Notes: a model not told the origin generated them from the sequence alone. 63,456 nucleotides of DNA, filler included, from Lenisia limosa (GCA_001655205.1; 17 parts of 17 records of this genome joined end to end with filler, not necessarily neighbours in it), one strand, 5' to 3'. Shown: positions 1 through 63,456, counted from the first letter of the whole stretch. Numbers and translations are program-made.

Positions 1-45
1 ATGATATATCACGCATTCATCCCCCCACCCCTTTCACGGTTTCAG

Positions 46-1910
46 CCAAGAGGTTCAGAGCGAGGCCCTCCGTGCATTCTGCCAGTCATTCATTGTCCTT
101 CCTCTTTTGGCAGGTTTGTCTTTTATTTCATTCCTTCGTTGGTATTTCCCGCGTCAAAAAGAGTATAGTAGTGCAGGGATAAATTGAACTCTAAGGGTAC
201 AAGGGGGGGGGGGGNNNNNNNNNNNNNNNNNNNNNNNNNNNNNNNNNNNNNNNNNNNNNNNNNNNNNNNNNNNNNNNNNNNNNNNNNNNNNNNNNNNNNN
301 NNNNNNNNNNNNNNNNNNNNNNNNNNNNNNNNNNNNNNNNNNNNCACTGTGGTCTCTCAAGGTTAGCTTTTCACTAAAATTCTTACGAAAATTCAAATTC
401 TGTAAATACCATGTGTCAATATACAGTGACCAATACAAGTCTTGACCGATTTTCTCTTTGTGTCAAATATACAATGACCGATAAGTCTTGACCGATTTAT
501 GATATGTGTCAAATATACAGTGACCGGGATATGTCTTGACAGATTTGCTATGTGATTTCCCTAGGATCATCGGGCAAGACGTATCCCCCAGTATATGTTA
601 TATGTAATTCATGAAGAACAAGGCTGATTATTTTAGGTCAGGTGCTGTCTTCAATTCCCTCAATCCCCCAAGGCATTCTCGAGGTTTGCGTCCGCCCTTA
701 TAGTAAATGCTCCAATTAAATGTTCCTATTAAATCTAGTAAGGATCAACTCATTCCTTTTTTCAAAGCCTCCTTTCTTTCCTTTTCCAAGTCTATTAAAA
801 CTTCAACCCCCCCCCCCCCNNNNNNNNNNNNNNNNNNNNNNNNNNNNNNNNNNNNNNNNNNNNNNNNNNNNNNNNNNNNNNNNNNNNNNNNNNNNNNNNN
901 NNNNNNNNNNNNNNNNNNNNNNNNNNNNNNNNNNNNNNNNNNNNNNNNNNNNNNNNNNNNNNNNNNNNNNNNNNNNNNNNNNNNNNNNNNTGCGAATACG
1001 CACTTAAGCAAGGCAACGCTCTCAAAACGATTTCGTCGACACTACGACCCTTCCTCCGGGGCCTTGTCTCTGTTGGGGGGGTGTGGGGTGGGATTTAACT
1101 TTTATATCATATTATTATCATGGTATGTGTGGAGGCTGGTAGTGTAAGAAGAGGGCTCACAGGCCACGGCTGTTCGCTGTTCAACAGAGATGATTTTGGT
1201 CTTGATTTGTTCCTTTTCACCCCCCTCAAAAAAAACCCTGAAGCGACTGAGCTGGGTTTTTTTTTTTTTTTAGCCAACAGNNNNNNNNNNNNNNNNNNNN
1301 NNNNNNNNNNNNNNNNNNNNNNNNNNNNNNNNNNNNNNNNNNNNNNNNNNNNNNNNNNNNNNNNNNNNNNNNNNNNNNNNNNNNNNNNNNNNNNNNNNNN
1401 NNNNNNNNNNNNNNNNNNNNNNNNNNNNNNNNNNNNNNNNNNCCCAGAAGATGCACGAGGTGGGCAATATATTTACCCTGGGAGGGGGGTATAACGTATT
1501 ATATATCAATATGCTGGGGGCACGCAGAAGCTGTATGCACAGAGTTGTAAGGCAAATGTTTATTAGGTGAATTAATACGCTGGGAAGGCACGCAGAAAGC
1601 TGTGCTATTGAAGCCCTTCTCCCCAATAAGCAAGTCCAATAACCAACCTCCTCTAGAAGCAAGCTGCTCATGGCGACATTTTGGCCACGCGCTCCTTCAC
1701 CTCCAACGACCTTGGCCTTGGTGGCCTGTTTAAAGTGGGTATAGTTGGCCTTGGCTGGTTGTTCAAGGTAGTGGTATATTGTATAGTTGGGGTTGTTGAA
1801 GGTGCGTAATGGAATGGGTTTTTCTTTTTTTTCATGTTGGAGAGATAATATGGCTCGACTTTACTCATACTTCAGGAGTAACTACTGCCCCCCTTTTAGT
1901 GTTCGTTTGA
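46..1910 (+). CDS. Hypothetical multi-exon protein (partial)
   Basis: Phase-compatible GT-AG exons 46-113 (QEVQSEALRAFCQSFIVLPLLA) and 637-683 (GQVLSSIPSIPQGILE). Further candidate exons at ~991-1079 and ~1657-1734. No family recognised; end approximate. Confidence 0.35.
411..595. mobile_element. Family B MITE with tandemly triplicated left arm
   Basis: Three tandem TGTGTCAA(A)TATACA(G/A)TGACC..GTCTTGAC(C/A)GATTT units, then a degenerate right arm (CGGGCAAGACGTATCCCCCAGTA). Confidence 0.6.
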
Positions 1911-2417
1911 ATGCAGTTCTGATTTCACCATACATATGGACTCAACTACGAGTATAATTTTTTCTTTTAATTCTTTTTCAGTTGAAAACTAATTTCAAAG
2001 TTTTTTTTCGGGAGAAAAAGAAAAAGTTTGGGTTGCTGATGAATAAATGAAAAAAAAAAATGAAAAAAAACACAAGTTTGAGTTTCTCAGTCTTTGAAAA
2101 CCAAAGAAACTAAACTGAACAGGGAAGGTTGTTGGAAAACTGATTTGATATTTTCCTAATTCTCTGCGTTTTCACTCCAAGTCTTTACCGTGATCAAGGG
2201 CGATTGGGTCATTTGGACCGAAATATTCCTTAAAAAGTGAAGCTGTATCGCTAGTGATAATTACATTCTGGAGCGGTTGCCGAAAATCATCATTGTCATA
2301 AGACTTCAATAGTTAACATCATTCCCCTCTTGCTTCTTCACTTTGCCATGTCCATATACTCACAGTTTATTTAACTAACACTCAAGCTAAATTATCCAAG
2401 GTTATTATTTTCCACAA

Positions 2418-3242
2418 TTACTTAGGCATGAGAGGGGCAGAAGCAGCGTTGGCAACACCACACATATTGTGTCCACGGATCATCTTAAAGTAGCCCTTCT
2501 GTCCCCATGTCTTACCCCACTGCAACGTTATTACAAATCGTTGTGAATATATATATATATATATATAATGGAAATCAGAATGATAACACAAAGAGAGCAA
2601 ACAAAATCTGGATATAAAAAGCCTATTTTACCCCCCCCCCCACGGAGTTAGCAATAATCCAGAACTTGACGTTATGTCCCAGGACTTCTTCCTCACCATA
2701 GCCGACAATATTGATAGCGTGGTTGACTTGCTATAGGTGTGAGCTTCATAAAAAAATGGATATAATTAACACACAGTTTTAACAAAGACTTTTATGAAAT
2801 AATAGTAAACAATTCCCACCATCCAGTACTTAATAAACAAACACCCCTCTCCCCACGGTCTTGGAACACAGAGGATTGTTAAAAATGCCGCCAATATAGA
2901 ACTGGAGGGTGTTGGCGTTGATGGCAATGGAAATAGGGTTGTTGTTGGCCACAAACGAGGCAATTTGGTCCTCATTGTTAGGTAAGCCTGGAGTAAGATT
3001 AAAGTGAGTTAGTTGACATATCTGGTGTTAGTTTAAACTGAGCACAGAAGTCTGGTAAAACTGTTTTGTGTCACTATAAGAAATATTAATTATAGTTTAA
3101 TTGTTTAATTCAGTTCTTAATTTTTTGAAGAAATTCAATGCTAAAATGTAAAATTGATTTCCCAATTAATTACAAGGATTTGCATTCTTTGACTCAACCT
3201 ACACTGGTATCCGCCAATTTGGGCTACAGCAGTATGCGATTC
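2418..3242 (-). CDS. Papain-family (C1A) cysteine protease, C-terminal exons
   Basis: Exons 3203-3242, 2857-2987, 2644-2730 and 2418-2519 join in frame: ..[87 protein letters not shown]..*. Catalytic His (NHA) and Asn (NSWG) motifs are present. Confidence 0.92.
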
Positions 3243-3360
3243 CTGAACTAAATTAAAAGAGGAAGAAGAGCAATTAAAAGAGGAAAAAGAGCAAAATAAA
3301 GAGGAAAAGTGACGACTGCCCCTCTCTCCTTTCCAAGCCCCTCCCCCCTTCGTGCTATGA

Positions 3361-3484
3361 GATGAGAGTTAAAACCAGGTTGTATCTGGCCGAAGCCGTC
3401 TACACCATCACGCTTATAAGAGATATTGGATAATAGAATTATATTAATACATCCAATCATTTGCCTTACAACTTAGTGCACAGC
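3361..3484. mobile_element. Family C element (one end truncated)
   Basis: Matches the shared core GGTTGTATCTGGCCGAAGCCGTC(C/T)ACACCATCACGCTTATAAGAGATATTGGATAATAG..CCAATCATTTGCCTTACAAC. Confidence 0.8.
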
Positions 3485-3496
3485 CACAATAGCAAC

Positions 3497-3556
3497 GGGG
3501 CAGAAGCAGCGTTGGCAACACCACACATATTGTGTCCACGGATCATCTTAAAGTAG
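3497..3556 (-). repeat. 60-bp exact duplicate of part of the cathepsin last exon (2434-2493)
   Basis: GGGGCAGAAGCAGCG...CATCTTAAAGTAG is identical at both loci; this copy ends at a scaffold end. Confidence 0.85.
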
Positions 3557-3656
3557 NNNNNNNNNNNNNNNNNNNNNNNNNNNNNNNNNNNNNNNNNNNN
3601 TTAATTAATTAANNNNNNNNNNNNNNNNNNNNNNNNNNNNNNNNNNNNNNNNNNNN
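3557..3656. other. Artificial scaffold spacer (one of 16)
   Basis: 44N-TTAATTAATTAA-44N (stops in all six frames). The 12-mer starts at 3601, 7117, 12149, 13329, 17821, 18926, 24937, 28021, 29405, 32309, 34560, 51159, 53529, 57616, 59573 and 62221. Confidence 0.97.
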
Positions 3657-6360
3657 GATCTTGACTTGGGCGTAGATCGGAGCAGCCTCGATCTCAACTT
3701 CTTCAGGCGCCGGAGCGGGAGTGGGGGTCTCAGAGGGAGTAGGCGTCTCGACGGGGGTGGGAATCGCTTCCTTCTGTAGAGTTATTTCTCATTTTTATTG
3801 CTGTTTTTATTAATTTATATGTATTATTGCTGCTGTTTGTTATTATGTACTTGTATGATTACTGCTATTAAATTCTCTTTTCGGGTAAAGCTGGAATATT
3901 TGAACAAGAGAAACCTGATTCAATCACTCAAAGCATAGGACCCCAGCCCACCTCAACTGCAACTTCAGAATGTGTTGCTTCCACCTCAACTTCAACTTCA
4001 GGATATGTTGCTTCCACCTCAACTTCAATTTCTGGATGTATTGCTTGAACCTCAACTTCAGGTGCTGCTTCCCCTGTTTCTAAGAAGTCAGGGGGAATAG
4101 TAAATCTCTTTGGTTAACGATATGAGAGACACTGGACGGTGAGGGTCCAGTTACCAAGGATTTAATGAAGTTTGATCGGGGATTGAACAATACACCAGAT
4201 ATATAGCAATGAGAAATACAAAAACGTTGTACCTGACTGAAGCCGTCCACACCATCACGCTAGAGATATTGGATTATATTACCATATTAATTCACCCAAT
4301 CATTTGCCTCACAACTCTGTGCACCCAGCTTTCTGCGTGCTCCCCAGTATTATATCTTTGATAAAAGCAAATACCCCCCCCCCNNNNNNNNNNNNNNNNN
4401 NNNNNNNNNNNNNNNNNNNNNNNNNNNNNNNNNNNNNNNNNNNNGAGGGCTGGATCTATAAGCTATATAAAACATGGAGTGGTCTTGGCTCAAACTGTGT
4501 TAGTGATACGTAGTCACATATAAACACAAGCTTTGCTCTTGTCACAACATACGAGGGGAGTTTTGCTGCTGTGGTACAGGGAGGCCAGGAGCAGTAGCGA
4601 GGGGCATGTTGGGAGGGGTGTCAAGCTTAGGTGGCTCTGGGGAGTATGTCAATTCGGGCTAAGACAGAAAAAATATGTGTCACTATGAACTGAGAATTTT
4701 TAGAAATTTAGTCTTTCTAACACTGTCCTAAAAAAAACTGTCAGCAAGCCTACTGGATTCCGGTTCGGGTGACGACTCAATATTGAGGTTACCTAAAGGG
4801 TAAATCAAACCGAGAAAGTTGCCTGGTAAGGAAACTGCCGTTAGTAGAAGTGGTGTATGCATGTAGTATGTCATAGAGAGATGAGAAATAAAACAAGGTT
4901 GTATCTGGTCGAAGCCTTCCAAACCATCACGCTGACAAGAGGTATTGGATTATAGTATAAGAGTAATTCACCAATCATTTGCCCTTGCAACTCACAGCTT
5001 TCTGTGTGCCTCCCAAGACTACAATATCTTCTTTTTTCCAAAAAAAAAAACCCCACCAGGAGGGGCAGAAATGGGCTTCTCCTGAATATCGAGAACATTG
5101 GCAAGATCTCCGATCTCGGTTTCCGTCAGCTCGGGTGCAGCCGAAGACTGTGATGTCAATTTCATTGTTTTGGGATAGATGTGTTATCCCCATGTACTAA
5201 TTTGTTTCTTTAGTGCATTTACATTATGTAGAGTGACCGCGATAAGTCCCACATAATTAACAAAAACAAAGCCCAATAACCGTGTCAGGACTTATCATGA
5301 TCATTGAATATATCCCCAGGTTTTATTTGATGTTTTGCCTTGTGCTCTCAAACACAATGTCAGATATCCCATGTAAAAAACACATCATCGCTAACTTCAA
5401 CGCCCAGGCCGGGGGGTGCGCTTTCCTCCGCTTCCGGGAGGGGTTCGGCAGCCGGAACTTCGGTGGCGTTATCGGCAGTGGTTTCGGCTGTCGGATAGGG
5501 TTCGGAAGCAGTGTCGGAAGTGGGGTGGGCTTCTTCCGTTGGGATTGACATTCCGGGGGGTCCGGTTTGTTTTGGCTCTGGAAGGTGTCGGTAAGATATT
5601 CATCGATATTTATCGAAGATTTTTTCTCGAGGATTTATCGAGGATTCATCAGGAAAAAAACATAAGCTCTGAGGATTGCAAAAAGAAGCCCACTTTCCGG
5701 CTCGGCTTCTTTCTTAACCGGCTCCTCGAGATCAGCAACTGCAAAGTCAAGACTCTCCACTACCAGAAGCAATGTAATACACAAGCCCTAACCTGAAGCA
5801 CAAGCACATTTATGTACAATGACCAGGATAAATCTTGCCCGATTTGTTATATGATGATACCGATAGACACAGTGATAAACTAATGAAAATGATTTCTCAA
5901 GGAAAACCGGTCAAAACTTATCGCGGTCAGTATATGATATATAATATAATATACTACTACATGTAATATACATGTAATACACTATATATCATATGTATAC
6001 TATATTATATATGATATATTATATATATTTGATATAGTATATCACCCCAAACCTGGGGGAGCACTCGACATAGAAGGAGGCGCATAAGCCCGCATAATGT
6101 CAATAGGCGTCTTCACGTCCGGCTTTGACGGTATGATGATAGGCTCTTTCAGGGTCACCGGGGCATAAACAGGGGGTGTCCCTTCCGCGACAGGAGGTTG
6201 GTTCTCGTTAGGAGTTGTTTCAAGCTGTTTCGGCTCGGTTTGGCACGGTTCAGTCTCGGGTTGAGGCTTTTGAGGCTCCGGTTGGCTCTGTTGGGTGTAG
6301 GAGGACTGCTTGGAGGGAGGAGACGTGTGGAAGGGTTTTTCTGGGGTGGGGGGTAAAGAA
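3657..6360 (-). CDS. Pro/Glu/Thr-rich low-complexity protein (partial, multi-exon)
   Basis: Exons read KEAIPTPVETPTPSETPTPAPAPEEVEIE, EVEVEATYPEVEVEVEATHSE, SSAAPELTETEIGDLANVLDIQEK and IPTEEAHPTSDTASEP, bounded by AG/GT. Boundaries approximate. Confidence 0.55.
4199..4352. mobile_element. Family C element, near full length
   Basis: ATATAGCAATGAGAAATA...CATTTGCCTCACAACTCTGTGCACCCAGCTTTCTGCGTGCTCCCCAGTAT. Other copies or remnants at ~1510-1605, 4881-5016, 7985-8045, 8550-8625, 14316-14450, 20068-20155, 22803-22860, 25208-25252, 27067-27217, 31893-31935, 55650-55735. Confidence 0.85.
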
Positions 6361-7509
6361 CTGTTTTTGAATTAGGGAAATAAAAGAGATGGAAAAGATA
6401 TTAGGGCCTTTCAATTAATTGCCACAATTGGCTTTTTTTTTTTCCGAAACAATTAATTGCCAATTAAATGTATGCTATCAATACCCTCCCCCCATACCGG
6501 AGCGATCAGACTGCTTTCTAGTTCGACGCATTTTACCGGGCGGGGCGACCAGATCTGAAAATATCACGAGGGGGGCTTCTATACGGCCCCAAAAAGACTG
6601 AATTTCTCGATAGATCCTCGAAGAATATCGATATTTTTCGAGGATCTATTGTGGACCGTAGGGAAGCCTTAATCAAGAGGGGGGTGTGGGTAGTGCTTTC
6701 ATCCTATCCGAACAATTCCGGTAATACCCATATTTATCGTGGCTTTATCAAGAAATTAAGTCTTTTCAAGAACATGAAGCGAATCCATTGGTAAGGGACT
6801 GCAGATCCTGGGATCTGATCAAAGAGGTGAATACACTATTATTCTAGCTGAGAGCTGGAGAATATATAGCAATGAGAAATATGCTGGAGATATAGGAATA
6901 TGGTGACAAATCTGTCAGATATAAAAAAAAAAGCTCTACGCACCAACCCGAATGGTCACGAGGTTTCTTGTAAGGAGCAGCCTAAAATCGTAAATCAAGA
7001 GAAGGCATGAATCAAGGTCAAATAATATGTTGAGATTACAAGGAAAATAGGAGTTCTGACAAGATAAGACTANNNNNNNNNNNNNNNNNNNNNNNNNNNN
7101 NNNNNNNNNNNNNNNNTTAATTAATTAANNNNNNNNNNNNNNNNNNNNNNNNNNNNNNNNNNNNNNNNNNNNTGACAACTGGAATTGCACTCAGTGTGCT
7201 GCAGGCTACTATTCCAATGGATATGGCGGCTGTAAAAGTTTGGGGCATTTAACGCATAGACATTGACCGGGATAAGTCTTGACCGAATTAAATTTCCTTG
7301 GGAAATCATAGAGCAAATAGGTTGTAACTTATCCGGTCAGTGTACAAATGACCTTGACCGTACAAATGACCGTACAAATGAGCGTTCTTGGGGGCCGTTT
7401 TTGCTCTGAACCCATGACCCCCAAAGGCTGAGAATTCCACATCCCTCCCCGCATTAAATATGATATAGTATACCCCCACATGTAATAGTACATATAGTAT
7501 TATCATTTG

Positions 7510-7644
7510 TGCGCTGGAGTGATCTGCAGTAGCAACTGGCCTGGGCTTTGTTTATTTTGTTGTTCTCAACCCTTGTGTCGTCAACAGAGTTGTTTGGGCT
7601 TTTTTTTGTTTCATAAAATTTCCAATTTCACTCCCCCCCCCCCC
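7510..7644 (+). mobile_element. Family D element
   Basis: GCGCTGGAGTGAT..GCAACTGGCCTGGGCTTTG..CAACAGAGTTG..TTCATAAAATTTCCAATTTCACT-Cn; runs into a gap. Confidence 0.8.
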
Positions 7645-7790
7645 NNNNNNNNNNNNNNNNNNNNNNNNNNNNNNNNNNNNNNNNNNNNNNNNNNNNNNNN
7701 NNNNNNNNNNNNNNNNNNNNNNNNNNNNNNNNNNNNNNNNNNNNNNNNNNNNNNNNNNNNNNNNNNNNNNNNNNNNNNNNNNNNNNNNNN

Positions 7791-10700
7791 TATCTCGAGG
7801 ATGGCCTTTGTCAAGGTATTAGGCGGGTGTCTTATAAGTAGGGCTTCACTTAGGTTCAAAAAAAAAACTGTCTCGACAAATACTCGAAAACTATCGATAT
7901 TTAACCAGTTTTTTTTCGAACCGAAGTGAAGCCCTACCTAAGGAATAAGTGGAGAGTCTTAGACGGTATAAGTGGAGGAGTCTTATAAGTGTGATGTGGA
8001 CGGCTTCAGGCAGATACAACCTTGTTTTATTTCTCATTTCTGTATTATAAGGAGGGGTTGGTGTAGTAAGGGTCATTATCTGCAAGTGGGTATGCATAGC
8101 TTGAGTGTATAAAGGGTAGGGGTGATAGTGCCCACCCCACCGAGAATGTCTCTTATTTCACCCCGAGAATGTCTCGTATTTCACCCCGAGAATGTCTCGT
8201 ATTTCACCCCCAGAATGTTTATACGTCTGCGGGTCGTGCTCCACTGCTGATATCTGCGACGATTGTATTGACGGATACTACCTTGATGGGGGTGAATGTA
8301 AATGTGGGGGGTGGGGCAGTTTATTAGTAATTGTTTACTACTTCTTATTGTAATTGTTTTTGAAGCAGTTTGTCTAATTTGAAACGGTATATATATTTTA
8401 TTTTTTAAAAGTTTATTTGTGTGACTTTATACAGTTTATTTCTACGATTTCTACTGCGCAGTGGCCAATTCCACCTACTGCTTCAGCTGTAAAGCAGGAA
8501 GCGGGTTTGATGACGCGGGTTACTGCCGGAGTAGGGGGTTTCAAGGGAAATATATAGCAATGAGCAATAAAAAACAAGGTTGTATTTGACCGGAGCCGTC
8601 CACACCACCAGAGATATTGGGTTATAGTGAGTACCTTGTATTGGGTGAGAGATACAATGTGAAGGTTTTTAATTCTGATTATGATATGAAATTGTGGAAC
8701 CTTCCCTGTTTATTCCCCTTACCCCAAGATTGCGGAAGCGGATGTGCCAATTGCGACGGTAACACAGCCACGTGTCTGGCTTGTGATGCTGGCTTTTACT
8801 TCGACCTTCATGGCAGTTGCGAATGTATGACCCTATTTCTATTTCTCTCTGACCCTCTATTTCTATTTCTCTCTGACCCTCATTTCTATTTCTCTCTGAC
8901 CCTCTATTTCTATTTCTCTCTGATCCTCTATTTCTATTTCTCTCTGACCCTATTTCTATTTGTCTCTCTCTGACCCTCTATTTCTAATTCTCTCTCACCC
9001 TCTATTTCTATTTCTCTCTTACCCTTTATTTCTATTTCTCTCTGACCATCTATTTCTATTTCTCTCCTACCCTCTATTTCTATTTCTCTCTGACCCTATT
9101 TCTATTTGTCTCTCTCTGACCCTCTATTCTTTTTTTTTTTTTTTTCTCTCTTACCCTCTNNNNNNNNNNNNNNNNNNNNNNNNNNNNNNNNNNNNNNNNN
9201 NNNNNNNNNNNNNNNNNNNNNNNNNNNNNNTGACCCTCTGTTTCTATTTCTCTGACACACTAGCTTGCATGGGCGGTTGTGCCAGCACCAACAGTACGCA
9301 TGTGACAGCTTGTAACACGGGTTTTTACGTCAATGAAGCTGCGAATGGGTGTAACTGTGGGGGGGGGGGGGCTGCAAANNNNNNNNNNCAAGAGGGAAGA
9401 AAAGGTGACGAAGAATAAGGTCGAGAGGGACACACTAACTGTATTAATACATGATAGGGCTCTATGGGGGCTTTGGCACGGATCTCACAGAGATCTGACC
9501 AGGAAAGCCAGCATAGCTGTCCTTTTCACACTCAATTACATGTGACCTTACTACAGTATCACATTGAAGGAAGTTAGAATATTTGTGTGTAGTAACAAGA
9601 ATTGTGACAGTGGGAGGGGGGTATCAAATGGAGTAACAAGAATTGTGACAGTATTTGAATCAGAGGGCTATGTTGTTGGCATAAACTTTATCTGAGAGAA
9701 GAAGGTCATTTTTCAAACCTATTTTGGGTTTCAACTTACCTTGTAGTGTGCCCTTCTGGTTGTCCCAATTGCTCCGGCACCATGTGGGGGGATATGCAGT
9801 TGTGTTAAATATAGCAATGACCTGGGGAGTCTCGTATCGAATCGCTGCAGTATCATTATGGAATATTTCTATACTATATCATATTATATTATCATATGTA
9901 ATATATCATATATAGGTTGGTGGTTAAAACCGCGAACATGATTTATACCGCGAACATGATTAAAACAAATCGCTTCAATAACACCCTTTTTAGTGTGAAA
10001 TTCGGCAGTTTTGAGTTAGACTATCAATAACATCAAAACAAAGAAATTATGAGCAAAAAGAAGAAAAAAAAGAGGAGATAAAAAATCGAATTGATCAGAA
10101 TCGAACCCGGACAGGGTCACCCAGTTTCCTTTACGCGAAAATATTTTTTGAAACCCCCCTCTTTCAGAATAATAGCATTTTAAGCCTATTAAAGTGCCCC
10201 ACTATAGAAACGCAGATTTTTAAGGAGAATTTGAATCTGAAGTCCATTTTTGGAGAAAATGTAGTGGTTTTGAGGTATTTAAGTCAACTTTTGTAACGGG
10301 GTTTTCAAGAATTTTCCTTGTTTAGTCTCTATAACAGAGCCAATGGACGAAATAGACGTCTGATTAAAGTATATACTGCGTCAATAACCCATTTACCGTT
10401 CTGGAACGGCACATAAGGTAAGAGTCAAATTCGCTTGATTTATTAACATCTTCTATCATATTTTCGCCCATTTTNNNNNNNNNNNNNNNNNNNNNNNNNN
10501 NNNNNNNNNNNNNNNNNNNNNNNNNNNNNNNNNNNNNNNNNNNNNNNNNNNNNNNNNNNNNNNAAAATCAAATCTGGTGCAAGAACGTCTTCACTTTATC
10601 GCAGGGACAATTCTAGGCCCATAATCAGTGTTTTTAATGTATTTTGCATGAAAAATTAAAGTACCATGAAGGTGGTATTTTGCATGTCTATTCTAATGAA

Positions 10701-11891
10701 TAAAACCCTGTATAAAGGAGTGTTTCTGGCGATAATTTGCAAAAAATGCGGAAGAGGCGTAAATAAGTAGCGTATTGACTCAAAAATGAAAGAAAAGCCT
10801 CCTTTTTGTTCGCGGTTTTAATCATGTTTGCGGTTTTAATCATATTCGCGGTTTTAATCATGTTCGCGGTTTTAACTATATATCTATATACATGTACATA
10901 TATCACATATGTAATATATCATATGTATATCATATGTAAATCATATCAAATGTGTAGGTATGATACATAATATTTATTATTTTATATAGCTATCAGTATA
11001 TGATTTTGCCCATATGCTGATTGTACTTTTTTATTCTCCGCCGATCATCTGATCATGAAAGCCTCTCTAAGCCTTGTAGATGTGAGGCTGTGAGTGCAAC
11101 GTCTTACAAAGATTCGACCGGAATGGTGCATCAGAATGGTGTGTGGATTGGAAGAAAGACGAGATCCTTTGGGTTACCTTATGAGTGGAACTGTTTGTTT
11201 TTATACCCCCGCCCGCCTCCCGACGTCATTATTTCACCAACAATTTCCATTGAAGTTCTTCATTCCCTCCCCTGGGTTTACTCTCTCAGAATGTGGCCCT
11301 GGCTGTGAGGCTTGCAATCTTGGGCTTTGCACAAGGTATGGTATATAGCTGAATGATATGTGATTTGAATATTTGCTCAGAAATAATGTGAGAATATTAA
11401 ATAATATAATATAATTATTCGATATATCATATATTAATGTCTGGAAGTGCTTCGTTTAAACTCCCCTTATTTGCCAGCCATTTTTACTCCTGCATCTTTT
11501 TTTGACCATTTCTACTCCCCCATCTTTTTTTACCATTTTAGCTGCTCTTCCGGATATTATTTGGACGTGAATCATGACTATTGTTTCCGTGGGAGGGTTT
11601 TTTTCTGTCTACTGAAGGGATAGATTGTGGGGTTTTTTTCTGGGGTTTTGAAGATGGTAGACCGAATGAAGAGTTGGATGAGTGGGGATTATGTTACGTG
11701 CCACTAACCATATTAGCTTGTCATGTGCCACTAACCATATTAGCTTGTCACGTGCCACTAACCATATTAGCCTGTCACGTGCCACTAACCATTTTAGCTT
11801 GTCACGTGGGGTGTTCCTCGTGTGAGAGTACGTACAACTGCACTTCCTGTGTTGAAGGCGCCTATATGACCTCCTCCAATATTTGTAACTG
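7791..11891 (+). CDS. Cysteine-rich CxxC/furin-like repeat surface protein (partial)
   Basis: Exons: CLYVCGSCSTADICDDCIDGYYLDGGECK (~8214-8300), CGSGCANCDGNTATCLACDAGFYFDLHGSCE (~8729-8824), CMGGCASTNSTHVTACNTGFYVNEAANGCN (~9264-9356), CGPGCEACNLGLCT (~11290-11336), CSSGYYLDVNHDYCF (~11541-11587), CHVGCSSCESTYNCTSCVEGAYMTSSNICN (11798-~11890). Confidence 0.8.
7839..7936. mobile_element. Family A MITE
   Basis: TA|GGGCTTCACTTAGGTTC...GAACCGAAGTGAAGCCC|TA: terminal inverted repeats with a TA flank on both sides; intronic. Confidence 0.85.
8148..8213 (+). repeat. 23-bp tandem repeat (x3) abutting a splice acceptor
   Basis: CCGAGAATGTCTC(T/G)TATTTCACC x3, then CCCAG|AATGTTT. Confidence 0.8.
8827..9250 (+). 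repeat. Intronic ~24-bp minisatellite
   Basis: Many copies of TGACCCTCTATTTCTATTTCTCTC fill the intron; interrupted by a gap. Confidence 0.9.
9923..10876. mobile_element. Foldback-like element with inverted tandem 18-bp arrays
   Basis: Left end GTTAAAACCGCGAACATGATT x2 (9923-9965). Right end is the reverse complement, x4 (10808-10876). AT-rich non-coding interior and TA-rich flanks. Confidence 0.55.
11698..11805 (+). repeat. 27-bp tandem repeat (x4) spanning branch point, acceptor and exon start
   Basis: GTGCCACTAACCATATTAGCTTGTCAC x4; the last AG (11796-11797) opens the Cys-rich exon. Confidence 0.9.
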
Positions 11892-12393
11892 TTTGAGGGT
11901 ATTTGTAATTGTTGTAAGTAGGGCTTCCCTACGGTCCGAAAAAGCCCGGTAAAATATCGATATTTATCGAGGAATTGTCGGGAAATTCAGTCTTTTTGGT
12001 ACCGTAGGGTAGTTGTAAGTGTTATTTAAGGTTGTTTTTTAGTTCTCCTTTATTTTGACCCCCACATTATTGTTCTCGTGTTTCGTAAATGTTGAGGCAA
12101 CTTANNNNNNNNNNNNNNNNNNNNNNNNNNNNNNNNNNNNNNNNNNNNTTAATTAATTAANNNNNNNNNNNNNNNNNNNNNNNNNNNNNNNNNNNNNNNN
12201 NNNNCAATCTGTTACGATTTTAGACACTTTTTTTTTTTTTGATGGATTTTTTTGTTTTTTTTTTCTCCAAAAAAAAACCCGAATTAGCAAAAAAACCCGA
12301 ATTTTGAACTGACGCATATATTAATATTTATTCACCCAATCATATTCCTAACAACTCTGATACTAAGTTGTTTTTTTCCTTTGTTACTCTCAG

Positions 12394-12975
12394 ACGCTCA
12401 AAAAGGACTCGAAAGTTCCATTGCCTTTCCTTATGGAGTTGCGGAAGATTGCAATTCACCCTTATTTGGTAGGCTAGAGATGTTTTTTTTTGCGTGTGTG
12501 TTTTTTGGGACTGCAGCGAATCTCTACATTTTTATTCCATATCAATACCATCATCTTATCAATCCAAGAAATTATCGTATTTATACAGCCAAAGAAATTA
12601 TCTTATTTACAGCATCTTATCAACACCATCATCTTACCAGTATCAGATTGAAGGAACGGAGGACTTGTCCGCAGCGGATAGAGAAGAGCGTCTGATGAAA
12701 AGCTCACCAAAAGTATGGCGCACTTTATTACTCCCCCGAAATATGGGGCTGCATTGGGTTACAGAAGGTCATCCTCCTCTCCCTCCGTCATTGTATGATG
12801 ATATAATATTACATATGATACCCTTCTTCATTTCCGCCCTCTCTGGGCTTTTCTTTTCATTGGTTTTCAGATGGTGGCCTTATCGAAGGTATTTGAGGCA
12901 GCACCAGCAGGAGCGAAGGTGGCCGTTTTTAGCCAGTTTACCCGCGTACTAGATCTGCTCGAGGACTGTTGTAGA
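12394..12975 (+). CDS. SNF2/SWI2-family helicase fragment
   Basis: Exons PFLMELRKIAIHPYL (12394-12468), EERLMKSSPK, and MVALSKVFEAAPAGAKVAVFSQFTRVLDLLEDCCR (12871-12975). These match the LRKxxxHPYL and helicase-C FSQF..LDLLE motifs. Confidence 0.85.
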
Positions 12976-13007
12976 GTGAGTGGACTTTTATGTTTGTTGA
13001 TTACCCT

Positions 13008-13104
13008 TAGGGCTTCACTTCAGTTGGAAAAAGACCGGTAAAATATAGATAGTTTTCGAGGATTTATGGAGTTCAGTCTTTTTTCGAACCGAAGTGAAGC
13101 CCTA
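13008..13104. mobile_element. Family A MITE
   Basis: TA|GGGCTTCACTTCAGTT...GAACCGAAGTGAAGCCC|TA in the SNF2 intron. Confidence 0.85.
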
Positions 13105-13385
13105 ATTTCCCTACTGTGGTGTCTGATTTTTTCGTACTATCAAAATTATTGCAAGTCTTCTTCCTCGCTGTTGTCGGGCTTGTTATTGTGTGTCTTTTTA
13201 TTACTTTTTATTGTTTTTTATTAGTATTGCTTGTAAGTTTGTTTATTGTTTGTTTTGGAGTTTCGATTATTCGGTTTGTGAAGANNNNNNNNNNNNNNNN
13301 NNNNNNNNNNNNNNNNNNNNNNNNNNNNTTAATTAATTAANNNNNNNNNNNNNNNNNNNNNNNNNNNNNNNNNNNNNNNNNNNNC

Positions 13386-15195
13386 CACTGTCCTGGCGGT
13401 TCTTCCGGGGCAGATCAACGAAGCCACCGTGCATAACTCCCTCAAGGTCCGTGGTGTACTCGTATCCTCCTACATATATCACATATGTGTACATATATGT
13501 ATACCCTGAACAAGTACACTCTTAAGCATTGGGCTGTAGTTTAAAATCGAATATGGTTACGGTTGGTTGTGAGATTTAAATCTCAGCTGCACATATAATA
13601 TTCCTGAGTTGTTTTGACCTCTTAGGCTGCCAACCAGCTCCTGACAGTTGCCACACACGACGCTGCAGCTGAAACGACGGCCGCCATTGCCAACTACATG
13701 GCCGAGAGCCTCATCGATAAACTCCAGGCGGTCGCGTCGAGAAAGGTTGGCCTTGGTCACTATGTTTCTTCTTTGTTTCGCATAACCATAAGACCGTAAT
13801 CTCTATTGAAGCTGCGGCTAATAACCTGGCCTACAGTTTTTGTTTCTCAGAGCCGTCTCTACTCGAGCATTTTGTCATGAATAAGATTATAAACAACGAA
13901 TAACATATCTAGGTTGAGGTTGCCGAGGTGGCTACTCCCAAGGTGGAAACTTCCCCCGCTCCTTCCCGTATGTTTTGGTCTCTTTATTGCAGTTGAGCTT
14001 GACTTCCAACTGTCTCAAAAAAGACTGTGCTTCTCTTAATAATATGTTTTATGATATTTTTATGTGATAAAGCCAAGTCCTAAGATTTTTTCACAACGTC
14101 CTTATCTTTAACTGGAGACTGCGTCATCAATTTAGGCGCCCCCAAGGCCCCCCTTCCAAGTGCCCCCAAGAACAAAAACCTCAATGCTGGAAAGCGGTAG
14201 GCTGTGTTCCTGTTATCCTGACCTCACCCCCCTTGACAATGCGATTCTGTTCAATTGTTCTGGTACTCTTGAACCTTGCGTATATCTCAGGAGTGCTAAC
14301 CTCATACATATAATTTAGCAATGAGAAATATAAAAAAATAAGGTTGTCTTTGGCTGAAGCCGTCCACATCATATTTTAAGAGATATTGGATAATAGTATG
14401 ATGATTCACCCAATCATTTGCCTTACAACCCTGTGTACCCAGGTTTCTGCTAACCTCGTAGTGCTGCTCGCCCCACTTCGGTAATGATGGGCAGTCCTCT
14501 TCCGATTATGATGGGTATGCTGGGAAGGGTTGAAAGCTGGAAATCCGTGATGTGTTGAACTTTGACTGGTTTTTTTGGGAGCTCTCACTCGGTCCAATAT
14601 TGCTCACGAAAGTATTCTTTGCCTGCTCAATGAATTAACGGTCCCCAGGCGGTATGCCCCCAAGAAGAGCAGGCGGCGGATCTGCAACCCGAACACCCGA
14701 ATCCGCCAACGGTAGGACCCTTATACGGCTGTTACCATACCTTTCTTCCTTCCTCTTCTTTTTTTTTTAGCACAAAGATCATTGTAAACACAAAAGCTAG
14801 AGCTAGATCTGACCTTGCAGATGGAGTATCAGGCATGACATCTGGCATGGCCGGCATGGGCATGATGGGTGGAGGAGACCCCAACGCTGAAAAGGAAGTT
14901 CTTTCTGCGCCCAAGGTTTGTGCCACATATTCCTTGAGTTGACCCCCCCACCGGTACAGAAGCACGGCCTGGGCTTTGTTTTATTGTTATCAACGTTATC
15001 AGCCAACAAAGTTGATTTGGCTTTTTTTGTTTCATAAATTTTACAATTTGTTTTAACAAAGTGGTTTCCTATTGAAGTTGCTTGCCTGGTTTTTGGAAAA
15101 CGCTCATCCTTTTTTAGAAACTCGAACACACCACTAAGGGCCGGCCTGCTGCACGGAGGAACCGCAAGCCTCCCACGCGCAAAACTCAAGTCTAA
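13386..15195 (+). CDS. CARMIL/Acan125-like protein C-terminus with capping-protein-interaction (CPI) motif
   Basis: Last exon 15118-15195 is KLEHTTKGRPAARRNRKPPTRKTQV*, close to the CPI consensus LxHxTxxRPK(x6)P. It is preceded by Pro-rich (PKAPLPSAP) and Gly/Met-rich exons. Confidence 0.6.
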
Positions 15196-15343
15196 TATGT
15201 ATCTTTTTTTGGGGTTACTTACTATATATCAACTATTTTTGGGCAAATCATCAAATCAGTTCACTTTGATGTTGGGGGTAAACTAATATACAGATAAATA
15301 AAGCAAATAATCCACAAAAACCACAACAATTACAACTACTATA

Positions 15344-17760
15344 CTACCATTCCTGTTCGGGCTTCTTGAGAGCCTCTGTCAAGGCCTGCACGAGGCTTTG
15401 TGATTCCGCCAATTCTCGACGGACATTAGCAAGTTCCTTCTTTTGGTACTGATTGGGTTGGAAAGGAGGGACCAACAAAAAGACACCCCAGAAAAGCACA
15501 CAAAGCCACGGCCAACCCTTGCTGCCTGTTCACGCTGAAGAGACACTTCTTCCGACACTTTAAGGCGAGCAGAAAGGTCCGAGTTCAATTCCGTCTGCAG
15601 ACTGTTCGACTCTGAAGAGGTCTTTGCGGCTTCCTGGAATGGTGAGGAACAGAAAATACCCTGCTGATCAAATTCATTGTCTTCCTTCGACCCACACCCA
15701 GAAAATTATAGCACATAATCGAATATTCGACTGTTCTATCGTGTACAAGCTAGATTTCTTAAAGCGGGAGTCTGCTTTATTTTTCTTCGCAATTTTATAG
15801 AATTATTGTTCTGGGGTGGACAAATGTATAATTTTGAGTTTAATCGTTTCTGTGAGATTATTAGCTGAATTCCTTTATCACCACTTTGTGAATCATCATC
15901 TTTGAATTTAGCACTTTCTATGGGTATTTTTACACGATTTGACCAATATTTCAGGAAAAGTTAATACCTAGAAAACGACAATATTTATGTTTTCCAATTC
16001 TCTTGGAGTTGACTCAGAAAAGTGCATATTTCTGCAATCTTACATGGAAAAGCGGGCGAAATTCCAAAAAAACATTGCTTTCGAATTTAAGCTTTAATTT
16101 CCTAGCATTTCTGAGAACCCAGGATCCACGGACCTGAAGCTCAGCGGTTCTCAACTCGGCCACAGCAAGCAGCGAAGAAGCCTGGTCCGCGTCCTAATAG
16201 TCAGCATAATAAGACTGCCCTGCTTCAGGTTGCTACTTAACCATCATTGTACGATCTTATATACTATGTTACACTTTATTCTTTGGAAATGAATGTCCAA
16301 TTTAAATATCCCTACCTTGCGTGCATTAGATGCAGCAGTCAGAGCTTCACGAAGCTCTTTTGACACCTTTTCAACGTCCAACTGTGTCGACATAAGAAAA
16401 CCAGTGGAAGAAGATGGTGAAATAATAAGTGATACACACGTGATATCTGCAGCACTATTGTGAAAAAGAAGAAGATTGTGATACACAAGTGATATCTGCA
16501 GCGCTATTGTGAAAAAGAAGAAGATGGTCCCACTCAATACCTCAGCATCTCTACAAGCCTCGCGGGCAACTTCAGCAGTGGTATCCGCGGACTCCAGCTA
16601 TCAGGAGTTAGCATATTCCTATGTTCAGTTTCCTTGATAGTGTTCCACAGCCCACTTCGCCCTGCAGGCGTTCACAGTTTTCAGAGGCTTTGCGGACTTC
16701 GATGCGTAGCAAGTCGCATCTTTCTCGTTCGACATCTGGAAGGTCACCACATCATACAACTAAGTCTGTGTCATCATTTGATAACCAAGGCTAAAAAAAA
16801 AAAACACCTTGCTTTCCATAAGATGTCATATTTATTGATCCCAAAAGTGGTTCAGAGCTCAGGATTGTGCTTTTCAAACAAAATGTGACGGTAATCTGCT
16901 GTTTGGGCCCAACAGGCAGGAAGCTCACCTAGTTCCTTCAACAATTGAGCCACATGCATACGGGACTCATCCAGAGCCGATGCAGCCTCCTCATACCTAA
17001 AAAGGAATGTGTTAACATAAATAAACAATGCCAAAAACGAGATATTTCAATGCAACTGGAAAAAAGAGTCCTCGCACTTTTCTGACGAGATCATTGTGCT
17101 TTGCGAGGTGACCATTTCGTCCACTCGGGACTGCAGCACCTCGACCGTCTAGGGTGTCAGCAAATGTCCTGAGGAAGCGGATTGATTGTCAGAGGAGGGA
17201 TAAAAAAGAACTGAAAAACAAGCTGGTTATACCTCGCAGCTTCTTTGGAGGGATTCTTCGGAGAGTTTGAGATTAAGTTGGTCCATTTCTGCTGCCTCTG
17301 CAGAAGCCTTCGCGTTCTATTGTGTGAGTCTTACACGACGGGAGATGACTTGGTCCTGGGATGAAAAAAAAAGGACCCAATTCCGACATTTTTGTAACGA
17401 CACTGTCTTTTCGGACCAAAAAAGACCACGGTATCACGATGGAAGAGTTGAGGAGTGAAACAACAGAATTCCCTTCTCCCCCTCCTTTTATTTTTAAGGA
17501 GGGGAGGTGGGGTAGTGACTGACCTGTTCGGCGTTTTGGATGGCAATTTCATTGTTCTTTGTTCGGGTGACTAAGACCAAAAGCTCTGCGATGTTAACAA
17601 GAGGTTTCAGACCATAAAAACACTACTGATCCAATTGGCTGAGTATGAAGCAACCAACCCTTTCGTAGCCTTGACATGCTGGCCAGAATGTTCCTTGGTT
17701 CTGATCGTCTCACATGAGCGTGGTCATCATGACCCCTTCGCAGGTGCTACGTGTAATCAA
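15344..17760 (-). CDS. Long coiled-coil protein (partial)
   Basis: Helical exons, e.g. LDVEKVSKELREALTAASNARK, ELNSDLSARLKVSEEVSLQREQAAR and QYQKKELANVRRELAESQSLVQALTEALKKPEQEW*. Confidence 0.6.
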
Positions 17761-17877
17761 CTCATGTTTTCAGAACNNNNNNNNNNNNNNNNNNNNNNNN
17801 NNNNNNNNNNNNNNNNNNNNTTAATTAATTAANNNNNNNNNNNNNNNNNNNNNNNNNNNNNNNNNNNNNNNNNNNNC

Positions 17878-18881
17878 TTCCTGGATCGAGCTCCTCTTCT
17901 GCCAATCCGTATCCAGACTCTTACCGCTGTGATTGAGGCTGTGGCTAATGTGCCAAGTACCTTGGTAGTGCCTGGTGCATCTGCAGTGAATCAGGACGAA
18001 ACCTTGGCTCTGCCACTGTCGTCTTCGCTTCTTGACTCTGATGGTTCAGAAGAATTGTTTATCCGGCTTTACAACCTTCCCACCGGGGCCACAGCGTCGC
18101 TTGGACAAGCGGAGTCAGGATATTGGGAGATTTCGCCTCCGGCCACTGCTGACATGTCGCTGCTTTCTCTGAGCTTTGCAGCATATTGGTCAGGATCCTT
18201 CAATTTGACCGTGACTTCTGTTGGCAAAGAAAAGAGCAACAATGATGAAGCCAATAGGTCAGACTATGTATGGATTGATATTCATCCCTTATCTGACGCT
18301 CTTTCGATTGTAGTGAGTGATGTATCGTCTCCGGAAGATGATGTTGTGGTCATTCCCATCACTATCAGCTTGCTAGACCTTGATCTTAGTGAAGTAATTC
18401 TGTCGCCAATCTACATTTCTGGCATTCCAGGTACTTTTGCTGGAGATTCTGAGGGAGTCAATGGCACAAGGGTCTTACCCTTGGCTAATGCCCCAACAGC
18501 GTCGTTTACTCCAAGTGCAGATGTGTATGGAACGTTTACAGTTTCGGTTATGGCACAGTCTCAGGACAACGACATTGGATTTGGCCTTCCAACACTCAAG
18601 GAAACAGAGATTACTTTCCAGTTGTCTCTCACCCCTGTCAATGATGTACCTGATGTGACCATGCCTACGTATGATCGTGATACTCTTGAGGATGTTCCAT
18701 ACACCTTTGCGGGTGGCTTTTCAGTGGCTGATAGGGATTGTGAGGGTAATGACTTGACAGTTACTATCACAACGGCTGACGGAACTTCCGACTTGAGTAA
18801 TGATGTTGCAGCATTGATGGCTTCGTGTTCTGGAAGAGGATCAACTTCCTTAGTGTTTACTGGATCTCTGTCGAACATCAC
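17878..18881 (+). CDS. Ig/cadherin-like repeat adhesin fragment (uninterrupted ~1 kb ORF)
   Basis: The ORF spans the whole scaffold and is acidic and beta-rich. Motifs DSDGSEELFIRLYNLPTGATASLG..GYWEI, SPEDDVVVIPITISLLDLDLSE and LTPVNDVP..TLEDVPYTF resemble bacterial cadherin-like/T1SS adhesin repeats. Confidence 0.7.
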
Positions 18882-19089
18882 NNNNNNNNNNNNNNNNNNN
18901 NNNNNNNNNNNNNNNNNNNNNNNNNTTAATTAATTAANNNNNNNNNNNNNNNNNNNNNNNNNNNNNNNNNNNNNNNNNNNNGGCCTAATTATATCATCAT
19001 GATTTTCAGTGACAACTTTCTTTATTTTTACACAGCCACAATGTCTTATCTTTATTTTTACATACTGTATGTACGTACACTCTGTGTTT

Positions 19090-22000
19090 ACGATGATGAT
19101 CATCCAGTGATGCTCCCTCTAACCAATGGGTGGAAGGAGGTCATCCATGGGAATTTCGTCAATAGGAGGCATATCATCTGCAAAGTTAGAGGAAAGTAAG
19201 GGGGGGGGGGGAGNNNNNNNNNNNNNNNNNNNNNNNNNNNNNNNNNNNNNNNNNNNNNNNNNNNNNNNNNNNNNNNNNNNNNNNNNNNNNNNNNNNNNNN
19301 NNNNNNNNNNNNNNNNNNNNNNNNNNNNNNNNNNNNNNNNNNNNNNNNNNNNNNNNNNNNNNNNNNNNNNNNNNNNNNNNNNNNNNNNNNNNNNNNNNNN
19401 NNNNNNNNNNNNNNNNNNNNNNNNNNNNNNNNNNNNNNNNNNNNNNNNNNNNNNNNNNNNNNNNNNNNNNNNNNNNNNNNNNNNNNNNNNNNNNNNNNNN
19501 NNNNGAGGTCAGTGGGAATTTGGCTTTCGGTGGTAAGGGCTAAGAAGTCAGTAAACACCCAGAAGGAGTCATATAATCATGGGCAATGTCATCAGAAAAC
19601 GATGTGTAATTAGGACTTCACTTCGGTTCAAAAAATACCGGTAAAATAGTGATAATTATCGAGGATTTATCGAGAAATTAAGTCTTTTTTTGAACCGAAG
19701 TGATGCAACCCACTGACAACTCTTCCGATACACTCAGTCGATATTTTACGAGTATTGTTTCAAGCTGAATTGAAGCCCTAACTCTTGACCTACCATTGGG
19801 GGCGATAGTGNNNNNNNNNNNNNNNNNNNNNNNNNNNNNNNNNNNNNNNNNNNNNNNNNNNNNNNNNNNNNNNNNNNNNNNNNNNNNNNNNNNNNNNNNN
19901 NNNNNNNNNNNNNNNNNNNNNNNNNNNNNNNNNNNNNNNNNNNNNNNCTGCACCCAAGGTTTGTGGCTTGTCTAAAAATGGGCAAAATCATAGGGTAAGA
20001 ACTATACACACATCTCCTCCCCCAAACCCTCGTGTGTTACTCGGGGTATGTCTAGAATAATATACAGGGAGATGGGAAACAAAACAAGGTTGTATCCGCA
20101 TCCACAACGTCACGCATATAAGAGATATTGGATATGGTATAATCAATTCACCTCATCGGTATCATGAAAAAAAAATATTAAGGATTACATTACCTTGGAA
20201 GTCGTCAATGTCTATATTGGACTCCTCGAGGATGGAGGCAGCCAAATGATGGTGTTCTCCATCCTGATGAGACGGGGAGGTAAATGAAATGAAACGGGTG
20301 AGACGGGGAGGTAATTGAAATGAAACGGGGTGCTATCTACTTCACACCCAAAAGGACATACAGTGAATGGGATAAATCTTGACCGATTTGCTCTATGGTT
20401 TACCAGGAAAAATCGGTCAAGACTTATCTCGGTCACTGTACATTACTTCGTTCTTGAAAACCAAACAAAATAAGACGTAAGACCTATTTTATTCTTCTTG
20501 ACATAATTGAGTGTGAAGAGGACATTTTATTATTCCATGCTAAAGTAATCAAGGCGAAAATTACCTGCTTAGAGCACCAAGCGAACAGACCTTAGAAATG
20601 GGCTGAGCGATGTCGACGTCATCGATGGCAACTCCATGGTTCATCTCAATCTCATCATCTTCACAGGTCAGTAGGATGTGGTGGTGGGTAGGGCTTTCAC
20701 TTCGGTTCAAAAAAAGGCTGAATTTCTCGATAAATACTCGAAAACTACCGATAATTTACCAGTCTTTTTCAAACCGAAGTGAAGCCCTTGGGGTGGATAT
20801 TAGGGTTTTCGAGTGATAATCAGAGTGATATTGAGAGCCCCTTACCAACCAAATAAGGCAATATCCACGGAGGCAACCCTATTATCCAAGGTGATATCCT
20901 GGGGTCTCGCCAGTGCAACTCGTGTCGGCTCGGGGATAATTTCCTCACTAGAGGATGTGAAGGAAAGGACTGGGTTTTCGGCAGAACGAGGATGAAAAAA
21001 ATAATTGTCTTGATTTAACGCATTGGAAAAGCTGGATGAGATGCTTTTTATGCGAATGAAAATATCACTCTCTCCAATAGCCTTGGAGGATCTCCCCAGT
21101 TTAGGCTCAGATTATTTTTTTTTGTGAAAATTCACCGAATTATTTTATCCATCTAACTACCAAGTAGACTGTCAAAATGTTCAGTTGGATAGAGAATGCA
21201 TTAAAAATCCCAGAAAGTTGTTAAAGGTATAGTGTGAGAACTTCTGTCATGTCATAATATTTTACATTCTTCCATAAAGCCTTAAATAAAACACTCTTTT
21301 TTTGTTGCCCGTTTTGCCCCCTCCCCTCGTACTCCTCCTCTTCCATTGTGAAAACATCTTTGTTGGTCCTGGCCAGCTTGGTTGAGGCTGCCTGTGGCTC
21401 ATCTTTTCGGTCTACGGCTTGAGATTTTGACGAATGCTGGAGAGTATTAGATAGGGCTTCCTGTTGTTTTGGATACTATACGTGACCGGCATATCTGTCT
21501 TGTCCCATTTGTATGTGATTTCCCGTAGAAAATCCGTGAAGACTTTTTCTGGCCACTTTAGATACAACCTTTTTATATTTTATCATATCTTCATAAGGAC
21601 CTGAGTAATGTTGTTAGTTTGCGGAAATGAAGAGGAATTGGGAATGACCTTTTTTTTTTATCTAGAATTTTAAAATAGTGACGGTGAGTGATATGAGTCA
21701 AATATAAGATGTCACTGCGATGGTGCGCTTATGTTAGATCACAGTCAAATTGCATAATCATGAAACAAGCCGAATATTCCATCAACGAAATGATACCATT
21801 AGAAGTGAGTTATTCCAAAAGCCACCAATAGATTAATAACAAAATTGCCCCAGCAACCAATCTCAGCTTCTTAAGACTGTCATGGCAATCACTGAAAAGC
21901 AGAGAAGCCTTTTTGTCATGGATTCGCGCAACACCAAGGAGAAGATGGCCCGAGATACGAAGGGTGATCTCCTCTTTGGGGTCGGCAATCACGCCTAGAA

Positions 22001-22248
22001 GGGGGTAAATCAGGCCACAAGGAGCTGTTTTCTTACGGATTGTCTTCTTCAAATCAGTCCCAAGAATGACCGTTCGGGTAAGCGTTCTCTCCCTGAAAAG
22101 TGATCAGGAAGAAGGAAACCGTTAGACTTACCAGTGAGCAGCCTGCCAGATAGAATTTAGCCGACCTCGCTTCGAGAAAATCTGTGTTGTATCTATAATT
22201 ATATTGAGTTAGAAAATGCGACAGAGGATGGAGGGACCTACCAAACAT
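19090..22248 (-). CDS. Rad21/Rec8 family cohesin kleisin (N-terminal domain clear, C-terminus missing)
   Basis: Spliced N-terminus MFDTTQIFSKRGRLNSIWQAAHWERTLTRTVILGTDLKKTIRVIADPKEEITLRISGHLLLGVARIHDKKASLLFSDCHDSLKKL is the Rad21_Rec8_N pattern. Downstream acidic exons follow. Confidence 0.85.
19611..19708. mobile_element. Family A MITE (degenerate right TIR)
   Basis: TAGGACTTCACTTCGGTTC...GAACCGAAGTGATGC. Confidence 0.75.
20359..20440. mobile_element. Family B MITE
   Basis: TA|CAGTGAATGGGATAAATCTTGACCGATTT...AAATCGGTCAAGACTTATCTCGGTCACTG|TA. Confidence 0.85.
20689..20788. mobile_element. Family A MITE
   Basis: TAGGGCTTTCACTTCGGTTC...AAACCGAAGTGAAGCCCT. Confidence 0.85.
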
Positions 22249-22400
22249 TGCAACTCAACGTTTGAGTTGTTTGGCAACCCAGACTACGTTTTAGTTCATT
22301 TTAAGTCAATATTTTAATGACTAATGTAATGTAATATCGTTTTGGTGCGTTTAGAACTGAAAGAGCGAAAGAGCATGAAAATAACAAAAAGTTCACAATA

Positions 22401-22428
22401 CATGACGTCATGACGTCATGACGTCATG
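22401..22428. promoter_or_regulatory. Triple TGACGTCA (CRE/ATF-type) palindrome in a divergent promoter
   Basis: CATGACGTCATGACGTCATGACGTCATG lies between the kleisin ATG (22248, -) and a signal-peptide ATG (22569, +). Confidence 0.5.
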
Positions 22429-22568
22429 GTTCATTTGCCTTCTTTTTCCTCCGTTTTTTCATTTTCTCTTTTCTCCGCCTTCCAAAGAAAAGGAGAAGGA
22501 AGGAAGAAGTGGGGGAAAGAAAATATTACAGCAAATAGAAGGGGACGAACACTCACAACCCCTCACTA

Positions 22569-23570
22569 ATGATGAGGATGTTGCGTCTTGCAGTGTTTCT
22601 GCTTCTCCTCAACTCGGTGATCCTCGCAAGTCCCATTTCGTATGATGGGGAGGGGTATTGGTCATCCGAGGAAGAACTGCTTTATATATAGATTCATCAC
22701 TCCCTTGTGAACGGTCATCATCTTCCTTTGAACCAATCCCTTTGGTGACTTCACTCAAGGCGGGGCTTCACTGATATTTATCCCCTATCCTTGGAGTTTC
22801 AAGATTGTATCTGGCCAAAGCCGTCCACACCATCACGCTTATAATATATATTGTATAATATGTTCTACATGGACGCTGCCTTCACCCCTCAATTTTATCT
22901 TCATTATCATGCTGGAGGAGTTTATGCGATTTGGTGCCGTTGAAACATCCAACTGATCCCTTTAGCATGACGGAAGAAGGCATTCAACTCAAACTTCGTG
23001 AGGCAACGGAATCCTATCATGCCGTTCAAAATGTGGGCTTGATTCTTGCACCTGTCTTGCTTGTATATCGGTTTAGTTCCTAACCATTTAGGGCGCATTT
23101 ATGGAGCTAATGCAAAGTGAGCGGGGGGGAGGGGTTGAGAGAACCATCTTAAGCACAGACGTGATTACCATTTGCTGTATCTGATATAGACCGAGATAAG
23201 TCTTGACCGATTTGTTCTATGATTTCCCCTGGAAAATAGGTCAAGACTTATCCCGGTCACTGTATGCAGGATAGTATTTCTTTCTTAAGTTTACGAAAAG
23301 TTTTTTTCATTGTTATAATCAAAAACAAACTCGTTTTTTGCAGTAAAGTTTCTCTTAGAATAAAGATAAAAAAACTCATACCCAGAAATGACGTGTTTGC
23401 TGGACAGTCCGGTAGCCGGAGACGGCGTCTTCATCGCGGTCACACAGCGATCAAGAGATCTCACTGGCGTCCTGGCCGATATCAGCGTTTCGGTTGGCGC
23501 ATTGGGATACCTGGGTGCTTGCAGCGACTCTGACACAACAGGGATCCTGTCCCGAGGGCTTTGTGCTTAA
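22569..23570 (+). CDS. Putative secreted protein (partial)
   Basis: MMRMLRLAVFLLLLNSVILASPI looks like a signal peptide and is followed by a GTATG donor. Later exons are uncertain. Confidence 0.35.
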
Positions 23571-23684
23571 CGTTCCGAAGACCACGGGGGTACAGTGCAC
23601 TTTTGCTGCCGGCTGGGTGGACGGGCCAACTTGTGACCCAGGTGGGAGGTTGTGACAGGAGTGGGGGTAAATGCAGGTTATTTC

Positions 23685-23781
23685 TAGGGCTTCACTTCGG
23701 TTCAAAAAACCGGTGAATATCGATAGTTTTCGAGGATTTATCGAGAAATTCGGTCTTTTTTCGAACCGATGTGAAGCCCTA
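23685..23781. mobile_element. Family A MITE
   Basis: TA|GGGCTTCACTTCGGTTC...GAACCGATGTGAAGCCC|TA. Further copies at ~6571-6671, 11919-12009, 24654-24726, 25633-25696, 26387-26486, 27485-27580, 27668-27754, 30615-30706, 51727-51816 and 56527-56626. Confidence 0.9.
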
Positions 23782-25264
23782 GTTATTTCCTTTTTAATCA
23801 AAACCAGATATTGACGTTTCCCTTGTTACTTTGTAGTCACATGCAGCAACGCGATTTCCGACACCATCACCACCACCAACTGCACTGCAGGTGACGTAGG
23901 GTTGTGCGTGATAGACATGTCCACTGTCCAGTTGAACCCGGGTCCCGCTGAAGCAACACTGGGATGATGCGTTCAGCATGATGGGGGTTGACCTTCTACT
24001 ATTCTTTTTGCTTCTGAAGAGCAAGAAAATACTTAAATAAATATAATCTAGGAAAGAAAAAATCAACATACGCATAACGTAAACACAATACCTTACACTT
24101 CTCTACCTGTACCGCTTCAAACACCTCCCATTCTGACCCCATAGAAGGCAGCACTGCCTACGGTGAGGCTTGCGCCCTGCAGTGCATTGAGTCTGTTGCA
24201 TCAACTGGTAGGGAATATTGAAGGGACGGGGGGTGAAATAGTCAAAGTATTCTTGGAGCCTGGTACATTTCTTCATCTAATGCGGGGGCTTTGTTAGGTT
24301 TTGGAGGCAGATACTTACAGATCTCTTAGAGATGGATGGAGTGGACGTCTTTGACCTTATCCATCACATTAACACGCGTTCTCATTCATAACTTTTCCAA
24401 TTTTACCTGCGGTGCTNNNNNNNNNNNNNNNNNNNNNNNNNNNNNNNNNNNNNNNNNNNNNNNNNNNNNNNNNNNNNNNNNNNNNNNNNNNNNNNNNNNN
24501 NNNNNNNNNNNNNNNNNNNNNNNNNNNNNNNNNNNNNNNNNNNNNNNNNNNNNNNNNNNNNNNNNNNNNNNNNNNNNNNNNNNNNNNNNNNNNNAATAGA
24601 TGATGAAGATTGTTGGTGGCTCTGAACAACAAGCTTGATGAAACCATATCATTGAGGCTTCACTTTGGTCCGAAAAATACCGGTAAAATATAAATCCAGT
24701 GTTTTTCGACCCGAAATGAAGCCCTACCTATCAAGTATCAAAAGTTACAAGGTTTTTTGATTAGAGGTGGAATGTGTTAAATGATGAACAATATTCAGGA
24801 GCCACGCATTCGATTTTCGAGTCCCATGATCCCTTAGAACGCGATCTGCTGAGCTGTGGTACAACCCATTCGACTTACCATAATCTTGGAAGNNNNNNNN
24901 NNNNNNNNNNNNNNNNNNNNNNNNNNNNNNNNNNNNTTAATTAATTAANNNNNNNNNNNNNNNNNNNNNNNNNNNNNNNNNNNNNNNNNNNNTATATATA
25001 TACCATATACTATAATATACATAGGTATATATCATACATTCACCCCCCCCCCCGACATATATTACATACTACATATACACTGTAGATTATAGTAATACTA
25101 TATGATTACATATACAGTGACCAGGATGTCTTGACCAATTTTCCTTGGGAAATCATATGGGAAATCGGTCAAGACTTATCCCGGTCAGTGCATACACCCG
25201 ATATACCTGGACGGCTTCGGTCAGATACAACCTTATTTTTTATTTCTCATGACTGTATTTATCT

Positions 25265-27866
25265 TAAACCCCCACCCACATGGTCCATGAGCTGTAGAGC
25301 AAATTCGGCCAGAGTACCAGGAACGTCTGAAATTCTCGACTGTTCTGATTAATAGCAATAATAATATAGGGCATACAGTGACCTCGATAAGGACTGATTT
25401 GTGATTTCCCAACGAAAATCGGTCAAGATGTATCCCGGTCACTATATCATATACGATTTCCCCAGGAAAATCGGTCAAGACTTATCCCGGTCACTGTATC
25501 ATCAGAATTCTGGTTATGAAACCAAAGGGGAAAAAATAGATACAAAAAAAACTATCTCGTTCAACAACTATTTCGTTCAACAAAGTCTTGAGGGGAGGGA
25601 GGGATAGAGACTAATAAAATCTAGGGTACTTGTAGGGCTTCACTTTGGTTTGAAAAAGACCCGAATTCAGTTTTTTAAAACCGAAGTGAAGCCCTAGGTA
25701 CTAACATTGAACGCAATTTGCAACTATTTTTGGTTCATAAAGTCTTAAGAAACAAATAGATTTCATAAAGACTGTTTCGGTTCATAGCAATAATAATGTA
25801 GACCTACTGAATCCCCACAAACATCAGCACCAGCAGAAAACATGTAGCCTGTGGAGTGGGTGGAAACCTAAAAGTATCAACATATATTTATTTCACTGTT
25901 TTTTCATTTTCAATATCGTAGTTTTATTGTGTTTCATTTTCAATGAAATAATTTCACATGTTTGTTTTCAAAGGTTTGACCCCCCCCCCCCCNNNNNNNN
26001 NNNNNNNNNNNNNNNNNNNNNNNNNNNNNNNNNNNNNNNNNNNNNNNNNNNNNNNNNNNNNNNNNNNNNGGGCCTAAATCGTTAGAATACACGAAACAAA
26101 TAATCTTAAACTCCAAAAAAAACAATAACAAATATGAGCACAAACGTTAAGGGGGGGGGGGAGGTAAAACGAAGGACATTTCGATGAAGAATCTTGGCAT
26201 AAAGGTACTAATCACGAACCGAAAAAATGTAACTCCAAACAAACACAAAAAACACACACAGAAATAACAAGGGTATTACTTAGCAAGAATTTACCATGTT
26301 ATCTAGGGTTTTTCAATGGGGTGGTTAACCGCGGTTTAAGGAAATCAACCAATAAGCCAAAATAAAAAGAAACCGATACCGATGACAAGGGCTTCACTTC
26401 GGTTCAAAAAAAAACTGAATTTCTCGATAAATCCTCGAAAACTATCAATATTTTATCAACCTGTTTCGAACCGAAGTGAAGCCCTACCGATGACCAATAA
26501 ACACATCAGTCACAAAGTCAATCAACAAAATCAATAAACTAAAAAGATCCAACCTTATGACTTGGATGGCTTGAGTACATTCTGCTTGTCACTTCTAAAT
26601 AGAGGAATCCTGCCTGTTGAGGGGGGGGGGGGNNNNNNNNNNNNNNNNNNNNNNNNNNNNNNNNNNNNNNNNNNNNNNNNNNNNNNNNNNNNNNNNNNNN
26701 NNNNNNNNNNNNNNNNGCGTACCTGCAGATGTGAGATAAAACCTATCTGGACACAAACGAAGAATATTTCAATGAAGAGCTAATCAGGAACCGAATAATC
26801 TGAAACTCTGAAATGTAGGGGTATGATATATAAAATATACATGTATCTACAAATGATAGAACATATACATACATTATCATATTAAATGAAACTACTAAAA
26901 GAGAGGATTTGGACAGAATCCCACCTTCCCCTTCCAATTGAAACGCCCCACTTTCTTCTAAATCCCTCCTTCAATTTCCTCTCCTTTCACAAAACCTCTC
27001 CCACCTCTTTTGACTCTCTGAGGTACTTCGAAGGAGTGTTAGCTCGAAGCTATAAAGAAAAATAAGTATACTGGGGAGGCATATAAAAAAGCTGGATTTA
27101 CAGAGTTGTAAGGCAAATGATTGGGTAAATAAATTCTATACTATACTCCAATAACACTTATCAGCGTGAAGGTTTGGACAGCTTTCGGCCAGATTCAACC
27201 TTGTTTTATTTCCCATAGTCCTACACCACAAACATGATCGAGGGCTGTTCGAGGAAGCGCAGTTCGCACTAAATCCTAAAAAAAAGTCAAATAAATCCGA
27301 ATGGAAAAATCTTCAATATTTACTAGACCTACTTGGATAAGGGAGATGCCTGATGATAATGTAGATATCATATACAGTGACGGGATAGTCCCCGATTGTC
27401 CTTGGGAATTCATATGGCAAATTAATTGGTCAAGACTTATCCCGGTCACTGTGTGTATGTAGTCTATTGAACAATGATATACTGTAGGGCTTCCCTACGG
27501 TCCCGAAAAATGCTGATTATCGATAAATTCTCAATAAAATCGATATTTGACAGGTCTTTTTTTACCGACGTGAAGTCGTAACAATAACTATATGATGACG
27601 ACCCTGATACACTTCGACAATGGAGATGTAAGATTGCTTTCTTTTAATGTTGCAGCTATGATATAATTAGGGCTTTCCTACGTTTCAAACAATACCATAA
27701 ATATCGATATTTATCGAGGATTTCTCAAGAAATTCATTCTTTTATGGGAGCCCTTGATAAAATAATTTCTTGTTTATTTTCAATAATACAGTCAGCCTAC
27801 TTGGATAATGGCGATGTTTTTGATTGATTTTGCGGTGGCGGCTGTAGTAGTTTGATGCTGCTGAGC
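25265..27866 (-). CDS. Hypothetical protein with small exons among dense MITEs
   Basis: Exon 27801-27866 (AQQHQTTTAATAKSIKNIAIIQ). Candidate exons LRANTPSKYLRESKE and EQSRISDVPGTLAEFALQLMDH. Confidence 0.35.
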
Positions 27867-27976
27867 CTGGGGGTGGGGAGTAAATTTGGAAAATTTACGA
27901 AACAGTAAAAAAAAAACCAAAATCAACTCAGTTGGCTGACAGCACACGAGGGTTGAGAACAACAAAACAAACAAAG
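27867..27976 (-). mobile_element. Family D element ending at an acceptor
   Basis: Minus strand ...GTTGATTTTGG..GTAAATTTTCCAAATTTACTCCCCACCCCCAG|GCTCAGCAG. Confidence 0.8.
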
Positions 27977-29014
27977 NNNNNNNNNNNNNNNNNNNNNNNN
28001 NNNNNNNNNNNNNNNNNNNNTTAATTAATTAANNNNNNNNNNNNNNNNNNNNNNNNNNNNNNNNNNNNNNNNNNNNGGTGCATGGATGTTGGAATGTGTG
28101 AAGAGTGCACGGAGGTAATTGTGGGAAACCAGTGGGAAATCAAGGGGACGGTATGTTTCTCCTTTTTCGTAAACATTTATGTTCACAAGGAACGGGTCAT
28201 ATTCATCAACGGTGAACAGAAAAAAAATTGGACAAAAAGGAAAAGAACTGAACTGAGAATTTTTCCCCGCCAAAATTTTTATTTTTTAAAATCGATTGAT
28301 TTTTGCATTCTTGCTCAAAAATTTACAAAATAATGAAAAATTGAGCCGCTTTTGATGACAAACAATCAAAACTGTCGGAGTTTATCAAAAGCGTCGGGGT
28401 TTCTGCGCCTGAGCATATAGTCGTAGCTCCGGACATCATTCAAAATCTCTGGACACATCAAAACTCCCGGACAGCTTGAATTCTCCCTAAAATTTGACTT
28501 GAACATTTTTCTCTCAAAATTCACCATTACATAGTCAAAGCAAGGGGGAATCCATAACCAATTACTCCGAGGGGTACAATATTTTGTTTCTTAGCACTAA
28601 AAGAGGGATAGGTTTAGAAAAAAATCCCGTGAAAAGGCAAAAGCGGCCACCCCCGGGAGACCAAATTCACGGATTTTTGACACTTACTCAAATTGAAAAA
28701 AAGTTGGGGAACATTAAGAGGTCATTTTCTCTATATAAGCCTGGATGGGTAAACCCGATAAAACCCGATAATTTTTTTTCCACCCAAATGTCTTAATTTT
28801 TTTTTATTATTCTTCTTTTTCTTTTAATCTCTTATCCTTATTTTAGACAAACCTTCACTTAAACGTATTTTTTGGTAATAAGAAAAAGTAAATACTGTAG
28901 CTCATATGACAAACAAGTTTTTCGAGAAAATTAACAAATCAAAACACGAAAAATATGATTGATAATGAAAACACAGCTTAAATTCAATTGAAAATTCAAA
29001 AATGCATAAGCACA

Positions 29015-29315
29015 TTATTTCTTCCTGGGCTTCTTTTTCGGGGCAGTGGCCTTCTGCTGAGAGTCGAGCTTCTTGGCTTTTGCGATGCAACGTTTCATAT
29101 TGGCAGTGAGCTGCTTGGTGCCATCAAGGCTCTCAAAGATCACCTAATACAGGTTATTTCAAGATAATGAAAATCAGAATTCAAAGAAGACCTACTTTAG
29201 GACCACACATCAGGCCATGGGATGAGTTAATGCGCTGATTCCGAAGAACAGACTCCTTGAAGTCAGATTCATTAGCGATAAGTTCTCCTGGCTTGAGGGA
29301 AACCACAGTTTCACC
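29015..29315 (-). CDS. Hypothetical protein C-terminus with basic tail
   Basis: Two in-phase exons: GETVVSLKPGELIANESDFKESVLRNQRINSSHGLMCGPK | VIFESLDGTKQLTANMKRCIAKAKKLDSQQKATAPKKKPRKK*. Confidence 0.55.
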
Positions 29316-29460
29316 CTAAGTAAATGAGAACAAAAATGACATCTGAATAAACAATGAAAANNNNNNNNNNNNNNNNNNNNNNNNNNNNNNNNNNNNNNNN
29401 NNNNTTAATTAATTAANNNNNNNNNNNNNNNNNNNNNNNNNNNNNNNNNNNNNNNNNNNN

Positions 29461-29551
29461 TGTTGTTATCAACCCTCGTGTGTTGTTAGCCAACAGAGTT
29501 GATTTGACCTTTTTTGTTTCATACATTTCCAATTTTACCCCCCCCCCCCAG
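29461..29551 (+). mobile_element. Family D element ending at an acceptor
   Basis: TCAACCCTCGTGTGTTGTTAGCCAACAGAGTTGATTTG..ATTTCCAATTTTACCCCCCCCCCCCAG|AGAGCC. Confidence 0.85.
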
Positions 29552-30212
29552 AGAGCCGACCACGTGATACGCATTTTTCTGTTCTCACGTCTTGCCGGGT
29601 TCTTCCTCACGGCTTTTGGCCTGTTACTGGAAGAGTACTTCTTTAGTGGACTTGTGGGGGGGTATCCTTTTACTTTTCTTCGGAAAGAAAATATTTCTTT
29701 TTATTAAAAACTAAATTAGAAATCAAATATAAAATAAACTTTAGGGAAACAACCTGGAACCTTATTATTCTTGTCTGGAATAACCAAGTGAAATACCAAT
29801 ACAATGCATTTTTATTGGATTATCGACAAGTCAATTTTGTCTTTTCTGATTCCTGTAGGCCGTGCTCTTGACTCTTTGGTACACTTCTAACCAAATGGGC
29901 TTTCTTATTATTTGCTTTCTGTGGGGGGAGGGGGGGATATCATTCTATTTGGCAAAATTTGAGAAACAATATTATATTTGTACCATATGCATACTAATGC
30001 TTCAAGGAACTCCTTTTTACTTTGACAAAATTATTCACCTAACCACCCCCAGGTATTTTATTCTGCCATACATCGTCGTTGTGGTCCCCTACCTATTCCC
30101 CTGGAGTCCAACAGTTCTGTACATCCCAGCGGTTCTGCTTCTTTCCTTCACCCCCTTGCAAGTTGGATTGGTTCTGATTACAATAACACTTTCAAAACTG
30201 ATTGCGGTTTGA
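29552..30212 (+). CDS. Multi-pass membrane protein C-terminus
   Basis: Exons RADHVIRIFLFSRLAGFFLTAFGLLLEEYFFSGL (29552-29653), AVLLTLWYTSNQMGFLIICF and YFILPYIVVV.. are hydrophobic. Confidence 0.55.
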
Positions 30213-31249
30213 TTGTCACGGATATCCGAAAATAAACTTTCGGTGACGTCATAGTTTTACTACTTTTTTCGAGAATTTAACTAAATTTGGTCATTATGAT
30301 AATCATAATTGTTGTTCTCTTATCTCAATAATACTTTCTTTTAATATATTAAATCTAAATCACGCAAGTTACGCTCGTCTACAATTCTTTTTGTCCTTCG
30401 ACCGAGCCAGGTTCTCCAACCGCAACCTGCTTTAAGCTGAATTGTCCTTCTTTTCTGTCTCAGAACCAAGTTTAGCTCAACCAGCTTTAACTCCTCCAGG
30501 GAGTTATGCCGATGTTTATTGGCACGATTCTGATCCTCCTTGTTGCCCACTTTGTGGTCTTCACGCTTCCCGAGTCTATCATGTCGTTTCCGTCTCATGT
30601 GGCACACTAGTGGGGGGTATTCCAACGGTCCGAAAAAACTGTCAAAATATCGATATTTATCGAGGATTTATCGTGAATTTCATATTGTGGGACCGTAGTG
30701 AAGCCTTGGTTACAAACTGATAAAACTAGAGCCCAAAAACGGCTTGTCTAAAAATGTGGTGGCTCTTTAAAAACACAATTGTAGTTGCAAAAATTAACCT
30801 TTTATTTTGTAATTTTGTTCATAAAAATACCACTTTTATCACTAGTTATTACCACCCCCTTTTTGCATGACCATAAAACAGACTGTTGGATGACTGGAGG
30901 AAAGGGGTAGTAGTAGTGTATGTAATGCTTCATCAAAGACTGGACCAATATTAGGATTCTTTTTAATTGCTATTTTTTGGATCATGAGCTGTGGTCGACT
31001 TCTGTTTTTTTTCTCTATTTCTATTGCGGCTTTTTTTTTCTTTCTGCTATTTATTCTTTTCTCTCTCTCTCTCTCCCTAAATTAACTCCTCCAGTGAGGC
31101 CTTTAACGTCCTCTTCGACCTGGCCTCCTTTGGTGCGGGCCTGTTCGCTGCCTTCATCTTCAGTAGCAGATATGTGAGAGGGTCCTCGATTTTCAAATAT
31201 CTTCGTAGATTTCCCGTGGTAGTGAATTCTCACATTAATTATTATATAT

Positions 31250-31330
31250 TACAGTGACCGGGATAAGTCTTGACCGATTTTCCTAGGGAAATTATTAGCA
31301 AATCGGTCAAGACTTATCCCGGTCACTGTA
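31250..31330. mobile_element. Family B MITE, perfect 29-bp TIRs
   Basis: TA|CAGTGACCGGGATAAGTCTTGACCGATTT...AAATCGGTCAAGACTTATCCCGGTCACTG|TA. Other copies at ~5815-5934, 7259-7345, 21479-21560, 23186-23264, 25113-25192, 25374-25499, 27373-27453 and 62942-63023. Confidence 0.92.
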
Positions 31331-31459
31331 TATTCTCTTGCACTATCTCAACAAAATATGGAATAATATTATATTGGTCGAAGAGTTCTAGCTAAAATGA
31401 GCATAATTTTTCCAAATATTGTCAAAATATGATACAAGAAAATATCAAGCTTATTTGAC

Positions 31460-32240
31460 TCTCACCGCCGTAGAGCACGGGGCTTGAAAGAGAGTTACAG
31501 CCGTCTTTTAGGGAGTATATCTTGCATTGGATCTACCCATGGACTGAGGCAAGTAAGGCGGTTTCTCTCTAGTTACAGGCTTTTTTCTGTTTTATTCATT
31601 TTTAGGAATAGTATTTTCCACTTAACCCTTCTCCCCAGCAATGGTTGATTCCGAAGGCAACCCCACTACTCCGAAATTCTCAGAGGAGAAGTATGTGCAC
31701 ATGCAGACCGAACTTCCCAACTCCCTTGGGTGGGATTTGGATGGACAGTTCAACTGGTCTTGACTGGTATAATATGGAGACCTCTCATTTTCCTGGGGCT
31801 CTCCAATTTGTTGTATTCACTGCCTCCTTTTTTGAGAGCAAATAATAAATGTGCAAATACAATACTTGGGATGATACTATTAATTAATTAATACAATATT
31901 AATTCACCCAATCATTTGCCTGGCAACTATGTTCACACGGCAAATCATCATACTTCAGCACTGCTCTGATTGGAACGTTCCGCCTTGCCGTCACCACCAT
32001 TTCAAGCACCATATCCGTGGGTGTGGCTTTTAAGCGACTGGCCTGGGCTCTTTCTTGTTGTTGTTAGCCAACATAGTTGATTTCGGGCTTTTTTGTTTTG
32101 TTTGATAAATATTCCTTTTTCACCCCCTAGGAGGCCCTGAGAACCGGCCAGCCAGGCACACCGGAGACACCACCAACACCACCCCAGAAACAGAGCCCTC
32201 AGCCCCCTGAGACTAGTCGAGAAGAACCAGTGCGAGGGGG
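31460..32240 (+). CDS. Hypothetical multi-exon protein (partial)
   Basis: Exon TALIGTFRLAVTTISSTIS joins EALRTGQPGTPETHQHHPRNR in phase 0 across intron 32017-32130. Confidence 0.45.
32030..32130 (+). mobile_element. Family D element forming most of a 114-nt intron
   Basis: GTGGGTGTGGCTTTT-AAGCGACTGGCCTGGG...TTTTTCACCCCCTAG|GAG. Confidence 0.8.
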
Positions 32241-34046
32241 GTGTTTTAGTATTATTATTATTTTNNNNNNNNNNNNNNNNNNNNNNNNNNNNNNNNNNNN
32301 NNNNNNNNTTAATTAATTAANNNNNNNNNNNNNNNNNNNNNNNNNNNNNNNNNNNNNNNNNNNNGTTATTGATCTGGTGGTTAACCAATTTTATGATTTT
32401 GCAATACTTTTGACTGAAAAATCCGGGTTTGATTCGGAAAATGAAAAAGCGTTCGCGTTCATGTGAGTGTTCGCGTTCATGTATGGTCACCTATATATGA
32501 TATAGAATAACAAGAAGTAATTGATGATCACAAAGGCATTGCTCAAGTGTTACTCAAGAAAAATGACCTAAAGTTTATCTAATAGAATATTTAAAAAACC
32601 AAGTAATTCTGAGAATATTGTACTGTAAGAAGAAAAGAAATCTGTTTAAACATGGAAACTGAAAATAATAAAATAAAATGGAATGGACCCATCTAAATAA
32701 AGGTGTTTCCGCAAACCTGGCAATTTTGGATCTTGAGCAGTTGTGGCTTTACTTTCTAAACAGTGATGAAATATATAGTAATCACAATGATACCTGTATA
32801 AGCAGAGATACGCAAATATAGGATGAATTAGTAAAACTACTTTCCAATATCGCTAATATGCGTGAAGATATGGGCAGTTTTGGCCCGATGCTCAGTTCAG
32901 TTATCTTCTCTGTGTGCATATCTCTCAAGATTTTATTTAAATGTATTTTCTGGCTATTATTATCATTATGAAAAAAAATCTACTTGAAGCCCACTTCCGC
33001 AATTTCGATAAACTCCTGCTGTTTCAGCTTGCAGGACTGAACAACAGAAATCAAAGGAAACTAGAGGGTTAAGAGGGAATAGTCAATCGTTATGTTTGAT
33101 CGCATGCGCGATTGTTACTAACACAACCACACCCACCAATGAAACATCAGAGATAAGAACACCCCTAAAATATACTAACAATACATATATTGCATAATAC
33201 ACCAGAAAAAAGCCCCCTCCCAACATCAATAAATTTAGGGATATCGAAGGCTGTTTGATTGAGTAGAGCGGCAAGATCAATTTTGCTTATTTTGCCTGTC
33301 ACAAACATCTCCAAAACATCCTCCAGAGCCAAGCCATTGAAAAGCTAAATAGTTTAGAGCGAATACATAATTATTAAACAGGCCTAATTATATATATATA
33401 TATAAATGATGGGGCGCAGAAATCATGTCCGAAATGCCGAATTCATGTCCAAAATTAAATTTCCCAGGTGGAACCCTCCAAACAGCTTTAAACATGATAA
33501 CAGTTCACTTTAAGGTCCTACTTGAGGTTATTTTTTGTTTTGTGTGTTTCTCCGAGCGTTTTGTTTTGAAAGAAAAATCATCGATTTTGGCCGATAAGTG
33601 AAAATTGAAAACTGAGAGAGTGATCGATTTTGGGCAAAGTTTCATCAAGGAGGTGTTTAAATAACACATTAAAGTGTTTTGGGTCGAGAGAAGATCACTT
33701 CAAGCAAGAAAGAGCCCCAAAGAGAAAGTTGAAAATTGTCACCTTGATCTCGAGATCATCAAAATTTTCAACTTGATCTCGAGATCATCAAATTTGAAAT
33801 ACCTTCTTTTTTTTTGAAAATCTCCTCTTTTCAACTCTTAATTGTTTAGTATTTAAGTTATAATTACAAAACTTCCATAGCAATAAGTTCCTTGTTATTT
33901 CTCAGTAAACATTGGCCTCTTGGGCCTCTCCTTGCTATTTCTGAACTGTCGCTATAAAACTACGTTAATTGTCGCTCAAGAAGAGAGAAAACTCTCTTTC
34001 CTTGGTTTGTTTTCACCGTTTCAAGATTTGGGTAACGTTTTTTTAG

Positions 34047-34382
34047 TTGAGGAACTTAATGGGAAGAGGTAGAGCTGAATCCTTTTTTGGTTTCTATGAA
34101 GATGGATGGAAGGTTCTTAATGCTGAAGAAAAGAACAAAATCTTGAACCAAGCCTGCACTGCGTTCTTGAGCAGAGACATTAAAAAATGGCCTGAGATTG
34201 CTTCTTTCTACAGGATGGATTCAGCTAGCGACTACTCTTTTGAAATTCCTAAGTCCACATTCAAAGTCGCGCTGAACAGGCCCCTTGAAGAAAGAATCCA
34301 GGCTGCTAAGGAAAGAGCTGGTGATGGTCAAAGAAGTGTGGGTATTAACCCACTTCCACAAGACACCTGCTTACCATTTTAA
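34047..34382 (+). CDS. Hypothetical protein exon
   Basis: Open 111-codon stretch with protein-like composition (..KILNQACTAFLSRDIKKWPEIASFYRMD..). No family recognised. Confidence 0.4.
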   Translation: MRNLMGRGRAESFFGFYEDGWKVLNAEEKNKILNQACTAFLSRDIKKWPEIASFYRMDSASDYSFEIPKSTFKVALNRPLEERIQAAKERAGDGQRSVGINPLPQDTCLPF

Positions 34383-34720
34383 TTCCTTTCATTAGAACTT
34401 TAGTGGTACTAATGGCAGCTTTATCAACCCCCTTTGCTCAACCCAATCAACTTCACATTGAATGTAATTGTTTTGACTTTTTTAGCATGGAATGAAACCA
34501 CATATTCCAACTCTCNNNNNNNNNNNNNNNNNNNNNNNNNNNNNNNNNNNNNNNNNNNNTTAATTAATTAANNNNNNNNNNNNNNNNNNNNNNNNNNNNN
34601 NNNNNNNNNNNNNNNAACAAACAAAGCCCAAAATCAACTATGTTGGTGAAATGATGTATTCGGGGATATGAAAGTTGCCGGGTAGGTTTGGATTTTTGAT
34701 TTGAAGAGAAGTGTTGTTAC

Positions 34721-36279
34721 CTGGTTCTCGAGTCTTGCAATCTGATCGTGGCCTTGCTGCACAGCATGCTGCTTGGACTTGACCTCAGCTTGCCGCGACT
34801 CCAGAACTGAAATGTCAATAATCCCAATCAGCCAGATGCCAAGCGGCCTTTCTTCAAGGACATAAATAAGACTAAAAGCATGCAGAAATAAGCAAGACTA
34901 AAAGGGTATTATAAAAGTAAAACAATACTCGGTCAAACCCGACTCAGCTTTACCCCCATACTAGCCTTATGCTCCTTAAGTTCCTTCTCGAGACGCTCTT
35001 TGCGGCGCTGGGCTCTATCACCGTCGGCCTTCATCGTCGATACCGTGTCTGGAGAGGAGGGGTTATCGCCTGGCCACCTCAAGACTGTTTTCAAAATTTT
35101 TACCGATACAATAACCAGATGAAATGGACTGACCATATTACGCTACAACATCTTTTCCCTCCTCCTCTCTCACTCACTCCCTCTAGCACACACCTTTCAA
35201 CTCATTAAGCTCGCTTTCAAGCCTCTGAGCGTTATCCTCCTGGGCCCGAGCCTTGTCTTGCGATTCTGACACCTCTGATCTGAGAGCCACAATTTGTGAC
35301 AACTGCCGGTCGCGCTCTGAAACATTTAGTAAACATCAGAAATAGTTATATTCCAAGCTCGAATTAATACTCCCCTTACCTTTAGTGAGTTCCTCCTTGA
35401 CCTTCAGTAGCTCATTTACCGAGTGTTCTTGCCCCACTATAAGGGTTAGAAAGGGGTAATTCACCAGAGAGTAACATTGCCACCTAAGCCCGCCAACCAG
35501 TAAGACCAGCACCTTGCTCAACGAGTTTCGAAAGGTTGGCAATTTCAACTTTCAACTGTTGAATAGTCTCCTTTGCTCCTATAAATAGAGTAAAAAAAAT
35601 TACTATTATCCATACTTCCAATGATTCAAAACAAAAATGTATGTCCGAAAAGAGAACAACCCATACGCCCCAAAACAGCAAAAGTAAAGACTAACACCCA
35701 ACAAACGGGATTCCTTCTCATGTGAGGCATCAACCATCTTCCATGCCTTTTCAATTTCTTTCTTAAGGCTGTTGATGGTGTTTTGATCTTCTTGGTTGAA
35801 TTTCAAAGCGGTCTGTACTTTGGCTGCATTGGATACGATCTCTTGGTTAAGATCACGGCATTTCTGAAAAGTGATGAGGTGTGCCTTTAGGTTTTAAATT
35901 CATGCTGAAAAAAAAAACAACCTGAGGGGGGATGGCGAGGAAGGTCGTTAGAAATGAGACTAAGCTACAGAGGCCAGCAAACCTTCATAAGACGTTTTTC
36001 GCTTTCGTGGGCCTTTTTAAGGGCTCTATGAAGTTTTTCATACTCAACACGGAACCTTTCAAGGGACTTATCTCCAACGAGCTCCGCTAAAACCTGAAGA
36101 TATGATTTACTGGGCTGTGTGTTCCCAGTCTTACCTCTTGAAAATCACGTTCAAGAGCTTCAAAGGCATTTTGGGAGAGGGCTTCCCTCTCCATTTCCTT
36201 TTTAGCTGCCGCATATTGCGGATCGTCGTCCTGAAAGGGTCAATTAGAGATGTTCCTAATTAAACTATGTCATTACCAT
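34721..36279 (-). CDS. CFAP58: Cilia- and flagella-associated protein 58, N-terminal part
   Basis: MDDDPQ..NAFEALERDFQEVLAELVGDKSLERFRVEYEKLHRALKKAHESEKRLMKKCRDLNQEIVSNAAKVQTALKFNQEDQNTINSLKKEIEKAWKMVDASHEKE..AKETIQQLKVEIANLSKLVEQGAGL closely follows the CFAP58 N-terminus. Confidence 0.92.
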
Positions 36280-36560
36280 GCTTGAAACACGGATTCAACT
36301 CCAAAGAAGGTTCACCAAAATATGCAACTGATTTAATGACTTCTAACAATCAATATATGAATATAATACAAATATACACTCTTATCTTGATCCCTAACAC
36401 GCTGAACACGCGCTTGACGACCAAGATCACTCAGATCCTCAAAAACAACAAAAGCGAAACACGAAAAGCGAAAAACACTCTGTGGTTGTCACTTTCGCTT
36501 ATTTTGTATTAATTGTTAGCAGTGTGATTAAAATAGGTGGATTAAATCCACGGTTGAAAC

Positions 36561-38370
36561 ATGTATGGTGGAATTGGTCTTCTTACTGCGCGTGGTACTG
36601 GCACAAATGGTTAGCCTACATTGCATCACTAGTGTTTAAGAATAAAATAAACGTAAAACTGACTAATTACCATTAGGATACGTACAGCGAAATCTCTCGT
36701 CTCTCCGACCAAAGCAACACATTATTGATGTTGAAGCAGAAGGTATGCCGACTTTTACTTGCCTTATATTTTTATATGCACCAGTGTTTATTTAGTTCTC
36801 TATATGTTCCATTTGACCTTGGACAGCTGTAAAAGCAGAAAGGGATGCCACACGCAAAAAGGACATTCGAATTCTGGAGTTTGACAAAAGGAGGCAAGTA
36901 GCTGTGCAGATTGAGAGAATCAGGGAAGAGCTGGAGGAAGAAGGGTAGGTTTTCAGTTTTTAGCACAGCCATGTATTTACTTTTGTTTATTTGAGAGAGA
37001 GAGAGAGAGAAAGGGAGAGAGTGTGTGTGTTTGCACACGTCACAACATTATGGAATACCTCTAATCCTTGGTTGATTTTTTAGGTTTGAGGAAATTGAGA
37101 CTGAATTGAAGATCCGTTTGGAGCAGGCATTGGAGGAAATGAAGGAGCCAGATGAACAAGAATTGTTTGGATGGGTTATCATTGTCTTTCAAGTGATAAA
37201 AAACACAGTTATCGGGTCCTGCTTTACATTGATACTTCATTTTTTGGAAGTGTATTGTATATATTTCACAAAATAAATTGAATCCAAATTTATGTACGCT
37301 GGAGTGATTGGTTGCTAAGCGACTGGCCTGGGCTTTGTTTNNNNNNNNNNNNNNNNNNNNNNNNNNNNNNNNNNNNNNNNNNNNNNNNNNNNNNNNNNNN
37401 NNNNNNNNNNNNNNNNNNNNNNNNNNNNNNNNNNNNNNNNNNNNNNNNNNNNNNNNNNNNNNNNNNNNNNNNNNNNNNNNNNNNNAGCTCCACATATTAA
37501 ATAACAATGAACAACAAAATAAGCTAAAATAAATAAGGTAGCTTCACGCTCATGCTGAAGAAGCATAATTATATAGGGAGGATGAGGTGACCGCTTTCCA
37601 GGACAAATTATCGGTTGCGTTTGATAAGCCAATTGTTTGAGGGGTTATCCGTCAGATTCTTTTATCGAATAGATAGTACTATTAAGGTAAGTGGCCGTTA
37701 TTGGAATGGGTAGACCAGCTTTTAAAAGTTATATTAAGTCTGCAAATCGGCTTTGTGAAATCAATGGATCCCCCCCCCCAGCTTGTGTCTTTATGTCTCA
37801 CACTTTTTAATATCAATTATGGTGCATAATAATATTGTGGGCATGATACAACCGGGTTTTTATTTTTATTTCCAACTCCACTACCTCAGTAACAGTCTCA
37901 ATCTTTTTTTTCAAAATTCAAGGCTGTTTACAGTTTAGAGGAAGAATCGACTATCACCAAGTCCTGAGCCGGAGGAAAAAAGAGCAAGATTAAAAGCGTA
38001 AGCAACCAGTCTGCATTAGAAGAGCCTTTTTGTGTGCTTTTTTTAAAGGATTTTTTTTTCGATCTGCCCCTGATATTCAAAACATCCAGTGAAAGGCGTT
38101 CCAAACGAAGACAACGAAGCAGAAGTCGCAGTCCGAAGCGACGAGAGAGGCGACAGCGCGATGAGCGAACATGTGGGCAACATTTTTCTATAAGAAGAGG
38201 TCCAACTTTTCATTGTGTTCGTGCTTGAAATGTTTCCAGTTGTTCCTTGTTTTTGGTGTTTTTTTACTTTATTTTCTTTTGTATTGCCCGTCTCTCCCAT
38301 CCACGTGGTTTTATTGTACAGCATCAAAGCGAGACGAGTACGTTCCGAGTTTAAGGAAAGACAGATTTTG
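36561..38370 (+). CDS. CWC21: Pre-mRNA splicing factor CWC21/SRRM2 (cwf21 domain)
   Basis: [29 protein letters not shown] (exons 36561-36609 and 36677-), ILEFDKRRQVAVQIERIREELEEEG, and an RS-rich tail (RSRSRSPKRRERR). Confidence 0.9.
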
Positions 38371-38679
38371 ATAGAGTATTTCTTTTTTGGTGTTTCAATG
38401 TTGTCTTAAGTTTTAGAATCTATTTATCTAAGTCCATCTTGAAGTCTTGGAACAAAATAGTTGTGGATTATATTGTGATACACTGAGAACACAACTTGAC
38501 TACACTCGGCAAGGCATAAAAAAAAAATAAAAAAAACCCACATGGGGGGTCAAAACAAGAATGAACAGTAGCACAAGCTCATACTTTTAAAAGTCAAATC
38601 ATAACCCACTCTTAACAAATCGGCACTAAACCATAGAATACATCGAAGAAAGCAGAATGAAACAAAAAAGGTGCGGCAG

Positions 38680-39335
38680 TTACTGTGGCATGGTCATGAC
38701 AAGAGTCACATTGTCTCCCTTCAAGAGTATTCTCCCTGGAATTGGGTCAATTTGTCAACAATTTCTTTTCTTTTCATTATTACTAACTAAACTTACAGCA
38801 AAATATTTGAGACAAATGAACCAGTAATGAGTAAGAAAAGTGCATGAAAAAAAAAAAAAAAAAAAGNNNNNNNNNNNNNNNNNNNNNNNNNNNNNNNNNN
38901 NNNNNNNNNNNNNNNNNNNNNNNNNNNNNNNNNNNNNNNNNNNNNNNNNNNNNNNNNNNNNNNNNNNNNNNNNNNNNNNNNNNNNNNNNNNNNNNNTGGT
39001 GTTCACTTCCTCAGCGTCGTCAAGAACGATGTTCATGTAATCGTCAAAACCCTAATTTAGTAAAATAAACACAACACAGCTGAAAACAAACGATAACAAC
39101 ACCTTCCATGCGAAGATCAGGCTGGTCGACAAGCATAATCTGAACACGAGCCTTCTAAATGCTGTGAGAACTCTTCAAAATACTTAAGCCATTGAATAAA
39201 CCCCCTTTCCCCACAAACGTTTCTCAAAAAGCGGAACATAAGCACCTACAAGAAAAAAGTAAGTTAATTGTTCTTTTTACAAATAATAAGACATACCACT
39301 GGCTGAGTCATAACCTTCTTGACCTTAGTTGACAT
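38680..39335 (-). CDS. SNRPE: Small nuclear ribonucleoprotein SmE
   Basis: MSTKVKKVMTQP..ARVQIMLVDQPDLRMEG..GFDDYMNIVLDDAEEVN..GRILLKGDNVTLVMTMPQ*; Sm1 and Sm2 motifs present. Confidence 0.93.
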
Positions 39336-39656
39336 ATTTGCGCTTTTTGACTAGAATAACCTTAAAAACTTCAAATGTGCTTCTAAAAAGAGTATAGGGC
39401 TACTTCTGTATCGTAAAGGCCCTTTTTTCCGCTTTATTTTTTGAAAAGGTATGATATAATGTATCCCCCAGTTTTGACAATTTATACACTCGAAACTCTT
39501 GAGGGGCACCCAACCACGCCATAGTAAAAAAACAGTTCTAATACACATATAAATTCGTATATTATAGAAATAACAAAATAAGAAGGATAACAAAAATATT
39601 ACTTCTCACAAGGAGCTGTAAAATGTAACACATTATTTCCCCACTTTTTCATCAGA

Positions 39657-42600
39657 ATGAACGCTAACGAGGTTCTTCTAGTCCCAACTGAGCGTTGGTA
39701 TACCCCATTTGTTGGCAAAATTAGAAATTTATGGACCTCTCGCAAAGCTAGCAGGTACAACAAGAACATCATTTCACTCTTTAGTCCCAATACATTCATT
39801 CCTGAAACATGCTACTTTTGCTTTGCCAGTAAGCCACTTGGTTTTGGTGGTAATGGGTGGCCTTGTGAGTCATGTGGACAATGGAACGGCTTTCAAGAAG
39901 TGAGGAGGGGGTGCTTTGTTTGTGATGGCTTTGAAACGGCGGTAACGCTTTGTAGGATGGCAGTTATTCTGTGCATCAAAAAGAGCAGTTTAGCACTGAA
40001 GAAAATATTCCCCCTTCTTACTACCATGTTTTAAAAGGTTTGTTATGGGAAAGCGATCAAAATTCATCATCTTCTCTGTTATGAATGGTTAATTCCTCTC
40101 ATGTTTTGTTGTGGGGTGTTTGGCCATTTGCCTTTTCTCTACAAAGAGTGTTGTTTGGATCTTCTTCCCCCCCTCCCTCCCATTTTCCTTAATTAATGCG
40201 AAATGGGATATGATTTCCTGATTATTCTATAACCGTTGTATCGTTTCATCTGTAGTTTCCNNNNNNNNNNNNNNNNNNNNNNNNNNNNNNNNNNNNNNNN
40301 NNNNNNNNNNNNNNNNNNNNNNNNNNNNNNNNNNNNNNNNNNNNNNNNNNNNNNNNNNNNNNNNNNNNNNNNNNNNNNNNNNNNNNNNNNNNNNNNNNNN
40401 NNNNNNNNNNNNNNNNNNNNNNNNNNNNNNNNNNNNNNNNNNNNNNAATTCTTCAATAATTAATCTGAGACAGTTTTCCCATTTGAAATCCTGCTTACCT
40501 CACAGATACATCCGAGCCAGAGGCATTTCTCTGCCACCACTGCGAGCATCTTCTCAACGTTGTTGTCAAAGGTATCGCGCAGTATGATCCAGATACAGAG
40601 GTGAGGGTTTTGGGGAGGATAAGGGACTGTTTAAAGGTTGCTGTGTATTCCTTACCTTTCAGTCCGAAATGATAGAGTCCATTCAAAACAGTTTTCACAT
40701 CTGCGACAAATGCAATGGGAGAACCAAAATTCTGATGGTGGGATTTGGGTGATAGCTTTGTGGCATGTTCAAATAAACATGCTAGTTTTACTGCTTGATG
40801 GTTATGATGTTTTAGGAAAACGTACATCGAGCAGCCACACGCAAACCCATTCAAGACCGTATGATGTCGAATCTCAACGTGGTGGGTTTTCATTGGAAGT
40901 GTGAAAAACTTACTGGAACAGACTTAATATCAATGCCCTGTTTATTTTCTTGGCATTTAGTTAAATTGGTTTTCTGAATGACCACTTCAGCCCATTTTGG
41001 AGACAACAGCTACGCATGCTGCCCTGGTTATTTCCCGGGTACATAGATCCTTTACGCTGGCGTTTATTGGAATCTTGACGTCACTCTATGGTTTGTGTGT
41101 TTGTGACTCTTTGGACTTACGTGACCTCAGGAATGATGCTCTTTGAGTCGCCACTCTCTTCAAGTCCACGGCTTTCTGTTATATTCAGTCGTCTTCTGGA
41201 AACAGCAGTATGCTTCATCAGTGTTCCGTTCACCCCNNNNNNNNNNNNNNNNNNNNNNNNNNNNNNNNNNNNNNNNNNNNNNNNNNNNNNNNNNNNNNNN
41301 NNNNNNNNNNNNNNNNNCTTCACTTTTGTGGTCACTCCGTCTCTCTTTGCTGCATCTTCTGCCTTCGCCTTATCATACACTGCCACATTTAGCCCGGCAT
41401 CTAGAAGGGTCCAATCACAGGTGTGTCCGCAACCATTAATTTTACCATATCATCCAGGCTTTTTGTTTCTGTGTCAGTTGTCTATAACTGCATATTGATA
41501 AGACATGATGATTTTCATTTTTTCAGGTCTCCTTAATTGTGGGAGTGTTCTTATGTTTGGGCATCTCCAGCCTCAAGCCTCTGATGTGTGCGTATGACAC
41601 GTGGCAAGGTTCAGAGTCGAAATGCGAGCACACTTCCGACACCAAAGTACCGGTCTTTGAAATGCCTATTCTTCTTGATGCTGCGTTGCTTCTTGGCCTA
41701 ATGGTTCGGGGCTCTCAGTTTCAGTGTATTCTTATTTGATTCGAAGAGTGAAAGGTGTTCACCTCATAGGCTCTACTCTTGAGCTTTGGAGCGCTTCTCC
41801 GCCTGGGCTTGGCCAAAATGAGTCAGGAAGCTCAAAAGAAGAAAGAGGAGGAGGTTGAGATTCTGAGAAAACAGCAAGATCCTACTGATATCATAGAGGT
41901 GGGCAAATATCACTTTTTTCTAGTCGGAAAGGGCTTTTACTTTGTGCTAATTTTGTTGTCCAATACAGCCTGGTCGTTGTATCTTCCTTTTACTGGGTTG
42001 TTCTTTAATGCCATTAGAAGTCATTGTCGTCATCACTCTCACTGAAACCCCTGAAAAACGATCCTACCTCTCCTCAAAAGTGGGCATTTTGTTATTGTAT
42101 TTTTTGTTGATATCCGGGTTTACCGTTTTGTTACCTATGGTTGTGGTTGTCTCATTCTTAGAATGGACTCCATCCACCCCTTTGAAACGTGCCGACCGTC
42201 AAGTTCTCCTCCTTTAGTAAGAGGCGTATTATTGGGTGTATATTGTTGTTTTGGCTTTTCATAGTTGTGAGTATCGCAAAATTTATATCATATTATATAT
42301 AATATATATATTATGCATGTTCCTGATTTCTGTAGTCAGCCCCAAGCGCCAGAGGATCCCTTCAGAAGACCACAATTCCTGTTCTAGCTCCAGCCACCAA
42401 GCTTCATGGTGGCACTCTTTTACCCTCTCCTGCAGCCGTCACATCCTCAATGAACTTCCAATCTTATCCCACGCCGTCACAGCTTCCTCCATCTCACGAC
42501 TTTACCCTACCTATGCATTTCCCAGCCATGACACCTGGCCCAACAAGGTGGGCTCCCAGTCTTTTGGTTGAGCGTCAAAAGAACTTTAGCCTTCATTGAC

Positions 42601-43230
42601 ACTGACAAACTGTTTTTTTTTGTTCGTGTATGTGTGATTGTAAAAGTGATTATGGCTTCCTCATTCTGTAGTGTTAGCGCAGCTGCGACCCCTGCAGCCT
42701 TCTCGCTCACCCCATACCCACGGGTCGAGCCTCGAAGGCTGTTTGCATCCCCAGCTTTCTCAACTGCGTCATCTTTTAACATGTCTTTGGCGTCTTTTAC
42801 CCAGGTGTGAAGAGACGATATAATGAATGTGAATAGTGTTGTAGTATATCGCGACTAAACTGACATGATTTAGGAAGCTTCGCGCCTCAGCACATATCGG
42901 GATCAGATCGAGTCTGAAGATGATGACACAGAGATGATTTCACTGCCACGTCCAACGCCAACTGTCCGACCCGGGATTGATGTTCCATTCTTCACTGATT
43001 CAACTCCACAGCAACCTGCAAAAGAAGCCCCAACACAGAAAGGTGGAGAAGGGGTTCATTCGATGTGTTCTTCTGTGGTAGATTGAATCGTTGAATACCC
43101 AATCCCATTTCACGTAGTAGTGATACAGCCCCAGTCCTCGCGAGATTTCACATTTGGAACTGACGACAAACGATTAGCAAGTGGAGTCGAGAACTTACGT
43201 CTCAATAATGGTATCGGTGATAGGTCTGAA
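39657..43230 (+). CDS. Ima1/TMEM201(Samp1)-like inner nuclear membrane zinc-finger protein
   Basis: CYFCFASKPLGFGGNGWPCESCGQWNGFQE, then FLCHHCEHLLNVVVKGIAQYDP and ICDKCN: four CxxC pairs in Ima1_N order. Several hydrophobic exons and a Ser/Pro-rich tail follow. End approximate. Confidence 0.7.
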
Positions 43231-43489
43231 TGTTGTATTATGTGATGTACATTTCCTGTATTATCATTTGGTATAGGTAATAGACGTACATTTGTAAGAA
43301 ACAAGAAAACAACCATGGACTTAGGCTAGTATCATCTTCCTGATTGGACACCTTTAGCTGAACTAAAAAGTAAAGACAATAACCTCTAATATTTCAACCT
43401 TAGGTAAGGTAAAGACCATAATGAGACCCCCCCCCCCCCNNNNNNNNNNNNNNNNNNNNNNNNNNNNNNNNNNNNNNNNNNNNNNNNNN

Positions 43490-44480
43490 NNNCTTGTGAT
43501 ATCTAAAGGTTGTTAAACGAGATAGGATGTGAATGACCTGGTTGTGACATTTGCTTTAAATTCAATTGAAGCTTTTTTCAAAATTTCGACATCGTTAACA
43601 TTCATTACTCAAATCAAAGATCAGGTGACCCCATCTATTGACACGAACGCACCTCCAATGTTGGTGATGTTGTCCTTCAGTGGAGTGAGGGCAACAACCG
43701 CAAACGCTTCTGTTCTTCCGTTAACACTGTTCTTGCGGATTTTAAAGGAAACCTGGGAGTTGAAAATAATTTTGGCACAAAGATATGAAATAATAGGAAC
43801 AGCGTTAGATCCAAACTCTTCCATAAAAAGTCAACGGTGCTGTATCAGTTAGTAACGGTTTGACACTGCTGAATAAAGAGAATTGTGGTTTTTTTCTTCC
43901 CCCAAGCTTTCAGATTACCAAACAATCTAAACCACCATCTTACTTCTTGGTCAGGATCAAGGTACTGTTTCCCCTTCTCAGAGTCAATGGAAGAAAAGTG
44001 CACGAAGACATCCTGCAAGGGTGAACGTGCTGGAAGATTGCGGCAACAATATGATTATTCTTTTCTGGATATTTAATCTAATATGCTAATATTCCCAGAG
44101 TGCAGACCTCAGCGAGGGACTCAGCTCGAAGGAAACCAAAACCCTTGGTCCAGTTGAACCACACGACCACACCTCGGTGGGTTTCTTCCTGATCTACATG
44201 TGTAGACATCCCATTAAGTCGTAAAGACGAAACAGGTATTGGGAATACCAATTGTCGCTCAAATAGATTTGATCCTGATGATCAAGTCGTATAAAAACGT
44301 TGGACCGCAATGGAGGTGTATAGATATTATGTACACCTCCTAGTCCCAATTGGAACAAATGGAATGACCATCCCCTTTCGTTACATATGTCAAATAACTC
44401 GTGTAAGTCGAATGCAGGAGGCGATGGCGGGTGAGGAGGCGCGGCTCCTCTTCAGGCTAACCATCAAGGTGGGATTGTCC
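43490..44480 (-). CDS. Cold-shock-domain nucleic-acid-binding protein
   Basis: Exons 44108-44193 (HRGVVVWFNWTKGFGFLRAE), 43944-44012 (DVFVHFSSIDSEKGKQYLDPDQE) and one starting at 43752 (VSFKIRKNSVNGRTEAFAV). RNP1/RNP2 motifs of a CSD. Confidence 0.85.
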
Positions 44481-45379
44481 AGCAAACTACTTTATTTTGA
44501 GGATAATTTACTTTGTCTTGATGAAATAGCTTCATAAAAGTACAGCTTCCATTTTTGCTTCCTATTATTTTTTTCTTTGGTATCTTCCGGTCCTCTCTCC
44601 GGCGGACTAGATCTATTTTGTAGAAAATCAATATTTAAAGGGGGATTCAGACTTCCTTGTCACACTAATTTCATCGGCTCATTACATTCTTTTGGGCCTT
44701 TGATAAATAATACTGATACAATACGCAAGATAGCAGTGTCTGCATGTACCAATGCCCCTTTTATAAATATTGTTAAGATATTTTTTGGAGGCGTTTGGCG
44801 TCTCCACGTCTCTTTCAATTAATGATACACTCGGAGCATAATTATTGAATCGGAATATTCGTATCACAAATCGTTTCCAAAATGAAAAAGTAAGTACAGT
44901 GGAATATCTAATAAATATCTTTTCAAGTAAATTGGATTAAACTTAAGGGACCTCGCATTGAGGCCCCTTGGAAGGTTTCAAGATAATACCCTTTATTATT
45001 ACATTGACCATTCAGGTTTCCGAGTAGACGAGCCGCATGACAACCGCAACTGCTGTGAGAGGATGCCGTGATACATGAGGAACTTCCTGGTGCTTGGAAC
45101 AATCTTCGCTTTCATCATCATCCTGGCTATTGCATTTTGATTCTCCCCTGGGGTCTGAATTGTGATGACACGGCGCTTAATCCTGTGGACGCGTCGTGTT
45201 TGAGTCGTGACCCCAATCCCAATCTATGTTTTGTTTATTCATTGTTGTGTAATGAATTTTTTTTGTCTGTTTACCAGAATGTTTGAAAGGAAGAAAAATC
45301 TATCACACAAAGAAACACAATATCAATATACTACTACAGAAAACGAAAGACCCCTGACTTAATAATATGACCCTGTTTG

Positions 45380-48092
45380 CCTGCGAGATGAAAGAAGGGC
45401 TCCCGATGAACGCATTCCAGGCACTTGTCGTGCTGACGCTCCAGTCCTATAGAGTGAAATTATTAATGTCTATTCGGTCTTTTTGTAGGCAGAAGTGAAT
45501 AATCCGAGTATCATTACACCATGCTCCTAAAAAGTGCTGTTGCAATCAGTCCACATACACACAAAAAGAAACTAACCCCATCCACGGTAGTTCTTCACCT
45601 GGCACCCCCAACCTTGCTGATGGTTGTTGGTTAGTTCGTGATGTGGGTGTGTGGGTAACGGATTGTCTGGTGGCGCGGCCGGTGGCAACTGCGCCATTAT
45701 TTAGTTGAATACACTTTAATGAGAAATGGTAAACACTAAGAATATCAAGGAATATTTCACCCCCCCCCCCCACTTCCTTCCCTTGACGGGTTGGCTCGTT
45801 GCCTGTCTTCGGTCGGTCTCTCGGCAGGTTCAGGGGCATCATCCTCACCCTGCGGTATGAGTCTTGAAACATCCACAACAGTAATACTTCCAACATCTAC
45901 ACTATCTTTGAAACTAGATCTCCCATTTCAAGCCTCATATCAAGCTCCCCAGGCCAACTCGTCTGGCTTCTGCCGCGGGTGCAGCCGCGGCGTTGTTCTT
46001 NNNNNNNNNNNNNNNNNNNNNNNNNNNNNNNNNNNNNNNNNNNNNNNNNNNNNNNNNNNNNNNNNNNNNNNNNNNNNNNNNNNNNNNNNNNNNNNNNNNN
46101 NNNNNNNNNNNNNNNNNNNNNACTATCAAGAAGGGGGGAGGGGGAGTGGGGATACTAAAACGGAAACCTAAAAAATGTTAGAAACACCGATGCCTTCACT
46201 AAATTCCAACTCACAGTGTTCATGCCTGTCCAATCGAAGACCTTGTCATAGTGATAGCCCTCACGGACAAACAGATCTCTGAACAGCCGTCTCAAGTATG
46301 AGTAGTCGGGCTTATCGTCAAATCTGAAACATTATCCTTGACCTTCAATGAAAACATAGAGTACTTCTTTGAGATAACTATTTTGTACCCCCCCCCCCCA
46401 CCTTAGCGCACGGGCGTAACTCAAATACGTCACAAATTCAGCTAAATAATCAGGGAAGAGCAGAGAGAGGACAAATAATAGTATGAAGGGTGCGCTACGG
46501 GTAATAAATAATGCCGCCCACGTTCCCAAAAAAAGAGATCAGAATTTCCAGATATAGTATATCGATATTTTACCAATCAATTTCTGACAGCAGACAAGCC
46601 CAGTGAAAAGATTTGCTCCACATACACGGTAATCCTCGACACAAGTGCTCCATGGGGTATGATATCTTCTTTTCAGCGATACGTTCGTACTTCTGCTTCT
46701 TTGTCACCGCTGAAGCGTCAATGTTAGAAATATAAAAGCAATTCAACAGAAAGCAAAAGAATATATACTATGACTTAAGCAAGGAGTCAAACCACCCACC
46801 CTTAAGCCCTTGCCACGGAAGAGAGCCCTTCAGGAAGTACACGAACACGTAACCCAGGGCCTCAAGATCGTCTCTACGGCTCTGCTCTGAAAGTATGAAG
46901 ACTGATATTTAGGGAGGCAAGGTATAACCTACTGCTGAATGGACAATAAATGACCACAACAAAACTCATTCATTTTACATTCGCTTAACATCAAAAAGGT
47001 TGAAAATGAAGGCCACAAAAGCGTAAAATGCAATTTGAGATCATGAAAAAACAAAAATAAACACTGAGGCAACGCAATACAATTACAAAATGGGGGGGGG
47101 GGGACCAACCGATGCCAAGATGCGCATTAACTGACGCATAACGCGCTGTTCCGATGAGTGACTTGTTTTCACGGTATGGAAGATGCTGGTGCGTCCTGGG
47201 GTCTCTGAACTTCTTGGCTGAAGGTGTCAGAGCGAAATGAACTTTGAGCAAAGATGGAAGGCCAAACCAGTCTTCAAAATATAGCAATACGAATGTATAG
47301 GAAGAACATAACTTCATAATCTCTAATACAACGCCCTCTATTCCACAATACTCTGATATTGGTAACAATAGTGCTTTTAACTTGGGCATCAGAGCTTCCC
47401 ACAACAACCAGCTCACCCAATCCAAAATCAATCATGAACACTGTCTTTGCTCTGGCTTCACGTCCAATAAGGAAGTTATCAGGCTTGATGTCTCTATGAA
47501 TAAAGTTCTTGCTGTGAAGGTATTCCACTCTTGCGATCTAAGGAAATCAGAGCGGTGCTTCCAAATTGGAACGAAAACCTCAAAATACCCTAAATAAGCC
47601 AGAACAAACCATTTGGTCACTCAGCATCAACACAGTCTTGAGACGGAATCGTCTTTTGCAGATACAGAAGAGGTCTTCAAGGGATTTGCCCAAAAGGTCC
47701 ATCACCATCACATTATAATCACCTTCTGTTCCAAACCAGCGAGCTTGGGGGACACCAACTGCAATGGAGTTACAAAGTGAAACTACTGGAACAAACATTC
47801 AGCCAAGAAGCTACCTCTAAAAAATGTATTTCATTATAATAACTACAGCGCAGGCAATTTGTTAACAAAGGGGCCCAAAAAGCTGGGCGAAGTTACTCCA
47901 CAAACCTCCACCAGAGAGGATTCTGTACATACGGTACTCATAGAGTAACTGTGGATGCCTTGTTTTAATTGGCTCCAGCTTAACAGCAATCTCTTCGCCA
48001 GTTGTGGCATTGGTGCCTGAAAAAATTTCTCCAAAGGAACCAAATCCAAGCTTTTTGCCTATTCTAAATCGAGTCCCCACTCGGAGATCCAT
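45380..48092 (-). CDS. CK1: Casein kinase I (delta/epsilon-like)
   Basis: Eight in-phase exons (47906-48092, 47610-47758, 47417-47537, 47110-47217, 46800-46886, 46626-46709, 46402-46441, 46215-46323) carry [50 protein letters not shown] and SLPWQGLK. Tail end approximate. Confidence 0.97.
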
Positions 48093-48380
48093 TATAACAG
48101 GGTGGGAGCTGTATTACCGAACTGAATGATAAAGTTACTCACGACTAAGGGTTTTATAGAAGAATATATTTCTTAAATACAGTCTATATTGTTTTAATTT
48201 AAATGTAAACAGTGCGCTTCGAGAAAAAAAAAAATATATAGGCTTATTCTGCGCCACCGTAATTGACTTCTTTTGCCAAAATTTTCTAATTCTCCCCCTC
48301 TTCATCCTTTCAATTAGTTTAGTCACTGCTGTAATGGACTAATAGTTGAGACCTGGAAGAAAGACTATTGAGCGCGGAAG

Positions 48381-51114
48381 ATGGGGGACAAAAGTATGTT
48401 CTACTAATTATTGAGTAACAATACAAGGTAGATATACCCGAATTTTTTGAAGTACCATTTTGCTTTGAAAAGTACTCAGTTTTGAGTTTTTATAACATTT
48501 CTTAGGTATCGCTAATCTGGATGAGTTTCCAGAGTTCCCTTCTTCTTTTGGGGAGCAAAGCTTCCCTTCATTCTCGTCTTATGACAAAGAGGATGTCAAG
48601 GTGAGGAGGTATCCTTTATTTTGTGTTGTTTTTCTTTTTGTGGTTACGTTTGACTCTGCATCTGATATTGTTTTTCCCAAAACGTGCTTTAGAGCAGTTG
48701 GAGTATACAACTCACCTACGAATATACTCTTTGTTTTTTGTATCATAGCATGGCTGTGGTAGAAAAGATCCGCTCCACCCCTACCCCATACTCATCCGAA
48801 CAGAAGGCGAAAGAAGTCGAAGATGAGGGTGCTGCTGCCGGCCCCGTAGTGGAGTTTGAGAATGACCCCGATGCCTTTCTGGGCCAAATTACACATGAGA
48901 TGGGGTTCAAACCATCAAAGCGGGCCCCTGTCAGGTTTGTGGAAGAAGGTGGAGAACTGTGCTGCAGGTTTCGGTCGTCACCTTTTAGTCTCGGGGACGA
49001 GCTTGAACATAAACGAAAGGAAAGGAAACGAGAGAAGAAGTGAGAGGCTGTGATCTGTTTGCCTTGATGTTGTGGGTAACTTGTGGTATTCTTGGCTTGG
49101 ACATGCCTATTTCATGAATATTTTGCTTTTTACGCAGCAGATTAGAGAAACAGAAGAGACGCGAAATTCTGAAGATCCAAATGAAAGAAGAAATTTTGGT
49201 GGAGACAGGGCTTTCAAAGTGGGAGTGGTAGTTTCTATCGTGATTTTAGCTATTTTGCCCTTTACCACCTCTATCCCCATTGTTGTTGAGAAAATGATTT
49301 TCTTTGGTTTGGGGAACCTGTGTACAGTGGCATTTGAGTTCTAATATATGCACCTGACCGCTGTAAGTCTTGACCGATTTATCGGGTCAGGATATGTGAG
49401 AGATCAGATGGTGATATGTTTTGTTGTAAAAGAATTACATTATGATGTGTTTTATTTTTTCTTGTTCTCTGATAGCCCTGTTCTATTCCTTTCTGCTTTG
49501 TCATGGTTGTACATTGATGAAAAATATTGGTTTTGTCTTATTATCTCACTGATTCACTTTCCAGGAATCAGCTGAAATCCGCGCGTCTTTTCGAAAGTGA
49601 TGTGACCCACCAAAAGCCCTATTTCTTCGATGTCAAAGGCGATCAGAATAACCTGGTTTATGGTGGGTTTGAGTAGCGTGGATGGACAACCAGATTGTTT
49701 TATGATAATATGAATAACTACGCGAAACCAGGACTTCTATTTTCCCAAAAATCTCGAATCTTCCGAGCTTGTTTCCCCATCTAAGCCCCTCTAACCCTCA
49801 AAGGAGGCCTGCACAGGGGTGATGTAGCGGTCTTCAGAAGAGTGCATCAGTTTGTGCTCGGAGCAAAGGACTATTTGGGGCGAAACGTGGGGAGGGCTCT
49901 GTACTTATTGCAGATGTGATGCGTTGCGGTTATGACTCTTTCATTCTTTAGGTGAAATTGACTTTCAAAGGAGGTATCATTAATGAGGTTTGAGGGAAGG
50001 CTTTTTCAATTTCTGCGGATGATGCCTTTACTCACTGCTTTGGCAGCCTGTGTATGTAGGTCTCACGAGTGTAGACCGAATTGACTCCTGCAACAGCCGT
50101 TCGCCTGCATCAGCGAAGAAGGCTGCCTGCTGCCCTTCCCATCAGGTAGGTTTGGTGCACATTATTTGGGATGGCTAAGCCTCTAATCCCCCCCCCCCCC
50201 NNNNNNNNNNNNNNNNNNNNNNNNNNNNNNNNNNNNNNNNNNNNNNNNNNNNNNNNNNNNNNNNNNNNNNNNNNNNNNNNNNNNNNNNNNNNNNNNNNNT
50301 GAGCCAGAAGAAATTATTATCTCGGGTAAGTTGTGGATTGGATGGTGGAAGGTGGATGAGAGAAGTGACCTTTTAGGTGAAGACGCATTCGAGGCAGATG
50401 GCAAATCATTCGGAGCACTGACAGAGGTGGGGATCCCTGATCTGCTTTGCTGTCATGATGTTTCGAGTCTTACTCTGTTAGTACTACATTCCCCTGCCTG
50501 ATGACGACGATCTAACTGAAGATCTTTTGGATGAAATGGCCCGAAAATCATCACGTATGCCTTGTTGAAGCAGCTAGAATGAGTTTACCTTTTCAGAAGA
50601 GGCACAGGAGGCTGAAATCATGGCCAAGACACGACAGTTCAATAGCAAGGTCCAAATGCATCCTGAAGATGTCACCACGTGGATCAAGTACATCAACTTC
50701 CAAGTCTGCTTCCTCTTCTTTTCTTTTTTGAGTTTTGATCATAAACATTCAACGTTCAATTTTTGGCAAGACTTATGTTCTAGGATAAAGCCATTTTGAC
50801 CCAACAAAAGCGGACCCTTGCAGCAATTAATGACAAAAAACTGGCCCTTTTGGAGAAAGGTTGGGATTTGAAACGTTACATCAGTTGTTCATCCCATCGC
50901 AATACTGATTCACCCCAACAGCCATTGACCGGAATCCGCTGTCTGCAGCTCTGATCGATATGAAGCTGGACGTTTCACGCAACCACATTCCACATAACGA
51001 ACTTCATAAAGTGGGCTTTTCCAGATAGTAATATATAATACCAATACGTTATGGAGGATGCGCTTTTGAACCTCATATATACATTATCCTTACCAAGCAG
51101 CTGTGGGAGAATAC
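48381..51114 (+). CDS. NRDE2: NRDE-2/Nrl1-like nuclear RNAi/splicing HAT-repeat protein (3'-truncated)
   Basis: FPSFSS N-terminus, FFDVKGDQNNLVY, AEIMAKTRQFNSKVQMHPEDVTTWIKYINFQ, KKLALLEKAIDRNPLSAALI and LW.. Confidence 0.8.
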
Positions 51115-51214
51115 NNNNNNNNNNNNNNNNNNNNNNNNNNNNNNNNNNNNNNNNNNNNTTAATTAATTAANNNNNNNNNNNNNNNNNNNNNNNNNNNNNN
51201 NNNNNNNNNNNNNN

Positions 51215-52358
51215 TCCTGATGTTGGATTATAAATACCGTTAACCAGCATCATACCGCAAGGGTCCTTGTCGTCCAAAAGCTGCACAACGACGGAAACAA
51301 CACGAGCAGGGAAGCTAACAGTGTGAATTATGGTTTTGGCATTGATGAGGAAGGTATTAATTATAGTTTTCTTGTGAAGGTGTTAATCATGGTCTTTACA
51401 TTAGTAAGTATATCAAGTACTCTAATTATTCTGTAAGCTCTACAACTATGATCTAAACAATACTAGAGGTATCAATTATGGTTTCGGTGCTATGGGCTTT
51501 TACAATTATGAGTAAACTAAGGGTGGCAAGAAAGGTCTTCGTATGTATTATTTTGTATCCTGATTATGGTTTATGTATTTTCTTGCTCTCAAAATAAAAA
51601 TAATAATAGTAATAATCATAATATTAATAATAATAATATTAATAATAACAGTAAGAATATGATAATAATCCAAAGAGGAAATCTAAATGTGTCAAGTGTG
51701 AACTAGTAATAATATTGCCTTACAACTACAGCTTCATTTCGGATCAAAAAAAAAGACTGAATTTCTCAATAAATCCTCGAAAACAATCAATATTTTCCCG
51801 AACCGAAGTGAAGCCAATCTTATTACTTTATTACATTCCACTCCCCCTCCAACCCCATTCTGGTCCATGTGTCACTATCAATGGTGTGCAGAGAGGCAAC
51901 ATCAGTGTACCAGTTGTCCTTCAGCGTCTTCACCAGGGGAGCAAGCTTGTCGTAAGGCCATCCACCCTGAATTGAATTAGATCAACCGTCAAACCGGCAA
52001 ATCTCTCAGTCTAAAACACCAAATGCCGCTCTGAATGCTTTAATATAATGTAGTTAACAAATCAACCGTAGGTAGAAGGAGGAGAGGGGATGCAATGGTT
52101 TTGTCCAGAAGAGACAATAGAGACCTAGCATTTCAGTCCTCAAATATTGGTTCCTTCTTGACTATGATATTCACCTAGCAGTAAAAAGCCTTGATATTCA
52201 AAAACCATCTCATGCCATCGGATGTTCTTGCTCACTCTTTTGGCGACTAATTCAAAGAACTGCTCCAGTGTCAGGTCATCCACGTTCTTGGCAACAGAAA
52301 CTTCAGCTCCAAGAAGCAATAGCGTAAATAGAAGCGCGAAAAAGGCAGAGTACCGCAT
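51215..52358 (-). CDS. Putative secreted protein, possible SAM-like helical domain
   Basis: Signal peptide MRYSAFFALLFTLLLLGAEVSVA. Exon LAPLVKTLKDNWYTDVASLHTIDSDTWTRMG joins to FPARVVSVVVQLL. Confidence 0.45.
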
Positions 52359-53594
52359 ATTTCGAGAGTTTAGACTACAATTATAATCTAAAATAAGCTC
52401 TCTCAACGAAATATACAACCTGCTTTTAGTATTTCGGTTGTTTTTTTCGGAAATGAAATTTTAAAGCGGAACCCGGGTCTCCCTGAGTCTATAAAAAGTA
52501 TATATCAAAAATATTCCAATCCTCTATGAGATAAGATTAGATCTTTGCCGGATCAATCTATACCTCAAAAACCAATTCCAGGGAAGTTAGAACAGTAACT
52601 CGTGCAGTTTGTTAAACCAGCTCCAACTCCTCCCCTTTCCTTTCTTCAGCAATGGGAGTCATTGAATTCCCCAGTGATATGCCTCCGGAGTCGCTGAGTC
52701 GCCGATCATCAGACAGCAGTGCCTCTTCAGGTTGGTGAATATCTAACTGTTGGTGCAGATCTAACGGTTCTCATACCTGTTCCATACCATGAAATTATTC
52801 AGAGAGTGCTGGAATGGATAGGTTTTTTGGTTTGTTCTGAGTTAACCTCCGGTTAATTTTCGCTAACTCTTGGGTTCTACTTGTAACTGTTTTGTTTTTC
52901 AGTTTACTTTCACTCTTCTTGTCTTGGTAATGATGGCGACAAAGTGGCGTATCTGCAATTGAGTTTTTTTTCTTCTATGAATTGCTCCTATTCTAATGTT
53001 TCTATGTCACATTGGGCATCCTCCTGCAATCTTCTATCATCACCCTCCCCGAGTGATGGGATGCGGTTCTGCAGAAGCAACTGGCCTGGGCTTTGTGTTT
53101 TTGTTGTTCTCAACCCTCTTGTGTTGTCATCTAACGGAGCCGATTTTGGGCTTTTTTGTGTGTTTAACAGATTTTCCAATTCAACCGCATAATAAAGTAG
53201 TTCAAGATTTGTACGTTTATACACTGCATACTCAGTAAGTAACTCTGTGAGACAAACCAAGTTTTTGGCGGTTGCCTTTTCCAAACTTTCCAACTGGCAC
53301 TAACAATCTTCATCAAATTTCCTTTACTTTCTTACATGATTTGTACGTTTACGCCAACTTCATCCAAATCTATCTAACGATTTGTACGTTTAAGCCATTT
53401 CCTTTTCTGTCTAATCGCGCAGGTCCCGGATGCGGCTACAAATCTCGCGATTTCAGGCCAGCTAAAGGTAGAGGGGGGGGGGGGNNNNNNNNNNNNNNNN
53501 NNNNNNNNNNNNNNNNNNNNNNNNNNNNTTAATTAATTAANNNNNNNNNNNNNNNNNNNNNNNNNNNNNNNNNNNNNNNNNNNNCCCCCCCCCC

Positions 53595-55130
53595 AGTACC
53601 AATTGTGTTAGCGGTTTAATCTCCTCTTGGTGCAGGAGGAACTCCTCTTCGATCGTCAAAAACTTCTAAAACGGATAAATTGGAGTAAAATTGGACAAGT
53701 TATGAAATAAAAATCTTGATTATAGTAGGGTCTCTATTGAAACTTGAAACTGAGGTGACTACACACACCTTTATTATATCCAGCTTTTGCATTCGAAGTC
53801 TACACTTCTGTGCGGGAGCCACTGGAAGGTAAAACAAAAGACTTTTTTTGTTCAAGAGAAATAATTTATTACATTAGAAATCTAGGAAAACAAACTGGGA
53901 TTCCATAAAGAAATTACCTTAAAAGAGGGGGGAGATATTTGATGACGAATGGATAGTTCAAGGTTGGGGGACGGGGTGAAATGAAAAATTGAAAAAGGAA
54001 ATTGTTATAAAACAAAAAAGGGAAAAAATCAACCTTGTTGACTGAAAACAGCCCCCCATACCTTTTGGCAGTTTCTGGAGAGTGTCATGTCCCCCTGTTC
54101 TCTTATGTTTCCTGGTAGAGTAAAAACAGGTTGGGGGGGGGGGGGNNNNNNNNNNNNNNNNNNNNNNNNNNNNNNNNNNNNNNNNNNNNNNNNNNNNNNN
54201 NNNNNNNNNNNNNNNNNNNNNNNNNNNNNNNNNNNNNNNNNNNNNNNNNNNNNNNNNNNNNNNNNNNNNNNNNNNNNNNNNNNNNNNNNNNNNNGACCCA
54301 AGTCGAGCTTGCCCATTCAACTACCCAAGAATAATCAGCTCAAGGTAAAATATTTTGGTTGACAGTCCCTCCATAGCTCCTTCAAAGAACCAAGAAGAAT
54401 AAACGCAAGTTTAAAATCCTTTGATCAGCAGTCCCTTCGTGACTAATCAAAAATATGCCTTGTTTTTTTTTGTTTTTTTTGACGTTTCACATTCCAAGTG
54501 GAGCTGGACCTCCATCCCTAACCCCCAAAAGACCCCGCAAACCTCGTGGACGGTCCAAGGTCCTTGTTTTCTTGGCTTTCCTGAAAGGATAAAATTTTTG
54601 GACAAGAAGATTTGGAACAGAAACACAAAAGATAAACATAATCAAAAGACCAGGCTTCCAAAGTTATAAACAGACTCGAAAAGATAACGTCTTATACTAT
54701 ATTGTAAACCTTGTTTTATTTCTACATATTGTAAACTCCAACCACCAAGATACTCCATTTCTTTTGTAATTAAAAACGGAAGAAAGGGATTAATAAAGCT
54801 CAAAAAAATGAGCGAATTGAAGTCTTGCGAGAAACAAGCAACAAAAGAAAGGCCAACAGAAAAACATTGGAATGCAGGTACGGCTGCAAGAGGAAACAAG
54901 ATCAGACTGCTAGTTTTTCAATGAAAGAAACAAAGAGAGGAAGGTTTTTAGAAGGCAGCGTTGAAAGCTCTTACAATGTTTTACAACAAAAAAGGCAAGA
55001 TATCCCCAAAGGAGACGATGAGAAGAGCAGACAAAAGGCAATTTGCCTGATCCAGCCCCACCTTTTCTTTATCGTCTTTCTGTTGATCAGGAGGGGCCTG
55101 ACCATTCGCACGACTCTGTCCCTGGCCCAT
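53595..55130 (-). CDS. RPT2: 26S proteasome AAA-ATPase Rpt2 (PSMC1)-like N-terminus
   Basis: MGQGQSRANGQAPPDQQKDDKEK (55062-55130), ..LGPSTR.., HDTLQKLPKVAPAQKCRLRMQKLDIIKKFLTIEEEFLLHQEEIKPL is colinear with the Rpt2 N-terminus. Confidence 0.8.
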
Positions 55131-57054
55131 TTTTCCCCTTTAGTCCACTCAGTTCAACAATTCAAACAGGCTGAGAAGGTGCTTCGAGAATATAACCTTG
55201 TACACACGTTTTTACTATTGTTACAAAGATATAAAGATGGAAATAGGGAATTTTCCAATGATTTTTTGAGTTTTCAGACTTTCTTTTTCTAGGGTGAATA
55301 TGCCCCCAGATTATTGATGCATCAAAGTTCAAAGTTGTGGCAGAGTTTTGGTTTGCTTCCCAATCACTATTGTATCACATATTATATTTAAGATCGATTT
55401 AAAAGAATAAAAAGTAACCACTATCGCTTGAGAGCTTTCCGTGCGAAGATCAGACCATCGGCAGCGACTTGTTAGCATGAGTAACGTACCCTCGCGGATA
55501 GGGTTCAAATGTGACCCTCCAAAGAAAGTGGGATGGGCTGTTGGGTTGATTATTTGTGTAATGCTTAGGTGAACTATGAGGTGGCCTTATTTCCTGTCAG
55601 TACTAGCTGTTTTTGCTCATTTTTTGGGCTGAACAAAATATTACTATACTAGAATCCAATATCTCATATATGCATGATGGAGTGGACGGCTTCGATTAGA
55701 CACCCCCTCCCCCCCTTGGTTTTCATTCTCACATATTCCCTGAATAATCACTCATTTCTACATATTCCTTGGAATAGCATCCCTTCTTTACAAGCTTGTT
55801 TTTTTGTTTTTTTTCTCTTAACTTTATCTTTATGATCCTAGTTTCAATAGAGACTTTCTTCATGATCCCTAATAGAGACTTTCCTGCAAAACGAACTTAT
55901 TTTACAATAACACTCGAGCTTATTTTGCACAGAAGTACGACATATTGTGTTACCATGACATGTGCATTTATTTTTGTGTACCAGTTGGCTACAAAGCAGA
56001 TGTGCTGCAGAGCGACTGGCCTGGGCTTTGTTTTGTTTTGTTGTTATCAGAGTTGATTTTTGGCTTCCCCGCCCAAAAAAATTCCATTGTTTTTTTTTTG
56101 ATTTGGGGCCTTTTTTTTTTGTTTGAGAGATTTTCCCCTTTACACACCACCCCCTCGTTTTTTTTTATTTCATAAATTTTCTAATTTTACCCCTCAAACA
56201 GCAACAAAAAAAAAATCTCCATCGAAATTTCCATCGTTTAACTCTCGCTCCCACCCCCAGTATAAATATGTGGTGTTTTTGAAAATTTCCCATTTTACTC
56301 CTCTCCTAGTACACACTAGCAAATGACACACTTCGTCCTTCAGTGTACCTCATACCGGATGTCAAGACCCCCCTGAGGATTTCTATGGCAAATCTGTTTG
56401 GGGGGGGGGGNNNNNNNNNNNNNNNNNNNNNNNNNNNNNNNNNNNNNNNNNNNNNNNNNNNNNNNNNNNNNATTTCCTGTCGTCTTTTTAAAAGCATACT
56501 CCATTTCAAATGTTGAAGGCAGAAGGTGGGGCTTCGGTTCAGTTGAAAAAAAGACTGAATTTCTCGATAAATCGTCGAAAACTATCGAGATTTTACCGAA
56601 ATTTTTCGAACCGAAGTGAAGTCCTACATATGCATTTTCGTCCTTTTAAAAACATATTCTAATACAAATGTTGAAGGAAGGAGGGGAAGAAGGATTTCGT
56701 AGTCTATTTTCACCATACCCCCCCTTTCACAGTTTTAAAATCAAATGATCAAAAATAGTTTAGCCCTCCTTTTTTTTTTAAAAAAAACCAAATTCATCAA
56801 TAACTGTGTATCACCCCCATACCCTCTATANNNNNNNNNNNNNNNNNNNNNNNNNNNNNNNNNNNNNNNNNNNNNNNNNNNNNNNNNNNNNNNNNNNNNN
56901 NNNNNNNNNNNNNNNNNNNNNNNNNNNNNNNNGGCCTGGCCTGGCCTGGCCTTTGTTTGTTTTGTTGTTTTCAATCGTGTGTTGTTAGCCAACAGAGGTG
57001 ATTTTGGTCTCTTTTTTTTCATGTAGATATATATTTCCAACTCTACTCCTCCAG

Positions 57055-57350
57055 AATCTTCGATACTGGATCTTTGCGTTAGAATTCGAATAATTAAATG
57101 TGTGGGGATAATGAAACATATTATGTGGGGGTTACACAGATTATTCGGTTCGTGATTAGCCACTATTCTTCATCGAAATTTCCATCTTTTTATTCCACCC
57201 AGAATTTCTTTTTTGTTTCATAAATTTTCCAATTTTACTCCTCTTAGAATCCCTCCCAAAGATGAGAAGTACCAAAAGATGGCAATTCGGCTTGCTTACG
57301 GCCTGACTTCCGATACCAATTCCATGGGACATGAATCTGCGTATAATCAG
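57055..57350 (+). CDS. Hypothetical protein exons
   Basis: Exon 57055-57077 (NLRYWIF) joins 57248-57350 (A-IPPKDEKYQKMAIRLAYGLTSDTNSMGHESAYNQ) in phase 2. Both acceptors are family D ends. Confidence 0.5.
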
Positions 57351-57671
57351 GTTGGCGTGGCTCGTGAGTCGGCGTATAATCAATTTAATTCATTGCGGAG
57401 GAGGGGGTGGAGTAAAACGAAGCAAATTTCGAGACTGTATCTACGATGAATTCGAATAGTTGAATGTGTGGGGATAATGAGACATATTAGGTGTATATAA
57501 TTAATTGGGGGTATCTGAGTTTTTTTTTTTCTCTTTCTTTTATAGTTTTCCAATATTTACCCCCCCCCCCCNNNNNNNNNNNNNNNNNNNNNNNNNNNNN
57601 NNNNNNNNNNNNNNNTTAATTAATTAANNNNNNNNNNNNNNNNNNNNNNNNNNNNNNNNNNNNNNNNNNNN

Positions 57672-59214
57672 AGGTGGAGGCCATGGTATGGAGTAAAGGA
57701 TATCACCAGAGCCACGCTCAGTGCTATATCTCCCGTCCCTCTCCTGTAATTAGTCACACCTCCAACATACCCGTCACACCCCCTCCCCACCTGTTAATAG
57801 TTTCTGTTGCTAGACCCATGTCGGGTGCTGACGGCATCACATCATCAAGATAGAACTGGCATCTCTATATTGTGTTAGACACAGATTACTTCTTAAACTG
57901 AAATACTAAATATAGTCATGCAATTATCTCTCCAGTTTTCTTTCTTCTATCACCCACCAGTCTTCTTTCTTCATGATCCCGAAGGCCCAAGGCGGCCATT
58001 TTGCGAGACATCCAGGACTCCGGATCCTCTCCCTCAAGTCGCAAGTTGAAGCGTGACACCTTCTTTTCCTTCTGAATATTGTTATTATGTAAGTATGATA
58101 TGTAAATTAATCTTCATATATGACTTAATATATACAATACTATGATGGAAGACTGCAAAATATGATTGGTTATTATATAGCTAATATAATATAGTATATT
58201 AATGATCAAATTGCAGTGTGTACCTTCTTCTCTTTCTGAACATTGACATTGTTGTTACAGAAAATGGATAAACTTTGAGATTGCATTTCTCATACAGCAT
58301 TTCTATATCATATATTGGAACTATACCATTCTTTGGATCACTTACACTGAAATTACCCGCGGAGAAGTACGGTTTCAACCCCCACACTTGGAAATGTTGT
58401 ATTACATGATATTAGAATGCTTCCCGTCCCTGGCACTATCACCTGAGAATGATTCCATCGAATGACGAAAAGGTCCTGGTCGGCAACGTAGCCTAAGACA
58501 GTGCACGGTCTCCACTGTTTCGAGCCATCGCCAAGGACCCACTGACTATCGCCTTTCACTACGTCACATTTCTAGGGGGGGGGGGGGGGGNNNNNNNNNN
58601 NNNNNNNNNNNNNNNNNNNNNNNNNNNNNNNNNNNNNNNNNNNNNNNNNNNNNNNNNNNNNNNNNNNNNNNNNNNNNNNNNNNNNNNNNNNNNNNNNNNN
58701 NNNNNNNNNNNNNNNNNNNNNNNNNNNNNNNNNNNNNNNNNNNNNNNNNNNNNNNNAGGCGGAAAGCGGGAAGAAAAATGGCATCCCTTGCGGGTAAAAT
58801 TGGAGAATTTATGCAATATAAAAGCCCAAAATCAACTCTGTTGGGGAGAGAAGGTAAAAATCGAAAATTGGTTTAAAGGATAAACAATTGCACAGAAGAT
58901 TTCAAAGCTGTGTGTGTTTGGGGGTGGGTGTATGTGATCCCAAATAAAAGCACATCTGTGCAGGGTTCAATTCAACCCATGGAACCCAAAGTAGGAAGGA
59001 GCATTCAAAAGGGAAGGATAGAAAGACAGCCAAGTTGAGCGGAAGGATAGAAAGACAGCCTAGTTTAGCGGAAGGATACAAAGACAGAGAGTCTAGTTTA
59101 TAAGAATGAAATGCGAAAAAAGGAACTGAAGGATGCCCACCTTCGTCCGGTTCAGAACGGGGCCCTTCGTCGTCGTCAATTGATAGCGGTGAGATGGTCT
59201 CAACTAATTCTAAA
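57672..59214 (-). CDS. Axonemal dynein heavy chain (DNAH1-like) N-terminal fragment
   Basis: GMPFFFPLSA.., QWRPCTVLGYVADQDLFVIRW, KKVSRFNLRLEGEDPESWMSRKMAALGLR..E and RCQFYLDDVMP resemble the DNAH1-type N-terminal region. No motor domain in the window. Confidence 0.5.
58787..58846 (-). mobile_element. Family D 3' part ending at an acceptor
   Basis: CAACAGAGTTGATTTTGGGCTTTTATATTGCATAAATTCTCCAATTTTACCCGCAAG|GGATGCCA; in phase with the upstream exon (intron 58787-59140). Confidence 0.75.
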
Positions 59215-59468
59215 GTGTAATACTGGGTCGTGGAGATAAAATGAAAACCTGTACATGGTGTTGATTTGAAGAACCTTCGAAGTAACAAACCCAAAATATC
59301 ATAAGTATATAACACAAATCAGAAGTAACGGAACATAATATCAGAAGTAATATCATATTCAAACACTCCCAATACCCCACCACTTACCAGAGGGAGTTGT
59401 TTGTTTCTGTAATTTTGAAGGGCTTAAGGGAGGTGAGGGAGTCCTGTAAACGTAAATGTCAAAACAGT

Positions 59469-59528
59469 ATATCATATCATATCATATCATAGCATATCAT
59501 ATCATATCATATCATAGCATATCATATC
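59469..59528. repeat. (ATCAT)n pentanucleotide microsatellite
   Basis: ATATCATATCATATCATATCATAGCAT... running to the scaffold end. Confidence 0.9.
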
Positions 59529-59749
59529 NNNNNNNNNNNNNNNNNNNNNNNNNNNNNNNNNNNNNNNNNNNNTTAATTAATTAANNNNNNNNNNNNNNNN
59601 NNNNNNNNNNNNNNNNNNNNNNNNNNNNTCCCCCCCCCCCCAGTGCTGCCCCAGTGCCCCCCTTTCATTTCTATTCTTAGTATTTCAAAGTTTATCATTA
59701 GGTATTCGTTTTTAAATCGGAATCTGAGGAAAGCGGGCTTTACCTTCAG

Positions 59750-62176
59750 TCTACCTTGATGATATTCATTACCTCCGAGCTCCGAGACTGACTCCAACGT
59801 CTGAAGAGTTTCACTTGGAACACATGATGGTCCAACGTCCCTTCCAGGTTTTAGAAGGCCTGGAAATGGAACATGATAGAAACCTACCGCGTACAGCCTT
59901 CCCCAACCAGGTTGACGTTGCGGCAGTTGATTTAACGATCCCCCCCTTGCCTCCCCTGCCTGCTGATACCGACAACTTTTTACTAGATGACCCACTGGCC
60001 TTGCCTGAGTTACCAAATGAATTATCTTTGTTACCACTACCGAATTTTGTAACGCTGGATGATTGTGAAGGTATGCGTTTTTTCACTTGGGCGTTTGATG
60101 AGTTGGAATTTGAGCTGCTAAAACCAAAGAAATGTTAGATTATCTCTGTAGCAGTAATTAATGTTTATCATATCTAAGTATCGGGTATTTAACAGTGTTA
60201 TTTGTATGATTGTAACCTTCCAGAACGGCACCCACATGTCCCTTCGTCAGCTTCGCCGTCACCACCGCCATTTCGAAACGGTTCGAGCGACATGCTTTTT
60301 GCTGTTCATTTCCTTTCTTCTGTTTCAGACCACTCTGAATTATTTTTTAAAAAAACATCATCTATCCTTTTAGAATTTTGTTGATGGTGAAGTATTTGCC
60401 TTTCATTGTCTTCAGATTTTTTGCCTCTACGTCTTCCAACTTCTTTGGAACCATCCCCCCCGCCACCCCCTGTGACCGGACCTAATGCGGCTCTTCTTGC
60501 AAAAGTGGGTAAGTGCTCTTCTTGCTAAAGTAGGAGTAAGTCTAATTTATTGTCTCTCCTCTTATTTTGCCGTTTTCGAGGGTGTTGCAACTGCGCCCTC
60601 CTAAATCATATTATATTAAGTTGTTATCCCTCACCCTATTCAGCCCCTTGAATTTGTCCCATTAGTCCCCCTCAGAAGGCCTGGCGATGACAACCTGGCG
60701 TTTCTTTCGGACTCAGGTTGGTTTATTATTGTGTCCAAACATCTGATTCTCTCTATTATCATGATTTTGCTGTCATGAATCATTTGTCTAGATGAGGAGG
60801 TTGTGGAAATGGCTAGACAAACAATCCCCTCTCAGCCTGATGTTATCCTTTTGGGTGGGTCGCCTGTATTTTTAACAATTGGAATCACTGACGTATCATA
60901 CCACCCGAAGATGTGTTTCCAACTTTTTATTCATTGAATGAGTTATTTTAACTTTTCATATGCATAATGATATTTAGACTCAGACTCTGACTGCAGTGAG
61001 CCTCGGTCCCCAATTCGGCGACCTATGGAGAGGCCAATGCGGCAACGTGGGGGTTGGGTAATAATGTAGAAAGGGTGATATTAAAAGCCTCATTGAAAGT
61101 GCCATCTTAAATTCATGGATTCCTTATCGTTTCTAAATGTCAAATAGAAGAGATTTTTAAGGGTTTTTTTTTACTTTTTAGGCAATCCTGTGATAGATCT
61201 CAGTGATGAAGAAGAGGTAAGTTGGGAGTTTTTTTAATAAAATATTTTTGGGAGTTAATTAACAACGCGGTGAAGGTTTTGTTGTTTGTGACATGTATAG
61301 CCCCCACCGCAACAAGAAGTAATAGATTTGGACAGTCTTGCTGATATACCTTCCCGCAACCCACCGCGTAAGCATAGAGAATTCTCCACTTTTTGGGGGG
61401 TTGTGGTTCAGTATATGTTTCGGCCGAGAAAATAATCTCGACTCAACATGATAACAATTCGGTCACCACGTAGCACTGATTCCATTCGTCCGACATGACC
61501 AAGTACGAAGGCGAGGCCTTGGCTTAGCGGCAATGCGGCGTGAATGTGAGTGGTATTGGAACGATAAACATTGTTTTAGCTTGATTTATTCTTTTAGTGG
61601 CACAAAGAGGAATGTCTGTTGGACTTCTTCAACAAATGTAAGGCAAAAAACAATTGGTCTTGATCTCACTCTGTAGGGTGCTACGAGGAGGTGATATTGG
61701 TCAAAGAGGAGGACCAAGACAGGTTCTTCAAAATGTTGGGGGGTTTACATTTGAAGAACTACATTTACATAATATCAAATGTATGAAATGTGTCTACGGA
61801 AGTTATTTTTGTGAAAAAAGAAAACTCACTCTCTAGCCGGCCGCAAACGCACCAAATGTGAGATACGACACAGATTTTCCCTGGCCCATGGCGGTTGAGA
61901 AGGTATTGTGATATAGCCAGTTGATCATATCATAATATGAGTTTTATGTGTAGTAAGACTGGAGAAATGAATATTGCCATGTTCCAATCACCTTTTTAGA
62001 GTTTCAGTGATAAACTGACTGCTGCTGGTACCCGGAATATCTTTGGTCTAATGCCTACGTTTAAGTTGAAAGTGAGACTGGAGAATTGACCCAACCGTTT
62101 TGTTTTTGTTGACCTTTCTTAGACAGCTTTACCATCGACAGTGGAAACATGTTCTATATGTATGGACTCCGTCAAA
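59750..62176 (+). CDS. Hypothetical multi-exon protein
   Basis: Large Pro/Leu/Asp-rich exon (~59750-60070) plus small GT-AG exons (..PAANAPNVRYDTDFPWPMAVEK, SFSDKLTAAGTRNIF). No family recognised. Confidence 0.45.
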
Positions 62177-62390
62177 NNNNNNNNNNNNNNNNNNNNNNNN
62201 NNNNNNNNNNNNNNNNNNNNTTAATTAATTAANNNNNNNNNNNNNNNNNNNNNNNNNNNNNNNNNNNNNNNNNNNNTGTTGTTATCAGCCCTTGTGTGCT
62301 GGCAGCCAACAGAGTTGATTTTGGCCTTTTTTTGTTTTCCATTTTTAATTGGAACTTTTTTGTTTCATAAATTCCAATTTACCTCCTTAG

Positions 62391-63387
62391 GCCACCCAAC
62401 TCTCAGCCCACCTCCCCACCTCCAAATCCAGCATCTCCGACCTGAGCGAATCGACCGAGCTGTACCAATTCCTGAGCCGTGCCCAGCAGTTTATGCACAA
62501 CGTTGTAACGTCCGCTGATTGTTCGAGTCAAGCTGTGGAGGTTTGAGGCATTGAAAAAGTTAAAATGTGACAGCCTCGAATGTTTCTAGCAAGCAGAGTT
62601 AGCTTTTGCTCCTTTGTTGGTTTCATAAATTTTCCAATTTTACCCCCCCCCCCCTTCCCAGNNNNNNNNNNNNNNNNNNNNNNNNNNNNNNNNNNNNNNN
62701 NNNNNNNNNNNNNNNNNNNNNNNNNNNNNNNNNNNNNNNNNNNNNNNNNNNNNNNNNNNNCGTTCGCGACTTTGCATTCCGCCTCTACAAGACCCTTGCC
62801 GATGTAGGGGGGGGGGTGCACACAGTCAGTGTCCGTGATAAGTCCTGACACGGATTTAGAACTTTATCTTGAGTGAATCATGTCAGGACTTATTGCGGTC
62901 AGTGACATATGTATATGGTTATTAGTATATTATACACGGTGTACAGTGACCTGGATAAGTCTTAACCGATTTTCTTTGAGAAATCACATAGCGAATTGGT
63001 CAAGACCTATCCTGGTCACTGTACCTAGGGGGTGTGTTAAACATGACGGTTGGGATGCCTCACTTCTCTCACACGTCCTCGAGACAATCCGAGTTAACTA
63101 ACGTGATAATCTTCTTTCACGCTGGAGTGATGGGATGCGGTGCTGCAGAAGCGACTGGCGTTTGTTTTGTTGTTATCGACCCTCGTGTGCGGTCAGCCAA
63201 CAGAGTTGCTTTTGGGCTAAAATTTCCAATTTCGTTCACCCCCCCCCCCCAGAGCTGGCCAACAGTGCGCGAAGCAAGTACGCAATTTGCCGTTGGCCTG
63301 TCGCCCCAGATGTTTATCAACACCAGTCTTGCAAGAGCTCTTTTCCGTGGTGCAGTGGATGCCCAGGCCTATATTGCCAGGCTTGTT
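62391..63387 (+). CDS. Hypothetical protein (partial)
   Basis: Exons ATQLSAHLPTSKSSISDLSESTELYQFLSRAQQFMHN, GCVKHDGWDASLLSHVLETIR (63029-63092) and SWPTVREASTQFAVGLSPQMFINTSLARALFRGAVDAQAYIARLVD (63253-). Confidence 0.6.
63119..63252 (+). mobile_element. Family D element, full length, ending at an acceptor
   Basis: ACGCTGGAGTGATGGGATGCGGTGCTGCAGAAGCGACTGG..TTTCCAATTTCGTTCA-Cn-AG|AGCTGG; fills 134 of the 160 nt of intron 63093-63252. Other copies at ~1247-1280, 14956-15050, 34616-34645(-), 37294-37340, 53050-53185, 55999-56201, 56933-57054, 57205-57247, 62277-62390 and 62585-62661. Confidence 0.88.
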
Positions 63388-63456
63388 GATGTTGGAGGGG
63401 GGGGGGTAAATGTTGATTTTAAAAGCAAGATACATTTTTTTTTTGTCTCATTGCTA

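Follow-up and report, generated by a model that had tools for sequence, protein, structure and literature searches.

Does a short repeat that ends at the splice acceptors of unrelated genes make the introns in which it lies, or is it placed at the end of introns already there? Introners are known for adding introns, and the initial annotation of the window analysed here (63,456 nucleotides of Lenisia limosa, GCA_001655205.1, consisting of 17 parts joined end to end with filler) left both options open for this repeat, termed D: either it creates introns or it donates the branch, polypyrimidine and acceptor end of its host. The second option is the one retained, at a probability of roughly 55%. 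On this view D is likely a young, non-autonomous mobile element that would enter introns already present, at their 3' end, and supply them with a fresh branch and pyrimidine end; its mobility, targeting and branch-point use are what we infer.

That D is a dispersed family of about 135 nt is borne out by a scan of the window with a profile built from 12 window copies, which gives 21 matches at E<=0.5 across 17 introns, spread over 12 scaffolds and repeated in many unrelated genes, the window being made of small scaffolds broken at repeats, in which D is perhaps over-represented. Sixteen of the 21 matches outscore the best match in 20 block-shuffled windows (7.9 bits), and median identity among nine long copies is 84% (36 pairs). 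All eight AGs named at the outset are present (Table 1), each behind a D end, on five scaffolds and not on six. The 5' end is longer than the consensus first given and reaches a donor-like GTACGC, its GTACG fitting the host donor pattern, in which a G at +5 occurs in 78 of 100 donors, and the 3' end runs in the order branch motif, C-run, AG. Many pieces in the window comprise only the 3' part, yet the 5' part is covered in DNA no less deeply than the 3' part.

Table 1. Copies and pieces of the D repeat and associated features in the window (bits, profile score).
Coordinates	Strand	Feature	Evidence
1167..1280	+	tandem D 3' half and D 5' part entering gap	14 and 6.5 bits
7508..7644	+	full-length D; C-run enters N gap hiding AG, exon resumes after	109 bits
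14953..15050	+	internal D with deletion, no C-run, ends 67 nt before predicted acceptor	72 bits
24384..24416	+	weak D 3' piece joined to D 5'-region motif, then gap	E=4.9; outside statistics
26615..26722	-	probable D in 84-N gap, interior unseen	GTACGC on one side, C-run and AG on the other; sequence only
27867..27976	-	D from scaffold end to AG 27867	90 bits; predicted acceptor, joined frames open
29461..29551	+	D running from the scaffold start up to AG 29551	78 bits; predicted acceptor
32032..32130	+	D as 99/114 nt (87%) of predicted intron 32017-32130	62 bits; in-frame join
34616..34648	-	D piece cut at scaffold end	12 bits
37294..37340	+	D 5' end (GTACGC intact) some 130 nt into intron, then gap	profile match
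53049..53186	+	internal D, no C-run or AG, ends 236 nt before predicted acceptor	102 bits
53967..54050	-	D 3' half, internal to intron 54061-53822 (RNA-shown), 145 nt before acceptor	17 bits; RNA joint
56004..56309	+	D pieces clustered with one E right end, up to predicted acceptor 56309	43, 7.9 and 6.5 bits; E piece by sequence; in frame
56939..57054	+	D internal to intron 56396-57247, AG 57053-57054 skipped	79 bits; spanned by RNA joint
57055..57202	+	TIR-bearing repeat of family E, flanked by two D copies	57055-57077, first taken as exon, is the start of E
57208..57247	+	D 3' piece at used acceptor of intron 56396-57247	16 bits; RNA joint
57398..57571	+	E left end and interior, then, at scaffold end, D-like 3' end with C-run	6.7 bits, weak
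58787..58880	-	two tandem D 3' pieces to AG 58787, predicted intron 59140-58787	38 bits for 58844-58790; second piece by alignment only
62277..62390	+	D running from the scaffold start up to AG 62389-62390, then open exon	65 bits; acceptor predicted
62572..62661	+	D 3' part to AG 62660-62661, intron donor 62541	55 bits
63119..63252	+	almost complete D, forming the final 134 nt of RNA-supported intron 62804-63252	86 bits; in frame

When considered as a transposable element, D does not fall into the common classes. No TIR was detected in four copies (p=0.06-0.8), as the initial annotation had stated, whereas families A and E gave p<0.001 in the same test, and an assignment to MITEs or other TIR DNA transposons was rejected on this ground. 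There is likewise no significant sub-terminal inverted repeat, and no TSD was seen at the flanks of the copies at 63119, 14953 and 53049, the other flanks being hidden; at 26722, where the D interior is a gap, a 3-nt duplication of CAG is possible. A Helitron was also rejected when judged by a 3' hairpin before CTRR and insertion between A and T (criteria taken in part from PMC12130899), since D ends vary (CCAG, CTAG, TTAG, CAAG), the next base is without T bias and no stable 3' hairpin is formed. The internal hairpin originally described did not hold up, being no more stable than shuffles in ten copies (z +0.95 to -1.39) or in six cores (z +1.0 to -1.83). No tRNA or Rfam match was found on D, and hence no tRNA-, 5S- or 7SL-derived head of the kind that defines a SINE, while pattern scans of metagenome, prokaryote and viral collections gave 0 loci.

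The orientation of D is uniform. All 21 matches, in 17 of 17 introns, are sense to the host gene (p=1.5e-5), as opposed to 7 of 13 for the TIR-less family C (Fisher p=0.003). Position is biased as well: D usually forms the last stretch of its host intron, ending within 10 nt of the acceptor in 9 of the 15 copies with a visible acceptor, against 1 of 32 copies of families A, B and C together (p=3e-5), a comparison to be read with the fact that the profile contains the C-run and favours terminal calls. The enrichment persists (8/14, p=9e-5) without the weakest piece; in the cluster at 56004..56309, the terminal piece taken alone scores below the shuffle maximum. The other six copies are not terminal and end 67-236 nt upstream of the acceptor. 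Most acceptors and host strands are from manual gene models, used in place of a self-trained gene finder that was noisy and gave wrong strands, and 27 of 109 boundaries were flagged and snapped to the nearest GT or AG.

Two alternatives would explain this distribution without targeting. D may be an ordinary untargeted transposon, with selection keeping harmless copies at acceptors or copies without an AG. Such filtering would suit the lack of a nearby YAG at 6 of 9 internal D ends, and introns are short, so that near the AG only carriers of a branch motif would survive; however, antisense and intergenic copies, being neutral, should then be common, and none of the 21 matches is antisense or lies outside the listed introns, the latter against 8 of 48 controls, a weak difference (p=0.095). 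We regard this explanation as very improbable. A host-maintained intronic RNA or splicing enhancer, similar to a snoRNA, would also be sense-only and intronic, but is scarcely credible given truncated and tandem copies, a fold no better than shuffles, the missing Rfam or tRNA match and a summed RNA depth on D of about 50 versus 277,000 in DNA, contig depth being a poor measure.

How the terminal AGs are used can be seen in RNA, the support consisting of single low-depth contigs from one run, with two of three sites resolved by depth arithmetic without a listed joint. The AG at 57247 is used, an RNA joint linking 56395 to 57248 across a GT..AG intron in one contig of depth 7; this contig forms a cycle of 119 nt, perhaps from a single molecule. 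The AG at 63252 is used with donor 62804, as worked out from RNA piece ends and from depth arithmetic: record 15 of the RNA begins at 63253, and its upstream piece falls at 62761-62803 by depth bins. At both 63253 and 57248 the exon begins directly behind D's AG. The AG at 62661 is probably used, as piece ends and depth arithmetic in an RNA contig suggest; the 21+38+43+95=197 nt of record 15 would be in frame if 38 exon nt fall in the 99-N gap, with the AG at 62660-62661. In contrast to these three, the AG at 57054 goes unused in the sole RNA contig crossing it. RNA contigs at 62804-63252, 56396-57247 and 54061-53822 are without D, which is spliced out of the mRNA; exons 62391-62516 and 56310-56354 are without cover in the RNA run and uninformative.

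These joints alter some of the initial gene structures. The intron drawn at 57078-57247 is wrong, because the AG at 57054 is skipped, the open exon seen behind it is a copy of family E and its inclusion breaks the frame. For the intron at 63093-63252 the acceptor stands and the donor is replaced by 62804; the skipped 63-nt piece is in frame, and may therefore be a cassette exon. Thus, of four joins described as phase-consistent, these two are contradicted by RNA, while 32017-32130 is in frame and 59140-58787 is open in one joined frame.

Both RNA-supported introns, of 852 nt (56396-57247) and 449 nt (62804-63252, which also contains two family-B MITEs), are much longer than D and have it only at the 3' end. 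Genome-wide statements draw on the contig tables of two runs of a single study, one of DNA and one of RNA; the window itself may derive from that DNA run. DNA depth on D is 97,000-277,000, compared with 15-27 on unique flanks, and because it lies so far above them a genomic copy number in the thousands is likely. In the 301 DNA contigs that continue beyond the C-run at 62654, the plurality consensus starts with CAGG and has 15 G/C in the next 26 letters, a combination reached by 0 of 2000 simulated intron flanks and by about 18-22% of exon flanks. The 126 contigs leaving the 5' end give a consensus of T-run and C-rich sequence ending in GT, with no AG before the GT; judged by its composition, this upstream flank is intron-end-like, not exon-like, although a plurality consensus leaves room for a large minority of whole-intron copies.

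It is here that a true TIR-less introner has to be weighed, that is, a complete GT...AG intron inserted into exons, with long introns arising from later expansion or nesting. The splice-like signals at both ends of D would suit it, as would the predicted intron 32017-32130, the closest approach of element to intron (15 nt short) and the best local candidate for a D-born intron, and the start at 26722, where GTACGC directly follows an acceptor-like CAG and an E piece, giving AG before GTACGC. A whole-D intron at 26722-26615 was nevertheless dropped, its upstream exon being family E sequence. Sense-only insertion without TIRs is a trait of IEs and ILEs in the available text of PMC4540971, and that of PMC3879977 describes, for Micromonas, nested IEs as well as remnants of IEs inside canonical introns. 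Against this stand the length of the RNA-shown introns, the T/C-rich upstream flank and the position of the intact 5' ends, none of five lying at the host donor and each keeping its own GT 26-315 nt downstream of it; the similarity of a family to both splice boundaries that characterizes introners is not seen in D. The creation of introns by D is therefore, on these three grounds, unlikely. The related statement that D supplies only the 3' site calls for caution, since the 5' end is donor-like and the AG may be the host's.

The preferred reading, insertion at the end of existing introns, gains a functional side from the branch-point region. In 74 D-free acceptors, branch-like motifs concentrate at -9 to -12, and all nine terminal copies have the TTYAC of D between -9 and -20; YTRAY occupies those positions in none of the nine, versus 32 of the 74 D-free acceptors. 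The terminal TTYAC and the U-rich tract are accordingly predicted from sequence to act as a new branch site, with the intron still being spliced. The spacer behind D to the AG varies from 5 to 16 nt and, with YAG absent behind most internal ends, this suggests that the AG is often the host's own. The likely landing spot would be the short stretch from branch point to AG, or the end of an earlier D copy. Sense bias, terminal enrichment, RNA use and TTYAC in the branch slot together sustain the initial view that D donates or replaces the branch, pyrimidine and acceptor end.

As to the route, D might spread by DNA homology, a circular or converting copy recombining with T-rich TTTAC-C-run stretches, mostly acceptors, other D ends and family E termini. 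Orientation, tandem copies, variable spacer and the T/C-rich upstream flank would all be explained, and so would the clustering of D with E (4 of 5 E pieces adjoin a D or D-like end, and D end and E terminus are similar at p=0.005-0.02, in low-complexity sequence). The same motif, however, occurs on the antisense strand at donor G-runs (2626, 45755; 12 of 100 donors, several at gap edges), yet no antisense D is found behind any readable one, and we consider this route decidedly unlikely. A separate idea, the pairing of a 5' G-run with a 3' C-run within introns, was rejected (p=0.37). An RNA-based route tied to transcription or splicing is tentatively favoured, because only such a route would explain sense-only insertion without TIR or TSD. 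The intermediate could be a spliced or circular intron RNA, which the donor-like 5' end and the head-to-tail joints of D end to D start present in DNA contigs would fit. A bolder and more doubtful form makes D a spliceosome-coupled element homing to the branch-to-AG tail, the 3' signals of about a tenth of introns having been replaced with exon-intron structure unchanged; such transposition would remake the ends of introns in a way that escapes introner surveys by their design.

Repeats are known to provide 3' splice sites. Antisense Alu elements donate a polypyrimidine tract and acceptor, occur in both orientations, yield rare cryptic exons and are not known to be targeted to existing acceptors. 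D resembles them in that a U-rich stretch and AG of a repeat serve as 3' splice site, and differs in having one orientation and adjoining normal coding exons. Closer likeness is found in the TIR-less introners (Micromonas IE-A/IE-C, fungal ILEs), which, in the available text of PMC4540971, PMC3879977 and 10.1101/2022.06.06.494994, are short, non-coding, repeated and sense-only with splice-like signals and no TIR or TSD, D itself showing no TSD where flanks were readable. Nested or merged copies and remnants in older introns are reported there too, but account for the smaller part (32 cases found in conserved introns, alongside 463 remnants). Those introners are whole introns, whereas each assessable D copy is part of a longer one, massed at its 3' end. 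The 2022 survey (10.1101/2022.06.06.494994), as far as its available part goes, asked for similarity at the two ends of an intron and left secondary insertions out, and D would therefore escape it. TSD/TIR introners with one splice site of their own (Symbiodinium, Chrysochromulina; PMC11282704) also take the other from elsewhere, namely from the TSD at the opposite end, but D has its used donor hundreds of nt upstream, with no TIR and, where flanks were readable, no TSD. Sister stwintrons of Hypoxylaceae, in the accessible part of PMC8469720, are similarly repeated, coding-strand-only and nested in intron signals, with acceptor- and branch-interrupting types defined; they require two consecutive splicing steps and show terminal symmetry, while D lacks symmetry and has no second AG behind it at the RNA-shown sites. 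In the literature searched, subscription papers and survey supplements being outside its scope, no description of a D-like element was found.

If the preferred reading is true, a mobile element can use a splice signal as a safe landing site, and branch points are turned over genome-wide by an element in thousands of copies and one orientation. An RNA or spliceosome route of intron mobility has long been proposed and, in the available text of PMC4540971 and PMC10996645, is unshown; sense-only insertion beside an AG with no TSD seen would offer a testable case.

Pfam identified few of the host genes. A search for transcript-derived proteins of D-bearing genes returned only a genomic read-through and five unrelated weak matches, and CK1, which is without D, is the only gene for which such a protein was found. 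The host of intron 54061-53822 may be proteasome Rpt2-like, its PDB matches being weak but uniform; the literature search yielded no paper on intron position in human Rpt2. D also has consequences for annotation: it interrupts the assembly at acceptors and introduces decoy AGs.

When the window was scanned with a profile built from 12 of its copies of family D, the intronic repeat of about 135 nt, 21 matches were found, covering 2.9% of the readable bases, and 16 of them scored above the best match in 20 shuffled windows. In manual gene models, all 21 are intronic and in sense orientation (17 introns), whereas only 7 of 13 copies of the TIR-less family C are sense (p=0.003). Where the acceptor is visible (15 D copies), nine copies stop no more than 10 nt short of it; families A, B and C together have 1 such copy among 32 (p=3e-5). 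Six D matches reaching gaps or scaffold ends are left out of this count. The six internal copies end 67-236 nt upstream of the acceptor, and three of them share their intron with another D piece at the intron end. Within the window, orientation and position are thus not random relative to acceptors, a check that the initial annotation had proposed for the whole genome. The models were made by hand with a boundary-fitting script and comprise 109 introns, the acceptor being readable in 91; transcripts support 11 catalogued introns and two D-terminal ones, and the remainder follow from reading frame and partly from homology.

The host is an intron-rich eukaryote, as judged from casein kinase 1, one exon of which is 100% identical in the window to a transcriptome-derived protein; the first 297 residues of that protein align to the window (17 scaffolds, 4,407 N) across seven GT-AG introns of 72-223 nt. 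Amid this genome, 17878-18879 (+) holds a 334-codon frame without introns, with a bacterial cadherin-like domain, which may be a large exon, a transfer or a contaminant.

D begins with GTACGC, intact at 37294 and 26722 and in modified form at 7508, 14953 and 63119, and ends in an invariant TTYAC, followed by a C-rich spacer of 5-16 nt, variable in sequence, and, in terminal copies, by the AG. Its proposed lack of TIRs was borne out by a terminal inverted repeat test on four copies; the internal hairpin ascribed to it did not correspond to a significant fold when compared with shuffles, and D gave no Rfam or tRNA match. Read data matching the window came from a single study, which supplied a DNA run (X1) and a polyA RNA run (X2), both as contigs. 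On scaffold 62277-63456, summed X1 depth reaches 97,000-277,000 over D versus 15-27 on unique flanks, a measure that gives an order of magnitude and not a copy number, and 3,484 of 8,337 X1 contigs are at least 95% alike, all repeats counted together. The genome therefore likely holds young D copies in the order of thousands.

Host donors follow GTnnG (+5 G in 78 of 100). At the 74 acceptors that lack D, most branch-like motifs fall between -9 and -12, which makes for a very tight branch-to-AG distance. Within -25 to -7 of these acceptors, YTRAY occurs in 32 and TTYAC in 15, against two TTYAC in the interval upstream; C-runs of at least five are found in 5 of the 74. All nine D-terminal acceptors carry TTYAC at -9 to -20 and none carries YTRAY, so that the D end occupies the branch slot, and its TTYAC is predicted from this placement to serve as branch point. 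Runs of 10-13 G directly follow 12 of 100 donors (for instance 46401, 45773, 2643, 62804 and 63391), and one is also present in a transcript-shown 78-nt intron; G- or C-runs mark the start of many assembly gaps. No pairing of donor G-runs with acceptor C-runs was detected within introns (p=0.37). Spread of D by DNA-level homology is unlikely, since it also predicts antisense D behind donor G-runs, and no such copy follows any of these runs with readable downstream sequence.

Use of D-ended acceptors is visible in RNA. One X2 contig joins 56395 to 57248 (scaffold 53585-57571) across an in-frame GT..AG intron of 852 nt, using AG 57247 and skipping AG 57054. At depth 7, this contig forms a 119-nt cycle and possibly stems from one molecule; it closes 57325 back to 56355 (pieces 56355-56395 and 57248-57325), not at splice sites, and may be a library artefact or a circular RNA. 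For scaffold 62277-63456, RNA joins were derived from contig pieces and depth. X2 record 15 (197 nt, depth 4.9) includes the piece 63253-63347; its depth bins of 4.41, 0.86 and 2.57 correspond to 36, 7 and 21 fortieths of 4.9, with no coverage between 62837 and 63116. As both fit the in-frame order 62520-62540, 38 nt in the gap, 62761-62803 and 63253-63347, we infer that AG 63252 is used with donor 62804. AG 62661 is probably used as well, because a DNA contig entering at 62761 carries 60 preceding nt (38+22). Thus, three of four D-terminal AGs crossed by RNA are used, in the case of 62661 probably so, and one is skipped; among those claimed initially, 57247 and 63252 held and 57054 did not. 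A 63-nt in-frame segment with AG/GT borders, 63030-63092, is skipped in the X2 contig and is a possible cassette exon; its AG lies just 3' of a B MITE.

The D-bearing introns are not D itself, as they are longer, have other MITEs upstream and retain D's own GT inside. Of the earlier proposal that D creates introns or donates their 3' end, donation is thus upheld by the RNA-used AGs, and creation is not, D not being the whole intron. As far as the accessible portions of the literature go, D shares with IE/ILE introners a sense-only, TIR-less, signal-bearing anatomy; those introners by definition span the whole intron, which D does not (10.1101/2022.06.06.494994), and copies inside older introns, a side case in the Micromonas account (PMC3879977), are the rule for D. 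In the simplest reading, D would insert into existing introns near the AG, its U-rich tract and TTYAC restoring the intron end. A D half also lies 145 nt before the acceptor of intron 54061-53822 (-), one of four RNA-shown introns (depth 104) of a gene labelled Rpt2-like from six weak PDB matches. This intron seems to match a human intron position, which would make it ancient; a literature search for the human Rpt2 intron position found nothing.

Flanks elsewhere in the genome were read from X1. Among 301 contigs departing the C-run at 62654, the plurality consensus (agreement 0.37) begins CAGG and has 15 G/C in the next 26 letters, a value never reached by simulated intron flanks and reached by exon flanks in 18-22% of runs; exon-like sequence after C-run and AG is therefore common outside the window too. 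Upstream of D at 63119, the consensus (agreement 0.43) shows a T-run, C-rich letters and then GT, without AG, and resembles an intron end; in 126 contigs departing D there, it closes with the GTACGC letters. Such a consensus leaves room for a large exon-flanked minority of D copies. A minority may be true introners, 32017-32130 and 26722 being candidate sites.

Selection alone does not explain the distribution, as it leaves the absence of antisense copies unaccounted for; with DNA homology also falling short, a transcript-linked route remains. Under one published idea, D might reverse splice into an R-loop at its displaced strand, and orientation would thereby be fixed (PMC4540971). Alternatively, D might spread by a reaction that follows splicing, in which the lariat tail, once trimmed, is joined to a 5' splice site. 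X1 joints run from D end to D start (62654 to 63128 or 63160; 62643 to 63119 with an intervening GT), and head-to-tail tandems thus exist; the tail-to-GT product described in the accessible text of PMC10996645 is of this kind, but the tails of at least 15-20 nt given there exceed the shortest D joint.

The window holds other repeats as well (see table). Family E has a TIR of about 30 bp (p<0.001) and a right end resembling that of D; all four orientable pieces are sense, and four of five adjoin D or a D-like end. The ends of family A look PIF/Harbinger-like and those of family B Tc1/mariner-like. Family C (about 150 nt) occurs in both orientations, its end lying 6, 17, 19, 34 and 99 nt from the acceptor in sense copies and 78-577 nt in antisense ones; its 3' end, a small hairpin and C-run AG, is Helitron-like. 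In a papain-family protease gene, the last exon piece is duplicated a little upstream, adjoining a C element (2434-2493 and 3497-3556).

Coordinates of the other repeat families in the window
Family	Type	Loci	Coordinates	Strand
E			57398-57515, 57055-57202, 56212-56257	+
E			26802-26740, 26236-26150	-
C			examples: 14321-14455, 27221-27069, 31891-31941, 12314-12359	
A	palindromic MITE, ~100 bp	17	e.g. 23684-23784	
B	palindromic MITE, ~83 bp	16	e.g. 31250-31331
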